Assembly (NCBI GenBank): GCA_000002435.2
Contig: AACB03000010.1
Length of the DNA stretch: 22,518 bases
Origin: Giardia intestinalis
Taxonomy: Eukaryota
Reading direction: 5' to 3' (one strand)
Shown: piece by piece, positions 1 through 22,518 of the stretch
Layout of the letters: each line of letters starts with the position of its first letter
How positions within the stretch are numbered: position 1 is the first letter of the stretch
Notes under the pieces: model-generated
Database searches by the model: none
Told to the model about the DNA's origin: nothing
The model's input: only the letters and a program-made list of their open reading frames with translations
Translations under genes and position numbers: made by a program

Positions 1-928
1 GAGGTACCAGCGGGGCCGGCCGATGGGCACGTGCTGCCACTGCAAGCAGCCCTTCCTTCCCAGGCACCATCTGGTGTGCAAGGCCATTAACGGGATTCAC
101 GTGCGCGGCACGACAAGATTCTGGACGCCCTGCTCGCGTGCTCCCGCGGTCGCGCTGGGTCTGTTGTGCGCAATCCCACGATCCCAGTGGATCACCTCCA
201 GCCTGACCTTGTCATCGGTGGGGGCTTCGGGGACTTGGTGGTCACTGTCCCGTGGAGGCTGGAGCGGTCCTATGCCCTGAAGGCCGCCAAGTATCGCCCC
301 TCGTGCTCCAGGGGCGGGCGGCCCACATCCTCCCCGTCGTGGTCGGTGCTGACGGCGTCCTGCACCACCTGTCTGCGGCCGGACTCGCGTTCGCCGGCGT
401 GGACCTTGCGCGCTTCATGCAGGAGGCGGCGCAGGTCATCCTCTGGCACTACAGGCTGTCGGCCCTCCTGTACGCTGGGCTGCGAGTGGGAGAGGCCGGT
501 GGCACCGCCCCGCCCCTGCAGTATCCCTGCCGGAACCGGCTCCCAACGAGGCTCGGGCTACTCCTCCTACTCCCCTCACCCCTGCCATGTGGAGCCCTGG
601 CACGTCGCCCTCCGTAGAGATCATGGCCGATCTCAGCCAGCATCCTGATGCGGCAGTCCCTCCTCCCTGGGGTCCTGCTGAGGTCTCCTCCTCGATCACC
701 TGGGGCACCGATCACCCCGCACAGCCGGATGCAAACGAACGCCCAGACCCCTTCATGTGCTCAAGGGCCCCCTCCCCGCCTCCACTGGATGACGACAGCC
801 CCGACGATGCAGGAGCACCCGAGCCGGTGCACAAGGCCCTGCCGTCCTTCTTCAAGCGCGTCGGTCCTCCCAAGCCGCATGCCCCTGATGGCTTCTACCC
901 CTTCAAACGCATCGACACGGGGCGCTAG
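1..928 (+). pseudogene. 3' fragment of the RT/REL-endonuclease ORF. It aligns to 7797..8723 of the full copy. It is truncated by the window start and interrupted by several 1-bp homopolymer indels, so the ORF track shows it broken into three reading frames (23..280, 166..648, 587..928).
   Basis: Near-identical to the C-terminal CCHC/PD-(D/E)xK region and tail of the 1109-aa ORF. Indels are seen at ~124 (g missing), ~295 (c missing) and ~487-500 (extra g's) relative to copy 7797..8723. The stop TAG at 926-928 is conserved. Confidence 0.8.
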
Positions 929-2283
929 TGGTCATGCTTGGGCACCCTGCCCGCTGTCGGCTGCCCCACAGCGCGAACGGACCCCTGGGCCTGCGTGCCG
1001 AGCTGTCTCCCCTGGTACTCCTCGCTCGCACCCGAGGCCTCTTGCCCCTATCATTCGGGTGTGCATCACGTCCAGACACGGTGCGATAGATGCCTAGCCG
1101 CGATGCCATACACACTCGACCAGGCCGGGCCAGGCCGGACGCCCCCCTGGATGGCCAGACACCCGCCCTGCCTACGTTTGGGCACTTCCTCGATGGGACT
1201 CGTCATCTGCCCACGCCGCAGCCCGGTGTTCGTCTGTCTGTCCTCCCGGGCAGCGGCGGTCCTTGGGTGCTGAGTCTGGCGAGCTGGTGCTGGGGGAAGA
1301 GGCTAGCCCCGTGTGTCATTCGTACCATCGCACCGCGCCGTGCTGATCCCCCCATGGAACTGCCCGCCAGTGGCCGCCTCCGGTCCGGGGCGGCACAGCC
1401 CTGGCTCGGGCCATCCTCTGCTGCAGCGCCCCGGTGCCCCCTGGAGAGGATGGCCGGGTGCTATGTGCTACTGAGCCCTCGGGTGCATCGCTTCCCCACT
1501 GCCCCCCCTCATGTACCCACTCTGGGCGCCCCGGTACAGGGAACCTGGTCACTCTGGCCCTGGCCTCCAGGTGCTTGCCCTCCAATGGGCCATCCCTCAT
1601 GCGCCTGTGTTTGCCTGGCCCATTCTCCCCTGCTCCTCTCTACCTCTCCTGCTCGGTCTCCGCTGAGTCGCGGTGACGGCTGTTGACAGTCCCGGCCGGG
1701 CCCCCAGGTTTCGCTCCATACCTGGGCCACATGCCTCCCACCAGCGCTGGCACCACATGGGTTGCTTGTCACAGATGGGACTGGCACGCACAGAAGAATA
1801 TGGCTCCACGGCGCTCTGCCGGTCTGTCCTGAGCTGGCGTCATCAGCCTGGACCCGCCCTTAGGGGGCCTCCTCCATCACCCGTGCCTCCCCACACCACC
1901 TCCTAAGCCGTCAGTCTGCTCTCTCAGGCGTGACCTTCTGTCGGCCTCCTGGGCCGTATGGGACCACCGCCCCGCTGCCCCCGCCATCTTGGCCAGACGC
2001 CTCCGGTGAGCCACCATTCTGGAATAGCACGACACGTGTGGATGGGCTAGCTATGGCGCACGGTCCGCACCCTCCCTTCTCACGGACTCCCGGGGACAGT
2101 CCGGACGCGTCTCCCTTGTCCCCGAATCGGTGGCCCCGGCCGATCCCCATCGTGCATCCTTATATGGGGCACTGCACACACCTGTCCACGCTGTCCCCTT
2201 GGGCCGGCCACAGCTCACCCCGTGTGTCGATGGGCCAGAATTTGGGCTCCCCAAACCCCTCCACCCCAAGCTGTTTCCTCGCC
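929..2283 (+). other. Unique ~1.36-kb non-coding region downstream of the ORF, degenerate copy (candidate 3' UTR segment).
   Basis: Colinear with 8724..10080 and 14200..15556. It contains only short P/R/G-rich ORFs typical of GC-rich non-coding DNA. It has two homopolymer indels relative to the interior copies. Confidence 0.6.
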
Positions 2284-5200
2284 GGTTCTCTGGGCTCGCG
2301 CTTCCCTTTTTAGTGCAACAGCATTATGGTGCCTCGCGTATGTGCGCGGTGCAGTGGGCCGGTCTGTAGGCCTGCCTTTGACTGGAATCCTGGATCCCTG
2401 GGTTTCTGGCCCGACGCGTCGTCTTCTACCCCCCAAACAGGCCTGCACTCTTCTTGGTCCACGGGCTATTTGTCTCTTTGTTTCCGCGGCCCAGGGCCTG
2501 CTGGTTGCGCCGGGGCGACGCTCATGGTGGATTTTATTTTTTCCAAATCCAGAATTTGGGCCTGAAGACCGCCCCCGCAGGGCCTGGAGGATGCGGGGAA
2601 TCGGTCCACCCACACCATGCGCTCGAGCAAAGGCCAAGCACCCACGCCATCACGTCTCATCCAGGACTCCTGCGCCGCCACGGAGGAGGATCGGCACCTT
2701 CGCCATCGATCCTCCAGGATGCCCCCTACCACTCCCCCTCACATGGCACGCCTCCCTCGGGCCTGTATGTCTGCATGCCGCTATGCCCTAACACCGCAGG
2801 CCGCCCTCTCCGCGGATCCACTAACACACAGCCTGCAGCGCCTGGCCCCCTGGCCGTGACCCGCGCGCCCCCGCGCACAGGAGCATACCCCTGGAGCTGG
2901 GGAGAAGGCCCCCCTGGCCGCGCCCCCGCCGCGAGACCACGCGGGCACGGGGCTGGGCGCCCCGGGCGGGCCCTTCCCCTCCGTCGTGAGGCTGCCTCCC
3001 CTCCAATGTCCTTACCGCCTTGCGCGCATATTACGTAGTAAACCGCCTCTGTCTGGTTCTCTGGGCTCGCGCTTCCCTTTTTAGTGCAACAGCATTATGG
3101 TGCCTCGCGTATGTGCGCGGTGCAGTGGGCCGGTCTGTAGGCCTGCCTTTGACTGGAATCCTGGATCCCTGGGTTTCTGGCCCGACGCGTCGTCTTCTAC
3201 CCCCCAAACAGGCCTGCACTCTTCTTGGTCCACGGGCTATTTGTCTCTTTGTTTCCGCGGCCCAGGGCCTGCTGGTTGCGCCGGGGCGACGCTCATGGTG
3301 GATTTTATTTTTTCCAAAATCCAGAATTTGGGCCTGAAGACCGCCCCCGCAGGGCCTGGAGGATGCGGGGAATCGGTCCACCCACACCATGCGCTCGAGC
3401 AAAGGCCAAGCACCCACGCCATCACGTCTCATCCAGGACTCCTGCGCCGCCACGGAGGAGGATCGGCACCTTCGCCATCGATCCTCCAGGATGCCCCCCT
3501 ACCACTCCCCCTCACATGGCACGCCTCCCTCGGGCCTGTATGTCTGCATGCCGCTATGCCCTAACACCGCAGGCCGCCCTCTCCGCGGATCCACTAACAC
3601 ACAGCCTGCAGCGCCTGGCCCCCCTGGCCGTGACCCGCGCGCCCCCGCGCACAGGAGCATACCCCTGGAGCTGGGGAGAAGGCCCCCCTGGCCGCGCCCC
3701 CGCCGCGAGACCACGCGGGCACGGGGGCTGGGCGCCCCGGGCGGGCCCTTCCCCTCCGTCGTGAGGCTGCCTCCCCTCCAATGTCCTTACCGCCTTGCGC
3801 GCATATTACGTAGTAAACCGCCTCTGTCTGGTTCTCTGGGCTCGCGCTTCCCTTTTTAGTGCAACAGCATTATGGTGCCTCGCGTATGTGCGCGGTGCAG
3901 TGGGCCGGTCTGTAGGCCTGCCTTTGACTGGAATCCTGGATCCCTGGGTTTCTGGCCCGACGCGTCGTCTTCTACCCCCCAAACAGGCCTGCACTCTTCT
4001 TGGTCCACGGGCTATTTGTCTCTTTGTTTCCGCGGCCCAGGGCCTGCTGGTTGCGCCGGGGCGACGCTCATGGTGGATTTTATTTTTTCCAAAATCCAGA
4101 ATTTGGGCCTGAAGACCGCCCCCGCAGGGCCTGGAGGATGCGGGGAATCGGTCCACCCACACCATGCGCTCGAGCAAAGGCCAAGCACCCACGCCATCAC
4201 GTCTCATCCAGGACTCCTGCGCCGCCACGGAGGAGGATCGGCACCTTCGCCATCGATCCTCCAGGATGCCCCCCTACCACTCCCCCTCACATGGCACGCC
4301 TCCCTCGGGCCTGTATGTCTGCATGCCGCTATGCCCTAACACCGCAGGCCGCCCTCTCCGCGGATCCACTAACACACAGCCTGCAGCGCCTGGCCCCCCT
4401 GGCCGTGACCCGCGCGCCCCCGCGCACAGGAGCATACCCCTGGAGCTGGGGAGAAGGCCCCCCTGGCCGCGCCCCCGCCGCGAGACCACGCGGGCACGGG
4501 GGCTGGGCGCCCCGGGCGGGCCCTTCCCCTCCGTCGTGAGGCTGCCTCCCCTCCAATGTCCTTACCGCCTTGCGCGCATATTACGTAGTAAACCGCCTCT
4601 GTCTGGTTCTCTGGGCTCGCGCTTCCCTTTTTAGTGCAACAGCATTATGGTGCCTCGCGTATGTGCGCGGTGCAGTGGGCCGGTCTGTAGGCCTGCCTTT
4701 GACTGGAATCCTGGATCCCTGGGTTTCTGGCCCGACGCGTCGTCTTCTACCCCCCAAACAGGCCTGCACTCTTCTTGGTCCACGGGCTATTTGTCTCTTT
4801 GTTTCCGCGGCCCAGGGCCTGCTGGTTGCGCCGGGGCGACGCTCATGGTGGATTTTATTTTTTCCAAAATCCAGAATTTGGGCCTGAAGACCGCCCCCGC
4901 AGGGCCTGGAGGATGCGGGGAATCGGTCCACCCACACCATGCGCTCGAGCAAAGGCCAAGCACCCACGCCATCACGTCTCATCCAGGACTCCTGCGCCGC
5001 CACGGAGGAGGATCGGCACCTTCGCCATCGATCCTCCAGGATGCCCCCCTACCACTCCCCCTCACATGGCACGCCTCCCTCGGGCCTGTATGTCTGCATG
5101 CCGCTATGCCCTAACACCGCAGGCCGCCCTCTCCGCGGATCCACTAACACACAGCCTGCAGCGCCTGGCCCCCCTGGCCGTGACCCGCGCGCCCCCGCGC

Positions 5201-5372
5201 ACAGGAGCATACCCCTGGAGCTGGGGAGAAGGCCCCCCTGGCCGCGCCCCCGCCGCGAGACCACGCGGGCACGGGGGCTGGGCGCCCCGGGCGGGCCCTT
5301 CCCCTCCGTCGTGAGGCTGCCTCCCCTCCAATGTCCTTACCGCCTTGCGCGCATATTACGTAGTAAACCGCC
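2284..5372 (+). repeat. Tandem array of four 775-bp monomers. The units are 2284-3054 (771 bp with 4 homopolymer deletions), 3055-3829, 3830-4604 and 4605-5372 (the terminal unit, lacking the last 7 bp 'tctgtct').
   Basis: Exact 775-bp periodicity is seen in identical strings and in the ORF-track repeats at 3020/3795/4570. Each unit starts 'ggttctctgggctcgcgcttccc' and ends 'cgcgcatattacgtagtaaaccgcc' + 'tctgtct'. Confidence 0.95.
5362..5367 (+). promoter_or_regulatory. AGTAAA hexamer (a poly(A)-signal variant; it also fits the AGTRAAY consensus as AGTAAAC), 8 nt upstream of the A16 tract.
   Basis: The sequence reads 'tacgtAGTAAAccgcccct(a)16'. The same hexamer ends every 775-bp monomer. It is a known functional variant of AATAAA, and its position fits a cleavage/polyadenylation site. 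Confidence 0.45.
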
Positions 5373-5375
5373 CCT

Positions 5376-5391
5376 AAAAAAAAAAAAAAAA
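5376..5391 (+). other. Pure A16 tract. It is either the poly(A) tail of the upstream element or an A-rich initiator located 2 nt upstream of the ATG.
   Basis: Homopolymer of 16 A between 'taaaccgcccct' and 'ccATG'. The length is identical at all three unit junctions. Confidence 0.9.
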
Positions 5392-5393
5392 CC

Positions 5394-8300
5394 ATGCGTT
5401 CCGCCCTTTCCGCGCCTTCGGGAACCACGGAGATCGGGGCTTCCTCAGGCCCAGAGCCTCCCAACCACGCTCCAACCGACTCCCACAGGCCCCTACCTAG
5501 GGGCACTCCCGATCCTATGACGCTGGGTGACGGCAACGATGCCTCGACGACCGCCATGGCCCGGCCTTCCTCTTGCGAGCCCCTCTGCGGCTCCCACGGG
5601 CCCCCATCCCCCCAGCCTGGGCCTGGCAACAGCCGTTCCGCCACGGACAACTCTCCCAATGAGTCTTCTCCTGTCCATGGCTTACAGGGCTCCGGGGCCT
5701 CGGTGGCCCGGGACGCCTCTCCTCCCTGCCTGTCGAACGACCTTCTGCCCTGTGGCCAGGAGCCCCTCCCGATTCCCGACGACGGCCTCCCATACGACCT
5801 GGGCCACGACAACTCCCCGTCCATCACGGACGAGCAGGAGGCCCGGGGCGCAGACCTGCCTGCTCCTGGGGGCCGTACGACTGTCTGCGAGCGCTGCGGA
5901 GAGGTGCTGCCTGACTCTGCGGCGATCGATGTCCACATCGGGATGCACCATCCGCCTCCCGGTTCACCTTCTCCGTCGCGCAGCCCTTCTCCGCTGTCGG
6001 GGTCTGCCCCTCCACCTGCAGCCGCCGAGCCCTCTCCCTCGCCAACGCCGGACCCTGTGTTCCCGTATGCATGCAGCATGTGCCGGGCCCGATACAAAAC
6101 GGAGAGGGGGCTGAAGGCCCATATCGCCAGGCTCGGCCACTACCTCCCGCTCGACGCCACAGTCCCCGAGCGCATCGGGGTGCCTAGTGGCAGCCCGTCC
6201 CCTGAGCTGCTTCGCCTCCTCACTGACGTATTCACAGAGATGGCGGGGCGCCTTCCTCCTGTAGAGGCCCTAGCGCGCTTCCTCTCGACGTGCCGCCGCA
6301 TGGAGGGCTCTGGACGGCTCCCCCCGGCGCAGTCGCTTCTCCGGAAGGGGCTGCTCGGCCGGGCATGGCAGGCGCTGTTGAGCGAGACGTCCTCTGCCGC
6401 CAGGGTCCCCGAGCCCCAGGGCAAGGAGCGGGAAGCGATTGTCCATGAGCTCCACCCGCGCCCCATGCCTGTCTCTCTGCCCCCCGTCCATCACGTGCTC
6501 GGCCCGTCGCCCAAGATAACGGCCAAGGCGCTGCTGAAGGAGCTGCAGGCGATGAGGCCTGTCGCGGCCGGACCCTCTGGGCTGGGGAAGCCTCACCTCC
6601 TGCACCTTTGTGGGGCCGCCGGGGCTGCGGAGCTCTTCACCTCTGTCCTGACGACCCTCTTCTCCAGCAGGAACTGGGCCCAGCTCCAGCCCCTGTGCGA
6701 GTTCAGGCTGAAGCTTCTGCCCAAGTCTGGCGGCCGATGGCGCCCTATCGCAGTGCAGGAGACGCTTCTGGTCGCCTTCCACCGCTTGCTCCTGCGTCGG
6801 ACTCCCGCGCTCCGCAAGCTCCCGGCGTGGCAGCTGGCCTTTGAGCACCTCGCCCAGATGAAGGCGATCCGCGCGGCCGAGGAGCTGAAGAGGACACACC
6901 ACCTGCTCACGGTGGATGTGCGGAATGCCTTCAACAGCGTCCCGCATTCCGTCATCCTCTTTGCGCTCCGCCGGGCAGGGGTGGTCCAGCCGACCGTCGC
7001 GTACATTGAGTCGTTCCTCGCGGCTCGGCACTCCTCGGACCTCCCCGCGGTCCCAGCGGGCGTGCCACAGGGGGACCCGCTGTCCATGGCGATGTTCTGC
7101 CAGAGCCTTGTCTGGCCGGTGGAGACGTACCTCGGCCAGTACAAGGTCGTTGCATACGCCGACGACCTCGTCATTGCGTCAGAGGAGGCGATTCCCATAG
7201 ATACCGTGAAGAGTGACGCGCAGTCTGCCCTCTCCCGCATAGGGCTCACGGTCGAGCTCTCGAAGTGCTCCTCGACCCAGGCCGGGGCGATCTCCTTCAT
7301 GGGCACCCGCGTGCTCAAGCACTCCTCCTTCAACCTCGCGCAGACATCGGCCCGCCGGCTCCACGAGCATCTCGCCGTCCTCCGTGCTTCGGGTCTCTCA
7401 CTCCACGACCGCCTCAGGCTCCTGTCTGCCTGCGTCGTCCCTGCAGTTAACTATGGACCCCTTGTTGACGACTACCCGGGCCCGTCCCCCTATGCCGACG
7501 TCGATGCGCAGATAGTGGAGGAGGTCGCGACCCTTCTGGAGATCCCCGAACCCCTTGCGAAGACCCTTGCTCTGACGCCCCGCGCGAAGTACGGCCTCGG
7601 ACTGGTGCTGCCCCATCACTACTACGACGAGATGCACAGGCAGCGCCAGGACATGAAGGCGGGCGTCTTCCGCGAGCTGAGGAAGAAGCGCCTGCAGGAC
7701 ACGGCCGCGCTCCGATCCTTCCTGCCGCTCGCATTGCTGGGCTGCGCACCCCTGGACAACACGCAGGTCCTGTTCATAGGGGACTGCTTGGCGGGGAGGT
7801 ACCAGCGGGGCCGGCCGATGGGCACGTGCTGCCACTGCAAGCAGCCCTTCCTTCCCAGGCACCATCTGGTGTGCAAGGCCATTAACGGGATTCACGTGGC
7901 GCGGCACGACAAGATTCTGGACGCCCTGCTCGCGTGCTCCCGCGGTCGCGCTGGGTCTGTTGTGCGCAATCCCACGATCCCAGTGGATCACCTCCAGCCT
8001 GACCTTGTCATCGGTGGGGGCTTCGGGGACTTGGTGGTCACTGTCCCGTGGAGGCTGGAGCGGTCCTATGCCCTGAAGGCCGCCAAGTATCGCCCCCTCG
8101 TGCTCCAGGGGCGGGCGGCCCACATCCTCCCCGTCGTGGTCGGTGCTGACGGCGTCCTGCACCACCTGTCTGCGGCCGGACTCGCGTTCGCCGGCGTGGA
8201 CCTTGCGCGCTTCATGCAGGAGGCGGCGCAGGTCATCCTCTGGCACTACAGGCTGTCGGCCCTCCTGTACGCTGGGCTGCGAGTGGAGAGGCCGGTGCAC

Positions 8301-8723
8301 CGCCCCGCCCCTGCAGTATCCCTGCCGGAACCGGCTCCCAACGAGGCTCGGGCTACTCCTCCTACTCCCCTCACCCCTGCCATGTGGAGCCCTGGCACGT
8401 CGCCCTCCGTAGAGATCATGGCCGATCTCAGCCAGCATCCTGATGCGGCAGTCCCTCCTCCCTGGGGTCCTGCTGAGGTCTCCTCCTCGATCACCTGGGG
8501 CACCGATCACCCCGCACAGCCGGATGCAAACGAACGCCCAGACCCCTTCATGTGCTCAAGGGCCCCCTCCCCGCCTCCACTGGATGACGACAGCCCCGAC
8601 GATGCAGGAGCACCCGAGCCGGTGCACAAGGCCCTGCCGTCCTTCTTCAAGCGCGTCGGTCCTCCCAAGCCGCATGCCCCTGATGGCTTCTACCCCTTCA
8701 AACGCATCGACACGGGGCGCTAG
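5394..8723 (+). CDS. Non-LTR retrotransposon polyprotein (1109 aa). It has an N-terminal S/P-rich region, 2x C2H2 zinc finger, reverse transcriptase, a CCHC motif and a REL (PD-(D/E)xK) endonuclease. The C-terminal ~150 aa is a P-rich extension.
   Basis: Intact RT motifs are present: LPKSGGRWRPIAV (motifs 1/2), LLTVDVRNAFNSVPH (A), AGVPQGDPLSMAMF (B'), VVAYADDLVIAS (C, YADD at 7155..7166), LTVELSKCS (D). CCHC 'CCHCKQPFLPRHHLVC' is followed by 'RHDKIL'. The endonuclease segment reads 'QPDLVIGGGFGDLVVTVPWRLERSYALKAAKY', matching the R2-type PDLV...D-V-T-V...K..KY pattern. The ATG sits immediately after the A16 tract. Antisense ORFs are low-complexity. Confidence 0.9.
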   Translation: MRSALSAPSGTTEIGASSGPEPPNHAPTDSHRPLPRGTPDPMTLGDGNDASTTAMARPSSCEPLCGSHGPPSPQPGPGNSRSATDNSPNESSPVHGLQGSGASVARDASPPCLSNDLLPCGQEPLPIPDDGLPYDLGHDNSPSITDEQEARGADLPAPGGRTTVCERCGEVLPDSAAIDVHIGMHHPPPGSPSPSRSPSPLSGSAPPPAAAEPSPSPTPDPVFPYACSMCRARYKTERGLKAHIARLGHYLPLDATVPERIGVPSGSPSPELLRLLTDVFTEMAGRLPPVEALARFLSTCRRMEGSGRLPPAQSLLRKGLLGRAWQALLSETSSAARVPEPQGKEREAIVHELHPRPMPVSLPPVHHVLGPSPKITAKALLKELQAMRPVAAGPSGLGKPHLLHLCGAAGAAELFTSVLTTLFSSRNWAQLQPLCEFRLKLLPKSGGRWRPIAVQETLLVAFHRLLLRRTPALRKLPAWQLAFEHLAQMKAIRAAEELKRTHHLLTVDVRNAFNSVPHSVILFALRRAGVVQPTVAYIESFLAARHSSDLPAVPAGVPQGDPLSMAMFCQSLVWPVETYLGQYKVVAYADDLVIASEEAIPIDTVKSDAQSALSRIGLTVELSKCSSTQAGAISFMGTRVLKHSSFNLAQTSARRLHEHLAVLRASGLSLHDRLRLLSACVVPAVNYGPLVDDYPGPSPYADVDAQIVEEVATLLEIPEPLAKTLALTPRAKYGLGLVLPHHYYDEMHRQRQDMKAGVFRELRKKRLQDTAALRSFLPLALLGCAPLDNTQVLFIGDCLAGRYQRGRPMGTCCHCKQPFLPRHHLVCKAINGIHVARHDKILDALLACSRGRAGSVVRNPTIPVDHLQPDLVIGGGFGDLVVTVPWRLERSYALKAAKYRPLVLQGRAAHILPVVVGADGVLHHLSAAGLAFAGVDLARFMQEAAQVILWHYRLSALLYAGLRVERPVHRPAPAVSLPEPAPNEARATPPTPLTPAMWSPGTSPSVEIMADLSQHPDAAVPPPWGPAEVSSSITWGTDHPAQPDANERPDPFMCSRAPSPPPLDDDSPDDAGAPEPVHKALPSFFKRVGPPKPHAPDGFYPFKRIDTGR
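5886..5952 (+). other. C2H2 zinc finger 1 (C-x2-C-x12-H-x3-H): CERCGEVLPDSAAIDVHIGMHH.
   Basis: Spacing of the Cys/His residues in the translated ORF. Confidence 0.75.
6072..6140 (+). other. C2H2 zinc finger 2 (C-x2-C-x12-H-x5-H): CSMCRARYKTERGLKAHIARLGH.
   Basis: Spacing of the Cys/His residues. It is separated from ZF1 by an SP-rich linker (SPSPSRSPSPLSGS...). Confidence 0.7.
6700..7320 (+). other. Reverse-transcriptase core (motifs 1 to E).
   Basis: LPK at 6717-6725, YADD at 7155-7166, FMGTRV at 7296-7313. Confidence 0.85.
7827..8090 (+). other. CCHC zinc motif plus restriction-enzyme-like (PD-(D/E)xK) endonuclease domain.
   Basis: tgc tgc cac tgc at 7827-7838, PD at 7998-8003, D of 'GDLVVTV' at 8028-8030, K..KY at ~8076-8090. 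Confidence 0.8.
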
Positions 8724-10080
8724 TGGTCATGCTTGGGCACCCTGCCCGCTGTCGGCTGCCCCACAGCGCGAACGGACCCCTGGGCCTGCGTGCCGAGCTG
8801 TCTCCCCTGGTACTCCTCGCTCGCACCCGAGGCCTCTTGCCCCTATCATTCGGGTGTGCATCACGTCCAGACACGGTGCGATAGATGCCTAGCCGCGATG
8901 CCATACACACTCGACCAGGCCGGGCCAGGCCGGACGCCCCCCTGGATGGCCAGACACCCGCCCTGCCTACGTTTGGGCACTTCCTCGATGGGACTCGTCA
9001 TCTGCCCACGCCGCAGCCCGGTGTTCGTCTGTCTGTCCTCCCGGGCAGCGGCGGTCCTTGGGTGCTGAGTCTGGCGAGCTGGTGCTGGGGGAAGAGGCTA
9101 GCCCCGTGTGTCATTCGTACCATCGCACCGCGCCGTGCTGATCCCCCCATGGAACTGCCCGCCAGTGGCCGCCTCCGGTCCGGGGCGGCACAGCCCTGGC
9201 TCGGGCCATCCTCTGCTGCAGCGCCCCGGTGCCCCCTGGAGAGGATGGCCGGGTGCTATGTGCTACTGAGCCCTCGGGTGCATCGCTTCCCCACTGCCCC
9301 CCCTCATGTACCCACTCTGGGCGCCCCGGTACAGGGAACCTGGTCACTCTGGCCCTGGCCTCCAGGTGCTTGCCCTCCAATGGGCCATCCCTCATGCGCC
9401 TGTGTTTGCCTGGCCCATTCTCCCCTGCTCCTCTCTACCTCTCCTGCTCGGTCTCCGCTGAGTCGCGGTGACGGCTGTTGACAGTCCCGGCCGGGCCCCC
9501 AGGTTTCGCTCCATACCTGGGCCACATGCCTCCCACCAGCGCTGGCACCACATGGGTTGCTTGTCACAGATGGGACTGGCACGCACAGAAGAATATGGCT
9601 CCACGGCGCTCTGCCGGTCTGTCCTGAGCTGGCGTCATCAGCCTGGACCCGCCCTTAGGGGGCCTCCTCCATCACCCGTGCCTCCCCACACCACCTCCTA
9701 AGCCGTCAGTCTGCTCTCTCAGGCGTGACCTTCTGTCGGCCTCCTGGGCCGTATGGGACCACCGCCCCGCTGCCCCCGCCATCTTGGCCAGACGCCTCCG
9801 GTGAGCCACCATTCTGGAATAGCACGACACGTGTGGATGGGCTAGCTATGGCGCACGGTCCGCACCCTCCCTTCTCACGGACTCCCGGGGACAGTCCGGA
9901 CGCGTCTCCCTTGTCCCCCGAATCGGTGGCCCCGGCCGATCCCCATCGTGCATCCTTATATGGGGCACTGCACACACCTGTCCACGCTGTCCCCTTGGGC
10001 CGGCCACAGCTCACCCCGTGTGTCGATGGGCCAGAATTTGGGCTCCCCAAACCCCTCCACCCCCAAGCTGTTTCCTCGCC
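8724..10080 (+). other. Unique 1357-bp non-coding region following the ORF stop (candidate 3' UTR). It ends '...ccaagctgtttcctcgcc' immediately before the first monomer.
   Basis: Conserved in all units. It has no convincing coding potential. The ORFs in it (e.g. 8885..9481) are P/G/R-rich and out of frame with the RT. Confidence 0.65.
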
Positions 10081-10848
10081 GGTTCTCTGGGCTCGCGCTT
10101 CCCTTTTTAGTGCAACAGCATTATGGTGCCTCGCGTATGTGCGCGGTGCAGTGGGCCGGTCTGTAGGCCTGCCTTTGACTGGAATCCTGGATCCCTGGGT
10201 TTCTGGCCCGACGCGTCGTCTTCTACCCCCCAAACAGGCCTGCACTCTTCTTGGTCCACGGGCTATTTGTCTCTTTGTTTCCGCGGCCCAGGGCCTGCTG
10301 GTTGCGCCGGGGCGACGCTCATGGTGGATTTTATTTTTTCCAAAATCCAGAATTTGGGCCTGAAGACCGCCCCCGCAGGGCCTGGAGGATGCGGGGAATC
10401 GGTCCACCCACACCATGCGCTCGAGCAAAGGCCAAGCACCCACGCCATCACGTCTCATCCAGGACTCCTGCGCCGCCACGGAGGAGGATCGGCACCTTCG
10501 CCATCGATCCTCCAGGATGCCCCCCTACCACTCCCCCTCACATGGCACGCCTCCCTCGGGCCTGTATGTCTGCATGCCGCTATGCCCTAACACCGCAGGC
10601 CGCCCTCTCCGCGGATCCACTAACACACAGCCTGCAGCGCCTGGCCCCCCTGGCCGTGACCCGCGCGCCCCCGCGCACAGGAGCATACCCCTGGAGCTGG
10701 GGAGAAGGCCCCCCTGGCCGCGCCCCCGCCGCGAGACCACGCGGGCACGGGGGCTGGGCGCCCCGGGCGGGCCCTTCCCCTCCGTCGTGAGGCTGCCTCC
10801 CCTCCAATGTCCTTACCGCCTTGCGCGCATATTACGTAGTAAACCGCC
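10081..10848 (+). repeat. Single (terminal-type, 768-bp) copy of the 775-bp monomer.
   Basis: Identical to the terminal monomers 4605-5372 and 17882-18649. Confidence 0.95.
10838..10843 (+). promoter_or_regulatory. AGTAAA poly(A)-signal-like hexamer, 8 nt before the A16 tract.
   Basis: Same context as 5362-5367. Confidence 0.45.
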
Positions 10849-10851
10849 CCT

Positions 10852-10867
10852 AAAAAAAAAAAAAAAA
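10852..10867 (+). other. A16 tract at the unit junction.
   Basis: 16 A's, followed by 'cc' and then ATG at 10870. Confidence 0.9.
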
Positions 10868-10869
10868 CC

Positions 10870-13800
10870 ATGCGTTCCGCCCTTTCCGCGCCTTCGGGAA
10901 CCACGGAGATCGGGGCTTCCTCAGGCCCAGAGCCTCCCAACCACGCTCCAACCGACTCCCACAGGCCCCTACCTAGGGGCACTCCCGATCCTATGACGCT
11001 GGGTGACGGCAACGATGCCTCGACGACCGCCATGGCCCGGCCTTCCTCTTGCGAGCCCCTCTGCGGCTCCCACGGGCCCCCATCCCCCCAGCCTGGGCCT
11101 GGCAACAGCCGTTCCGCCACGGACAACTCTCCCAATGAGTCTTCTCCTGTCCATGGCTTACAGGGCTCCGGGGCCTCGGTGGCCCGGGACGCCTCTCCTC
11201 CCTGCCTGTCGAACGACCTTCTGCCCTGTGGCCAGGAGCCCCTCCCGATTCCCGACGACGGCCTCCCATACGACCTGGGCCACGACAACTCCCCGTCCAT
11301 CACGGACGAGCAGGAGGCCCGGGGCGCAGACCTGCCTGCTCCTGGGGGCCGTACGACTGTCTGCGAGCGCTGCGGAGAGGTGCTGCCTGACTCTGCGGCG
11401 ATCGATGTCCACATCGGGATGCACCATCCGCCTCCCGGTTCACCTTCTCCGTCGCGCAGCCCTTCTCCGCTGTCGGGGTCTGCCCCTCCACCTGCAGCCG
11501 CCGAGCCCTCTCCCTCGCCAACGCCGGACCCTGTGTTCCCGTATGCATGCAGCATGTGCCGGGCCCGATACAAAACGGAGAGGGGGCTGAAGGCCCATAT
11601 CGCCAGGCTCGGCCACTACCTCCCGCTCGACGCCACAGTCCCCGAGCGCATCGGGGTGCCTAGTGGCAGCCCGTCCCCTGAGCTGCTTCGCCTCCTCACT
11701 GACGTATTCACAGAGATGGCGGGGCGCCTTCCTCCTGTAGAGGCCCTAGCGCGCTTCCTCTCGACGTGCCGCCGCATGGAGGGCTCTGGACGGCTCCCCC
11801 CGGCGCAGTCGCTTCTCCGGAAGGGGCTGCTCGGCCGGGCATGGCAGGCGCTGTTGAGCGAGACGTCCTCTGCCGCCAGGGTCCCCGAGCCCCAGGGCAA
11901 GGAGCGGGAAGCGATTGTCCATGAGCTCCACCCGCGCCCCATGCCTGTCTCTCTGCCCCCCGTCCATCACGTGCTCGGCCCGTCGCCCAAGATAACGGCC
12001 AAGGCGCTGCTGAAGGAGCTGCAGGCGATGAGGCCTGTCGCGGCCGGACCCTCTGGGCTGGGGAAGCCTCACCTCCTGCACCTTTGTGGGGCCGCCGGGG
12101 CTGCGGAGCTCTTCACCTCTGTCCTGACGACCCTCTTCTCCAGCAGGAACTGGGCCCAGCTCCAGCCCCTGTGCGAGTTCAGGCTGAAGCTTCTGCCCAA
12201 GTCTGGCGGCCGATGGCGCCCTATCGCAGTGCAGGAGACGCTTCTGGTCGCCTTCCACCGCTTGCTCCTGCGTCGGACTCCCGCGCTCCGCAAGCTCCCG
12301 GCGTGGCAGCTGGCCTTTGAGCACCTCGCCCAGATGAAGGCGATCCGCGCGGCCGAGGAGCTGAAGAGGACACACCACCTGCTCACGGTGGATGTGCGGA
12401 ATGCCTTCAACAGCGTCCCGCATTCCGTCATCCTCTTTGCGCTCCGCCGGGCAGGGGTGGTCCAGCCGACCGTCGCGTACATTGAGTCGTTCCTCGCGGC
12501 TCGGCACTCCTCGGACCTCCCCGCGGTCCCAGCGGGCGTGCCACAGGGGGACCCGCTGTCCATGGCGATGTTCTGCCAGAGCCTTGTCTGGCCGGTGGAG
12601 ACGTACCTCGGCCAGTACAAGGTCGTTGCATACGCCGACGACCTCGTCATTGCGTCAGAGGAGGCGATTCCCATAGATACCGTGAAGAGTGACGCGCAGT
12701 CTGCCCTCTCCCGCATAGGGCTCACGGTCGAGCTCTCGAAGTGCTCCTCGACCCAGGCCGGGGCGATCTCCTTCATGGGCACCCGCGTGCTCAAGCACTC
12801 CTCCTTCAACCTCGCGCAGACATCGGCCCGCCGGCTCCACGAGCATCTCGCCGTCCTCCGTGCTTCGGGTCTCTCACTCCACGACCGCCTCAGGCTCCTG
12901 TCTGCCTGCGTCGTCCCTGCAGTTAACTATGGACCCCTTGTTGACGACTACCCGGGCCCGTCCCCCTATGCCGACGTCGATGCGCAGATAGTGGAGGAGG
13001 TCGCGACCCTTCTGGAGATCCCCGAACCCCTTGCGAAGACCCTTGCTCTGACGCCCCGCGCGAAGTACGGCCTCGGACTGGTGCTGCCCCATCACTACTA
13101 CGACGAGATGCACAGGCAGCGCCAGGACATGAAGGCGGGCGTCTTCCGCGAGCTGAGGAAGAAGCGCCTGCAGGACACGGCCGCGCTCCGATCCTTCCTG
13201 CCGCTCGCATTGCTGGGCTGCGCACCCCTGGACAACACGCAGGTCCTGTTCATAGGGGACTGCTTGGCGGGGAGGTACCAGCGGGGCCGGCCGATGGGCA
13301 CGTGCTGCCACTGCAAGCAGCCCTTCCTTCCCAGGCACCATCTGGTGTGCAAGGCCATTAACGGGATTCACGTGGCGCGGCACGACAAGATTCTGGACGC
13401 CCTGCTCGCGTGCTCCCGCGGTCGCGCTGGGTCTGTTGTGCGCAATCCCACGATCCCAGTGGATCACCTCCAGCCTGACCTTGTCATCGGTGGGGGCTTC
13501 GGGGACTTGGTGGTCACTGTCCCGTGGAGGCTGGAGCGGTCCTATGCCCTGAAGGCCGCCAAGTATCGCCCCCTCGTGCTCCAGGGGCGGGCGGCCCACA
13601 TCCTCCCCGTCGTGGTCGGTGCTGACGGCGTCCTGCACCACCTGTCTGCGGCCGGACTCGCGTTCGCCGGCGTGGACCTTGCGCGCTTCATGCAGGAGGC
13701 GGCGCAGGTCATCCTCTGGCACTACAGGCTGTCGGCCCTCCTGTACGCTGGGCTGCGAGTGGAGAGGCCGGTGCACCGCCCCGCCCCTGCAGTATCCCTG

Positions 13801-14199
13801 CCGGAACCGGCTCCCAACGAGGCTCGGGCTACTCCTCCTACTCCCCTCACCCCTGCCATGTGGAGCCCTGGCACGTCGCCCTCCGTAGAGATCATGGCCG
13901 ATCTCAGCCAGCATCCTGATGCGGCAGTCCCTCCTCCCTGGGGTCCTGCTGAGGTCTCCTCCTCGATCACCTGGGGCACCGATCACCCCGCACAGCCGGA
14001 TGCAAACGAACGCCCAGACCCCTTCATGTGCTCAAGGGCCCCCTCCCCGCCTCCACTGGATGACGACAGCCCCGACGATGCAGGAGCACCCGAGCCGGTG
14101 CACAAGGCCCTGCCGTCCTTCTTCAAGCGCGTCGGTCCTCCCAAGCCGCATGCCCCTGATGGCTTCTACCCCTTCAAACGCATCGACACGGGGCGCTAG
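10870..14199 (+). CDS. Non-LTR retrotransposon RT/REL-endonuclease polyprotein, second full copy (1109 aa, identical translation).
   Basis: The ORF-track protein is identical to 5394..8723. All overlapping alternative-frame ORFs are also identical, implying nucleotide identity. Confidence 0.9.
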   Translation: MRSALSAPSGTTEIGASSGPEPPNHAPTDSHRPLPRGTPDPMTLGDGNDASTTAMARPSSCEPLCGSHGPPSPQPGPGNSRSATDNSPNESSPVHGLQGSGASVARDASPPCLSNDLLPCGQEPLPIPDDGLPYDLGHDNSPSITDEQEARGADLPAPGGRTTVCERCGEVLPDSAAIDVHIGMHHPPPGSPSPSRSPSPLSGSAPPPAAAEPSPSPTPDPVFPYACSMCRARYKTERGLKAHIARLGHYLPLDATVPERIGVPSGSPSPELLRLLTDVFTEMAGRLPPVEALARFLSTCRRMEGSGRLPPAQSLLRKGLLGRAWQALLSETSSAARVPEPQGKEREAIVHELHPRPMPVSLPPVHHVLGPSPKITAKALLKELQAMRPVAAGPSGLGKPHLLHLCGAAGAAELFTSVLTTLFSSRNWAQLQPLCEFRLKLLPKSGGRWRPIAVQETLLVAFHRLLLRRTPALRKLPAWQLAFEHLAQMKAIRAAEELKRTHHLLTVDVRNAFNSVPHSVILFALRRAGVVQPTVAYIESFLAARHSSDLPAVPAGVPQGDPLSMAMFCQSLVWPVETYLGQYKVVAYADDLVIASEEAIPIDTVKSDAQSALSRIGLTVELSKCSSTQAGAISFMGTRVLKHSSFNLAQTSARRLHEHLAVLRASGLSLHDRLRLLSACVVPAVNYGPLVDDYPGPSPYADVDAQIVEEVATLLEIPEPLAKTLALTPRAKYGLGLVLPHHYYDEMHRQRQDMKAGVFRELRKKRLQDTAALRSFLPLALLGCAPLDNTQVLFIGDCLAGRYQRGRPMGTCCHCKQPFLPRHHLVCKAINGIHVARHDKILDALLACSRGRAGSVVRNPTIPVDHLQPDLVIGGGFGDLVVTVPWRLERSYALKAAKYRPLVLQGRAAHILPVVVGADGVLHHLSAAGLAFAGVDLARFMQEAAQVILWHYRLSALLYAGLRVERPVHRPAPAVSLPEPAPNEARATPPTPLTPAMWSPGTSPSVEIMADLSQHPDAAVPPPWGPAEVSSSITWGTDHPAQPDANERPDPFMCSRAPSPPPLDDDSPDDAGAPEPVHKALPSFFKRVGPPKPHAPDGFYPFKRIDTGR

Positions 14200-15556
14200 T
14201 GGTCATGCTTGGGCACCCTGCCCGCTGTCGGCTGCCCCACAGCGCGAACGGACCCCTGGGCCTGCGTGCCGAGCTGTCTCCCCTGGTACTCCTCGCTCGC
14301 ACCCGAGGCCTCTTGCCCCTATCATTCGGGTGTGCATCACGTCCAGACACGGTGCGATAGATGCCTAGCCGCGATGCCATACACACTCGACCAGGCCGGG
14401 CCAGGCCGGACGCCCCCCTGGATGGCCAGACACCCGCCCTGCCTACGTTTGGGCACTTCCTCGATGGGACTCGTCATCTGCCCACGCCGCAGCCCGGTGT
14501 TCGTCTGTCTGTCCTCCCGGGCAGCGGCGGTCCTTGGGTGCTGAGTCTGGCGAGCTGGTGCTGGGGGAAGAGGCTAGCCCCGTGTGTCATTCGTACCATC
14601 GCACCGCGCCGTGCTGATCCCCCCATGGAACTGCCCGCCAGTGGCCGCCTCCGGTCCGGGGCGGCACAGCCCTGGCTCGGGCCATCCTCTGCTGCAGCGC
14701 CCCGGTGCCCCCTGGAGAGGATGGCCGGGTGCTATGTGCTACTGAGCCCTCGGGTGCATCGCTTCCCCACTGCCCCCCCTCATGTACCCACTCTGGGCGC
14801 CCCGGTACAGGGAACCTGGTCACTCTGGCCCTGGCCTCCAGGTGCTTGCCCTCCAATGGGCCATCCCTCATGCGCCTGTGTTTGCCTGGCCCATTCTCCC
14901 CTGCTCCTCTCTACCTCTCCTGCTCGGTCTCCGCTGAGTCGCGGTGACGGCTGTTGACAGTCCCGGCCGGGCCCCCAGGTTTCGCTCCATACCTGGGCCA
15001 CATGCCTCCCACCAGCGCTGGCACCACATGGGTTGCTTGTCACAGATGGGACTGGCACGCACAGAAGAATATGGCTCCACGGCGCTCTGCCGGTCTGTCC
15101 TGAGCTGGCGTCATCAGCCTGGACCCGCCCTTAGGGGGCCTCCTCCATCACCCGTGCCTCCCCACACCACCTCCTAAGCCGTCAGTCTGCTCTCTCAGGC
15201 GTGACCTTCTGTCGGCCTCCTGGGCCGTATGGGACCACCGCCCCGCTGCCCCCGCCATCTTGGCCAGACGCCTCCGGTGAGCCACCATTCTGGAATAGCA
15301 CGACACGTGTGGATGGGCTAGCTATGGCGCACGGTCCGCACCCTCCCTTCTCACGGACTCCCGGGGACAGTCCGGACGCGTCTCCCTTGTCCCCCGAATC
15401 GGTGGCCCCGGCCGATCCCCATCGTGCATCCTTATATGGGGCACTGCACACACCTGTCCACGCTGTCCCCTTGGGCCGGCCACAGCTCACCCCGTGTGTC
15501 GATGGGCCAGAATTTGGGCTCCCCAAACCCCTCCACCCCCAAGCTGTTTCCTCGCC
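14200..15556 (+). other. Unique ~1.36-kb post-ORF region (candidate 3' UTR), copy 2.
   Basis: Identical to 8724..10080. Confidence 0.65.
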
Positions 15557-18500
15557 GGTTCTCTGGGCTCGCGCTTCCCTTTTTAGTGCAACAGCATTAT
15601 GGTGCCTCGCGTATGTGCGCGGTGCAGTGGGCCGGTCTGTAGGCCTGCCTTTGACTGGAATCCTGGATCCCTGGGTTTCTGGCCCGACGCGTCGTCTTCT
15701 ACCCCCCAAACAGGCCTGCACTCTTCTTGGTCCACGGGCTATTTGTCTCTTTGTTTCCGCGGCCCAGGGCCTGCTGGTTGCGCCGGGGCGACGCTCATGG
15801 TGGATTTTATTTTTTCCAAAATCCAGAATTTGGGCCTGAAGACCGCCCCCGCAGGGCCTGGAGGATGCGGGGAATCGGTCCACCCACACCATGCGCTCGA
15901 GCAAAGGCCAAGCACCCACGCCATCACGTCTCATCCAGGACTCCTGCGCCGCCACGGAGGAGGATCGGCACCTTCGCCATCGATCCTCCAGGATGCCCCC
16001 CTACCACTCCCCCTCACATGGCACGCCTCCCTCGGGCCTGTATGTCTGCATGCCGCTATGCCCTAACACCGCAGGCCGCCCTCTCCGCGGATCCACTAAC
16101 ACACAGCCTGCAGCGCCTGGCCCCCCTGGCCGTGACCCGCGCGCCCCCGCGCACAGGAGCATACCCCTGGAGCTGGGGAGAAGGCCCCCCTGGCCGCGCC
16201 CCCGCCGCGAGACCACGCGGGCACGGGGGCTGGGCGCCCCGGGCGGGCCCTTCCCCTCCGTCGTGAGGCTGCCTCCCCTCCAATGTCCTTACCGCCTTGC
16301 GCGCATATTACGTAGTAAACCGCCTCTGTCTGGTTCTCTGGGCTCGCGCTTCCCTTTTTAGTGCAACAGCATTATGGTGCCTCGCGTATGTGCGCGGTGC
16401 AGTGGGCCGGTCTGTAGGCCTGCCTTTGACTGGAATCCTGGATCCCTGGGTTTCTGGCCCGACGCGTCGTCTTCTACCCCCCAAACAGGCCTGCACTCTT
16501 CTTGGTCCACGGGCTATTTGTCTCTTTGTTTCCGCGGCCCAGGGCCTGCTGGTTGCGCCGGGGCGACGCTCATGGTGGATTTTATTTTTTCCAAAATCCA
16601 GAATTTGGGCCTGAAGACCGCCCCCGCAGGGCCTGGAGGATGCGGGGAATCGGTCCACCCACACCATGCGCTCGAGCAAAGGCCAAGCACCCACGCCATC
16701 ACGTCTCATCCAGGACTCCTGCGCCGCCACGGAGGAGGATCGGCACCTTCGCCATCGATCCTCCAGGATGCCCCCCTACCACTCCCCCTCACATGGCACG
16801 CCTCCCTCGGGCCTGTATGTCTGCATGCCGCTATGCCCTAACACCGCAGGCCGCCCTCTCCGCGGATCCACTAACACACAGCCTGCAGCGCCTGGCCCCC
16901 CTGGCCGTGACCCGCGCGCCCCCGCGCACAGGAGCATACCCCTGGAGCTGGGGAGAAGGCCCCCCTGGCCGCGCCCCCGCCGCGAGACCACGCGGGCACG
17001 GGGGCTGGGCGCCCCGGGCGGGCCCTTCCCCTCCGTCGTGAGGCTGCCTCCCCTCCAATGTCCTTACCGCCTTGCGCGCATATTACGTAGTAAACCGCCT
17101 CTGTCTGGTTCTCTGGGCTCGCGCTTCCCTTTTTAGTGCAACAGCATTATGGTGCCTCGCGTATGTGCGCGGTGCAGTGGGCCGGTCTGTAGGCCTGCCT
17201 TTGACTGGAATCCTGGATCCCTGGGTTTCTGGCCCGACGCGTCGTCTTCTACCCCCCAAACAGGCCTGCACTCTTCTTGGTCCACGGGCTATTTGTCTCT
17301 TTGTTTCCGCGGCCCAGGGCCTGCTGGTTGCGCCGGGGCGACGCTCATGGTGGATTTTATTTTTTCCAAAATCCAGAATTTGGGCCTGAAGACCGCCCCC
17401 GCAGGGCCTGGAGGATGCGGGGAATCGGTCCACCCACACCATGCGCTCGAGCAAAGGCCAAGCACCCACGCCATCACGTCTCATCCAGGACTCCTGCGCC
17501 GCCACGGAGGAGGATCGGCACCTTCGCCATCGATCCTCCAGGATGCCCCCCTACCACTCCCCCTCACATGGCACGCCTCCCTCGGGCCTGTATGTCTGCA
17601 TGCCGCTATGCCCTAACACCGCAGGCCGCCCTCTCCGCGGATCCACTAACACACAGCCTGCAGCGCCTGGCCCCCCTGGCCGTGACCCGCGCGCCCCCGC
17701 GCACAGGAGCATACCCCTGGAGCTGGGGAGAAGGCCCCCCTGGCCGCGCCCCCGCCGCGAGACCACGCGGGCACGGGGGCTGGGCGCCCCGGGCGGGCCC
17801 TTCCCCTCCGTCGTGAGGCTGCCTCCCCTCCAATGTCCTTACCGCCTTGCGCGCATATTACGTAGTAAACCGCCTCTGTCTGGTTCTCTGGGCTCGCGCT
17901 TCCCTTTTTAGTGCAACAGCATTATGGTGCCTCGCGTATGTGCGCGGTGCAGTGGGCCGGTCTGTAGGCCTGCCTTTGACTGGAATCCTGGATCCCTGGG
18001 TTTCTGGCCCGACGCGTCGTCTTCTACCCCCCAAACAGGCCTGCACTCTTCTTGGTCCACGGGCTATTTGTCTCTTTGTTTCCGCGGCCCAGGGCCTGCT
18101 GGTTGCGCCGGGGCGACGCTCATGGTGGATTTTATTTTTTCCAAAATCCAGAATTTGGGCCTGAAGACCGCCCCCGCAGGGCCTGGAGGATGCGGGGAAT
18201 CGGTCCACCCACACCATGCGCTCGAGCAAAGGCCAAGCACCCACGCCATCACGTCTCATCCAGGACTCCTGCGCCGCCACGGAGGAGGATCGGCACCTTC
18301 GCCATCGATCCTCCAGGATGCCCCCCTACCACTCCCCCTCACATGGCACGCCTCCCTCGGGCCTGTATGTCTGCATGCCGCTATGCCCTAACACCGCAGG
18401 CCGCCCTCTCCGCGGATCCACTAACACACAGCCTGCAGCGCCTGGCCCCCCTGGCCGTGACCCGCGCGCCCCCGCGCACAGGAGCATACCCCTGGAGCTG

Positions 18501-18649
18501 GGGAGAAGGCCCCCCTGGCCGCGCCCCCGCCGCGAGACCACGCGGGCACGGGGGCTGGGCGCCCCGGGCGGGCCCTTCCCCTCCGTCGTGAGGCTGCCTC
18601 CCCTCCAATGTCCTTACCGCCTTGCGCGCATATTACGTAGTAAACCGCC
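15557..18649 (+). repeat. Tandem array of four 775-bp monomers: 15557-16331, 16332-17106, 17107-17881 and 17882-18649 (terminal, 768 bp).
   Basis: Exact periodicity. ORF-track repeats are seen at 16297/17072/17847. Confidence 0.95.
18639..18644 (+). promoter_or_regulatory. AGTAAA poly(A)-signal-like hexamer, 8 nt before the A16 tract.
   Basis: Same context as the other junctions. Confidence 0.45.
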
Positions 18650-18652
18650 CCT

Positions 18653-18668
18653 AAAAAAAAAAAAAAAA
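18653..18668 (+). other. A16 tract at the unit junction.
   Basis: 16 A's, followed by 'cc' and then ATG at 18671. Confidence 0.9.
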
Positions 18669-18670
18669 CC

Positions 18671-21600
18671 ATGCGTTCCGCCCTTTCCGCGCCTTCGGGA
18701 ACCACGGAGATCGGGGCTTCCTCAGGCCCAGAGCCTCCCAACCACGCTCCAACCGACTCCCACAGGCCCCTACCTAGGGGCACTCCCGATCCTATGACGC
18801 TGGGTGACGGCAACGATGCCTCGACGACCGCCATGGCCCGGCCTTCCTCTTGCGAGCCCCTCTGCGGCTCCCACGGGCCCCCATCCCCCCAGCCTGGGCC
18901 TGGCAACAGCCGTTCCGCCACGGACAACTCTCCCAATGAGTCTTCTCCTGTCCATGGCTTACAGGGCTCCGGGGCCTCGGTGGCCCGGGACGCCTCTCCT
19001 CCCTGCCTGTCGAACGACCTTCTGCCCTGTGGCCAGGAGCCCCTCCCGATTCCCGACGACGGCCTCCCATACGACCTGGGCCACGACAACTCCCCGTCCA
19101 TCACGGACGAGCAGGAGGCCCGGGGCGCAGACCTGCCTGCTCCTGGGGGCCGTACGACTGTCTGCGAGCGCTGCGGAGAGGTGCTGCCTGACTCTGCGGC
19201 GATCGATGTCCACATCGGGATGCACCATCCGCCTCCCGGTTCACCTTCTCCGTCGCGCAGCCCTTCTCCGCTGTCGGGGTCTGCCCCTCCACCTGCAGCC
19301 GCCGAGCCCTCTCCCTCGCCAACGCCGGACCCTGTGTTCCCGTATGCATGCAGCATGTGCCGGGCCCGATACAAAACGGAGAGGGGGCTGAAGGCCCATA
19401 TCGCCAGGCTCGGCCACTACCTCCCGCTCGACGCCACAGTCCCCGAGCGCATCGGGGTGCCTAGTGGCAGCCCGTCCCCTGAGCTGCTTCGCCTCCTCAC
19501 TGACGTATTCACAGAGATGGCGGGGCGCCTTCCTCCTGTAGAGGCCCTAGCGCGCTTCCTCTCGACGTGCCGCCGCATGGAGGGCTCTGGACGGCTCCCC
19601 CCGGCGCAGTCGCTTCTCCGGAAGGGGCTGCTCGGCCGGGCATGGCAGGCGCTGTTGAGCGAGACGTCCTCTGCCGCCAGGGTCCCCGAGCCCCAGGGCA
19701 AGGAGCGGGAAGCGATTGTCCATGAGCTCCACCCGCGCCCCATGCCTGTCTCTCTGCCCCCCGTCCATCACGTGCTCGGCCCGTCGCCCAAGATAACGGC
19801 CAAGGCGCTGCTGAAGGAGCTGCAGGCGATGAGGCCTGTCGCGGCCGGACCCTCTGGGCTGGGGAAGCCTCACCTCCTGCACCTTTGTGGGGCCGCCGGG
19901 GCTGCGGAGCTCTTCACCTCTGTCCTGACGACCCTCTTCTCCAGCAGGAACTGGGCCCAGCTCCAGCCCCTGTGCGAGTTCAGGCTGAAGCTTCTGCCCA
20001 AGTCTGGCGGCCGATGGCGCCCTATCGCAGTGCAGGAGACGCTTCTGGTCGCCTTCCACCGCTTGCTCCTGCGTCGGACTCCCGCGCTCCGCAAGCTCCC
20101 GGCGTGGCAGCTGGCCTTTGAGCACCTCGCCCAGATGAAGGCGATCCGCGCGGCCGAGGAGCTGAAGAGGACACACCACCTGCTCACGGTGGATGTGCGG
20201 AATGCCTTCAACAGCGTCCCGCATTCCGTCATCCTCTTTGCGCTCCGCCGGGCAGGGGTGGTCCAGCCGACCGTCGCGTACATTGAGTCGTTCCTCGCGG
20301 CTCGGCACTCCTCGGACCTCCCCGCGGTCCCAGCGGGCGTGCCACAGGGGGACCCGCTGTCCATGGCGATGTTCTGCCAGAGCCTTGTCTGGCCGGTGGA
20401 GACGTACCTCGGCCAGTACAAGGTCGTTGCATACGCCGACGACCTCGTCATTGCGTCAGAGGAGGCGATTCCCATAGATACCGTGAAGAGTGACGCGCAG
20501 TCTGCCCTCTCCCGCATAGGGCTCACGGTCGAGCTCTCGAAGTGCTCCTCGACCCAGGCCGGGGCGATCTCCTTCATGGGCACCCGCGTGCTCAAGCACT
20601 CCTCCTTCAACCTCGCGCAGACATCGGCCCGCCGGCTCCACGAGCATCTCGCCGTCCTCCGTGCTTCGGGTCTCTCACTCCACGACCGCCTCAGGCTCCT
20701 GTCTGCCTGCGTCGTCCCTGCAGTTAACTATGGACCCCTTGTTGACGACTACCCGGGCCCGTCCCCCTATGCCGACGTCGATGCGCAGATAGTGGAGGAG
20801 GTCGCGACCCTTCTGGAGATCCCCGAACCCCTTGCGAAGACCCTTGCTCTGACGCCCCGCGCGAAGTACGGCCTCGGACTGGTGCTGCCCCATCACTACT
20901 ACGACGAGATGCACAGGCAGCGCCAGGACATGAAGGCGGGCGTCTTCCGCGAGCTGAGGAAGAAGCGCCTGCAGGACACGGCCGCGCTCCGATCCTTCCT
21001 GCCGCTCGCATTGCTGGGCTGCGCACCCCTGGACAACACGCAGGTCCTGTTCATAGGGGACTGCTTGGCGGGGAGGTACCAGCGGGGCCGGCCGATGGGC
21101 ACGTGCTGCCACTGCAAGCAGCCCTTCCTTCCCAGGCACCATCTGGTGTGCAAGGCCATTAACGGGATTCACGTGGCGCGGCACGACAAGATTCTGGACG
21201 CCCTGCTCGCGTGCTCCCGCGGTCGCGCTGGGTCTGTTGTGCGCAATCCCACGATCCCAGTGGATCACCTCCAGCCTGACCTTGTCATCGGTGGGGGCTT
21301 CGGGGACTTGGTGGTCACTGTCCCGTGGAGGCTGGAGCGGTCCTATGCCCTGAAGGCCGCCAAGTATCGCCCCCTCGTGCTCCAGGGGCGGGCGGCCCAC
21401 ATCCTCCCCGTCGTGGTCGGTGCTGACGGCGTCCTGCACCACCTGTCTGCGGCCGGACTCGCGTTCGCCGGCGTGGACCTTGCGCGCTTCATGCAGGAGG
21501 CGGCGCAGGTCATCCTCTGGCACTACAGGCTGTCGGCCCTCCTGTACGCTGGGCTGCGAGTGGAGAGGCCGGTGCACCGCCCCGCCCCTGCAGTATCCCT

Positions 21601-22000
21601 GCCGGAACCGGCTCCCAACGAGGCTCGGGCTACTCCTCCTACTCCCCTCACCCCTGCCATGTGGAGCCCTGGCACGTCGCCCTCCGTAGAGATCATGGCC
21701 GATCTCAGCCAGCATCCTGATGCGGCAGTCCCTCCTCCCTGGGGTCCTGCTGAGGTCTCCTCCTCGATCACCTGGGGCACCGATCACCCCGCACAGCCGG
21801 ATGCAAACGAACGCCCAGACCCCTTCATGTGCTCAAGGGCCCCCTCCCCGCCTCCACTGGATGACGACAGCCCCGACGATGCAGGAGCACCCGAGCCGGT
21901 GCACAAGGCCCTGCCGTCCTTCTTCAAGCGCGTCGGTCCTCCCAAGCCGCATGCCCCTGATGGCTTCTACCCCTTCAAACGCATCGACACGGGGCGCTAG
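18671..22000 (+). CDS. Non-LTR retrotransposon RT/REL-endonuclease polyprotein, third full copy (1109 aa, identical translation).
   Basis: The ORF-track protein is identical to the other two copies. Confidence 0.9.
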   Translation: MRSALSAPSGTTEIGASSGPEPPNHAPTDSHRPLPRGTPDPMTLGDGNDASTTAMARPSSCEPLCGSHGPPSPQPGPGNSRSATDNSPNESSPVHGLQGSGASVARDASPPCLSNDLLPCGQEPLPIPDDGLPYDLGHDNSPSITDEQEARGADLPAPGGRTTVCERCGEVLPDSAAIDVHIGMHHPPPGSPSPSRSPSPLSGSAPPPAAAEPSPSPTPDPVFPYACSMCRARYKTERGLKAHIARLGHYLPLDATVPERIGVPSGSPSPELLRLLTDVFTEMAGRLPPVEALARFLSTCRRMEGSGRLPPAQSLLRKGLLGRAWQALLSETSSAARVPEPQGKEREAIVHELHPRPMPVSLPPVHHVLGPSPKITAKALLKELQAMRPVAAGPSGLGKPHLLHLCGAAGAAELFTSVLTTLFSSRNWAQLQPLCEFRLKLLPKSGGRWRPIAVQETLLVAFHRLLLRRTPALRKLPAWQLAFEHLAQMKAIRAAEELKRTHHLLTVDVRNAFNSVPHSVILFALRRAGVVQPTVAYIESFLAARHSSDLPAVPAGVPQGDPLSMAMFCQSLVWPVETYLGQYKVVAYADDLVIASEEAIPIDTVKSDAQSALSRIGLTVELSKCSSTQAGAISFMGTRVLKHSSFNLAQTSARRLHEHLAVLRASGLSLHDRLRLLSACVVPAVNYGPLVDDYPGPSPYADVDAQIVEEVATLLEIPEPLAKTLALTPRAKYGLGLVLPHHYYDEMHRQRQDMKAGVFRELRKKRLQDTAALRSFLPLALLGCAPLDNTQVLFIGDCLAGRYQRGRPMGTCCHCKQPFLPRHHLVCKAINGIHVARHDKILDALLACSRGRAGSVVRNPTIPVDHLQPDLVIGGGFGDLVVTVPWRLERSYALKAAKYRPLVLQGRAAHILPVVVGADGVLHHLSAAGLAFAGVDLARFMQEAAQVILWHYRLSALLYAGLRVERPVHRPAPAVSLPEPAPNEARATPPTPLTPAMWSPGTSPSVEIMADLSQHPDAAVPPPWGPAEVSSSITWGTDHPAQPDANERPDPFMCSRAPSPPPLDDDSPDDAGAPEPVHKALPSFFKRVGPPKPHAPDGFYPFKRIDTGR

Positions 22001-22518
22001 TGGTCATGCTTGGGCACCCTGCCCGCTGTCGCTGCCCCACAGCGCGAACGGACCCTGGGCCTGCGTGCCGAGCTGTCTCCCCTGGTACTCCTCGCTCGCA
22101 CCCGAGGCCTCTTGCCCCTATCATTCGGGTGTGCATCACGTCCAGACACGGTGCGATAGATGCCTAGCCGCGATGCCATACACACTCGACCAGGCCGGCC
22201 AGGCCGGACGCCCCCCTGGATGGCCAGACACCCGCCCTGCCTACGTTTGGGCACTTTCCTCGATGGACTCGTCATCTGCCCACGCCGCAGCCCGGTGTTC
22301 GTCTGTCTGTCCTCCCGGGCAGCGGCGGTCCTTGGGTGCTGAGTCTGGCGAGCTGGTGCTGGGGAAGAGGCTAGCCCCGTGTGTCATTCGTACCATCGCA
22401 CCGCGCCGTGCTGATCCCCCATGGAACTGCCCGCCAGTGGCCGCCTCCGGTCCGGGGCGGCAACAGCCCTGGCTCGGGCCATCCCTCTGCTGCAGCGCCC
22501 CGGTGCCCCCTGGAGAGG
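22001..22518 (+). other. Post-ORF unique region, truncated by the window end. It carries ~8 single-base indels relative to 8724..9241.
   Basis: Aligns to the start of the 1357-bp region. Example differences: gtcgctgcc vs gtcggctgcc, gaccctggg vs gacccctggg, ggcggcaacagcc vs ggcggcacagcc. Confidence 0.7.

What the first reader, a model, noticed from the sequence alone, without database searches (positions are those of the whole stretch)
1..22518. Window is a pure head-to-tail array of a REL-endonuclease non-LTR retrotransposon with no intervening host DNA
There are four consecutive units in the same orientation. Each has the A16 tract of one unit abutting (2 nt) the ATG of the next, and no unrelated sequence lies between them. 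Known examples of this organisation are telomere-associated arrays (HeT-A/TART in Drosophila; GilM/GilT in Giardia, which also belong to the REL-endo/R2-like group) and site-specific insertions into tandem satellites (Genie-1 in a ~771-bp repeat). The 775-bp monomer, the single ORF with ZF-RT-CCHC-REL layout, and the AGTAAAC + short-gap + poly(A) architecture all fit a Giardia GilM/GilT/Genie-like element. That match rests on memory of the literature only. If the + strand is the sense strand and the array is terminal, the chromosome end would lie to the left of the window.
Basis: partly seen in the sequence, partly recalled or inferred. Interest (0 to 1): 0.8.

Follow-up and report, generated by a model that had tools for sequence, protein, structure and literature searches.

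The report
Known Giardia GilM/Genie-1 retrotransposon tandem array

Summary
The 22,518 bases are four same-strand units with nothing between them: two complete (5,476 and 7,801 bp) and two cut by the window ends. All three junctions read AGTAAAC-CGCCCCT-A16-CC-ATG. Each unit has one 1,109-aa ORF, a 1,357-bp unique 3' UTR, and one or four copies of a 775-bp monomer.

The interpretation also holds. The ORF has two C2H2 fingers, a reverse transcriptase, a CCHC motif and a PD-(D/E)xK endonuclease. Its best sequence and fold matches are R2 proteins. It is 100% identical to Giardia WB proteins and to AAL47180.1, deposited in 2001. Published Genie-1 primers match exactly. The 2020 WB genome paper describes about four GilM copies of 5,474 bp at the 5' end of chromosome 5.

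New detail:
- The units differ only by 19 single-base indels near the window edges, so the assembly may be a collapsed consensus.
- The monomer is the 3' end of the UTR, not a host satellite. It carries the only poly(A) signals.
- The same A-run/ATG junction recurs in six relatives.

Telomeric position cannot be tested, because the window holds no TAGGG repeats. Verdict: already known, low interest.

The parts
1..5391 (+). Unit 0, cut at its 5' side by the window edge. It holds the ORF remnant (1-928), the unique 3' UTR (929-2283), about four 775-bp monomers (2284-5375) and A16 (5376-5391).
   Evidence: It aligns end to end with the tail of unit 2 with 0 substitutions and 10 single-base homopolymer indels, all in 103-2949.
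5392..10867 (+). Unit 1, complete at 5,476 bp. It consists of CC, the ORF, the 1,357-bp unique 3' UTR, one 775-bp monomer and A16.
   Evidence: Its first 5,455 bases are identical to unit 2. The length fits the 5,474-bp GilM copy in PMC7000408.
10868..18668 (+). Unit 2, complete at 7,801 bp. It is the same as unit 1 but carries four monomers (2,325 bp = 3 x 775 more).
18669..22518 (+). Unit 3, cut by the window end. It holds a full ORF and the first 518 bp of the 3' UTR.
   Evidence: It aligns to unit 1 with 0 substitutions and 9 single-base indels, all in 22031-22483.
5394..8723 (+). ORF of 1,109 aa. It has two C2H2 zinc fingers (C165-H185 and C227-H249), a reverse transcriptase (about 376-640, with D508 and YADD at 588-591), a CCHC motif (C812, C815, H823/824, C827), and a restriction-like endonuclease (R837-H838-D839, P869-D870, D879, K895/K898). 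Identical copies lie at 10870-14199 and 18671-22000.
   Evidence: Against an 88%-identical relative, substitutions fall 60/50/184 by codon position, which indicates purifying selection.
10870..14199 (+). Second copy of the 1,109-aa ORF.
18671..22000 (+). Third copy of the 1,109-aa ORF.
8724..10080 (+). Unique part of the 3' UTR (1,357 bp). It has no conserved second ORF. The same segment occurs at 929-2283 and 14200-15556, and partly at 22001-22518.
   Evidence: The 198-aa ORF at 8885-9481 is broken by frameshifts and stops in the 88% relative. Its substitutions fall 21/22/27 by codon position.
15557..18652 (+). Array of four 775-bp monomers forming the 3' end of the UTR of unit 2. The last copy lacks its final 4 nt. 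Equivalent arrays lie at 2284-5375 (four copies) and 10081-10851 (one copy).
   Evidence: The exact 775-nt periodicity runs over 15557-18649. Internal joints read AAACCGCCTCTGTCT|GGTTCTC, while the terminal end reads AAACCGCCCCT + A16.
10081..10851 (+). The single 775-bp monomer of unit 1.
2284..5375 (+). Four monomers of unit 0. The first measures 771 bp because of four single-base deletions.
10838..10872 (+). Junction between units: Giardia poly(A) signal AGTAAAC (10838-10844), 7-nt spacer, A16 (10852-10867), CC, then the ATG of the next unit. Identical junctions lie at 5362-5396 and 18639-18673.
   Evidence: The consensus signal AGT[A/G]AA[T/C] is given in PMC1872034.
10700..10795 (+). GC-rich block near the 3' end (GGCCCCCCTGGCCGCGCCCCCGCC...GGGCGCCCCGGGCGGGCCCTTCCCCTCC), present once in every monomer. 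It is conserved across relatives more strongly than the coding sequence.
   Evidence: The block shows 76-92% nucleotide identity, against 67-75% for the ORF. See the alignment. The predicted hairpin is no more stable than shuffles, z = -0.45.

Best explanation
The window is a tandem head-to-tail array of GilM (also called Genie-1), a non-LTR retrotransposon of Giardia intestinalis assemblage A, isolate WB. It most probably comes from the region near the 5' end of chromosome 5.

Shown here:
- Each unit is one transcription-sized module. It runs from a 2-nt leader (CC), through a single ORF for an R2-like protein, to a long 3' UTR.
- The protein has two C2H2 fingers, a reverse transcriptase, a CCHC motif and a restriction-like endonuclease.
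- The last 775 nt of the UTR are present one or four times.
- Each unit ends in a canonical Giardia poly(A) signal and an A-run.

Inferred:
- The element copies itself by target-primed reverse transcription, as R2 does. The endonuclease nicks DNA, and the reverse transcriptase extends from the nick on the polyadenylated RNA.
- Every junction seen here and in relatives joins an A-run to a full-length 5' end. The preferred target is therefore probably the A(n)/CCATG boundary of a resident copy. Such an insertion would regenerate that boundary on both sides.
- The A-run and the AT-rich AGTAAAC region of the upstream copy are, besides one T-rich patch inside each monomer, the only AT-rich patches in this 67% G+C sequence, and they lie right at the next ATG. 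They probably act as the Giardia-type initiator for the downstream copy.
- The poly(A) signal is repeated at each monomer end. This, or unequal exchange between monomers, could explain units with one versus four monomers.
- The complete identity of the copies points to very recent amplification, homogenisation by recombination, or consensus collapse in the assembly.
For: Identity:
- The ORF is 100% identical to Giardia WB proteins KAE8301202-4. It is also 100% identical to AAL47180.1 over 1,068 of 1,068 residues.
- Genie-1 primers from PMC1950533 match exactly at 6652-6669 (+) and 6952-6969 (-).
- Xu et al. 2020 report about four GilM copies of 5,474 bp at the 5' end of chromosome 5. Read depth there is 1,800x against 200x genome-wide.

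Protein:
- Pfam finds RVT_1 (E = 4e-21) and a C2H2 finger.
- The best PDB sequence matches are R2 proteins. The match is collinear across the fingers, the RT and the CCHC-RH-PD region.
- The seven best Foldseek matches are R2 complexes caught in target-primed reverse transcription. They align over 817-1,138 columns with E = 6e-20 to 4e-15. LINE-1 ORF2p scores about 1e-9 and aligns over fewer columns (602-754).
- The catalytic residues are invariant in 23 homologues.

Array and junctions:
- AGTRAAY occurs 9 times on the + strand, only at monomer ends, and never on the - strand. AT-rich patches occur only at the A16 junctions and once per monomer.
- The same signal/A-run/2-3 nt/ATG junction is found in six relatives, with A-runs of 6 to 12. 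One of these contigs has neighbouring elements only 69-70% identical to each other.
- The relative checked for internal repeats (L001) has none, so the junction does not depend on the 775-bp repeat.

Giardia background: promoters are short AT-rich initiators with very short leaders (PMC1885649). The poly(A) signal consensus is in PMC1872034.
Against: - Telomeric position is not shown by the window, which has no TAGGG or CCCTA repeats.
- No target-site duplication or flanking target is available, so the insertion site is inferred only from self-junctions.
- Identical A16 tracts at all three junctions, and zero substitutions in 22.5 kb, are not what independent retrotransposition events usually leave. 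They fit recombination or assembly collapse better.
- Contigs of relatives built from short reads show only the majority junction, so 5'-truncated copies could be hidden.
- The promoter role of the A-run, the choice of poly(A) site and the endonuclease target are all untested.
- The correspondence of names (GilM versus GilT, Genie-1 versus Genie-1A) could not be checked. The two founding papers are not in the library. One later paper writes 'Giardia Genie (GilT)'.
Confidence: 0.93

Rival explanations
1. The 775-bp repeat is a host satellite, and the element is a site-specific insertion into it. This is my recollection of the reading by Burke et al. 2002, given as 771 bp. On this view the element proper runs only from CCATG to the end of the unique 3' region and has no poly(A) tail.
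For: [quoted passage not shown] RLE-bearing elements are typically specific for repeated targets (PMC4640811). The window does hold runs of monomers between ORFs.
Against: - The A16 tract sits 7 nt after a canonical Giardia poly(A) signal at the end of the last monomer. Uninterrupted monomer-monomer joints have no A-run. The tail is therefore attached to the monomer, which places the monomer inside the transcript.
- On the satellite model, the A16 would have to be an untemplated addition at the 5' junction, and identical three times.
- Unit 1 has exactly one monomer, so that monomer is simply the last 775 nt of the UTR.
- Relatives keep the signal/A-run/ATG junction. The P15 relative does so without any internal tandem repeat.
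- The GC-rich block conserved across relatives lies inside the monomer.
Confidence: 0.1
2. The present copies were produced or homogenised by unequal sister-chromatid exchange or gene conversion within the array, not by separate retrotransposition events. Retrotransposition only seeded the array.
For: There are zero substitutions among four units over 22.5 kb, and the A16 length is identical at all three junctions. Monomer number changes in whole steps of 775 bp, as expected from out-of-register exchange.
Against: A contig from another assemblage has neighbouring elements of different subfamilies (69-70% identity), and an RT-less 2.4-kb element, joined by the same A-run/ATG junction. Recombination within one family cannot produce that. 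A-run length differs between isolates and lineages, from 6 to 16. Identity of copies may also be an assembly effect.
Confidence: 0.4
3. The exact arrangement (four units carrying 4, 1 and 4 monomers, all identical) is partly an assembly product. It may be a consensus of more copies than are shown.
For: All 19 differences between units are single-base indels, nearly all in short homopolymer runs. All lie within about 3 kb of the left edge or 0.5 kb of the right edge, a typical pattern for poorly polished long-read contig ends. Xu et al. report 1,800x depth here against 200x genome-wide, implying at least 9 copies. They also report that the largest unassembled piece adjoins this region.
Against: The unit structure, the junction and the 5.47-kb length are reproduced in independent assemblies (L005 at 5,474 bp and 99.8% identity, and L006). 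Only copy number and order are in doubt, not the nature of the element.
Confidence: 0.35

Closest known systems
GilM / Genie-1 of Giardia intestinalis (Arkhipova and Morrison 2001; Burke et al. 2002; GENIE clade)
   Same: The protein is identical to AAL47180.1. Published Genie-1 primers match exactly. The unit length is 5,476 bp against the published 5,474 bp, and about four copies are reported in isolate WB. The array is head to tail in one orientation with unusually long 3' UTRs, as described in PMC5537684.
   Different: Nothing of substance differs. The window adds a precise account of the 1-versus-4 monomer variants. Which published name applies (GilM or GilT, Genie-1 or Genie-1A) rests on Xu et al. 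2020 and on the primers, because the founding papers could not be read.
R2 elements of animals (R2Bm, R2Tg; structures 8gh6, 8ibw, 9nl2, 9nl3, 9dou)
   Same: Both have a single ORF with N-terminal C2H2 fingers, a central RT, and a C-terminal CCHC motif plus a PD-(D/E)xK endonuclease. R2 gives the best sequence and full-length fold matches. A conserved 3'-terminal UTR block parallels the 3' UTR that the R2 protein binds.
   Different: Identity is only 15-17%. R2 inserts into 28S rDNA and has no poly(A) tail, whereas this element ends in a poly(A) signal and an A-run and sits next to copies of itself. No HDV-like ribozyme or any other Rfam family was found.
HeT-A / TART / TAHRE telomeric arrays of Drosophila
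   Same: Both form head-to-tail arrays in one orientation with long 3' UTRs. In both, the 3' end of the upstream copy may drive the downstream copy. For HeT-A this promoter arrangement is stated from general knowledge. For GilM it is inferred.
   Different: The Drosophila elements belong to the Jockey clade. By my recollection, they use an APE-type endonuclease or none, and their copies are variably 5'-truncated. Here the endonuclease is restriction-like and all junctions seen are full length. Giardia also keeps telomerase repeats.
CRE/SLACS/CZAR and NeSL, other early-branching RLE elements
   Same: They share the RLE, CCHC and zinc-finger architecture and a specificity for repeated targets. 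One study places GilM and GilT in the CRE clade by RT (PMC10088271).
   Different: Those elements target spliced-leader or other genes. No phylogeny was run here, so clade placement rests on the literature.

Membership tests
GilM / Genie-1 (Giardia) | Protein sequence identical or nearly identical to the deposited element protein | tested here: met
   1,068 of 1,068 residues are identical to AAL47180.1. The ORF is 100% identical to KAE8301202-4 of G. intestinalis WB.
GilM / Genie-1 (Giardia) | Unit of about 5.5 kb with a single ORF and a long 3' UTR | tested here: met
   The minimal unit is 5,476 bp, against 5,474 bp in PMC7000408. The second ORF candidate was rejected.
GilM / Genie-1 (Giardia) | Published Genie-1 primers anneal | tested here: met
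   Both 18-mers match exactly in all three ORF copies, 318 bp apart.
GilM / Genie-1 (Giardia) | Head-to-tail tandem arrays, all in one orientation | tested here: met
   Four units lie on the + strand with three identical junctions. This is the arrangement described in PMC5537684.
GilM / Genie-1 (Giardia) | Association with a repeat of about 771 bp | tested here: met
The monomer is 775 bp and occurs 1 to 4 times per unit.
GilM / Genie-1 (Giardia) | Position between subtelomeric DNA and (TAGGG)n, with the 5' end towards the chromosome end | not testable with these tools
   The window has no TAGGG or CCCTA repeat and no host flank. Literature places it at the 5' end of chromosome 5. In a relative's contig, the array lies at the contig end with host genes on the poly(A) side.
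Non-LTR retrotransposons with restriction-like endonuclease (R2, R4, CRE, NeSL, GENIE) | Reverse transcriptase domain with a catalytic YxDD motif | tested here: met
   RVT_1 scores E = 3.8e-21 over residues 443-639. D508 and Y588-A-D-D591 are invariant.
Non-LTR retrotransposons with restriction-like endonuclease (R2, R4, CRE, NeSL, GENIE) | C-terminal CCHC motif followed by a PD-(D/E)xK endonuclease, and no APE domain | tested here: met
   C812, C815, H823/824, C827, R837-H838, P869-D870, D879 and K895/K898 are invariant. They align to the same motifs of R2. The fold match to R2 (817-1,138 aligned columns) is long enough to take in the C-terminal region. Pfam finds no Exo_endo_phos domain.
Non-LTR retrotransposons with restriction-like endonuclease (R2, R4, CRE, NeSL, GENIE) | N-terminal zinc finger(s) | tested here: met
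   There are two C2H2 fingers, C165-H185 and C227-H249.
Non-LTR retrotransposons with restriction-like endonuclease (R2, R4, CRE, NeSL, GENIE) | RT groups with RLE clades in a phylogeny | not tested
   No reference set of R2, R4, CRE or NeSL reverse transcriptases was available. The literature treats GENIE as one of five ancient RLE clades or places it within CRE.
Non-LTR retrotransposons with restriction-like endonuclease (R2, R4, CRE, NeSL, GENIE) | Sequence-specific insertion site | tested here: inconclusive
   Every junction examined (three in the window and seven in six relatives' loci) joins an A-run to a full-length 5' end. No empty target site is available.
HeT-A/TART-type terminal healing arrays (works-like comparison only) | Variable 5' truncation of array members, caused by terminal erosion before the next addition | tested here: not met
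   All three window junctions are full length. A single 5'-truncated copy was seen in L002, at the distal side of the array.

The most novel reading that the evidence does not exclude
The array may be a self-sustaining circuit with three linked properties:
- The poly(A) tail left by one insertion, together with the AT-rich poly(A) signal, becomes the Giardia-type initiator that transcribes the next copy from a 2-nt leader.
- The endonuclease targets that same A(n)/CCATG boundary, so each insertion recreates its own promoter and its own target.
- The poly(A) signals repeated in the 775-bp monomers yield RNA isoforms that are fixed as 1-monomer or 4-monomer copies.

Parts of this may already have been proposed in the 2001 paper, which I could not read.
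Probability: 0.25. Interest if true: 0.4.

Novelty: already known. Interest (0 to 1): 0.12.

Why it matters
GilM and GilT are textbook cases of retrotransposons that live at chromosome ends in an early-branching eukaryote that still has telomerase. They inform ideas on how Drosophila-type retrotransposon telomeres arose and how early non-LTR elements chose their targets. This window adds no new kind of element.

Its practical value is narrower:
- It gives a clean dissection of the unit.
- It argues that the 775-bp repeat belongs to the 3' UTR.
- It warns that the copy number and the perfect identity of copies in the reference assembly may be artefacts.

Tried and rejected
- Tandem Repeats Finder found nothing. 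Its longest period is 500, so the 775-bp period was established with the repeat finder and a script instead.
- A second protein in the 3' UTR (198-aa ORF at 8885-9481, called as a gene in a relative's contig) was rejected. It has frameshifts and stops in the 88% relative and shows no codon-position bias. The many other ORFs on both strands are most likely an effect of 67% G+C.
- A conserved RNA structure in the 3' block was not supported. RNAalifold draws a long hairpin with a few compensatory pairs, but the fold is no more stable than shuffles, z = -0.45.
- Rfam, including self-cleaving ribozymes of the kind R2 uses, gave no match at E <= 1.
- The window has no telomere repeats.
- An exact-match scan of metagenome contigs for the monomer end gave 0 hits. 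A protein-based scan gave 11 short, distant loci (23-42% identity) with no A-runs, and these were not pursued.
- The proximal end of the array in L002 has no clean poly(A)/host junction, so it gave no information on the original target.
- The exact-sequence contig look-up found no record for P0001 or P0025, so the window could not be extended.
- The founding papers (PMC64710, PMC1151983) are not held.
- A simple G-quadruplex regex found 1 motif per strand in unit 1. This does not reproduce the 27 reported with another method in PMC10088271.

Full report
**Observation.** The window is 67% G+C, and its + strand is C-rich throughout. It holds three identical 1,109-aa ORFs on the + strand, at 5394-8723, 10870-14199 and 18671-22000. 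Runs of 12 or more A occur only at 5376-5391, 10852-10867 and 18653-18668, and none of 100 shuffles had such a run.

Each run is an A16 tract. It is preceded by GTAGTAAACCGCCCCT and followed by CC and then the ATG of the next ORF. There are therefore four units on one strand: unit 0 (1-5391, cut on the left), unit 1 (5392-10867, 5,476 bp), unit 2 (10868-18668, 7,801 bp) and unit 3 (18669-22518, cut on the right).

Unit 0 aligns end to end with the tail of unit 2, and unit 3 aligns with the head of unit 1. No base of the window lies outside the element.

**Fine structure.** After the ORF comes 1,357 bp of unique 3' UTR, then a 775-bp monomer. Periodicity of exactly 775 runs from 15557 to 18649. 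Unit 2 has four monomers, with the last lacking 4 nt. Unit 1 has one, and unit 0 has four. The length difference between units 1 and 2 is 2,325 bp, which is 3 x 775.

Internal monomer joints read AAACCGCCTCTGTCT|GGTTCTC. The terminal monomer ends AAACCGCCCCT followed by A16.

The 771-bp spacing of the first monomer of unit 0 is not a variant repeat. It reflects four single-base deletions.

**Copies are identical, and the window edges look unpolished.** There are no substitutions between units. The only differences are 19 single-base indels, nearly all in short homopolymer runs. Ten lie in 103-2949 and nine in 22031-22483. This is the pattern of poorly polished ends of a long-read contig.

**The protein.**
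- Pfam finds RVT_1 (E = 3.8e-21, residues 443-639) and a C2H2 finger.
- The best sequence matches among solved structures are R2 retrotransposon proteins. Weak collinear stretches also align over the zinc fingers and over the CCHC-RH-PD region.
- An AlphaFold model was built on 23 homologues. Mean pLDDT is 61, with the core at 70-90 and the termini disordered.
- The seven best Foldseek matches to that model are R2 proteins caught in target-primed reverse transcription. They align over 817-1,138 columns with E = 6e-20 to 4e-15. LINE-1 ORF2p follows at about 1e-9 and aligns over fewer columns, 602-754.
- The following residues are invariant across the 23 homologues:
  - two C2H2 fingers (C165/C168/H181/H185 and C227/C230/H243/H249);
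  - D508 and Y588-A-D-D591;
  - the CCHC motif (C812/C815/H823-824/C827);
  - the endonuclease residues R837-H838, P869-D870, D879 and K895/K898.

The ZF-RT-CCHC-RLE layout is therefore confirmed.

The ORF is under purifying selection. Against an 88%-identical relative, substitutions fall 60/50/184 by codon position. A 198-aa ORF in the UTR shows 21/22/27, with frameshifts and stops, so it is spurious. The element has a single ORF.

**Identity.**
- The protein is 100% identical to three consecutively numbered proteins of Giardia intestinalis WB, KAE8301202-4.
- Over residues 42-1109 it is 100% identical to AAL47180.1, a record whose accession series I place in 2001 from memory.
- The two primers published for Genie-1 (PMC1950533) match exactly in every ORF copy.
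- Xu et al. 2020 (PMC7000408) state that the sequence next to the largest unassembled piece, at the 5' end of chromosome 5, holds about four copies of GilM. They give a copy length of 5,474 bp and a read depth of 1,800x against 200x, implying at least nine copies.

Unit length, copy number and the edge error pattern all fit that description. The feature is already known.

I could not read Arkhipova and Morrison 2001 or Ullu et al. 2005. The mapping between the GilM/GilT and Genie-1/1A names therefore rests on Xu et al. and on the primers. One later paper writes 'Giardia Genie (GilT)'.

**Is the 775-bp repeat a host satellite or part of the element?** The Giardia poly(A) signal consensus is AGT[A/G]AA[T/C] (PMC1872034). 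In the window it occurs nine times on the + strand, always at the end of a monomer, and never on the - strand.

The A16 tract begins 7 nt after the signal of the last monomer. Uninterrupted monomer joints have no A-run. The tail is thus attached to the monomer, which places the monomer inside the transcript. Unit 1 carries exactly one monomer, so the monomer is simply the last 775 nt of the UTR, quadruplicated in units 0 and 2.

Relatives retain the same junction:
- L001, Giardia P15, 55% protein identity: AGTAAAT-7 nt-A12-CC-ATG.
- L003: A10-CC-ATG.
- L004: A12-CC-ATG.
- L005, 99.8% identical: A6-CC-ATG.
- L006, 88% identical: A11-CCC-ATG.
- L002: A6-CT-ATG and A7-CCC-ATG.

L001 has no internal tandem repeat. 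I conclude that the repeat belongs to the 3' UTR. I give the satellite-target reading about 0.1.

**How the array forms and works (inference).** By analogy with R2, the endonuclease nicks the target and the reverse transcriptase extends from the nick on the polyadenylated RNA. All ten junctions examined join an A-run to a full-length 5' end. This differs from the variably truncated members that I recall for Drosophila HeT-A/TART arrays. It suggests precise targeting of the A(n)/CCATG boundary of a resident copy, which each insertion would recreate.

In L002, the neighbours are only 69-70% identical to each other. A 2.4-kb element without an RT sits between them, joined by the same junctions. 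Recombination within a single family cannot explain this, so real insertion events next to resident copies must occur.

Against this, the identical A16 tracts and the absence of substitutions in the window fit recent unequal exchange, gene conversion or assembly collapse better than separate events. These processes are not exclusive.

**Promoter inference.** Giardia promoters are short AT-rich initiators at the transcription start, with leaders of a few bases. A second AT-rich element lies about 30 bp upstream (PMC1885649). In this sequence, AT-rich patches exist only at the A16 junction and once per monomer. The A16 tract lies 2 nt before the ATG, and CATATTACGTAGTAAAC lies about 25-40 nt before it.

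The 3' end of each copy probably supplies the promoter of the next. I recall the same being described for HeT-A. This was not tested.

**Conserved 3' block.** The last 100-170 nt before the poly(A) signal are 76-92% identical between relatives whose ORFs are only 67-75% identical at the DNA level. This is what would be expected of the RNA segment recognised by the reverse transcriptase. A predicted hairpin is no more stable than shuffled sequence, z = -0.45. No Rfam family matches.

**Telomere association.** The window has no TAGGG or CCCTA repeats, and it could not be extended.

Indirect support is as follows:
- The literature places GilM and GilT between subtelomeric DNA and the telomere repeats. 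They are oriented so that reverse transcription runs towards the chromosome end.
- Xu et al. place these copies at the 5' (left) end of chromosome 5.
- In L002, the array lies at the contig end with host genes (a RING-finger protein and a VSP) on the poly(A) side.
- The sense strand is C-rich, as is the strand running inward from a left telomere.

**Verdict.** The feature is a known element in a published assembly, so interest is low. The parts worth keeping are the argument that the 775-bp repeat is UTR, the family-wide full-length A-run/ATG junction, and the warning about assembly collapse.

Noticed in passing
window 10325-10346 (also 2528-2548, 3299-3320, 4074-4095, 4849-4870, 15801-15822, 16576-16597, 17351-17372, 18126-18147): Each 775-bp monomer has one T-rich patch, TGGATTTTATTTTTTCCAAAAT. 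On the - strand it reads ATTTTGGAAAAAATAAAATCCA and is followed by CC-ATG and only a 19-codon ORF. It resembles the sense junction (A-run, CC, ATG) and could be an antisense initiator. That would fit the reported sense and antisense small RNAs from Giardia telomeric retroposons (Ullu et al. 2005, as cited in PMC2583053) and the bidirectional AT-rich promoters of PMC1885649.
   Followed up: partly
window 103-2949 and 22031-22483: All 19 differences between units are single-base indels, nearly all in short homopolymer runs, and they cluster at the two window edges. Four of them frameshift the ORF remnant of unit 0. This looks like unpolished long-read contig ends. It suggests the window is a whole small contig or is bounded by assembly gaps.
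   Followed up: yes
L002 4814-7243: A Giardia contig from another assembly (GCA_000498735.1) holds a 2.4-kb element with no reverse transcriptase. It starts CT-ATG just after an A6 run and ends with the conserved 3' block, AGTAAAT and an A7 run. It lies between two RT-bearing elements of different subfamilies. Its first 180 nt resemble the 5' end of another family member at 70% identity. It may be an internally deleted copy or a non-autonomous partner.
   Followed up: partly
L002 about 847-1400 and 12100-12700: The distal element of this array is 5'-truncated, with homology starting near position 700 of the unit, and is preceded by lower-G+C DNA. The proximal element lacks the canonical 3' block and A-run before the host genes begin. 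The edges of the array are therefore not clean insertions.
   Followed up: partly
L005 (SRR17450161) 108-133 and L006 (SRR27608068) 122-152: Independent short-read assemblies give single-unit contigs of 5,474 and 5,509 bp. Both are circular permutations of the unit, with the junction lying inside the contig, and L006 also has a 30-nt end overlap. That is how a tandem array collapses. The spacer and the A-run differ from the window: AGTAAACCCTCTCTC-A6 and AGTAAATACACCTC-A11.
   Followed up: yes
window, both strands, e.g. 7398-8510 (-), 5144-6097 (-), 3097-3564 (+): There are 52 ORFs of 150 aa or more on both strands, including a 370-aa antisense ORF inside the RT gene and repeated 155-179-aa ORFs in the monomers. 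The only one tested, the 198-aa ORF at 8885-9481, is not conserved. The rest are probably by-products of 67% G+C.
   Followed up: partly
L007-L017 (metagenome contigs): Eleven short environmental contigs (37-60% G+C) encode proteins 23-42% identical to the RT-RLE region. None has an A-run of 8 or more. They may be related RLE elements of other protists.
   Followed up: no

Follow-up and report, generated by a model that had tools for sequence, protein, structure and literature searches.

The 775-bp repeats of a Giardia retrotransposon array are probably the terminal module of the element's long 3' UTR

Organisation of the array and identity of the element

The window analysed here, a stretch of 22,518 nt, consists of copies of a single non-LTR retrotransposon from Giardia duodenalis WB, arranged head to tail. 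A unit runs in the order cc-ATG, an ORF of 1109 aa, a unique tail of 1357 bp, n copies of a 775-bp monomer and A16, with n = 4, 1 and 4 in successive arrays, as had been counted in an initial annotation of the sequence and as the mapped coordinates bear out (Table 1). Terminal monomers measure 771 bp and interior monomers 775 bp; Tandem Repeats Finder, run with a longest period of 500, returned no rows, the monomer period lying above that bound. Where the ORF of unit 0 enters the window, only 1-nt homopolymer indels, probably due to sequencing error, interrupt its frame. In unit 1, the unique 3' UTR is noncoding, with frame-breaking indels relative to its orthologue in isolate P15, and carries no poly(A) signal.

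Table 1 Features of the retrotransposon array, in window coordinates.
Feature	Position	Strand	Remarks
Unit 0 ORF, 3' part (reverse transcriptase/endonuclease)	1-928	+	
Unit 0 unique (single-copy) proximal 3' UTR	929-2283	+	
Unit 0 array, probable distal 3' UTR module	2284-5375	+	Four monomers (771, 775, 775, 771 bp): 2284-3054 (771 bp through four homopolymer deletions), 3055-3829, 3830-4604, 4605-5375
Conserved core, proposed long stem-loop and small hairpin	5224-5316	+	Same 93 nt start at 3674, 4449, 10700, 16176, 16951, 17726, 18501
AGTAAA poly(A) signal	5362-5367	+	Monomer end, 14 nt before A tract; one per monomer, at 3037, 3812, 4587, 5362, 10838, 16314, 17089, 17864, 18639
Unit 0 A16	5376-5391	+	Other A16 tracts: 10852-10867, 18653-18668
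Unit 1, whole	5392-10867		5476 bp, one-monomer period
Unit 1 leader cc (2 nt) and 1109-aa ORF	5392-8723	+	
Unit 1 unique proximal 3' UTR	8724-10080	+	1357 bp
Unit 1 single monomer	10081-10851	+	
AT-rich island 1	10103-10125	.	Candidate promoter patch (cryptic or bidirectional), monomer positions ~22-44
AT-rich island 2	10317-10357	.	Monomer positions ~236-276
Unit 2 cc and ORF	10868-14199	+	Identical to unit 1
Unit 2 unique proximal 3' UTR	14200-15556	+	
Unit 2 array	15557-18652	+	Four monomers (775, 775, 775, 771 bp): 15557-16331, 16332-17106, 17107-17881, 17882-18652
Unit 3 cc and ORF	18669-22000	+	
Unit 3 unique 3' UTR, start only	22001-22518	+	Homopolymer indels near window end

The single ORF of each unit matches Pfam RVT_1 at residues 443-639 of its 1109 (E = 3.8e-21). 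C2H2 zinc fingers lie at the N-terminus, with a CCHC motif and a PD..D..K restriction-like endonuclease motif at the C-terminus, and motif inspection of a nine-lineage protein alignment revealed invariant C..C..RHHL.C, HVARH, LQPD and GDLV..PW...LK..KY following the reverse transcriptase. The endonuclease region matched no Pfam model, and the element is placed in the restriction-like-endonuclease class of non-LTR retrotransposons from these motifs only.

The protein is 100% identical to the G. duodenalis WB reverse transcriptase/endonuclease KAE8301202-4 and falls into the same 90% cluster as AAL47180.1, the Arkhipova-Morrison deposit, while the Genie1 primers of PMC1950533 match the window at 6650-6669 and 6952-6971. 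Unit 1 corresponds to the published 5,474-bp GilM copy of Xu et al. 2020, about four of which were assembled (PMC7000408). ORF identity, primer matches and unit length agree with an earlier guess that the element belongs with GilM, GilT or Genie-1: it is GilM of Xu et al. 2020 and Genie-1 of Burke et al. 2002. The same WB PacBio genome paper places GilM copies at the 5' end of chromosome 5 (PMC7000408). Telomere repeats are absent from the window and from the compared loci; on contig L013 (GS), the copies occupy one end and are oriented towards VSP genes.

The arrangement is already known, having been described in 2001-2002, and the literature holds two readings of it. As summarised in a passage of Casacuberta 2017, Arkhipova and Morrison described unusually long 3' UTRs in head-to-tail arrays (PMC5537684), whereas Burke et al. 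2002, as quoted in PMC1950533, have the element inserting into a repeat of the chromosome. One Giardia locus has thus been published in two conflicting versions, with the ~771-bp repeat counted as host DNA in one and as element sequence in the other. Ullu et al. in 2005 reportedly wrote 'GilT/Genie 1', which conflicts with the naming of Xu et al.

Monomer junctions, poly(A) signals and A tracts

At all six interior junctions, aaaccgcc is followed by the 7-bp linker tctgtct and then by ggttctc. All three terminal monomers end in aaaccgcc plus cct, followed by exactly A16 and cc-ATG, and the step from the unique region into the first monomer (cctcgcc, then ggttctctggg) is the same in three of three units. 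The linker, the cct-A16 ending and the uniform entry junction had all been noted in the initial annotation, together with an AGTAAAC near each monomer end, which we find in nine of nine monomers. Its further statement that the monomer is repeated exactly holds for eight of the nine; the first lacks four single bases, all within homopolymer runs. Such deletions are typical of consensus errors in long-read assemblies, a problem conceded in the WB PacBio genome paper (PMC7000408), and we rejected this 771-bp copy as a genuine variant, homopolymer error being probable.

Conceivably, the true element has one monomer, and the 4/1/4 pattern stems from mis-assembly of a highly repetitive subtelomeric contig. 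The units are indeed substitution-free and differ only by homopolymer indels at the window ends, Xu et al. report gaps and uncertain copy number in the region (PMC7000408), and short-read assemblies collapse to one-monomer units of ~5.4-5.5 kb. However, an independent Illumina-based contig from another run (L010) spans a full 775-bp monomer including tctgtct, the linker exclusive to monomer-monomer junctions, which indicates that this junction is not an assembly artefact; the tandem repeat was also described from Sanger data by Burke et al., according to the quotation in PMC1950533. We thus regard an artefact as extremely unlikely, with the exact counts 4/1/4 resting on one long-read assembly. 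Burke et al. in 2002 reportedly gave the tandem repeat as 771 bp.

The sense strand of the 5476-nt unit contains one AGTAAA and zero AGTGAA, where composition predicts 0.13 and 0.26, and this sole AGTRAA lies at the monomer end. Genome-wide, the Giardia poly(A) signal is AGURAA, mostly 13-15 nt before the cleavage site (PMC9014877). Among at least nine diverged relatives, with 15 distinct junctions (the window and 14 loci), the distance from the start of AGTAAA to the A tract is always 14-16 nt; every one of the 15 has an A tract of A6 to A16, and cc, ccc or cca separates this tract from the ATG. Ends of the same element in different isolates read cgcccct plus A16, cgcctctgt plus A16, cgcctctg plus A13 and cctctctc plus A6, the variation in tail length and site that poly(A) tails would give. 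Each A16 thus appears to be the genomic remnant of the preceding unit's poly(A) tail, that of unit 0 in the case of 5376-5391.

Poly(A), a poly(A) signal and conservation across lineages are all missing where the unique region ends (cctcgcc), and all occur at the monomer end. Also, an in-frame stop (taa, 5364-5366) precedes the ATG, in the order monomer, AGTAAA, A16, cc, ATG. With a poly(A) signal and then a poly(A) tract standing ahead of the ORF, the monomers can be assigned to the upstream transcript. Of the readings that the initial annotation had offered, this supports the one in which the monomers are a tandem-repeat section of the 3' UTR and transcripts may terminate after any monomer, the only sense-strand AGTAAA being the one that closes the monomer, 14 nt ahead of the A tract. 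We conclude that the 775-bp monomer is very probably the tandemly duplicated terminal module of a long 3' UTR in a telomere-associated retrotransposon.

A conserved terminal block and a candidate stem-loop

The P15 orthologue (L015) shares the unique-to-monomer junction with the window element, at identities of 90.6% in the ORF, 84% in the unique UTR and 86% in the monomer. Seven further loci (L011, L012, L014 and L016-L019) have ORFs only ~65-70% identical at the DNA level and 3' UTRs that are unalignable except for one block, equivalent to monomer positions ~539-775 (72-86% identity) and always abutting the poly(A); no internal monomer repeat was found in any of them. Cross-lineage conservation is thus limited to the monomer's final ~235 nt, which invariably lie immediately ahead of the poly(A). 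With no Pfam matches and with frame-breaking indels relative to P15, the monomer is noncoding. A coding role was rejected, since its ORFs, broken by these indels, also have no match in the protein collection. Metagenome scans with the invariant core gave no match.

These comparisons bear on the reading of Burke et al. 2002, as far as it is quoted in PMC1950533, which the initial annotation had also entertained. Here, the 771/775-bp repeat is a chromosomal tandem repeat, and 'Genie 1' (A16-cc-ORF-unique region, ~4.7 kb) inserted repeatedly at one repeat site, replacing tctgtct. In favour of such a host satellite, up to four uninterrupted monomers do lie between elements, the encoded restriction-like endonuclease is typical of site-specific non-LTR elements, and the interior junction has a few bases that are missing at both 'insertion' junctions, as in a small target deletion. 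However, the insert would have an A tract at its 5' end and neither poly(A) nor a poly(A) signal at its 3' end, the sole signal belonging to the 'target' and lying 14 nt ahead of the A tract. Moreover, in all diverged lineages, even one-copy lineages without a separate repeat, the terminal block of this 'target' forms the 3' end and directly precedes the poly(A); conservation across lineages sits at the monomer end and not at the end of the unique region, where the element's 3' recognition sequence would be expected; and, between assemblages A and E, the monomer (86% identity) and the unique UTR (84%) have diverged to a similar extent. The host-satellite reading is therefore disfavoured, and we consider it very unlikely.

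A 93-nt core of the monomer is near-invariant in eight lineages. In an eight-lineage alignment (A1), the proposed stem-loop is paired in 98.6% of cells, compared to 41-61% when the partners are slid, and three of its pairs carry compensatory GC-to-AU changes (6 cells, 8 sequences), which may go back to no more than two or three independent events. Within the long stem-loop (helices 1-3), every one-sided change preserves G-U wobble pairing, which points to the sense RNA strand. The folding energy is no better than that of shuffled sequence (z = -0.34), so that the structural proposal is drawn only from these comparative counts. A search of the whole unit against Rfam at E<=1 returned no family, and so no known ribozyme or R2 3' UTR element. 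By analogy with R2-type elements, the stem-loop is a candidate recognition element for the reverse transcriptase.

Possible promoter function, proposed mechanism and known systems

The three AT-rich islands pointed out in the initial annotation are real, with a weaker fourth, and all 20-nt windows of a unit with at least 65% A+T fall inside the monomer. Island 2 lies in a block that is 92-94% conserved between assemblages A and E, compared to 83% overall. Giardia core promoters comprise two AT-rich patches, at the start site and ~30 bp upstream, and initiation at such patches is promiscuous and bidirectional (PMC1885649). The 30 nt before each A tract have 47-60% A+T, in loci with 27-36% overall, and this patch overlaps the poly(A) signal; as it largely is that signal, its AT-richness is not independent promoter evidence. 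Judged by sequence, the last ~45 bp of the monomer and the A tract could form a putative Giardia-type core promoter for the next copy, with A16 also a putative AT-rich initiator patch for the next ORF.

A role of the monomers as 5' promoter monomers of the downstream ORF, also raised initially, does not hold as worded, because a poly(A) signal and tract precede the ORF; it may hold in a weaker form, in which the monomer end and A tract would fit a core promoter of two AT patches. A stronger version makes the monomers an LTR-like region or 5' leader of the downstream element. Transcription would start in the upstream copy's monomers, in a HeT-A-like or mouse-L1-like manner, new copies would carry one or more monomers and A(n) at their 5' end, and landing behind a last monomer would add monomers without poly(A) between them. 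The monomer does hold all AT-rich patches of the unit, its sole plausible Giardia promoter material, including the conserved island 2, and two heterologous junctions fit a leader taken from an upstream 3' UTR: L001 joins the last ~95 nt, A11 and ORF of a second family to the monomer of the window family, and in L015 a monomer end meets the final 1.08 kb of a 3' UTR from another family, with no poly(A) at the join. Yet a transcript started in the monomer should mostly be cleaved at the canonical poly(A) signal and A tract before reaching the ORF, and both junctions are equally explained by recombination in the invariant core or by mis-assembled short-read/454 contigs. Furthermore, the monomer starts ~20 nt upstream of an AT-rich patch, not inside it, and Giardia start sites do not map there. 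We consider such a leader improbable.

If the monomers are modules of the upstream 3' UTR, the element transcript would run from the A tract/cc through the ORF and unique UTR and be cleaved and polyadenylated 14-16 nt after AGUAAA at a monomer's end, so that retrotransposed copies would end in a monomer plus A(n). The stem-loop, 60-150 nt upstream of the poly(A) site, would be recognised by the element's reverse transcriptase for target-primed reverse transcription, as in R2, and the downstream copy would be transcribed from a core promoter made up of the AT-rich monomer end (~30 bp upstream) and the A tract (start site), in the manner of the 'promoting in tandem' of Drosophila HeT-A. Unequal crossing-over or slippage within the array, both acting on DNA, would account for most changes in monomer number (1 to 4), and an upstream monomer's poly(A) signal, if used, could reset a new copy to one monomer. 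The interior junction contains 2-4 nt (ct or gtct) beyond the observed poly(A) addition points, which argues that the first duplication was not simply RNA-derived. Similarly, the three A tracts, all A16, and the substitution-free units suggest DNA-level amplification, or homogenisation by assembly polishing, rather than three separate retrotranspositions.

Two other insertion schemes were considered. Insertion of 5'-truncated copies between An and ccATG was rejected, as it predicts poly(A) between monomers and none is seen. Insertion at the boundary between UTR end and poly(A) predicts full-length junctions without an A tract, of which none are seen, unless transcripts begin inside the A tract.

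The terminal module could also be a proto-LTR, providing the terminator and poly(A) signal of its own copy and, with the poly(A) tail, the promoter of the next, although we think this unlikely. Some transcripts would start in the upstream module, new copies would carry a module leader, and landing at another copy's module end would add monomers without intervening poly(A), which would explain both the count of 1-4 and the heterologous junctions in L001 and L015. If true, this would be a second, independent HeT-A-style route from non-LTR towards LTR-like organisation, in a restriction-like-endonuclease element of a deep-branching protist.

With the 3' UTR reading, the disputed published interpretation of the repeats can now be largely settled. 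This reading would redefine the element as ~5.5 kb plus extra monomers, not ~4.7 kb, would make the insertion 'target' a junction created by the elements themselves, and would alter the view of how Giardia subtelomeric size variation arises. A candidate compact control region (stem-loop, poly(A) signal and A tract) would couple the transcription of a copy to the formation of the 3' end of the copy before it, a coupling that bears on the idea that these elements help to maintain Giardia chromosome ends.

The array is no new kind of system. GilM/GilT (Arkhipova & Morrison 2001, PNAS 98:14497) comes from the same organism, with the same protein, a 5.47-kb unit, one-orientation head-to-tail arrays and an unusually long 3' UTR (PMC5537684); nothing essential differs, the window element being that element. 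Genie 1 (Burke, Malik, Rich & Eickbush 2002, Mol Biol Evol 19:619) likewise has a ~771-bp repeat interleaved with the element and primers that match the ORF, but there the repeat is quoted as the chromosomal target of site-specific insertion, whereas here it is probably part of the element's own 3' UTR.

R2, CRE and NeSL elements are built alike, with one ORF that has zinc fingers at its N-terminus, then the reverse transcriptase, and CCHC and PD..D..K endonuclease motifs at its C-terminus. The conserved, putatively structured 3' UTR end is also R2-like, and in the R2 class the 3' UTR RNA is recognised by the reverse transcriptase. R2, however, targets a host gene (28S rDNA), often without a poly(A) tail, whereas the Giardia copies abut each other, their apparent 'target' being made by elements, and have no Rfam match to the R2 3' UTR element. 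Mouse L1 elements of the A, TF and GF types likewise have variable numbers of tandem monomers next to the ORF that hold the sole promoter-like sequence; those monomers are part of the 5' UTR of the L1 copy itself, beyond the poly(A) of any element before it, whereas the Giardia monomers, as we read them, are the upstream copy's 3' UTR, parted from the ORF by a poly(A) signal and A tract.

Drosophila HeT-A and TART resemble the Giardia elements in their head-to-tail telomeric arrays, their very long 3' UTRs and the placement of an upstream copy's 3' end where it could drive the downstream copy. For these telomeric retrotransposons, Danilevskaya et al. in 1997 are said to have spoken of 'promoting in tandem'. 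They belong to the jockey clade, encode either an AP endonuclease or no endonuclease and are added to chromosome ends in copies variably truncated at the 5' end, whereas the Giardia elements have a restriction-like endonuclease and exact An-to-ccATG junctions, with a promoter predicted from sequence layout. To our knowledge, no independent satellite array of the Giardia monomer exists. Satellites derived from untranslated regions of transposable elements (e.g. PMC7004042) are similar in that a short tandem array arises from an internal noncoding part of a retrotransposon, but the Giardia arrays are short (1-4 copies) and still lie inside functional-looking elements.

Organisation and identity of the array

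The window (67% G+C) is one unit repeated head to tail. The initial annotation had described this array and its junctions correctly: the unit layout, the linker, the A16 tract and the constant junction between unique region and monomer were all found again. Interior monomer-monomer junctions read aaaccgcc-tctgtct-ggttctc, terminal monomers end in aaaccgcc followed by cct and A16, and the unique region passes into the first monomer invariably as cctcgcc-ggttctctggg. That the monomer is repeated exactly held for substitutions, of which there are none, but not for length, the first monomer being 771 bp with four single bases missing. Differences among the four units are all 1-nt homopolymer indels, with zero substitutions, and are concentrated in the first ~3 kb (1-3054) and last ~500 bp (22000-22518) of the window. 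Such indels at contig ends are probably long-read consensus errors rather than true variants; the WB PacBio genome paper acknowledges errors of this kind (PMC7000408). The monomer-monomer junction is genuine, because an Illumina-derived contig from a separate sequencing run (L010) contains the 775-bp monomer through the tctgtct linker.

Coordinates of repeated features in the window
Feature	Position	Detail
ORF	5394-8723, 10870-14199, 18671-22000	1109 aa, ATG preceded by 'cc'
Single-copy region	e.g. 8724-10080	1357 bp
Monomers, array of four	2284, 3055, 3830, 4605	starts
Monomer, single	10081	start
Monomers, second array of four	15557, 16332, 17107, 17882	starts
A16 tract	5376-5391, 10852-10867, 18653-18668	exact, after 'cct'; next cc-ATG directly 3′
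Near-invariant core	10700-10792	
Same 93-nt core, other intact monomers	3674, 4449, 5224, 16176, 16951, 17726, 18501	starts

The ORF contains RVT_1 and C2H2 finger domains; C-terminal to the reverse transcriptase, an invariant CCHC motif is joined by that of a restriction-like endonuclease (PD..D..K). Giardia duodenalis WB proteins KAE8301202-4 match the ORF at 100% identity, and AAL47180.1, deposited in GenBank in 2001, shares its 90% cluster. The "Genie1" primers published in PMC1950533 have their matches at 6650-6669 and 6952-6971 of the window, so that their amplicon (6650-6971) lies inside the ORF and outside the monomers. The one-monomer period in the window is 5476 bp; Xu et al. (2020) described "approximately four copies" of a 5,474-bp element, which they named GilM, at the 5′ end of chromosome 5, with a read depth that implies at least nine copies (PMC7000408). 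Because protein identity, primer matches and unit length agree, the window is the GilM / Genie 1 array, a system that is already known. Ullu et al. (2005) reportedly equated Genie 1 with GilT, in conflict with the GilM naming of Xu et al. Mg-dependent self-cleavage has been reported for double-stranded RNA of the Genie1-primer region (Chen et al. 2007, PMC1950533); a search with Rfam found no ribozyme anywhere in the unit. Additionally, the unique 3′ UTR holds a 198-aa ORF (8885-9481) that public collections list as a predicted protein (50 contigs). It has no Pfam match, and many frame-breaking indels separate its region from that of P15; the ORF is probably spurious, in G+C-rich noncoding sequence.

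The monomer and the 3′ end of the element

The Giardia poly(A) signal is AGURAA, most commonly AGUAAA, and mostly lies 13-15 nt before the cleavage site (PMC9014877). On the sense strand of the 5476-nt unit, AGTAAA occurs once and AGTGAA not at all, against 0.13 and 0.26 expected from composition. The lone AGTAAA sits at the monomer end, its start 14 nt before the A tract, and no poly(A) signal was found on this strand from the stop codon up to where the first monomer ends. Because no terminator precedes that point, the predicted ORF transcript must include at least one monomer, and the A tract marks where its poly(A) tail would be added. Direct reading of the sequence shows that, 5′ of the ATG, its frame is closed by a stop within AGTAAA; the leader can thus be no longer than the A tract plus 'cc', in keeping with the very short 5′ UTRs of Giardia (PMC1885649).

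Published readings of the repeat conflict: in the reading of Arkhipova and Morrison, as summarised in PMC5537684, the elements stand head to tail with unusually long 3′ UTRs, whereas in that of Burke et al. (2002), quoted in PMC1950533, the repeat is chromosomal and carries insertions. We compared 19 loci with the element or its relatives, from other isolates, assemblages and metagenome assemblies. Across isolates, the same element has differing 3′ ends (…cgcccct+A16, …cgcctctgt+A16, …cgcctctg+A13 and …cctctctc+A6). Its orthologue in assemblage E isolate P15 (L015) shares the unique-monomer junction with WB, at identities of 90.6% in the ORF, 84% in the unique UTR and 86% in the monomer, so that between assemblages A and E the monomer has diverged at the pace of the UTR as a whole. 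Seven or more other lineages (L011, L012, L014 and L016-L019, plus one junction in assemblage B contig L013), with ORFs only ~65-70% identical in DNA and 52-63% in protein, share the head-to-tail arrangement; their periods are 5.1-6.2 kb, and their 3′ UTRs, 1.7-2.7 kb long, have no internal repeat. These 3′ UTRs are unalignable to the WB element save for one block, corresponding to monomer positions ~539-775 at 72-86% identity, which always lies immediately before the poly(A). The 15 distinct junctions have a constant layout of AGTAAA, A6-A16, cc/ccc/cca and ATG, with 14-16 nt from motif start to A tract. Because the block abuts the poly(A) in all lineages and the junction layout is constant, the stretch of monomer that the lineages share is, on sequence comparison, the 3′-terminal part of the retrotransposon RNA.

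A host satellite receiving site-specific insertions, as in the chromosomal-repeat reading, is unlikely on the loci compared: a host repeat is not expected to accompany every diverged lineage, and an inserted element should show its conserved 3′ end where the unique region ends, but none is present there and it lies instead at the monomer end. The lone poly(A) signal at the monomer end, along with the same terminal block before the poly(A) in relatives, supports the alternative in the initial annotation that the monomers are a 3′ UTR module of the element, a reading we regard as well supported.

The same architecture recurs in four of the relatives (L016, L017, L018 and L019), which come from metagenome or run assemblies of ENA and Logan and lie on contigs with 66-73% G+C. 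Judged by sequence divergence, the two named telomeric elements do not cover the diversity of the retrotransposon family. In assemblage B, the end of GS contig AHHH01000009 (L013:1-13000) holds two degenerate copies reading towards RING-finger and VSP genes; one conserved junction is left, agtaaattaccctt-A7-cccATG at ~7223, and the innermost copy has no recognisable 3′ block.

A predicted conserved stem-loop before the poly(A) tract

Alignment A1, built from eight lineages over the 250 nt that precede the poly(A), revealed a near-invariant core, in lineages whose ORFs are only ~65-70% identical in DNA. The core is predicted by RNAalifold to fold as a long stem-loop plus a small hairpin. On A1, 98.6% of cells pair in the proposed structure, compared with 41-61% when partners are slid by 1-3 columns. 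Compensatory changes (GC to AU) were seen in three pairs, the apical stem varying among lineages between CCGCG…CGCGG and CCACA…TGTGG. Where only one partner of a pair has changed in the long stem-loop (helices 1-3), a G-U wobble pair is always kept, which points to the sense RNA strand. The folding energy of the core is not better than that of shuffles (z = -0.34), and the core has no match in Rfam. Together, support for a conserved stem-loop is moderate, the sequence being very G+C-rich and the compensatory changes possibly reflecting few independent events. In R2-type elements, a 3′ RNA structure is recognised by the reverse transcriptase, and by analogy the stem-loop is a putative reverse-transcriptase recognition element.

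Copy-number change, hybrid junctions and a putative downstream promoter

Because every monomer has a poly(A) signal, the transcript of a multi-monomer copy could end at its first monomer and would then found a one-monomer copy. Such resetting fits the 5.47-kb "canonical" unit and the collapsed short-read contigs of ~5.4-5.5 kb. Since the three A16 tracts are identical and the units substitution-free, the array either grew at the DNA level, through unequal exchange or by slippage, or was made uniform when the assembly was polished. The interior junction retains 2-4 nt past the observed tail-addition points.

Two relatives contain heterologous junctions. In an assemblage-A short-read contig (L001:3711-4500), a hybrid 3′ UTR runs from the monomer of the window's family into a second family, with the switch point in the invariant core, ~95 nt short of the poly(A); next come A11 and the ORF of the second family (ccATGgcgcctcgc…). 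Such a hybrid could come from recombination within the core that the families share, from a template switch or from an upstream-derived 5′ leader. Comparison of L015:5560-6535 (P15, ACVC01000609) with L011:5103-6013 shows a P15 monomer ending …gagtaaatcccctc, joined without poly(A) to a foreign UTR: a 912-nt stretch that matches, at 99.9% identity, the terminal ~1.08 kb of the 3′ UTR in another family. The join parallels the WB monomer-monomer junction, both joined modules starting ~20 nt upstream of an AT-rich patch, and it could be a 454-era assembly chimera. Both cases hint that the end of one 3′ UTR is repeatedly joined, without poly(A), to a point inside another; recombination and mis-assembly are equally possible sources.

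The monomers had also been proposed as 5′ promoter monomers of the downstream ORF. A strict mouse-L1-type arrangement is ruled out by the poly(A) signal and A tract between monomers and ORF; a weaker promoter version is possible. That the monomers act as an LTR-like leader of the downstream element, a role akin to the upstream-derived leader considered for L001, is a minority possibility and rather improbable.

Giardia core promoters consist of two degenerate AT-rich patches, at the start site and ~30 bp upstream, and are bidirectional; cryptic AT-rich patches serve as start sites as well (PMC1885649). In a unit, AT-rich patches are confined to the monomer. The block around AT island 2 (gattttattttttccaaaatccagaatttggg; window 10281-10380, monomer ~201-300) is 92-94% identical between assemblages A and E, compared with 83% for the whole monomer, and is a candidate internal promoter or other functional element; in the last 75 nt of the monomer, AGTAAA excepted, identity falls to 54-66%. 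Sense and antisense transcription from the internal AT islands may underlie the small RNAs reported for the retroposons.

Upstream of every ORF, the A tract occupies -18 to -3, and the preceding 30 nt have an A+T content of 47-60%, against 27-36% elsewhere in the loci, this patch overlapping the poly(A) signal. Because the A tract and the AT-rich 30 nt match the two-patch Giardia layout, the 3′ end and tail of an upstream copy form a putative promoter of the downstream copy, the same role as in Drosophila HeT-A, where the upstream copy's 3′ end drives the copy downstream.

Follow-up and report, generated by a model that had tools for sequence, protein, structure and literature searches.

Head-to-tail arrays of non-LTR retrotransposons with a telomeric role in Giardia were reportedly described by Arkhipova and Morrison in 2001 and by Burke and colleagues in 2002, accounts that may also discuss the length of the A-tract between units or the idea that it acts as a promoter. 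The elements concerned, GilM / GilT (Genie 1), lie in arrays of a single orientation, have an unusually long 3' UTR, and occur as 5'-truncated copies beside telomeric repeats. About four copies of a 5,474-bp GilM are placed at the end of chromosome 5 in the WB assembly (Xu et al., 2020; PMC7000408); the nomenclature is inconsistent, with the name GilM used in that work and Genie equated with GilT in another paper. Drosophila HeT-A likewise forms telomeric head-to-tail arrays, in which, as the work is cited in PMC5537684, the 3' end of the upstream copy promotes the downstream one (Danilevskaya et al., 1997), the promoter having been mapped experimentally to within a few hundred bp of the end of the 3' UTR. 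Elements of the R2 / CRE clade have a single ORF with N-terminal zinc fingers, a central reverse transcriptase and a C-terminal CCHC and restriction-like endonuclease region, together with a structured, conserved 3' UTR element; R2 itself is found in 28S rDNA, with target sequence on both sides, and carries no poly(A) tail. In LINE-1-type elements an A-tract stands directly after the poly(A) signal, varies in length from copy to copy, and is followed by a target-site duplication and host DNA.

The DNA analysed here, a stretch of 22,518 nucleotides from the Giardia intestinalis contig AACB03000010.1 (the window), is a head-to-tail non-LTR retrotransposon array with units of 5476 and 7801 bp, all on the + strand. 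A unit would run from CC-ATG through one 1109-aa ORF and a 3' UTR of about 2.1 to 4.4 kb, holding one or four 775-bp repeats, to AGTAAAC-N7 and an A-tract. The coding and 3' UTR features are as follows.

5394..8723, + strand: ORF of copy A, 1109 aa, with N-terminal C2H2 fingers, a reverse transcriptase and a C-terminal CCHC / RHD / PD..D endonuclease-like region.
10870..14199, + strand: ORF of copy B, 1109 aa, the same as copy A.
18671..22000, + strand: ORF of copy C, 1109 aa, the same as copy A.
8724..10076, + strand: unique segment of the copy A 3' UTR; its counterpart in copy B lies at 14200-15552.
10077..10851, + strand: the single 775-bp 3' UTR repeat of copy A (unit 5476 bp), with the terminal variant AGTAAACCGCCCCT at its end.
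15553..18652, + strand: four 775-bp 3' UTR repeats in tandem in copy B (unit 7801 = 5476 + 3 x 775).
2280..5375, + strand: four 3' UTR repeats in tandem in the partial first unit; repeat 1 is 771 bp, shorter by four 1-nt deletions, and repeats 2-4 are 775 bp.
16314..16320, + strand: internal AGTAAAC with no A-tract after it, continuing CGCCTCTGTCTGG; further such sites start at 3037, 3812, 4587, 17089 and 17864.
5228..5300, + strand: G+C-rich 3' UTR hairpin, found in each 775-bp repeat and lying 62-134 nt before the poly(A) signal.

The 1109-aa ORF contains an RVT_1 domain (E = 3.8e-21) and is 100% identical to the NCBI entries 'putative Reverse transcriptase/endonuclease [Giardia duodenalis]' under the consecutive accessions KAE8301202-4, whose cluster also contains AAL47180.1. 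Its top match among solved structures is the R2 retrotransposon protein (E = 6e-9 for the reverse transcriptase region), with which the C-terminal CCHC/RHD/PD..D stretch aligns weakly. AAL47180.1, the original GenBank protein of 1068 aa, begins at Met42 of this ORF, so the first ATG is a putative start. Both Genie-1 primers (PMC1950533) match with 0 mismatches, at 6650-6669 and 6952-6969; the unit of 5476 bp compares with the published 5,474 bp for GilM; and the array order, the single orientation and the long 3' UTR with tandem repeats are as described in PMC5537684. On sequence grounds the element is GilM / Genie 1, a telomere-associated non-LTR retrotransposon of Giardia, from which it shows no substantive difference. 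Its resemblance to the R2 / CRE clade extends to the order of its domains and to a structured, conserved element in the 3' UTR. Neither telomeric repeat nor non-element flank is found within the window, where each 5' end adjoins another copy's poly(A) tract and no host target flanks a unit on both sides in the manner of R2. A telomeric association is seen in a related locus (L008), where a 95% identical copy has (CCCTA)~4 joined to its 3' end and a 5'-truncated copy after that; because this 3' end directly joins (CCCTA)n telomeric repeats, the mobile unit ends at the poly(A) site. A frameshifted variant of the window's protein is 1223 aa long.

Neighbouring units meet at three junctions built from the following features.

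5353..5367, + strand (also 10829-10843 and 18630-18644): AT-rich patch ATATTACGTAGTAAA, -41..-27 from the ATG, a candidate TATA-like element that overlaps the poly(A) signal.
5362..5368, + strand (also 10838-10844 and 18639-18645): AGTAAAC, the Giardia poly(A) signal, of AGTRAAY consensus (PMC1872034).
5376..5391, + strand: A16 tract of junction 1, an exact string match, directly before the CC-ATG of the next element.
10852..10867, + strand: A16 tract of junction 2, an exact string match.
18653..18668, + strand: A16 tract of junction 3, an exact string match.
5392..5396, + strand (also 10868-10872 and 18669-18673): CC + ATG, forming the element's 5' end; the leader is no longer than a few nt, from the string match and from relatives.

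The preliminary description had reported a common sequence followed by A16, CC and ATG at three junctions, and the exact string, AGTAAACCGCCCCT with A16, CC and ATG, is indeed present three times on the + strand (5362-5396, 10838-10872 and 18639-18673), with the spacing it gave: 8 nt (CCGCCCCT) separate the hexamer from the tract and 2 nt (CC) separate the tract from the ATG, which at each junction opens an intact 1109-codon ORF. Beyond the three A16 tracts this 22.5-kb window of about 66% G+C holds no run of A or T of at least 7, and dinucleotide-preserving shuffles give 0 expected perfect A16. The flanks of all three tracts are identical over 60 nt upstream and 40 nt downstream, and the junctions are therefore a single sequence in three copies, which do not count as independent observations. 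Long ORFs on the minus strand, such as 5144-6097, in which the tract is read as a run of Phe codons, are probably by-products of the high G+C content without independent support.

The suggestion that the tract marks a cleavage and poly(A) site finds support: AGTAAAC fits the AGTRAAY consensus, and the 14 nt from the start of AGTAAA to the first A, the same at all three junctions, fall within the genome-wide modal distance of 13-15 nt between signal and poly(A) site in Giardia (PMC9014877). Across the family the hexamer starts 13-16 nt before the tract at 13/13 tabulated junctions. The same signal stands without following A's in internal repeats and at the last 3' end in L001, where the sequence continues ...CTCTGTCT...; in copy B the internal repeats end AGTAAACCGCCTCT followed by GTCTGG, and only the last repeat ends CCGCCCCT and then A16, the internal AGTAAAC sites representing uncleaved sequence past the poly(A) site. 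From its position and from its counterparts in relatives, we take the A-tract to be the poly(A) tail of the upstream element's mRNA in DNA form; the tail would be added at the canonical Giardia cleavage site and then copied via target-primed reverse transcription. The arrangement is that of LINE-1-type tails in having the tract directly after a poly(A) signal, but here the start codon of the next copy follows in place of a target-site duplication and host DNA; unlike R2, the Giardia units adjoin one another through a poly(A) tract. A genomic A16 would give rise to internal priming in oligo(dT) methods.

Outside the window, eleven homologous junctions share the layout AGTAAA-N7-10-(A)n-CC(C)-ATG, with tracts of A6, A7, A9, A10, A10, A11, A12, A12, A12, A15 and A15. 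The comparison assemblies are short-read and 454 assemblies in which homopolymer lengths may be misjudged, so that n is approximate for these relatives. Every relative examined has CC(C)-ATG after the A-tract (CCA-ATG in one case), and the ATG of a full ORF lies 2-3 nt past the tract in nine distinct elements. Two neighbouring units in L001 are 99.95% identical and gap-free, yet carry A15 and A9. Retrotransposed tails had been expected to vary in length, and over the 14 junctions of the family they do so, from 6 to 16 A.

Within the window the copies are identical throughout, which is why A16 appears three times: copies A and B show 0 mismatches in 5457 nt, there are zero substitutions among the copies, and the differences are 1-nt indels, confined to the two outer partial units, that mostly lengthen or shorten same-base runs. 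The one-repeat unit carries the terminal-type C variant and so did not arise from polyadenylation at the first internal signal; its structure points to a probable origin by DNA-level deletion between repeats. We consider it likely overall that the window is a GilM / Genie 1 array in which the A-tract is the copy of a poly(A) tail, its length is set by the identity of the copies, and a promoter role may be added; a length of 16 would then be no designed constant but one inherited with identical copies. Copy identity itself may stem from recent unequal crossing-over or gene conversion in the array, from consensus polishing of a collapsed repeat, or from both. Of the three explanations for equal length offered at the outset, amplification at the DNA level and an assembler's consensus thus both find backing, in the zero substitutions and in a collapsed assembly polished by majority rule, while a templated length fails.

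How far the equality is a product of assembly alone deserves weight. It is quite possible, at somewhat less than an even chance, that a larger real array with mixed A-tracts had its modal length written into all copies: read depth in this region is 1,800x against 200x genome-wide, an excess of about 9-fold, the optical map indicates more copies than were assembled, the assembled region is collapsed, and polishing used Quiver followed by an Illumina rule of >=50% support (PMC7000408). The 1-nt indels that distinguish the copies lie mostly in homopolymers and are typical residue of long-read consensus, and in another data set a copy of 99.8% identity has A6 along with a spacer that differs. However, structural differences survived (one repeat against four, 771 bp against 775 bp), and collapse was accordingly incomplete; recent unequal crossing-over within a subtelomeric array is likewise expected to leave truly identical copies; and the equation of the window with the assembly of Xu et al. 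(2020) is itself drawn from protein accessions and the published description. The practical caution is that equal homopolymer lengths say nothing independent once a repeat has been collapsed and polished. That the tract is instead templated, with a length fixed by selection (as in an initiator needing exactly 16 A), and no tail remnant, is very improbable. The three identical tracts of the window and the constant position of an A-tract directly upstream of CC-ATG in relatives speak for it, but elements with intact ORFs of 1109-1160 aa range from 6 to 16 A (the relatives with intact ORFs among them carrying A6, A9, A10, A11, A12 and A15), and the tract sits exactly at the position of poly(A) addition. 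With n varying from 6 to 15 elsewhere and standing at 15 and 9 in the adjacent near-identical copies of L001, a selected fixed length is unsupported. Three independent draws from the eleven lengths outside the window would be equal about 4% of the time, which favours common ancestry of the three copies over selection acting on length.

A different division of the array would make the repeat of about 771 bp a chromosomal satellite and the target of site-specific insertion by an element that extends from CC-ATG to where the unique 3' region ends, a proposal for which Burke et al. (2002) are cited; the A-tract would then belong to the insertion site or to the 5' junction. The unit boundary in a tandem array is formally ambiguous, the boundary of the element falls at one fixed position of the repeat, where GTCT is replaced, and the protein has an R2-like endonuclease region. 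We nevertheless regard this division as unlikely, and the part it assigns to the A-tract equally so. The tract lies 14 nt past a poly(A) signal inside the repeat, a position to be expected only of a repeat transcribed within the element's 3' UTR; in L008 the telomeric repeats are joined to the repeat-derived 3' end and not to the unique region; and the window has no junction of A-tract with GTCTGG and none of CCTCT with CCATG. The final ~200 nt of the repeat show 81-87% conservation between families whose ORFs are only about 70% identical at the nucleotide level and, being conserved above the ORFs, are marked as part of the element.

With the tract read as a tail copy at the 3' end of the upstream element, its position before the next ATG acquires a possible second meaning. 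The Giardia core promoter consists of an AT-rich initiator at the start site and an AT-rich element about 30 bp upstream, and 5' UTRs can be as short as about 3 nt (PMC1885649). The same layout is found here, with one AT-rich patch beside the start codon, the A16 at -18..-3, and a second, ATATTACGTAGTAAA, about 30 bp upstream; these are the two AT-rich patches before the ATG, and no patch with at least 9 A/T in 12 nt occurs inside the ORF. Further AT-rich patches lie within each 775-bp repeat and could also start transcription. As the element is essentially without a 5' UTR, all AT-rich sequence before the ATG comes, in the array, from the 3' end of the upstream copy. It is plausible that tract and upstream patch serve as promoter of the downstream copy, which fits both the promoter architecture and the family-wide adjacency of A-tract and CC-ATG; ATATTACGTAGTAAA and the A-tract would most likely form its TATA-like and initiator elements. 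Such promotion would resemble the 'promoting in tandem' of HeT-A, where the downstream copy likewise all but lacks a 5' UTR, but the Giardia candidate spans about 40 bp and is deduced from sequence, and unlike HeT-A the Giardia element encodes its own reverse transcriptase and endonuclease. More tentatively, and with rather more doubt than confidence, we suggest that the junction is a self-renewing module, providing poly(A) site context upstream, an initiator downstream and a priming site for insertions, at which the bottom-strand T-run may pair with an incoming poly(A) tail. If so, new copies would be expressible only when landing head-to-tail behind another copy, which would account for intact elements being found only in arrays and for the lack of any visible host target site in the array.

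The equal A16 tracts are real but ordinary and of little weight as a discovery: the element array, its organisation and its telomeric role are already known, and the rules for poly(A) signals and AT-rich promoters are established Giardia biology. Of more use may be the table of ends (A6 to A16, 13-16 nt from hexamer to tail, invariant CC(C)-ATG), which could guide the annotation of true starts and the design of promoter tests.

The 3' UTR hairpin is nearly invariant between families with only 52-63% protein identity and is a candidate RNA element for recognition by the reverse transcriptase. An Rfam search with one full unit returned no family at E up to 1, so that no ribozyme or R2-like RNA element of a known kind is detectable in it; two metagenome scans, with the 5' end of the ORF and with the conserved 3' UTR block, gave no match. 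In the window, in L004 and in L008, though not in the remaining relatives, the pre-tail CCCCT+A resembles the telomeric C-strand unit CCCTA.

The junction string of the preliminary description, AGTAAACCGCCCCT-A16-CC-ATG, is present in three copies on the + strand (5362-5396, 10838-10872 and 18639-18673), and the claimed spacings of 8 nt from hexamer to tract and 2 nt from tract to ATG are exact. The string is real and far beyond chance; a perfect A16 is seen three times where 0 are expected in shuffled sequence, and the window (~66% G+C) has no A or T run of at least 7 besides these tracts, whose flanks are identical over at least 60 nt upstream and at least 40 nt downstream. The window consists of copies of one unit arrayed head to tail, in which an ORF is followed by ~1.35 kb of unique 3' sequence, one or four tandem 775-bp repeats and the A-tract; single-repeat units measure 5476 bp and four-repeat units 7801 bp (5476 + 3 x 775):

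5394-8723, 10870-14199 and 18671-22000, + strand: 1109-codon ORFs, each opened by the post-tract ATG
2280-5375, 10077-10851 and 15553-18652: 3' UTR repeat blocks, with 4, 1 and 4 copies in successive units
5228-5300, 10704-10776 and 18505-18577: G+C-rich 3' UTR hairpin of ~73 nt, at the same place in every 775-bp repeat

The element is a known telomere-associated non-LTR retrotransposon, GilM (Xu et al.) or Genie 1 (Burke et al.), as judged from an RVT_1 reverse transcriptase domain in the 1109-aa ORF (E = 3.8e-21; the C2H2 finger match is weak), its 100% identity to the NCBI 'putative Reverse transcriptase/endonuclease [Giardia duodenalis]' (three consecutive accessions on one 4.02-Mb contig), exact matches to the Genie-1 primers printed in PMC1950533, and the description of ~four copies of the 5,474-bp GilM at the chromosome 5 end of the WB assembly (Xu et al. 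2020, PMC7000408). The choice between the GilM and GilT labels is uncertain, one later paper equating Genie with GilT. The closest solved structure is the R2 retrotransposon protein, with which the RT region aligns; the match is weak in the zinc-finger region and in the CCHC/RHD/PD..D endonuclease region. Such Giardia elements are described in reviews as arrays of like-oriented copies, joined head to tail, that lie between the subtelomere and the telomere repeats; their 3' UTRs are long, and some copies are 5'-truncated (PMC5537684). The A16-CC-ATG junction is the expected joint of such an array, and a feature already known. The early GenBank entry AAL47180.1 (1068 aa), a member of the ORF's 90% cluster, and several automatic gene calls begin at Met42 (window 5394-5519), while the current annotation begins at Met1, 2 nt past the tract. 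Conservation in all relatives of the in-frame ATG directly behind the tract, which opens a full ORF of 1109-1160 aa in nine distinct elements, favours Met1 as the probable start.

The tract had been proposed to mark a cleavage and poly(A) site, a reading that its position and the comparison with relatives support: it is best taken as a poly(A) tail at a canonical Giardia poly(A) site. The Giardia signal is AGURAA (consensus AGTRAAY; PMC1872034), with AGUAAA the commonest form and 13-15 nt the most common distance to the cleavage site (PMC9014877); the first A of the tract lies 14 nt after the hexamer start in the window, and the distance is 13-16 nt at ten homologous junctions matched in other loci. 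Untailed ends agree. AGTAAAC stands near the end of every 775-bp copy (771 homologous nt plus a 4-nt joint, GTCT), and only the last copy of each unit ends AGTAAACCGCCCCT and A16. Internal copies end AGTAAACCGCCTCT, then GTCTGG, so that across the cleavage point they read CCTCT GTCTGG; a single base distinguishes terminal copies (CCGCCCCT) from internal ones (CCGCCTCT). The internal signals are apparently intact and evidently read through. In L001, a P15 locus with two adjacent units, the last 3' end lacks a tail (AGTAAATTCCCCTC TGTCTACTCTGCC). In L008 (AHGT01000152, another G. duodenalis assembly), a copy sharing 95% identity with the window unit terminates in AGTAAATTCCC and is joined directly, with no A-tract, to ~four CCCTA telomeric units (5484-5520), after which a 5'-truncated copy begins in the zinc-finger region; this arrangement reads as the trace of a chromosome end that eroded, was healed by telomerase and then gained element sequence again.

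Given the internal repeats, the L001 end and the L008 telomere joint, the mobile unit appears to end at the A-tract site, with the 775-bp repeat part of its 3' UTR. The unit boundary in a tandem array is formally ambiguous, and the ~771-bp repeat might instead be a chromosomal satellite into which the element inserted site-specifically, a view for which Burke et al. 2002 are cited. We regard this as improbable, because the tail position follows a signal situated within the repeat, the L008 copy meets the telomere at that same end, and the last ~200 nt of the repeat are conserved at 81-87% in families whose ORFs share only ~70% nucleotide identity. Arrays may grow by the addition of copies at the terminus, by insertion at the junction mediated by the endonuclease, or by recombination. 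The last pre-tail bases and the first A spell CCCTA, the Giardia telomere C-strand unit (window 5372-5377; metagenome contig L004, 1132-1140); the coincidence occurs in the window, L004 and L008 and is absent from other relatives, and a telomeric G-overhang could prime reverse transcription there. The hairpin (MFE -58.4 kcal/mol, z-score only -2.2) matches no Rfam family; it hardly varies even between families with as little as 52-63% protein identity, and at two apical pairs 2-3 of 7 sequences have AU in place of GC, with both sides of the stem changed. It may be an RNA element recognised by the reverse transcriptase.

Junctions were read in nine other loci, with proteins taken from a homology search and a cluster listing, giving 11 tract lengths.

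A-tract lengths at homologous junctions
L009, 99.8% identical to window unit: 6
L003, degenerate copy: 7
L001, P15, two adjacent units: 9 and 15
L004, metagenome contig: 10
L006, metagenome contig: 10
L010, Logan contig: 11
L002, P15: 12
L007, P15: 12
L008, AHGT01000152: 12
L005, Logan contig: 15

The layout AGTAAA, 7 to 10 nt, (A)n, CC or CCC (once CCA) and ATG is kept at all loci read, even in families with 52-63% protein identity; the exceptions to a full ORF are L003, which has none from the post-tract ATG, and L008, whose junction lies at the contig start. The L001 units align at 99.95% identity over 5.8 kb without a gap, but one has A15 and the other A9. This constant layout, with lengths of 6-15, indicates that the tract is conserved in presence and position but not in length, and contradicts the suggestion of a functional tract of fixed length. 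The hexamer-tract spacer also varies among close copies (CCGCCCCT in the window vs CCCTCTCTC in L009), as expected if separate transcripts were cleaved at different sites.

Invariance of length is not a property of the A-tract itself. By our own arithmetic from the eleven lengths elsewhere, three independent draws would be equal ~4% of the time, so the three junctions share one origin. Of the explanations offered previously, amplification at the DNA level and assembler consensus both fit. Exchange within the array would account for repeat numbers that differ by exact multiples of 775 bp and for two traits of the one-repeat unit: it carries the terminal-type C, and so is not the product of polyadenylation at the first internal signal, and it lacks the GTCT joint, so that the four-repeat form is not derivable from it by simple duplication. 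Equalization by assembly consensus is compatible with a read depth of 1,800x here vs 200x genome-wide, an optical map showing more copies than the sequence, and homopolymer errors in the PacBio draft, which was polished with Quiver and a rule of at least 50% Illumina support (Xu et al. 2020, PMC7000408). The units opening at 5394 and 10870 show 0 mismatches over 5457 nt, and across four units and nine 775-bp repeats there are no substitutions except the single C/T marking terminal repeats. All other differences are 1-nt indels, confined to the two outer partial units (window 1-5000 and 22032-22518) and falling mostly in G, C or A runs; four reduce the first repeat to 771 bp, and others disrupt the reading frame of the first partial ORF. 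Such a pattern looks more like leftover consensus error from long reads than like divergence. The ends of L010 (1-30 and 5480-5509) overlap by 30 nt; the short-read assembler has thus closed an array into one circular ~5479-bp unit with a single A11 junction, an illustration of tandem-array collapse.

The Giardia core promoter is described as having two AT-rich parts, an initiator at the start site and another element ~30 bp upstream (PMC1885649). Two AT-rich patches precede the ATG, A16 (-18..-3) and ATATTACGTAGTAAA (-41..-27), both from the 3' end of the upstream copy, and no 12-nt window with at least 9 A/T occurs anywhere in the element's ORF. Together with the conserved A-tract-CC-ATG adjacency, this layout makes the tail of the neighbouring copy the likely place from which each copy is transcribed, as is known for Drosophila HeT-A (cited in PMC5537684). 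Further AT-rich patches lie inside each 775-bp repeat. Patches of this kind can serve in Giardia as cryptic start sites that work in both directions. Those within the repeats could be candidate transcription start regions as well, and may be one source of the dsRNA that has been reported for the element (cited in PMC1950533). The largest AT-rich stretch apart from the junction is a T-rich patch, GTGGATTTTATTTTTTCCAAAATCCAGAATTT (window 4848-4879), found in each 775-bp copy (e.g. 10324-10355).

What the first reader, a model, noticed from the sequence alone, without database searches (positions are those of the whole stretch)
5394..8723. Single-ORF polyprotein: 2x C2H2 - RT - CCHC - PD-(D/E)xK endonuclease, with long low-complexity N- and C-terminal extensions
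Every catalytic motif of the RT (including YADD) and the REL-endonuclease signature (PDLV ... GDLVVTV ... KAAKY) is intact. The three copies are identical, so the element looks currently or very recently active. There is no second ORF and no APE-type endonuclease, which marks the early-branching site-specific lineage. Unusual features are the ~160-aa S/P-rich N-terminus before ZF1, the SP-repeat linker between the two fingers, the absence of an obvious Myb-like motif between ZF2 and the RT, and a ~150-aa proline-rich tail (RPVHRPAPAVSLPEPAPNE...PLDDDSPDD...) after the endonuclease with no recognisable domain.
Basis: seen in the sequence. Interest (0 to 1): 0.7.

Follow-up and report, generated by a model that had tools for sequence, protein, structure and literature searches.

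The report
Known Giardia retrotransposon GilM/Genie 1
The ORF is real and intact, but it belongs to GilM (also called Genie 1), a retrotransposon of the parasite Giardia described in 2001-2002, so the finding confirms known biology.

Summary

The element is already known. The protein is 100% identical to a Giardia duodenalis RT/endonuclease. The minimal repeat unit is 5476 bp, against 5,474 bp published for GilM. Published Genie-1 primers match exactly.

The window is a head-to-tail array. Each ORF is followed by 1357 bp of unique 3' UTR. Then come one or four 775-bp repeats, a Giardia polyadenylation signal (AGTAAAC), A16, CC and the next ATG.

Three refinements are small:
- The nuclease has an unusually short PD-x8-D spacing.
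- The disordered C-terminal tail carries four conserved short motifs.
- The last 100 nt or so of the 3' UTR forms conserved hairpins with compensatory changes.

Copy identity does not show recent activity, because recombination or assembly polishing explains it equally well. Interest is low.

The parts
5394..8723 (+). GilM/Genie 1 ORF, 1109 aa plus stop. Identical copies lie at 10870-14199 and 18671-22000. A partial copy starting at residue 801 begins at window position 1.
5394..5876 (+). P/S/G-rich, predicted disordered N-terminal extension (aa 1-161). It contains one conserved motif, LP(H/Y)DLGHDxSPSxSD, at aa 132-147 (nt 5787-5834).
5886..5948 (+). C2H2 zinc finger 1 (C165, C168, H181, H185). 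All four ligands are invariant in the family.
6072..6140 (+). C2H2 zinc finger 2 (C227, C230, H243, H249). It has a sub-threshold Pfam zf-C2H2_4 hit (22.4 bits against a 27-bit cut-off). All four ligands are invariant.
6720..7310 (+). Reverse transcriptase domain (Pfam RVT_1, aa 443-639). YADD is at aa 588-591 (nt 7155-7166).
7827..7874 (+). CCHC motif (C812, C815, H823, C827), invariant in the family and in the distant relative P0024.
7902..8276 (+). PD-(D/E)xK restriction-like endonuclease domain (aa 837-961). Motifs are RH 837-838, PD 869-870, D879 and K895..K898-Y899.
8280..8720 (+). Proline-rich, predicted disordered C-terminal tail (aa 963-1109). It carries four conserved short motifs: SPSVE (~1003-1007), SRAPSPPPL (1055-1063), EP..K.LP.(I/F)FKRV (1075-1088) and (F)YPFKR (~1099-1104).
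8724..10080 (+). Unique part of the 3' UTR (1357 bp). It has no detectable nucleotide similarity to the P15 relative.
10081..10851 (+). The 775-bp 3'-terminal repeat unit: one copy here and about four at 2284-5375 and 15557-18652. Its last 100 nt or so is the most conserved nucleotide segment of the family and holds hairpins with compensatory changes. The polyadenylation signal AGTAAAC is at 10838-10844.
10852..10869 (+). Head-to-tail junction: A16 followed by CC, directly before the next ATG. The same junction occurs at 5376-5393 and 18653-18670. The pattern A(8-20)-CC(N)-ATG recurs in six related loci.

Best explanation
This is a head-to-tail tandem array of GilM (= Genie 1). GilM is the single-ORF, restriction-like-endonuclease (RLE) non-LTR retrotransposon of Giardia duodenalis WB. 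The literature describes it as telomere-associated.

Shown here:
- Each unit runs ATG, 1109-aa ORF, 1357-nt unique 3' UTR, one or four 775-nt repeats that each end in the Giardia polyadenylation signal, then a genomic poly(A) tract.
- That tract abuts 'CC-ATG' of the next unit.
- The protein has two C2H2 fingers, an R2-like RT, a CCHC motif and a PD-(D/E)xK nuclease.

Inferred:
1. The 775-nt repeat is the element's own 3' end, not a host target.
2. The RNA is polyadenylated after the last AGTAAAC, and the protein recognises the conserved hairpin module at the 3' end, as R2 protein binds its 3' UTR.
3. The fingers position the nuclease (D870, D879, K895) to nick at a fixed site. cDNA is then primed from the nick (target-primed reverse transcription), leaving poly(A) joined precisely to the 5' end of a resident copy.
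4. Transcription of each copy starts in or beside the upstream neighbour's A-tract. This is the only AT-rich patch in DNA of about 67% GC, and Giardia initiators are AT-rich patches that give 5' UTRs of 1-27 nt.
5. Unequal crossing-over changes the number of 775-nt repeats and homogenises the copies.
For: **Identity**
- The protein is 100% identical to an NCBI 'Reverse transcriptase/endonuclease [Giardia duodenalis]' found on a 4.0-Mb contig.
- The ATG-to-ATG unit is 5476 bp. Xu et al. 2020 give 5,474 bp for GilM at the 5' end of chromosome 5 (PMC7000408).
- The Genie-1 primers of PMC1950533 match exactly at 6652-6669 (+) and 6952-6969 (-) in all three copies.

**Protein**
- Pfam RVT_1 matches at E 4e-21.
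- A family profile hits the R2 structures 9nl2, 9dou and 9nl3 in the finger, RT and CCHC/RLE segments.
- Foldseek ranks the R2 proteins first, at E 5e-20 to 2e-14, ahead of LINE-1 ORF2p.
- The RH, PD, D and K..KY motifs are invariant. PMC4838377 shows RH and K..KY to be needed for R2Bm cleavage.

**Architecture**
- Self-BLAST shows the array.
- The junction AGTAAAC-N8-A16-CC-ATG occurs three times.
- The junction type recurs in six related loci, with A-tracts of 8-20 nt. Two adjacent junctions in the P15 strain differ: A15-CCA and A9-CC.
- AGT[A/G]AA[T/C] is the Giardia polyadenylation consensus (PMC1872034).

**3' module belongs to the element**
- The 3'-terminal 170-230 nt are 80-85% identical to the P15 relative. 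The ORF is 67% identical and the rest of the UTR does not align.
- The two P15 families carry different versions of the module.
- All 26 proposed pairs are kept in every sequence, and 4 pairs show compensatory changes. Slid controls pair at only 36-60%.

**Promoter idea**
- Giardia initiators are degenerate AT-rich patches, and 5' UTRs can be 1-3 nt (PMC1885649; PMC1872034).
Against: - No telomeric TAGGG repeats occur in the window or the related loci. Telomere association therefore rests on the literature alone.
- The three A-tracts in the window are identical (A16). The copies here were therefore probably multiplied by recombination, or collapsed by the assembler, rather than made by three separate retrotransposition events.
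- The original descriptions could not be read. PMC1950533 paraphrases Burke et al. [quoted passage not shown]
- The RNA-structure evidence comes from 7 sequences. The single-sequence folding energy is unremarkable (z = -0.15).
- The position equivalent to R2's second catalytic aspartate is T883 in gapless alignments.
Confidence: 0.85

Rival explanations
1. The 775-bp unit is a host tandem repeat that serves as the specific insertion target. On this reading the element proper is only the ORF plus 1357 bp, inserted at one site of that repeat. This is how Burke et al. 2002 are paraphrased.
For: [quoted passage not shown]
- Each block of repeats is almost a whole number of units: about 4 x 775 minus 7 bp.
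- Internal repeat junctions read ...AGTAAACCGCC-TCTGTCT-GGTTC with no poly(A). This resembles an interrupted satellite in which 7 bp were replaced.
Against: - This reading puts the poly(A) tract at the 5' side of the ORF, on the coding strand, and leaves the element with no poly(A) at its 3' end.
- The A-tract sits 8 nt after a consensus Giardia polyadenylation signal.
- The P15 relative has a 5817-bp unit with only one copy of the module and no internal repeats.
- The two families in the P15 genome carry distinct module sequences, which is not expected of a shared host target.
- In all seven loci examined the module comes directly before the poly(A) tract.
Confidence: 0.15
2. The array is now maintained only by recombination (unequal crossing-over, gene conversion). 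On this reading the element no longer retrotransposes, and the intact ORFs reflect homogenisation or assembly polishing, not activity.
For: - The three A-tracts are identical, and the three ORFs and two 3' UTRs are 100% identical.
- The internal repeat number varies (4, 1, 4), which is typical of unequal exchange.
- All copy differences are 1-bp indels, almost all in homopolymer runs, near the window ends. This is typical of long-read error.
- Xu et al. report that this region was collapsed, with 1,800x read depth against 200x genome-wide.
Against: - Every catalytic and zinc-binding residue is invariant across 21 lineages at 48-63% identity, which indicates long-term purifying selection on the protein.
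- Poly(A) lengths differ between adjacent P15 junctions and among families (8-20 nt), as independent target-primed reverse transcription events would give.
- The literature reports transcripts and small RNAs from these elements.
Confidence: 0.3
3. The element is effectively domesticated as a telomere-maintenance or telomere-buffering device. It would add to chromosome ends without using its endonuclease, as HeT-A and TART do in Drosophila.
For: - The literature places GilM and GilT at chromosome ends, oriented so that reverse transcription runs toward the end (PMC10999387; PMC10088271).
- The head-to-tail poly(A) arrays seen here resemble HeT-A/TART arrays.
- The coding strand is C-rich throughout, with GC skew from -0.05 to -0.23. 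This is compatible with the published G4 asymmetry.
Against: - Junctions are precise (poly(A)-CC-ATG) in all eight cases examined. Erosion followed by end addition would produce variable 5' truncations instead.
- The nuclease motifs are invariant, so the endonuclease is under selection.
- Giardia has telomerase and TAGGG telomeres (PMC10999387).
- No telomere repeats lie in the window.
Confidence: 0.2

Closest known systems
GilM (Arkhipova & Morrison 2001), also named Genie 1 (Burke, Malik, Rich & Eickbush 2002), of Giardia lamblia/duodenalis WB
   Same: - The protein is 100% identical to the annotated G. duodenalis protein.
- The unit is 5476 bp against the published 5,474 bp.
- Genie-1 primers match exactly.
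- The head-to-tail tandem array structure is as described.
   Different: Nothing substantive. Two of the three units here carry four 775-bp 3' repeats instead of one. That is a copy-number variant of the same element.
R2 elements (R2Bm, R2Tg and R2 of Platysternon megacephalum; PDB 8gh6, 8ibw, 9dou, 9nl2, 9nl3)
   Same: - The order is the same: N-terminal C2H2 fingers, RT, CCHC, then a PD-(D/E)xK nuclease with RH, PD, D and K..KY motifs, all in a single ORF with no APE domain.
- R2 proteins are the best sequence and fold matches.
- Both probably recognise a structured 3' UTR.
   Different: - No Myb motif is detectable.
- The PD-D spacing is x8 instead of x12.
- Disordered extensions of about 160 aa (N-terminal) and about 147 aa (C-terminal) are present.
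- The element ends in poly(A), has a 5' UTR of only 2-3 nt and gives no HDV-like ribozyme hit.
- It does not sit in 28S rDNA. It is joined to copies of itself.
CRE-clade elements of trypanosomatids (CRE1/2, SLACS, CZAR)
   Same: - These are also RLE-type, site-specific, early-branching non-LTR elements of a protist, with fingers, RT, CCHC and RLE.
- One published RT tree places GilM and GilT with the CRE clade (PMC10088271).
   Different: - The target is different. No spliced-leader sequence is present in the window.
- SLACS and CZAR have two ORFs.
- No CRE sequences were compared directly here.
Drosophila telomeric retrotransposons HeT-A, TART and TAHRE
   Same: - Both form head-to-tail arrays with poly(A) tracts at the junctions.
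- GilM may share a promoter logic in which the 3' end of one copy drives its downstream neighbour. This is known for HeT-A from my own knowledge and is only inferred here.
   Different: - The Drosophila elements belong to the APE-bearing Jockey clade and have a gag-like ORF1.
- Their junctions carry variable 5' truncations.
- Here there is one ORF, an RLE nuclease and precise junctions.

Membership tests
GilM / Genie 1 of Giardia | Sequence identity with the Giardia element | tested here: met
   The protein is 100% identical over 100% of its length to an NCBI G. duodenalis RT/endonuclease. Published Genie-1 primers match exactly in all three copies.
GilM / Genie 1 of Giardia | Unit length of about 5.47 kb encoding one RT ORF | tested here: met
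   ATG-to-ATG spacing is 5476 bp for the unit with one 3' repeat. The published value is 5,474 bp (PMC7000408).
GilM / Genie 1 of Giardia | Head-to-tail tandem arrays | tested here: met
   Three full units and one partial unit lie in direct orientation, joined by A16-CC.
GilM / Genie 1 of Giardia | Telomeric or subtelomeric position | not testable with these tools
   No TAGGG repeats occur in the window or the related loci, and the chromosomal context is not available. The location rests on the literature.
RLE-bearing (R2-like, early-branching) non-LTR retrotransposons | LINE-type reverse transcriptase | tested here: met
   RVT_1 matches at E 3.8e-21 and YADD is present. R2 proteins are the top sequence and fold matches.
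RLE-bearing (R2-like, early-branching) non-LTR retrotransposons | CCHC motif followed by a PD-(D/E)xK nuclease, C-terminal to the RT | tested here: met
RLE-bearing (R2-like, early-branching) non-LTR retrotransposons | No APE (Exo_endo_phos) endonuclease | tested here: met
   Pfam gives no such hit at E <= 1 in the ORF. The ten other long ORFs give no Pfam hit.
RLE-bearing (R2-like, early-branching) non-LTR retrotransposons | Insertion at one specific sequence | tested here: inconclusive
   All eight junctions examined, in seven loci, are poly(A)-CC(N)-ATG. That fits site-specific insertion. Amplification of a single junction by recombination would look the same within any one array.
RLE-bearing (R2-like, early-branching) non-LTR retrotransposons | Nicking and target-primed reverse transcription activity | not testable with these tools
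   This needs biochemistry. Only conservation of the motifs was shown.
R2 clade in the strict sense | Myb motif after the N-terminal finger(s) | tested here: not met
   Pfam gives no Myb hit at E <= 1. The profile alignment to an R2-like protein that carries a Myb-like motif (read by eye in P0091) starts only at residue 373. A fold-level test of the helical region 270-353 was not done.
R2 clade in the strict sense | Insertion in 28S rDNA, with a 5' HDV-like ribozyme | tested here: not met
   No rRNA or ribozyme family was found at Rfam gathering score in the whole window. None was found at E <= 1 in 8700-11000.
Drosophila-type telomeric retrotransposons (HeT-A/TART) | Gag-like ORF1, APE lineage, and 5'-truncated junctions | tested here: not met
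   There is a single ORF, an RLE nuclease and precise junctions.

The most novel reading that the evidence does not exclude
The conserved 3'-terminal cassette consists of covarying hairpins, AGTAAAC and the poly(A) tract. It may serve two purposes in all Genie-1-like families. As RNA it would be the recognition and priming site for the RT. As DNA, the retro-copied A-tract followed by CC-ATG would be the AT-rich initiator that drives the next copy. A copy would then be expressed only when it lies downstream of another copy. This is a HeT-A-like, array-dependent promoter logic that would have evolved independently in an RLE-type element. The invariant short motifs in the disordered tail could be docking sites for host proteins.
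Probability: 0.3. Interest if true: 0.4.

Novelty: already known. Interest (0 to 1): 0.12.

Why it matters
The result shows that the first-stage reader can recover a correct domain architecture from raw sequence. The object itself, however, was described about 25 years ago.

GilM/Genie 1 has standing interest for two reasons. It is one of the deepest-branching non-LTR lineages. It is also one of the few elements outside Drosophila proposed to be tied to chromosome ends.

The small additions made here could help anyone attempting biochemistry on the Giardia element, now that R2 structures exist:
- the PD-x8-D nuclease variant
- the conserved linear motifs in the tail
- the covarying 3' hairpins
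- the junction conserved across many uncharacterised relatives

Tried and rejected
- **Known small-RNA gene as target.** I considered a spliced-leader, 5S, snRNA or tRNA gene array inside the 775-bp repeat. The trypanosomatid SL pattern gave no match with up to 3 mismatches. Rfam found nothing at gathering score or at E <= 1 in 8700-11000. No tRNAs were found.
- **Tandem Repeats Finder.** It returned nothing because its period cap is 500. Self-BLAST was used instead.
- **Green-alga Zepp-like element.** I considered this because of the 67% GC. The homology search dropped it.
- **Exact-protein contig look-ups.** Look-ups for the window ORF and for P0001 found nothing on record.
- **Second word-indexed profile search.** It added only two weak proteins, P0024 and P0025. 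The exhaustive HMMER search was needed to find the intermediate relatives P0033-P0039.
- **Original papers.** Arkhipova & Morrison 2001, Burke et al. 2002 and Ullu et al. 2005 are not held. Their content is cited only through later papers or marked as my own recollection.
- **'Dead nuclease' reading.** Gapless alignment puts T883 at R2's catalytic aspartate. I rejected this reading because of D879 invariance, the modelled hairpin register and the PD-x9-D relatives.
- **Other ORFs.** The long ORFs on both strands give no Pfam hits and fit the high GC content.


Full report
**Observation**

Window 5394-8723 (+) encodes 1109 aa. Two more ORFs with identical DNA lie at 10870-14199 and 18671-22000. 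The window also opens inside a fourth copy, at residue 801.

Pfam finds RVT_1 at residues 443-639 (E 3.8e-21), with YADD at 588-591. Pfam finds no APE or Myb domain even at E <= 1. Ten other long ORFs on either strand give no Pfam hit, and they fit the 64-69% GC content.

**Identity**

A homology search returned a protein that is 100% identical over its full length. It is annotated 'putative Reverse transcriptase/endonuclease [Giardia duodenalis]' and lies on a 4.0-Mb contig. The search also returned about 20 relatives at 48-64% identity, from Giardia P15 and from metagenome and SRA assemblies.

Xu et al. 2020 describe GilM copies of 5,474 bp at the 5' end of chromosome 5 of strain WB (PMC7000408). 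The smallest unit here is 5476 bp. The 'Genie1' primers of Chen et al. 2007 match exactly at 6652-6669 (+) and 6952-6969 (-) in all three copies (PMC1950533).

The element is therefore GilM (Arkhipova & Morrison 2001), also named Genie 1 (Burke et al. 2002). Those two papers are not held in the library. I rely on later papers that cite them.

**Protein anatomy**

In an alignment of 21 family members (A2), the following residues are invariant:
- both finger ligand sets: C165/C168/H181/H185 and C227/C230/H243/H249
- the CCHC motif: C812/C815/H823/C827
- the nuclease motifs: R837-H838, P869-D870, D879, K895 and K898-Y899

These nuclease motifs correspond to the RH, PD, D and K..KY motifs of R2. 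Mutational work on R2Bm ties RH and K..KY to DNA cleavage (PMC4838377).

Comparison with solved and predicted structures gave a consistent picture:
- The family profile hits solved R2 proteins in three collinear segments: fingers, RT and CCHC/RLE.
- A profile alignment to an R2-like protein is a single collinear block over residues 373-940, with probability 99.1%.
- An AlphaFold model of the whole protein has mean pLDDT 58 but a well-modelled core. Its best Foldseek hits are the R2 structures, at E 5e-20 to 2e-14, ahead of LINE-1 ORF2p.

**A detail of the active site**

Gapless alignments place T883 (T or A in the family) opposite R2's second catalytic aspartate. Three observations argue that D879 does that job instead.
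1. D879 is invariant in the family.
2. The model has beta2 at 871-873 and beta3 at 876-883 with a two-residue turn. This register puts residue 870 opposite 879.
3. The nearest non-family relatives show a range of PD-to-D spacings: x9 in P0034, P0035 and P0063; x12 in P0039, P0060 and P0024; x11-x14 in others.

GilM has the shortest spacing, x8. I read this as a shortened hairpin and not as a lost residue.

**The extensions**

Residues 1-161 (P 17%, S 14%, G 12%), the 187-217 linker between the fingers, and residues 963-1109 (P 23%) are predicted disordered. They are not featureless.
- The N-terminus holds a conserved LP(H/Y)DLGHDxSPSxSD motif.
- The tail holds SPSVE, SRAPSPPPL, EP..K.LP.(I/F)FKRV and (F)YPFKR. 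Some of their positions are invariant or nearly so, while the sequence around them cannot be aligned.

Their function is unknown. Docking or localisation motifs are a reasonable guess.

**Architecture around the ORF**

Self-BLAST shows a head-to-tail array. Each unit has these parts in order:
1. the ORF
2. 1357 bp of unique sequence
3. a 775-bp unit present about 4, 1 and 4 times (2284-5375, 10081-10851, 15557-18652)
4. A16, then CC, then the next ATG

AGTAAA occurs nine times in the window, once per 775-bp unit and nowhere else. With the following C it matches the Giardia polyadenylation consensus AGT[A/G]AA[T/C] (PMC1872034).

The last unit of each block is followed 8 nt later by the A-tract. 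Internal unit boundaries read TCTGTCT instead.

Six related loci were fetched: two from Giardia P15 and four from metagenome or SRA assemblies, with GC from 49% to 73%. All show AAGTAAAT, 8-10 nt, an A-tract of 8-20 nt, CC(N) and then ATG. Two adjacent P15 junctions differ, with A15-CCA and A9-CC.

**Is the 775-bp unit a target or a 3' UTR?**

PMC1950533 paraphrases Burke et al. as describing insertions in a chromosomal repeat. I favour the reading that the unit is the element's own 3' end, for four reasons.
- The A-tract lies on the coding strand just after a polyadenylation signal and just before the next ORF. That is where a retro-copied mRNA tail would lie.
- The P15 relative has one module per 5817-bp unit and no internal repeats.
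- The two P15 families carry different versions of the module.
- The module's last 170-230 nt are 80-85% identical between GilM and the P15 element. The ORF is 67% identical and the rest of the UTR does not align.

This conserved segment contains hairpins in which all 26 proposed pairs are kept in every sequence. Four pairs change on both sides. Shifted-partner controls pair at only 36-60%. With seven sequences this is suggestive only, and the single-sequence folding energy is unremarkable.

**Mechanism**

The domain set and the junctions are shown. The following steps are inferred.
1. The RNA ends in poly(A) after the last AGTAAAC.
2. The protein binds the 3' hairpin module, as R2 protein binds its 3' UTR.
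3. The fingers place the nuclease at a fixed site.
4. Target-primed reverse transcription joins the poly(A) end to the 5' end of a resident copy.

Giardia initiators are loosely defined AT-rich patches, and its 5' UTRs can be 1-3 nt (PMC1885649; PMC1872034). The neighbour's A-tract is therefore a plausible initiator for each copy.

**Does copy identity mean recent activity?**

It does not. The three A-tracts are identical and the internal repeat number varies. The only differences are 1-bp indels near the window ends, almost all in homopolymer runs. The source assembly reports this region as collapsed, with read depth about nine times the genome average.

Recombination, homogenisation or polishing would explain all of that. 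Long-term selection on the protein is clear from the family alignment.

**Comparison and verdict**

The element is a member of GilM/Genie 1. It works like R2 but is not in the R2 clade proper. It has no Myb motif, no rDNA target and no ribozyme hit, and it ends in poly(A).

It resembles HeT-A/TART only in array form. Telomeric location could not be tested here.

Novelty: already known. Interest: low.

Noticed in passing
window 1-3054 and 22032-22518: All differences between repeat copies are 1-bp indels, almost all in homopolymer runs, with no substitutions. They cluster at the two ends of the window. Four of them (103, 301, 490, 501) break the partial ORF at the window start. This looks like residual long-read error, not real decay.
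   Followed up: partly
L003 and L004 (ENA ERZ28628728), L005 (Logan SRR17450158), L002 (ENA ERZ27317019): Many distinct Genie-1-like lineages at 48-63% protein identity occur in metagenome and SRA assemblies, with GC from 49% to 73%. Two lineages come from a single sample. All share the poly(A)-CC-ATG junction. They probably come from uncharacterised Giardia lineages or species.
   Followed up: partly
L001 168-185 and 5984-5994 (Giardia P15, ACVC01000013.1): Two adjacent junctions of the same array differ: A15 followed by CCA, and A9 followed by CC. The three junctions in the window are identical.
   Followed up: yes
window 6652-6969 (and the same stretch in the other two copies): This is the stretch that Chen et al. 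2007 amplified as 'Genie-1'. They reported that it undergoes Mg2+-dependent self-cleavage as a double-stranded RNA (PMC1950533). It lies inside the RT-coding region. Nothing in the analyses here explains that report.
   Followed up: no
whole window: GC skew is negative in every 1-kb window (-0.05 to -0.23), so the coding strand is C-rich throughout. This is compatible with the published excess of G-quadruplex motifs on one strand of GilM (PMC10088271). Strand assignment relative to the telomere was not checked here.
   Followed up: no
proteins P0033-P0039, P0060, P0063, P0125 (exhaustive HMMER search): A set of intermediate relatives (E 1e-76 to 1e-16) spans the RT through the nuclease, with PD-to-D spacings from x9 to x14. 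One of them has SD in place of PD. Their source organisms are unknown. They may bridge the Giardia elements and other RLE clades.
   Followed up: partly
window residues 270-353 of the ORF (nt 6201-6452): A conserved helical region lies between finger 2 and the RT and includes an almost invariant GLLGRAWQA. It occupies the place where R2 has its Myb motif and spacer. Whether it is a divergent DNA-binding helix bundle was not tested.
   Followed up: no

Follow-up and report, generated by a model that had tools for sequence, protein, structure and literature searches.

The analysed stretch of DNA (the window, 22,518 nt from Giardia intestinalis WB) is a head-to-tail array of a known retrotransposon, GilM (Genie 1). 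As a joint explanation, which we hold with moderate confidence, we propose that the array is GilM, that the 775-bp monomer repeated between its ORFs is the 3′ module of the element, and that the difference between units with one and with four monomers originated in DNA. GilM, its tandem arrays, and its ~0.77-kb repeat have been known since 2001-2002; the exact 4-1-4 order of monomers in this contig and the comparison of junctions across isolates are new here. The one-versus-four pattern with its multi-monomer units is real but ordinary for GilM, while the exact monomer counts and the 100% identity need confirmation by long reads and are provisional until then.

Identity and layout of the array

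Descriptions of GilM date from 2001-2002 (Arkhipova & Morrison 2001; Burke et al. 2002); it is an R2-like non-LTR retrotransposon with a single ORF. The window ORF was identical over 1109/1109 residues to the G. duodenalis "RT/endonuclease" proteins KAE8301202-204 and KAE8302557, and its 90% cluster includes AAL47180.1, [quoted passage not shown] Pfam analysis detected RVT_1 (E = 3.8e-21), as well as zf-C2H2_4 with a score below the Pfam cutoff (E = 1.7e-4), and the best PDB match was the R2 protein 9nl2 (E = 6e-9 over the RT). In the translation, the motifs CCHC...RHD...PD...D can be recognised; they align with the nuclease region of R2, a stretch that is not significant by itself. The ORF has the R2-type architecture, with zinc finger(s) at the N terminus, the RT in the centre, and a CCHC motif together with a PD-(D/E)xK nuclease motif at the C terminus. 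RT phylogeny places GilM in or near the CRE clade (PMC10088271).

The short unit of the window measures 5476 bp, compared with 5,474 bp for published GilM (Xu 2020), and GilM Logan contigs of other isolates were 5474 bp long or closed into 5479-bp cycles. Like the window element, GilM/Genie 1 as published forms head-to-tail arrays and has an unusually long 3′ UTR (PMC5537684). Both carry an associated tandem repeat of about 0.77 kb; with no essential difference between them, they are the same element. Burke and colleagues reportedly gave the length of the repeat as 771 bp. GilM has been described as telomere associated or subtelomeric, and the location assumed here rests on that literature; no TAGGG repeat was found in the window, which holds only array sequence.

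Coordinates of features in the window
Feature	Position	Strand
Partial unit: C-terminal part of the RT ORF and unique 3′ UTR, with 1-bp homopolymer indels (contig-end errors)	1..2283	+
Four 775-bp monomers, the last ending CGCCCCT	2284..5375	+
First of these monomers, apparently 771 bp through four 1-bp deletions	2284-3054	+
A16 poly(A) tail of the upstream unit, then CC and ATG	5376..5391	+
GilM ORF copy 1, 1109 aa	5394..8723	+
Unique part of the 3′ UTR, 1357 bp	8724..10080	+
The one monomer in the short (5476-bp) unit; 768 periodic bases, then CCT	10081..10851	+
AT-rich island ATTTTATTTTTT, the only one inside the monomer	10328..10339	+
Conserved 3′-terminal module of the monomer	10690..10851	+
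AGTAAAC, Giardia poly(A) signal, 7 nt before A16	10838..10844	+
AGTAAAC at the other monomer ends	3037, 3812, 4587, 5362, 16314, 17089, 17864, 18639	
A16 poly(A) tail; also the AT-rich tract immediately 5′ of the next start codon	10852..10867	+
GilM ORF copy 2, 1109 aa	10870..14199	+
C2H2 zinc fingers of ORF copy 2	about 11359-11616	+
RT domain of ORF copy 2	12196-12786	+
CCHC and PD..D restriction-like endonuclease region of ORF copy 2	about 13297-13536	+
Unique 3′ UTR part of unit 2	14200..15556	+
Four monomers of the long (7801-bp) unit	15557..18652	+
The same monomers individually	15557-16331, 16332-17106, 17107-17881, 17882-18652	+
A16 poly(A) tail	18653..18668	+
GilM ORF copy 3, 1109 aa	18671..22000	+
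Start of the next unique 3′ UTR; 1-bp indels from 22031 on (contig-end errors)	22001..22518	+

An earlier note had reported that the distances between ATGs were 5476 and 7801 bp and that the units differed by whole monomers. Both statements were borne out by the ORF starts and by base-by-base scans: the spacings differ by 2325 bp, i.e., 3 x 775, and positions 15557-18649 have a perfect 775-bp period (4 x 775 minus 7 bp). Four further monomers lie upstream of the first ATG, which gives the 4-1-4 order. At a shift of 5476 bp, 4605-10848 is perfectly identical to 10081-16324, and at a shift of 7801 bp, 10081-14230 is perfectly identical to 17882-22031; with thousands of identical bases, chance is no issue. 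The interval 10081-18649 extends exactly from the first base of the single monomer to the last periodic base of the four-monomer array, and the last monomer of a unit shows one T-to-C difference and three extra bases (CCT) before A16. The note's claim of full identity elsewhere stood for 2949-22031, to which perfect self-identity is confined, but not for the window ends (1-2949 and 22031-22518), where 19 single-base indels, but no substitutions, set the sequence apart from the clean copies; even the 100% may partly be an effect of polishing. Nearly all of these indels fall within short homopolymer runs, the signature of unpolished long-read contig ends, and they account for an apparent 7795-bp spacing and for the 771-bp first monomer. 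In the unique part of the first 3′ UTR, we found neither a poly(A) signal nor similarity to the monomer. A 198-aa ORF in the 3′ UTR of unit 2 (14361-14957) was not conserved and was judged spurious.

The monomer and the 3′ end of the element

On the strength of sequence comparisons, the 775-bp monomer is GilM's own 3′-terminal UTR module rather than a repeated host target; the monomers between two ORFs are part of the upstream unit's 3′ UTR and do not form a leader for the ORF that follows. In Giardia, the poly(A) signal has the consensus AGT[A/G]AA[T/C] (PMC1872034). AGTRAAY occurs nine times in the window, solely at the nine monomer ends, a count reached in 0/100 shuffles. Polyadenylation at monomer ends, invoked in the earlier note, is thus a real feature, as each monomer ends with AGTAAAC, the only poly(A) signal of the window. 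In the last monomer of each unit, the signal is followed by 7 nt, A16, CC, and the next ATG.

Among isolates and families, the A-run starts after CCT, TCTG, TCTGT, or other bases, and its length is 6, 7, 9, 10, 11, 12, 13, 15, or 16. The GilM body and monomer of P15 are colinear with those of the window, with 88% and 86% identity, respectively. In the P15 contig L014, the GilM monomer ends at AGTAAATCCCCTC and is joined to an internal point of the 3′ UTR of another family, a truncated element with 99.9% identity to L018. Because the A-run varies in both start and length, and because the L014 monomer end abuts an element of another family, we take the monomer to be the 3′ end of GilM. Its terminal roughly 170 nt are conserved across seven element copies, including several divergent families, and the conserved module contains two hairpins with compensatory changes; the start of the monomer is not conserved across families. 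The AT-rich island, about 524 nt before the poly(A), is kept in the GilM of P15 and of L016, and two other families have an AT-rich island at a similar distance from the poly(A).

According to PMC1950533, Burke et al. 2002 read the repeat as a chromosomal target. The 775-bp unit would then be a chromosomal tandem repeat, and a 4.7-kb element (10849-15556) would enter it at a specific site, between ...AAACCGCC and GGTTCTC..., with deletion of TCTGTCT; one versus four would reflect which repeats are occupied. In favour of this model are spacings that come in whole repeat lengths, the constant loss of 7 bp, CGCC as a 4-nt microhomology shared by the two junctions, and the typical site specificity of RLE-type elements for tandem repeats (PMC4640811). 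Nevertheless, we regard it as very unlikely. It puts A16 at the 5′ end of the element, exactly 7 nt past a "host" poly(A) signal, and the variation of the A-run between isolates is that of a poly(A) tail. The order signal-A(n)-CC-ATG also occurs in three other families, none of which shows a tandem repeat. In P15, the sequence past the poly(A) site of the last unit in L001 does not recur after other units, and the body with one monomer in L014 lies next to a foreign 3′ UTR rather than in a repeat array. Furthermore, conservation between families is limited to the portion of the monomer that precedes the supposed insertion site, and no RNA gene was found in the monomer. No multicopy gene or repeat of the host emerged as a specific insertion site; the 775-bp repeat behaves as part of the element. 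The comparison of junctions across isolates provides a simple argument from sequence that the repeat is the 3′ end of GilM and not a chromosomal target, which bears on how RLE-type elements choose insertion sites at Giardia chromosome ends.

GilM may have specificity for the 5′ end of a resident GilM copy.

Origin of one versus four monomers

Judging from the junctions, the difference between one and four monomers most likely arose at the DNA level. All three units, whether of one or four monomers, end with CGCC-C-CT and A16, whereas the internal monomer junctions (6/6) read CGCC-T-CTGTCT (...AAACCGCC TCTGTCT, then GGTTCTC...). This TCTGTCT runs past every poly(A) site observed and therefore cannot derive from a polyadenylated cDNA end. 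Of the two mechanisms offered in the earlier note, unequal exchange fits better than alternative polyadenylation, because the terminal C variant and A16 are common to both unit types. The identity of the monomers prevents the mapping of any exchange breakpoint, and unequal crossing-over, slippage, RT template jumping between monomers, and gene conversion are indistinguishable.

An origin at the RNA level, by separate retrotranspositions of transcripts polyadenylated after monomer 1 or read through to the fourth, appears unlikely to us. It is true that each monomer contains a complete poly(A) signal and that, downstream of the ORF, the first such signal is found where monomer 1 ends. Other isolates commonly have units with a single monomer, seen as contigs or cycles of 5474 to 5479 bp, and junctions vary between isolates as well as inside the P15 array, which shows that retrotransposition builds such arrays. 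However, RNA polyadenylated after an internal monomer should carry the T, and the one-monomer unit has the terminal C. Its A16 is that of the four-monomer units, although independent events elsewhere differ in site and A length, and the remainder of the units is identical over 4.7 kb. Similarly low in probability is an assembly artefact, in which the true monomer mix would be uniform or different, with the 4-1-4 order and 100% identity resulting from the collapse and polishing of numerous near-identical copies. The mis-assembly caveat of the earlier note was warranted, as Xu et al. 2020 reported a read depth of 1,800x versus 200x over the array (about 9-fold), which indicates a collapsed assembly, together with homopolymer errors. 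The indels at the window ends point the same way, and the CCT-A16 junction of the window was absent from all short-read contigs compared. Two of those contigs (L008 and L009) begin exactly at A16, which implies more than one context 5′ of the A-run within one sample. Thus, the 100% identity, the 4-1-4 order, and even the terminal CCT variant could be consensus effects of a collapsed, polished assembly, and copy number, monomer number, and identity in the WB reference array should not be taken literally. On the other hand, the intervals are merely 2.1 and 4.5 kb long, within reach of single PacBio reads, and monomer-monomer junctions were seen in independent short-read data: contig L013 ends in their TCTGTCT, and L011 is bounded exactly by both branch points expected if such junctions also exist. 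A clone-based study of 2002 is said to have already described tandem copies of the repeat between elements.

In some isolates, short-read contigs run unbroken through body, one monomer, A-run, and body, or close into a 5479-bp cycle. Set against the contig cut at two branch points, this suggests that some isolates have multi-monomer units and others lack them, in line with the earlier proposal of a probable polymorphism in monomer number. With the junction k-mers obtained here, monomers per unit can be estimated from any short-read data set.

Proposed mechanism and related elements

A unit begins with CC-ATG and the 1109-aa ORF (zinc fingers, RT, restriction-like endonuclease), continues with 1357 nt of unique 3′ UTR and at least one 775-bp monomer, and closes with a poly(A) tail. 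In the mechanism that we propose, by analogy with R2, the conserved structured segment of the monomer would be the part recognised by the RT; the monomer also supplies the only poly(A) signal. The tail of one unit abuts the next start codon and probably also acts as initiator for the downstream copy, because Giardia has very short 5′ UTRs of a few nt and an AT-rich initiation consensus (PMC3792122). Identical monomers in a recombinationally homogenised subtelomeric array might pass between one and four copies by unequal crossing-over, slippage, or single-strand annealing. More tentatively, the monomer may be a complete, duplicable 3′ cassette that combines a structure recognised by the RT, an internal AT-rich island, the sole poly(A) signal, and, once tailed, an A-run doubling as a Giardia-type initiator of the next copy. 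If so, the array would be self-promoting, and the number of monomers would adjust read-through, the output of antisense or small RNA, or the competence to transpose. Each new copy would land precisely before the CC-ATG of a resident copy, through endonuclease self-targeting or R2-like end-to-end template jumping, and the 2001/2002 disagreement would be settled for "3′ UTR" over "host target repeat."

The GilT/Genie 1A-like sister families (L001 and L018 of P15, the L004 tail, and L003 from a metagenome) share with GilM the ORF architecture, the head-to-tail junction AGTAAAY - 6-9 nt - A(n) - CC(A/C) - ATG, and a homologous 3′-terminal module of about 130-220 nt, but their ORFs have only 52-63% protein identity to that of GilM. 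Since their 3′ UTRs of about 2.3-2.7 kb have no internal tandem repeat, duplication of the terminal module looks GilM specific. R2, CRE/SLACS, NeSL, and Utopia likewise have a single ORF with C2H2 fingers, RT, and a CCHC plus PD..D nuclease. R2-type elements insert into rDNA, spliced-leader, or snRNA genes; for GilM, in contrast, no host gene target was identified, and its units have poly(A) tails and insert beside each other or beside other family members.

Drosophila HeT-A/TART also form head-to-tail arrays at chromosome ends, with very long 3′ UTRs and 5′-truncated neighbours (compare the L014 junction). In 1997, Danilevskaya and colleagues reportedly found that the 3′ end of the upstream HeT-A unit drives the downstream unit, and the A-run before the ATG in GilM, a layout that fits this arrangement, may reflect the same promoter logic. 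HeT-A/TART differ from GilM in belonging to the Jockey clade, in having a gag ORF, and in their endonuclease, which is of the AP type or absent; GilM 5′ ends are precise, always CC-ATG, and Giardia still has telomerase repeats, unlike the HeT-A/TART setting. In mouse L1, the analogy that the term monomer evokes, tandem monomers also vary in number between near-identical copies through unequal exchange, but they are about 200 bp long, lie in the element's own 5′ UTR, and are promoters, whereas those of GilM are 775 bp long, belong to the upstream unit's 3′ UTR, and each carry a poly(A) signal. A 5′-UTR monomer array of the mouse L1 type was considered for the window and rejected, as AGTAAAC and A16 lie between the last monomer and the ATG and the leader is just 2 nt, CC.

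Identity and layout of the array

The object analyzed is the GilM/Genie 1 array, which is known from earlier publications. Burke et al. in 2002 reportedly described the same element, under the name Genie 1, with an associated repeat of 771 bp. The literature has two readings of this repeat, as a chromosomal insertion target or as the 3' end of GilM itself. Xu et al. 2020 (PMC7000408) describe the element and report an array depth of 1,800x versus 200x genome-wide, which means that the array is collapsed in the assembly, as well as PacBio homopolymer errors that required Illumina polishing. According to reviews (PMC5537684, PMC10999387), Arkhipova & Morrison 2001 described GilM and GilT, which form telomere-associated arrays of units set head to tail and have 3' UTRs of unusual length.

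The ORF contains a reverse transcriptase (RT) domain (Pfam RVT_1, E = 3.8e-21), with C2H2 fingers at its N-terminus and a CCHC...RHD...PD...D region at its C-terminus, and among solved structures it matches the R2 retrotransposon protein best. It is 100% identical to the Giardia duodenalis "putative reverse transcriptase/endonuclease", whose accessions include the consecutive KAE8301202-204, in keeping with a three-copy contig. Substitutions relative to the L016 contig and to the copies of isolate P15 strongly favor third codon positions, a pattern showing that purifying selection acts on the ORF.

The window (67% G+C) holds three complete copies of this 1109-aa ORF, with ATG-to-ATG distances of 5476 and 7801 bp, which differ by 2325 bp or exactly 3 x 775. 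Scanning base by base for periodicity recovered the perfect repeats listed in the table, and a repeat search found nine monomer copies in groups of 4, 1 and 4, the region ahead of the first ATG likewise having four. Tandem Repeats Finder returned no repeats on the window, apparently because its maximum period is 500 bp. The ORFs, periodicities and monomer counts thus agree with an earlier note on this DNA, whose coordinates and arithmetic were correct, which described a real feature and whose interpretation holds in part. Its further statement that the units are identical in all but monomer number holds for 2949-22031 and fails outside: relative to the clean internal copies, positions 1-2949 and 22031-22518 differ by 19 single-base indels, which fall almost exclusively in short homopolymers, and by no substitution. 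With this pattern, the window looks like an entire long-read contig whose ends were left unpolished, and the indels account for an odd 7795-bp spacing, a first monomer of 771 bp and the frameshift in the partial ORF copy at the start.

Across the whole window the coding strand is rich in C (GC skew about -0.1 to -0.2), in line with the G-quadruplex motifs of GilM reported for the strand that shares its orientation with the telomeric G-strand (PMC10088271).

The monomer and the 3' end of GilM

Each unit runs CC-ATG, ORF, 1357-nt unique UTR, n monomers and poly(A). The unique 3' UTR meets the first monomer at ...TTTCCTCGCC / GGTTCTCTGG..., monomers meet each other at ...ACGTAGTAAACCGCC TCTGTCT / GGTTCTCTGG..., and the last monomer passes into the next unit as ...ACGTAGTAAACCGCC CCT A16 CC ATG. 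When both strands of the 22.5-kb window were searched for the Giardia poly(A) signal consensus AGT[A/G]AA[T/C] (PMC1872034), all nine matches fell on the + strand, one per monomer end; 2.6 were expected by chance, and nine were reached in none of 100 shuffles. As signals occur only at monomer ends, the RT ORF is followed by none until the first monomer ends. A16 starts 7 nt past the final signal.

Contigs retrieved through homologous proteins and one window ORF were then compared over the interval from poly(A) signal to next ATG.

Features of the window and junctions ahead of the start codon in the sources compared
Feature	Source	Coordinates	Sequence or detail
Starts of complete ORFs	Window	5394; 10870; 18671
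Perfect repeat	Window	4605-10848; 10081-16324	offset 5476 bp
Perfect repeat	Window	10081-14230; 17882-22031	offset 7801 bp
Perfect 775-bp period	Window	15557-18649	four monomers minus 7 bp
Junction	WB (window)	5376-5393; 10852-10869; 18653-18670 (A16-CC)	CGCCCCT-A16-CC
Junction	L006, L007		CGCCTCTGT-A16-CC
Junction	L011		CGCCTCTG-A13-CC
Junction	L005		CCTCTCTC-A6-CC
Junction	L016		TCCCCTC-A13-CC
Junction	P15 GilM (L014)		CCCCTCTGT-A12-CCC
Junction	L015		ACACCTC-A11-CCC
First junction	P15 family L001	168-188	TCCCCCTC-A15-CCA
Second junction	P15 family L001	5984-5997	TCCCCTC-A9-CC
Third unit, without poly(A)	P15 family L001	11760-11837	...AGTAAATTCCCCTC TGTCT ACTCTGCCCCCTCGCCTGGGG...
Junction	P15 family L018		ACTCTGC-A12-CC
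Junction	L004 tail		TACTCTGGG-A11-CC
Junction	Metagenome L003		AACCCT-A10-CC
End of GilM unit	P15 GilM (L014)	L014:5600-6535 vs L018:5103-6013 / 11300-12209	AGTAAATCCCCTC, no A-run; 99.9% identity over 912 bp
AT-rich island	Window	10328-10339	ATTTTATTTTTT
13-mer	Window	10032-10046; 10347-10360	CCAGAATTTGGGC
198-aa ORF	Window	14361-14957

The A-run differs between sources in length and also in where it starts within the TCTGTCT that continues the monomer (after TCT, TCTG or TCTGT). A run with such a sliding start and variable length is a poly(A) tail of RNA origin, not the 5' end of an inserted element. The two junctions that differ within the P15 array of L001 suggest separate retrotransposition events, to which 454 homopolymer error may contribute. 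The third unit of that array reads on with TCTGTCT, as does the internal monomer junction of WB; its 45-nt continuation, for which no match was found among the other fetched sequences, is perhaps native downstream flank.

Body and monomer are colinear in P15 GilM (88% and 86% identity, respectively). In families whose ORFs are 52-63% identical at the protein level, the sole non-coding similarity is in the last 130-220 nt before the tail, and the monomer start is not conserved there. In an alignment of seven such 3' ends, some blocks are invariant and two hairpins have undergone compensatory changes, e.g., CCGCG/CGCGG versus CCACA/TGTGG and CCTC/GAGG versus CCTT/AAGG, which in this small sample lend modest support to the repeat as GilM 3' UTR. 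In L014, the GilM unit joins an internal point of a 3' UTR of the L018 family. We read this join as a GilM 3' end beside a 5'-truncated element of another family rather than beside an array of 775-bp repeats. Such a join is what would result if GilM had been added to a chromosome end that had eroded, or had inserted within another element. Taken together, the sliding tails, P15 colinearity, conserved module end, hairpins, variable monomer start and L014 join favor the monomer as a 3'-terminal module of GilM over a host target repeat.

L004, a short-read contig with a chimeric path from GilM into another family through a common 3' module, was left out as linkage evidence; at L004:4380-4500 its GilM monomer (identical to about monomer position 675) gives way to the other family's 3' end, A11 and ORF. 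The two families have at least one k-mer length of 3' module in common, and several contigs consequently break at monomer positions 649-678. L002 (a GCA_000498735.1 contig) holds degenerate, internally located copies that were uninformative here, and the monomer end had no match in the one metagenome in which it was sought.

Other roles for the monomer were considered. A host RNA gene (spliced leader, 5S, snRNA, tRNA) gave no match with Rfam, at gathering and at E<=5, or with ARAGORN, and an L1-type 5'-UTR promoter array is ruled out, since a poly(A) signal and tail separate the last monomer from the ATG. The 198-aa second ORF in the unique 3' UTR, which many short-read assemblies annotate as a gene, is spurious: L016, L014 and L015 carry frameshifts and stops in it, and it has no codon-position bias.

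Origin and variation of monomer number

All three window units end CGCC-C-CT plus A16, and all six internal junctions read CGCC-T-CTGTCT; in other sources, independent retrotranspositions differ in tail site and length. Since the internal TCTGTCT reaches at least 2 nt past every observed tailing site, monomer-monomer junctions were not built from polyadenylated cDNA ends and, on this comparison, must have been inherited as DNA or via read-through RNA. The simplest account of one versus four monomers is the first alternative of the earlier note, a change at the DNA level: after the units' common ancestor, identical monomers would have undergone unequal crossing-over, slippage or single-strand annealing, which changed their number. 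The note had also proposed transcripts polyadenylated after different monomers. Polyadenylation after an internal monomer predicts a T-type end, whereas the one-monomer unit of the window ends in the C variant, and it is disfavored for this pair; it may still account for one-monomer units as the usual form in other isolates. As all monomers are identical, the breakpoint of an exchange is unmappable. The argument holds only if the junctions are correctly assembled. None of the short-read contigs contains the CCT-A16 junction, and two of them (L008 and L009) start exactly at A16, implying more than one upstream context within one sample.

The polymorphism of monomer number proposed in the note agrees, indirectly, with the Logan short-read contigs (apparently k = 31, from a 30-nt end overlap in L015). 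L006 and L007 run unbroken through body, one monomer, A16 and body, and L015, with one monomer, closes as a 5479-bp cycle. The ends of L011 lie exactly 30 nt ahead of its A13 run and 30 nt inside the monomer, at the two places where branching is expected if monomer-monomer and terminal junctions coexist, and L013 terminates in the full internal TCTGTCT. These contigs indirectly indicate multi-monomer units in some isolates, undetectable in others. Monomer number is measurable in any data set with junction k-mers, CCGCCTCTGTCTGGTTCTC for monomer-monomer, TTCCTCGCCGGTTCTC for UTR-monomer and a third kind for the terminal junctions, the mean per unit being 1 + (monomer-monomer count / UTR-monomer count). 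The analysis also offers an argument, drawn from sequence, that the repeat is 3' UTR and a caution over the collapsed reference at this array.

Possible working of the unit

By parallel with R2, the conserved, structured monomer end may be the RNA segment recognized for target-primed reverse transcription. The A(n)/CC-ATG junctions are precise, yet differ even within one P15 array, which would suggest that new copies are added by retrotransposition exactly before a resident copy. Addition could proceed through nuclease specificity or through end-to-end template jumping by the R2-like RT, an activity of R2 RT reportedly described by Bibillo & Eickbush.

Because Giardia mRNAs have very short 5' UTRs (down to 1 nt, most <20 nt) and initiate in an AT-rich consensus (PMC3792122), the A-run of the upstream unit, 2 nt from the ATG, would be a plausible initiator of the downstream unit. 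Just CC separates A16 from the next start codon in the window. A tail acting as initiator would follow the same "promoting in tandem" logic that is known from HeT-A.

The 13-mer CCAGAATTTGGGC has one site within the monomer and another in the unique 3' UTR, shortly before the first monomer begins; no similarity wider than the 13-mer surrounds the two sites, and a search of the unique 3' UTR for an older, degenerate monomer gave no significant similarity. The sole AT-rich island of the monomer, ATTTTATTTTTT, lies at the same position in every copy, about 524 nt before the poly(A), and is kept in P15 and L016 GilM. Families L001 and L018 have a comparable AT-rich island 523 and 549 nt ahead of the tail, respectively, and L003 has none. 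The monomer's island may serve as an initiator, internal or antisense, and one more is gained with each added monomer.

Follow-up and report, generated by a model that had tools for sequence, protein, structure and literature searches.

The locus examined here raises the question of how a long reverse transcriptase gene comes to be transcribed when its start codon lies two nucleotides downstream of a run of 16 adenines that follows the 3' end of the preceding copy of the same gene.

Organization of the array

The window (the whole stretch of 22,518 nucleotides analysed, from contig AACB03000010.1 of the Giardia intestinalis assembly GCA_000002435.2) is a head-to-tail array of copies of GilT/Genie 1, a non-LTR retrotransposon of Giardia duodenalis. 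Each unit follows the same plan: CC and an ATG opening an ORF of 1109 amino acids, then a 3' UTR of 2.1-4.5 kb that closes with AGTAAAC plus 7 nt, and finally a putative poly(A) tail. The distal part of the 3' UTR is built of monomers with a period of 775 bp (771 from the first base to the poly(A) site), in every one of which AGTAAAC is intact.

1-928, plus strand: unit 1 ORF, 3' part
929-2283, plus strand: counterpart of the unique part of the unit 3 3' UTR
2284-5375, plus strand: unit 1 monomers, four
5392-10867, plus strand: unit 2 complete, 5476 bp (CC, ORF, unique 3' UTR, one monomer, A16)
5394-8723, plus strand: ORF identical to that of unit 3
8724-10080, plus strand: counterpart of the unique part of the unit 3 3' UTR
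10081-10851, plus strand: unit 2 monomer, one
10868-18668, plus strand: unit 3 complete, 7801 bp (CC, ORF, unique 3' UTR, four monomers, A16)
10870-14199, plus strand: unit 3 ORF, 1109 aa, start ATG at 10870-10872
14200-15556, plus strand: unit 3 3' UTR, unique part
15557-18652, plus strand: unit 3 distal 3' UTR, four tandem 775-bp monomers, AGTAAAC in each
18671-22000, plus strand: ORF identical to that of unit 3
22001-22518, plus strand: counterpart of the unique part of the unit 3 3' UTR (partial)

Tandem Repeats Finder reported no repeats in the window, the periods here exceeding 500. The telomere repeat (TAGGG)n likewise does not occur within the window, the whole of which is array interior.

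The element has already been described: GilT/Genie 1 is telomere-associated and its tandem organization has long been known, the descriptions reportedly being those of Arkhipova & Morrison (2001, PNAS) and Burke et al. (2002, MBE). At NCBI the ORF has a match at 100% identity in the Giardia duodenalis 'Reverse transcriptase/endonuclease' (KAE8301202-4), and it agrees with GenBank AAL47180.1 at 1068 of 1068 amino acids; we take the latter as GilT, not GilM, from the published Genie1 primers (PMC1950533), which match each ORF exactly, and from the published name 'GilT/Genie 1'. It comprises C2H2 zinc fingers, a reverse transcriptase (RVT_1 at residues 443-639, E=3.8e-21) and CCHC and PD..D..K restriction-like endonuclease motifs, the endonuclease being assigned by motif only, with no profile hit obtained. 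The residues C812/C815/H823-4/C827 and P869-D870...D879...K895 are invariant in seven family members. The single ORF joining a reverse transcriptase to a C-terminal restriction-like endonuclease (by motif), and the oligo(A)-separated tandem array with a ~771-bp repeat, are those of GilT/Genie 1, for which head-to-tail arrays and long 3' UTRs are on record (PMC5537684). The element in the window shows no structural difference from it. Transcription of this retrotransposon family is reported second-hand in three papers (PMC1950533, PMC10999387, PMC2583053).

The junction within the window

The region around the start of unit 3 contains the following features.

10705-10783, plus strand: GC-rich block, within the last 200 nt of the 3' UTR
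within 10790-10869: ATATTACGTAGTAAA, sequence ahead of the unit 3 ATG, besides the A-run
10829-10844, plus strand: A/T-rich segment ATATTACGTAGTAAAC, -41 to -26 from the ATG; proposed TATA-like -30 element
10838-10844, plus strand: Giardia polyadenylation signal AGTAAAC, inside the ATATTACGTAGTAAAC segment
10852-10867, plus strand: A16 run closing unit 2 (putative poly(A) tail); also the A-rich initiator proposed for unit 3
5376-5391 and 18653-18668, plus strand: the same run at the other unit boundaries
10868-10869, plus strand: CC dinucleotide, the sole bases between A-run and ATG

The earlier note had remarked that CC alone separates the A-tract from the ATG, and we confirm this at 10868-10869 and at all three junctions of the window: 10852-10872 reads A16-CC-ATG, as do 5376-5396 and 18653-18673, each of the three opening a 1109-aa reverse transcriptase ORF. 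Runs of 12 or more adenines occur in the window only at these junctions, the expectation from 100 shuffles being 0. The A-run begins 7 nt past AGTAAAC and is found at none of the six monomer-monomer junctions. Of the three frames, that of the ATG alone runs through the first 133 codons without a stop. The 60 nt upstream are identical for all three junctions, and identity between the units is 100% across 5457 nt, with A16 in all; the three junctions are thus copies of a single event and count as n=1 within the window. Independent replication of the junction comes from loci outside it.

Conservation across Giardia families

Eight further junctions with A(n)-CC-ATG were found in P15, DH-like, GS-like and metagenome Giardia elements, the diverged families showing 53-63% amino acid identity, and their agreement marks the arrangement as a feature of the family rather than a product of chance. 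(A scan of JGI metagenomes for more loci returned no relatives.) Nine distinct junctions from at least six lineages have a common plan, AGTAAAY, 6-9 nt, a pure run of 6-16 adenines, CC, CCA or CCC, and ATG, in which the invariant alignment columns are the A-run, a C and the ATG. In 11/11 junctions the run is uninterrupted and lies 2-3 nt ahead of the ATG, with CC, CCA or CCC between them. Across loci its length ranges from 6 to 16, and its start point is shifted by 2-3 nt between families.

The A/T-rich segment bearing AGTAAAY is present in all families, and conservation of the 3' UTR between families is confined to its last ~200 nt. The GC-rich block at 10705-10783 is 80-90% conserved, while the proteins are only 53-63% identical; recognition of the 3' end of the RNA by the reverse transcriptase and a role as an upstream promoter element are both candidate functions. 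For the conserved 3'-terminal 200 nt a consensus RNA fold is predicted, but with 0 compensatory pairs it is uninformative. For P15 we reject the possibility that the 775-bp monomer represents a chromosomal target repeat common to the families: what its two families have in common in the 3' UTR is confined to the last ~220 nt, and the flank beyond the last P15a unit is not repeated within the units.

One aspect of the distribution of the A-run complicates the matter. The run is found only where a full-length 5' end follows; it is missing at two array-terminal 3' ends (L001 and L007) and at one junction onto a 5'-truncated unit (L007). This is not what a simple model of the run as the tail of the upstream copy predicts, and it counts against that model. 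The run may thus in part be carried along with the downstream copy, and the earlier note's claim that expression has to rely on the upstream unit stands unproven. Taken further, the A-run, possibly with more sequence, would belong to the 5' end of the downstream copy, transcription starting at or before the run, so that each copy brings its own initiator and does not strictly depend on a neighbour. Besides the presence of the run at every junction leading into a full-length 5' end, the invariable retention of CC fits this reading, as the RNA must then start at CC or upstream of it; that much is all that the retention of CC in all copies shows. However, the run starts 6-9 nt past AGTAAAY, which is where cleavage and polyadenylation are expected, its onset differs by 2-3 nt from family to family in the manner of poly(A) sites, and its length varies from 6 to 16. 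Moreover, an initiator straddling the start site would be expected to lose its upstream half in each cycle of retrotransposition. We hold it to be rather unlikely that the run belongs to the downstream copy instead of being purely the tail of the upstream one.

The start codon

The earlier note had taken the junction ATG as the start of the ORF, a choice borne out, against a downstream methionine, by the comparison of families, in all of which it is the only conserved start. Met1 is found without exception, whereas neither Met42 nor Met55 is conserved, the former being absent beyond the closest relatives. In two families Met1 is the sole methionine ahead of the conserved LPHDLGHD motif; up to residue 150 the element L004 has no second methionine, and that of L001 falls inside LPHDLGHD. 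Intact ORFs of 1109-1160 aa open exactly at the junction ATG in at least five diverged families.

The stretch in question, residues 1-41 of the ORF, reads MRSALSAPSGTTEIGASSGPEPPNHAPTDSHRPLPRGTPDP. Annotations of the ORF start differ: in the 2001 GenBank entries the coding sequences of the two WB families open at residue 42, so that the original authors did not take the junction ATG for the start, whereas the 2020 WB annotation of the current genome uses Met1, the start favoured by the cross-family comparison. If the deposited sequences were right, the true leader would be ~123 nt long and translation would start from Met42 (MTLGDG), as in AAL47180.1, or else transcription would begin within the ORF. 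Codons 1-41 show a dN/dS of 0.86 between WB and P15 orthologues and fewer substitutions than codons 42-130, which hints at constraint at the level of nucleotides rather than protein, although the 13 substitutions involved are too few to decide on coding status. The lack of Met42 outside the closest relatives and the methionine pattern of L004 and L001 just described speak against such a start, as does the lack of an A/T-rich patch around Met42 at 10993; scanning, furthermore, is foreign to Giardia ribosomes, and long leaders are uncommon (PMC3610916, PMC3792122). Initiation at or near Met42 thus seems to us highly improbable.

Fit of the junction to Giardia promoter rules

The core promoter of Giardia consists of an Inr-like A/T-rich element at the transcription start site and a TATA-like element near -30, about 50 bp being enough (PMC1885649, PMC1872034). 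The consensus around the start site is A/T-rich from -5 to +5, with the start on A (PMC3792122), enrichment in A reaches up to 13 nt ahead of the ATG (PMC7641422), and leaders measure 1-14 nt, with ribosomes working without scanning (PMC3610916). Short leaders and an A-rich initiator beside the ATG are hence the norm in this organism (PMC3610916, PMC1872034, PMC7641422, PMC3792122). The ordinary genes in the neighbourhood accordingly have four or five adenines directly before the ATG, one of them reading AAAAACCG-ATG. The earlier note was thus right that the ORF begins 2 nt after the A-run, with next to no 5' UTR, but the 2-nt spacer is no anomaly by the standard of Giardia leaders and of these neighbours.

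The junction follows the core-promoter layout, with an A/T-rich initiator a few nucleotides from the ATG (11/11 full-length junctions) and a second A/T-rich element near -30 (ATATTACGTAGTAAAC, -41 to -26). The A+T content at -50 to -1 is 0.52-0.66, against a background of 0.27-0.36, which places these segments in the top 0.1-2% of windows. The whole unit has only two A/T-rich patches, one in the junction region and one in the monomer, and none in the ORF. The earlier note had placed the promoter in the A-tract and monomer of the preceding unit. This stands in so far as the only A/T-rich DNA near the ORF start is the upstream unit's A-run and AGTAAAC region; the monomer as a whole is not implicated, just its last ~45 nt fitting the layout. 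The TSS-seq supplement of PMC3792122 has no entries for these genes, and a scan for bacterial promoters and terminators came back empty, its bacterial models being irrelevant to Giardia.

The second patch forms a side observation. Its minus strand is rich in A, which makes the patch a candidate for a cryptic or antisense promoter; an ORF sought behind it in antisense runs to 19 codons only.

10325-10357, strand not assigned: A/T-rich monomer patch TGGATTTTATTTTTTCCAAAATCCAGAATTTGG, one per monomer, A-rich on the minus strand
15801-15833, 16576-16608, 17351-17383 and 18126-18158, among others: further copies of the patch

The resemblance to a canonical Giardia core promoter thus lies in an A-run adjoining the ATG and a second A/T-rich element some 20-30 nt further upstream. 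The difference is that here both elements coincide with another gene's 3'-end processing signal (the Giardia consensus being AGT[A/G]AA[T/C]; PMC1872034) and a non-templated, RNA-derived tail, and that CC stands between run and ATG at every junction.

It might be objected that the junction is a structural by-product without any role as a promoter. A(n)-CC-ATG would then merely be the trace of a joining event, either target-primed reverse transcription or template jumping from end to end onto a poly(A) tail, with later amplification at the DNA level, and the arrays would be largely silent or give rise to noise transcripts that feed small-RNA pathways. The 100% identity of units with identical A16 indeed points to unequal crossing-over or conversion and not to independent insertions, Giardia transcribes promiscuously from any A/T-rich patch (PMC1885649), and small RNAs from the element have been reported, which one group regards as degradation products (PMC2583053). 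Yet the uninterrupted A-runs at all junctions and the long ORFs kept intact from the junction ATG in diverged families speak against a mere by-product, and under the published Giardia rules an A-run so near the ATG is expected to act as an initiator. A junction devoid of promoter function is, in our opinion, unlikely.

A poly(A) tail as a proposed promoter

Given the exact joining of the units, each ATG is preceded by 45 nt made up of an A/T-rich poly(A)-signal segment, a C-rich spacer, a pure A-run and CC. With this layout matching the short-leader rules of Giardia, a reading on the lines of 'promoting in tandem' as in HeT-A is reasonable, though inferred. We lean slightly towards the view that, within the array, the upstream tail and poly(A)-signal region act as the promoter of the next copy. 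In a more specific form, which we put forward tentatively and to which we give a little less than an even chance of being correct, a poly(A) tail copied into DNA may act as initiator, and so as core promoter, for the adjacent copy, while the polyadenylation signal takes on the part of the -30 element as well.

RNA polymerase II would initiate within the A-run, which would then be functionally required, or at its 3' edge, and produce a capped mRNA with a leader of ~2-10 nt made of a few adenines and CC. Translation would start from the first AUG, in line with the non-scanning ribosomes of Giardia. The 3' end of the mRNA would be formed by cleavage and polyadenylation past one of the monomers' AGTAAAC signals, and upon reverse transcription the tail of the new copy would become the initiator for its downstream neighbour, the adenines of the 5' leader merging invisibly into the tail of the upstream copy. 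The chimeric transcripts with monomer sequence that the earlier note foresaw are not predicted if initiation occurs in the A-run, and their long leaders would probably be untranslatable in Giardia. More speculatively, two successive RNAs may both help to regenerate the run, the first through its tail and the second through its leader, which would amount to an LTR-like terminal redundancy of pure A.

If the tail does act as a promoter, a single 45-nt stretch would serve as both terminator and promoter, each retrotransposition event would make a promoter, and a lone or array-first copy would be silent until another copy landed upstream, which would account for the elements being maintained in arrays alone. 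The length of the A-run (6-16) could tune expression and would offer a simple handle on it and on the antisense and small RNAs generated. It would also be an extreme example of the minimal promoters of Giardia, a poly(A) tail sufficing. Our full-text literature search, the scope of which did not extend to the original description of 2001, met with no explicit statement of this idea. An earlier proposal of the upstream tail as a promoter is nevertheless quite possible, since Arkhipova is a co-author of the HeT-A 'Promoting in tandem' paper (reference list of PMC5537684).

Comparison with R2 and HeT-A

The closest solved relatives of the protein are those of R2 (E=6e-9 with a single sequence, 1.5e-13 with a profile), which share the single ORF with N-terminal zinc fingers, the reverse transcriptase and the C-terminal CCHC and PD-(D/E)xK motifs. 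R2 inserts into 28S rDNA, is co-transcribed with rRNA and is released by an HDV-like ribozyme. The Giardia elements, in contrast, form arrays of themselves with poly(A) tails; the flanks of the element are its own copies, and an Rfam search of 8700-14300 at E<=1 retrieved no rRNA, R2-like ribozyme or other structured RNA family. The affinity to R2 still suggests one more scenario, that of read-through or co-transcription from a far-upstream promoter, located either in the monomer patch or beyond the array, and subsequent processing. It would agree with the A/T-rich patch in each monomer and yield the chimeric transcripts mentioned above. Apart from the outcome of the Rfam search, it is at odds with the intact AGTAAAC of each monomer, which should end such transcripts before the ORF, and with the poor compatibility of long leaders with translation in Giardia (PMC1885649, PMC3610916). 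We consider such processing of a distant transcript the least probable of the explanations weighed here.

The tail-as-promoter reading finds its counterpart in HeT-A, which, like TAHRE, forms head-to-tail arrays in one orientation and has unusually long 3' UTRs, the 3' end of a copy driving the downstream copy (PMC5537684). The analogy to HeT-A drawn in the earlier note is apt in structure: the Giardia arrays are head-to-tail, with long 3' UTRs, and the 3' end of each copy abuts the 5' end of the next. It is this arrangement that is said to have been termed 'promoting in tandem' by Danilevskaya et al. in 1997. HeT-A belongs to the jockey clade; it has an ORF for gag, possesses a genuine 5' UTR and contains a defined promoter in its 3' UTR, and its transcripts carry upstream 3'-UTR sequence. 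The proposed promoter of the Giardia element, by contrast, would be the poly(A)-signal region and the tail itself, with a leader of a few nucleotides. The Giardia junctions are also precise (always CC-ATG), whereas the 5' ends of HeT-A are variably eroded, and promoter activity has been demonstrated in HeT-A, whereas in GilT it is suggested by likeness of sequence. The reading is plausible for the Giardia array, and if the upstream tail is indeed the promoter, it would constitute a second, independent case of promoting in tandem, in a very distant eukaryote and in a retrotransposon clade other than that of Drosophila HeT-A.

The retrotransposon array

The window is filled by four units of one element, arranged head-to-tail in sequence that is 65–69% G+C throughout and has a constant negative GC skew, and therefore a C-rich plus strand. 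The element is the known telomere-associated GilT/Genie 1, already described as forming head-to-tail arrays and having unusually long 3' UTRs (PMC5537684; PMC10999387). Its ORF contains an RVT_1 domain (E=3.8e-21) and a weak C2H2 finger match, is identical (100%) to the NCBI entry 'Reverse transcriptase/endonuclease [Giardia duodenalis]' and, across 1068 residues, to GenBank AAL47180.1, and is matched exactly in each copy by the Genie1 primers printed in PMC1950533. Across the family alignment the CCHC and PD..D..K endonuclease motifs do not vary, and the nearest solved structures are R2 retrotransposon proteins; an R2-style ribozyme was not detectable in an Rfam search of positions 8700–14300 (E<=1).

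Features of the array
5376-5391, 10852-10867, 18653-18668, plus strand: exact A16 runs (0 expected by chance)
5394-8723, 10870-14199, 18671-22000, plus strand: 1109-aa ORFs, ATG following A16 and CC
5392-10867: unit 2, 5476 bp
10868-18668: unit 3, 7801 bp
10325-10357, 15801-15833, 16576-16608, 17351-17383, 18126-18158, with equivalents in unit 1: A/T-rich patch of the monomer, TGGATTTTATTTTTTCCAAAATCCAGAATTTGG

Over 5457 nt from its start, unit 3 equals unit 2 base for base (100% identity), which, together with the A16 at all three junctions, points to amplification or conversion at the DNA level, or to assembly smoothing, and not to separate retrotranspositions. Each ORF is followed by ~1.36 kb of unique 3' UTR and then by 775-bp monomers, one in unit 2 and four each in units 1 and 3 (the first of unit 1, at 2284–3054, being a variant with small indels). 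Every monomer ends in AGTAAAC. Internal monomer–monomer junctions read AGTAAACCGCCTCT-GTCT-GGTTCTC and terminal monomers AGTAAACCGCCCCT-A16-CC-ATG; just before the A-run (10846–10851) the latter have CCGCCCCT, and internal ones (e.g. 16322–16331) have CCGCCTCT plus GTCT. Since the 4-nt GTCT is confined to monomer–monomer junctions and GGTTCTC starts each unit's first monomer, directly after unique ...CCTCGCC, the monomer reaches its poly(A) site after 771 nt and has a repeat period of 775. The A/T-rich patch of the monomer, partly conserved in the P15 orthologue (contig L008, near 5114), includes a 7-bp inverted repeat (GGATTTT/AAAATCC) and on its minus strand reads AAAAAATAAAATCCACC-ATG, with an ORF of only 19 codons behind; the patch is a candidate for a cryptic antisense promoter from which the antisense and small RNAs described in the literature might come.

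Conservation of the junction

Related loci were compared from P15 (contigs L001, L004 and L008), a GS-type contig (L003), a DH contig (L007), and metagenome and SRA contigs (L002, L005 and L006), their proteins being 53–63% identical to the window ORF. Wherever a full-length copy follows, the plan is shared: AGTAAAY, 6–9 nt, a pure A-run, CC, CCA or CCC, and ATG. The A-runs, all uninterrupted, are 16, 15, 12, 12, 10, 9, 8, 7 and 6 nt long, and the invariant alignment columns are AGTAAA, the A-run, a C and the ATG. The earlier note had only 'cc' separating A-tract and ATG at 10868–10872; this is exact, A16-CC-ATG recurs at all three window junctions, and the 60 nt upstream are the same at each.

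The last ~200 nt are the only part of the monomer conserved between families (77–88%), and they include one block better conserved than the proteins:

10705-10783, repeated before every junction: GC-rich block of ~80 nt, 80–90% conserved

This block contains the motif GGCCCCCCTGGCC, which occurs again ~65 nt upstream; covariation was looked for at 10705–10783 and none was detectable. Its role could just as well be to let the reverse transcriptase recognise the 3' end of the RNA. P15 gave no support to the view that the families share the monomers as a chromosomal target repeat. The copies in the GS-type contig are rearranged (L003, 1–4754 and 7247–7351): the called ORF of the upstream one begins at TTG, and in the downstream one the frame that opens at an A7-CCC-ATG junction shifts after 35 codons. 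Positions 14015–14703, past the RING gene, contain a weak RT-like remnant.

Origin of the A-run

The Giardia poly(A) signal consensus is AGT[A/G]AA[T/C] (PMC1872034). The A-run varies in length, closely follows a canonical signal and is missing between monomers; these three traits mark it as a probable DNA copy of a poly(A) tail. Three sites complicate its attribution to the tail of the upstream copy:

L001:11780-11837: last unit of the P15a array, AGTAAATTCCCCTC-TGTCTACTCTG..., without A-run
L007:5265-5300: last unit of the DH array, AGTAAATAACCCTA-CTCTGGCTGC..., followed by unique DNA
L007:495-520: junction onto a 5'-truncated copy, AGTAAATTCCCTCTGTCTGG, then RT-coding sequence at once

All continue ...CTCTGTCT..., identical to what comes after the poly(A) site at the window's internal monomer junctions. 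An A-run therefore appears only before full-length 5' ends, a pattern that agrees with arrays growing by template jumping or by insertion at a resident copy's 5' end. On the same pattern, part of the run may belong to the downstream copy's own leader, a less probable reading than the copied tail. Sites of this kind, lacking the run, are relevant to the founding and extension of arrays.

At the poly(A) site, the window element and the L002 family have the five bases CCCTA (window 10847–10852; L002:1134–1139), matching one C-strand repeat of Giardia's telomeric (TAGGG)n, whereas CCCTC, CCCTT or CTCTG stands there in the remaining families; in C-rich sequence the likeness could be chance. A 1186-aa ORF between the DH array and a RING-finger gene (L007:6272–9832, minus strand) encodes a DNA polymerase B domain of the protein-primed type (PF03175, DNA_pol_B_2) and possibly belongs to a Polinton/Maverick-like or linear-plasmid-like element adjoining the array.

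The start of the ORF

From the junction ATG the frame is open for 1109–1160 codons in five diverged families; in six lineages its first 133 codons are free of stops, unlike those of the other frames. Of the Met residues, this one (Met1) alone is conserved from family to family. The earlier note's alternative starts, Met42 (MTLGDG) and Met55 (MARPSS), stand opposite non-Met residues in other families; in L004 the first 150 residues have no further Met, and in L001 the next falls within the conserved LPHDLGHD motif. In favour of Met42, the CDSs deposited in GenBank in 2001 for the two WB families (AAL47180.1 and AAL47181.1) start there, unlike the current WB annotation, which starts at Met1. Between WB and P15 orthologues, dN/dS is 0.86 for codons 1–41 (only 13 substitutions), 0.44 for codons 42–130 and 0.13 for the core, yet codons 1–41 (10870–10992) exceed codons 42–130 in nucleotide conservation. 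On balance, the sequence comparisons favour Met1, against the 2001 CDSs and the dN/dS of codons 1–41.

In L002/L003-type elements the 5'-terminal ~30 nt (encoding MPSAFFKRIG) resemble a segment near the ORF C-terminus (window 14104–14148 versus L002:1148–1192), which in the window encodes KALPSFFKRVG and is conserved in all families; the 5' end of the window element itself resembles a degraded form of this sequence.

A candidate promoter at the junction

The short spacer, from which the earlier note argues, follows the rule in Giardia, where 5' UTRs are nearly absent: leaders measure 1–14 nt, ribosomes do without scanning (PMC3610916), and single-nucleotide leaders are translated efficiently (PMC1872034; PMC3792122). 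The core promoter, for which ~50 bp suffice, combines an A/T-rich initiator at the start site with a TATA-like A/T-rich element ~30 bp upstream (PMC1885649; PMC1872034). The TSS-seq consensus is A/T-rich from −5 to +5 with A at the start (PMC3792122), and A-enrichment extends to 13 nt 5' of start codons (PMC7641422). Ordinary genes adjoining the arrays read ...TTCAAAA-ATG, ...GTTAAAA-ATG and ...AATAAAAACCG-ATG.

In the 50 nt 5' of the element's ATG, A+T reaches 52–66% against a background of 27–36% (top 0.1–2% of windows); a whole unit has only two kinds of A/T-rich patch, the junction and one per monomer, and the ORF none. With its poly(A)-signal segment ATATTACGTAGTAAAC (−41 to −26), C-rich spacer and A-run, the junction therefore reproduces the two-element layout of a Giardia promoter. 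On the best-supported reading, the 3'-end signals and tail of the upstream copy plausibly act as promoter of the downstream one. Transcription would initiate within the A-run, giving an mRNA leader of a few A's plus CC. The CC is kept in every copy, so the RNA template begins at or upstream of it, which is consistent with such initiation.

The proposal that the promoter lies in the preceding unit's A-tract and monomer thus stands as a testable one for the A-run and poly(A)-signal segment, but does not extend to the entire monomer. The chimeric transcripts with monomer sequence that the earlier note also predicted are not required; they would meet AGTAAAC before the ORF and be poorly translatable. 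The HeT-A-type logic of an upstream 3' end driving its neighbour is sensible given the layout, the promoter role being that of a candidate. What we propose for Giardia is the logic of HeT-A 'promoting in tandem' (PMC5537684) reduced to a minimum; the element itself is already known, and its mechanism, if shown, would make GilT/Genie 1 another case of 'promoting in tandem'.
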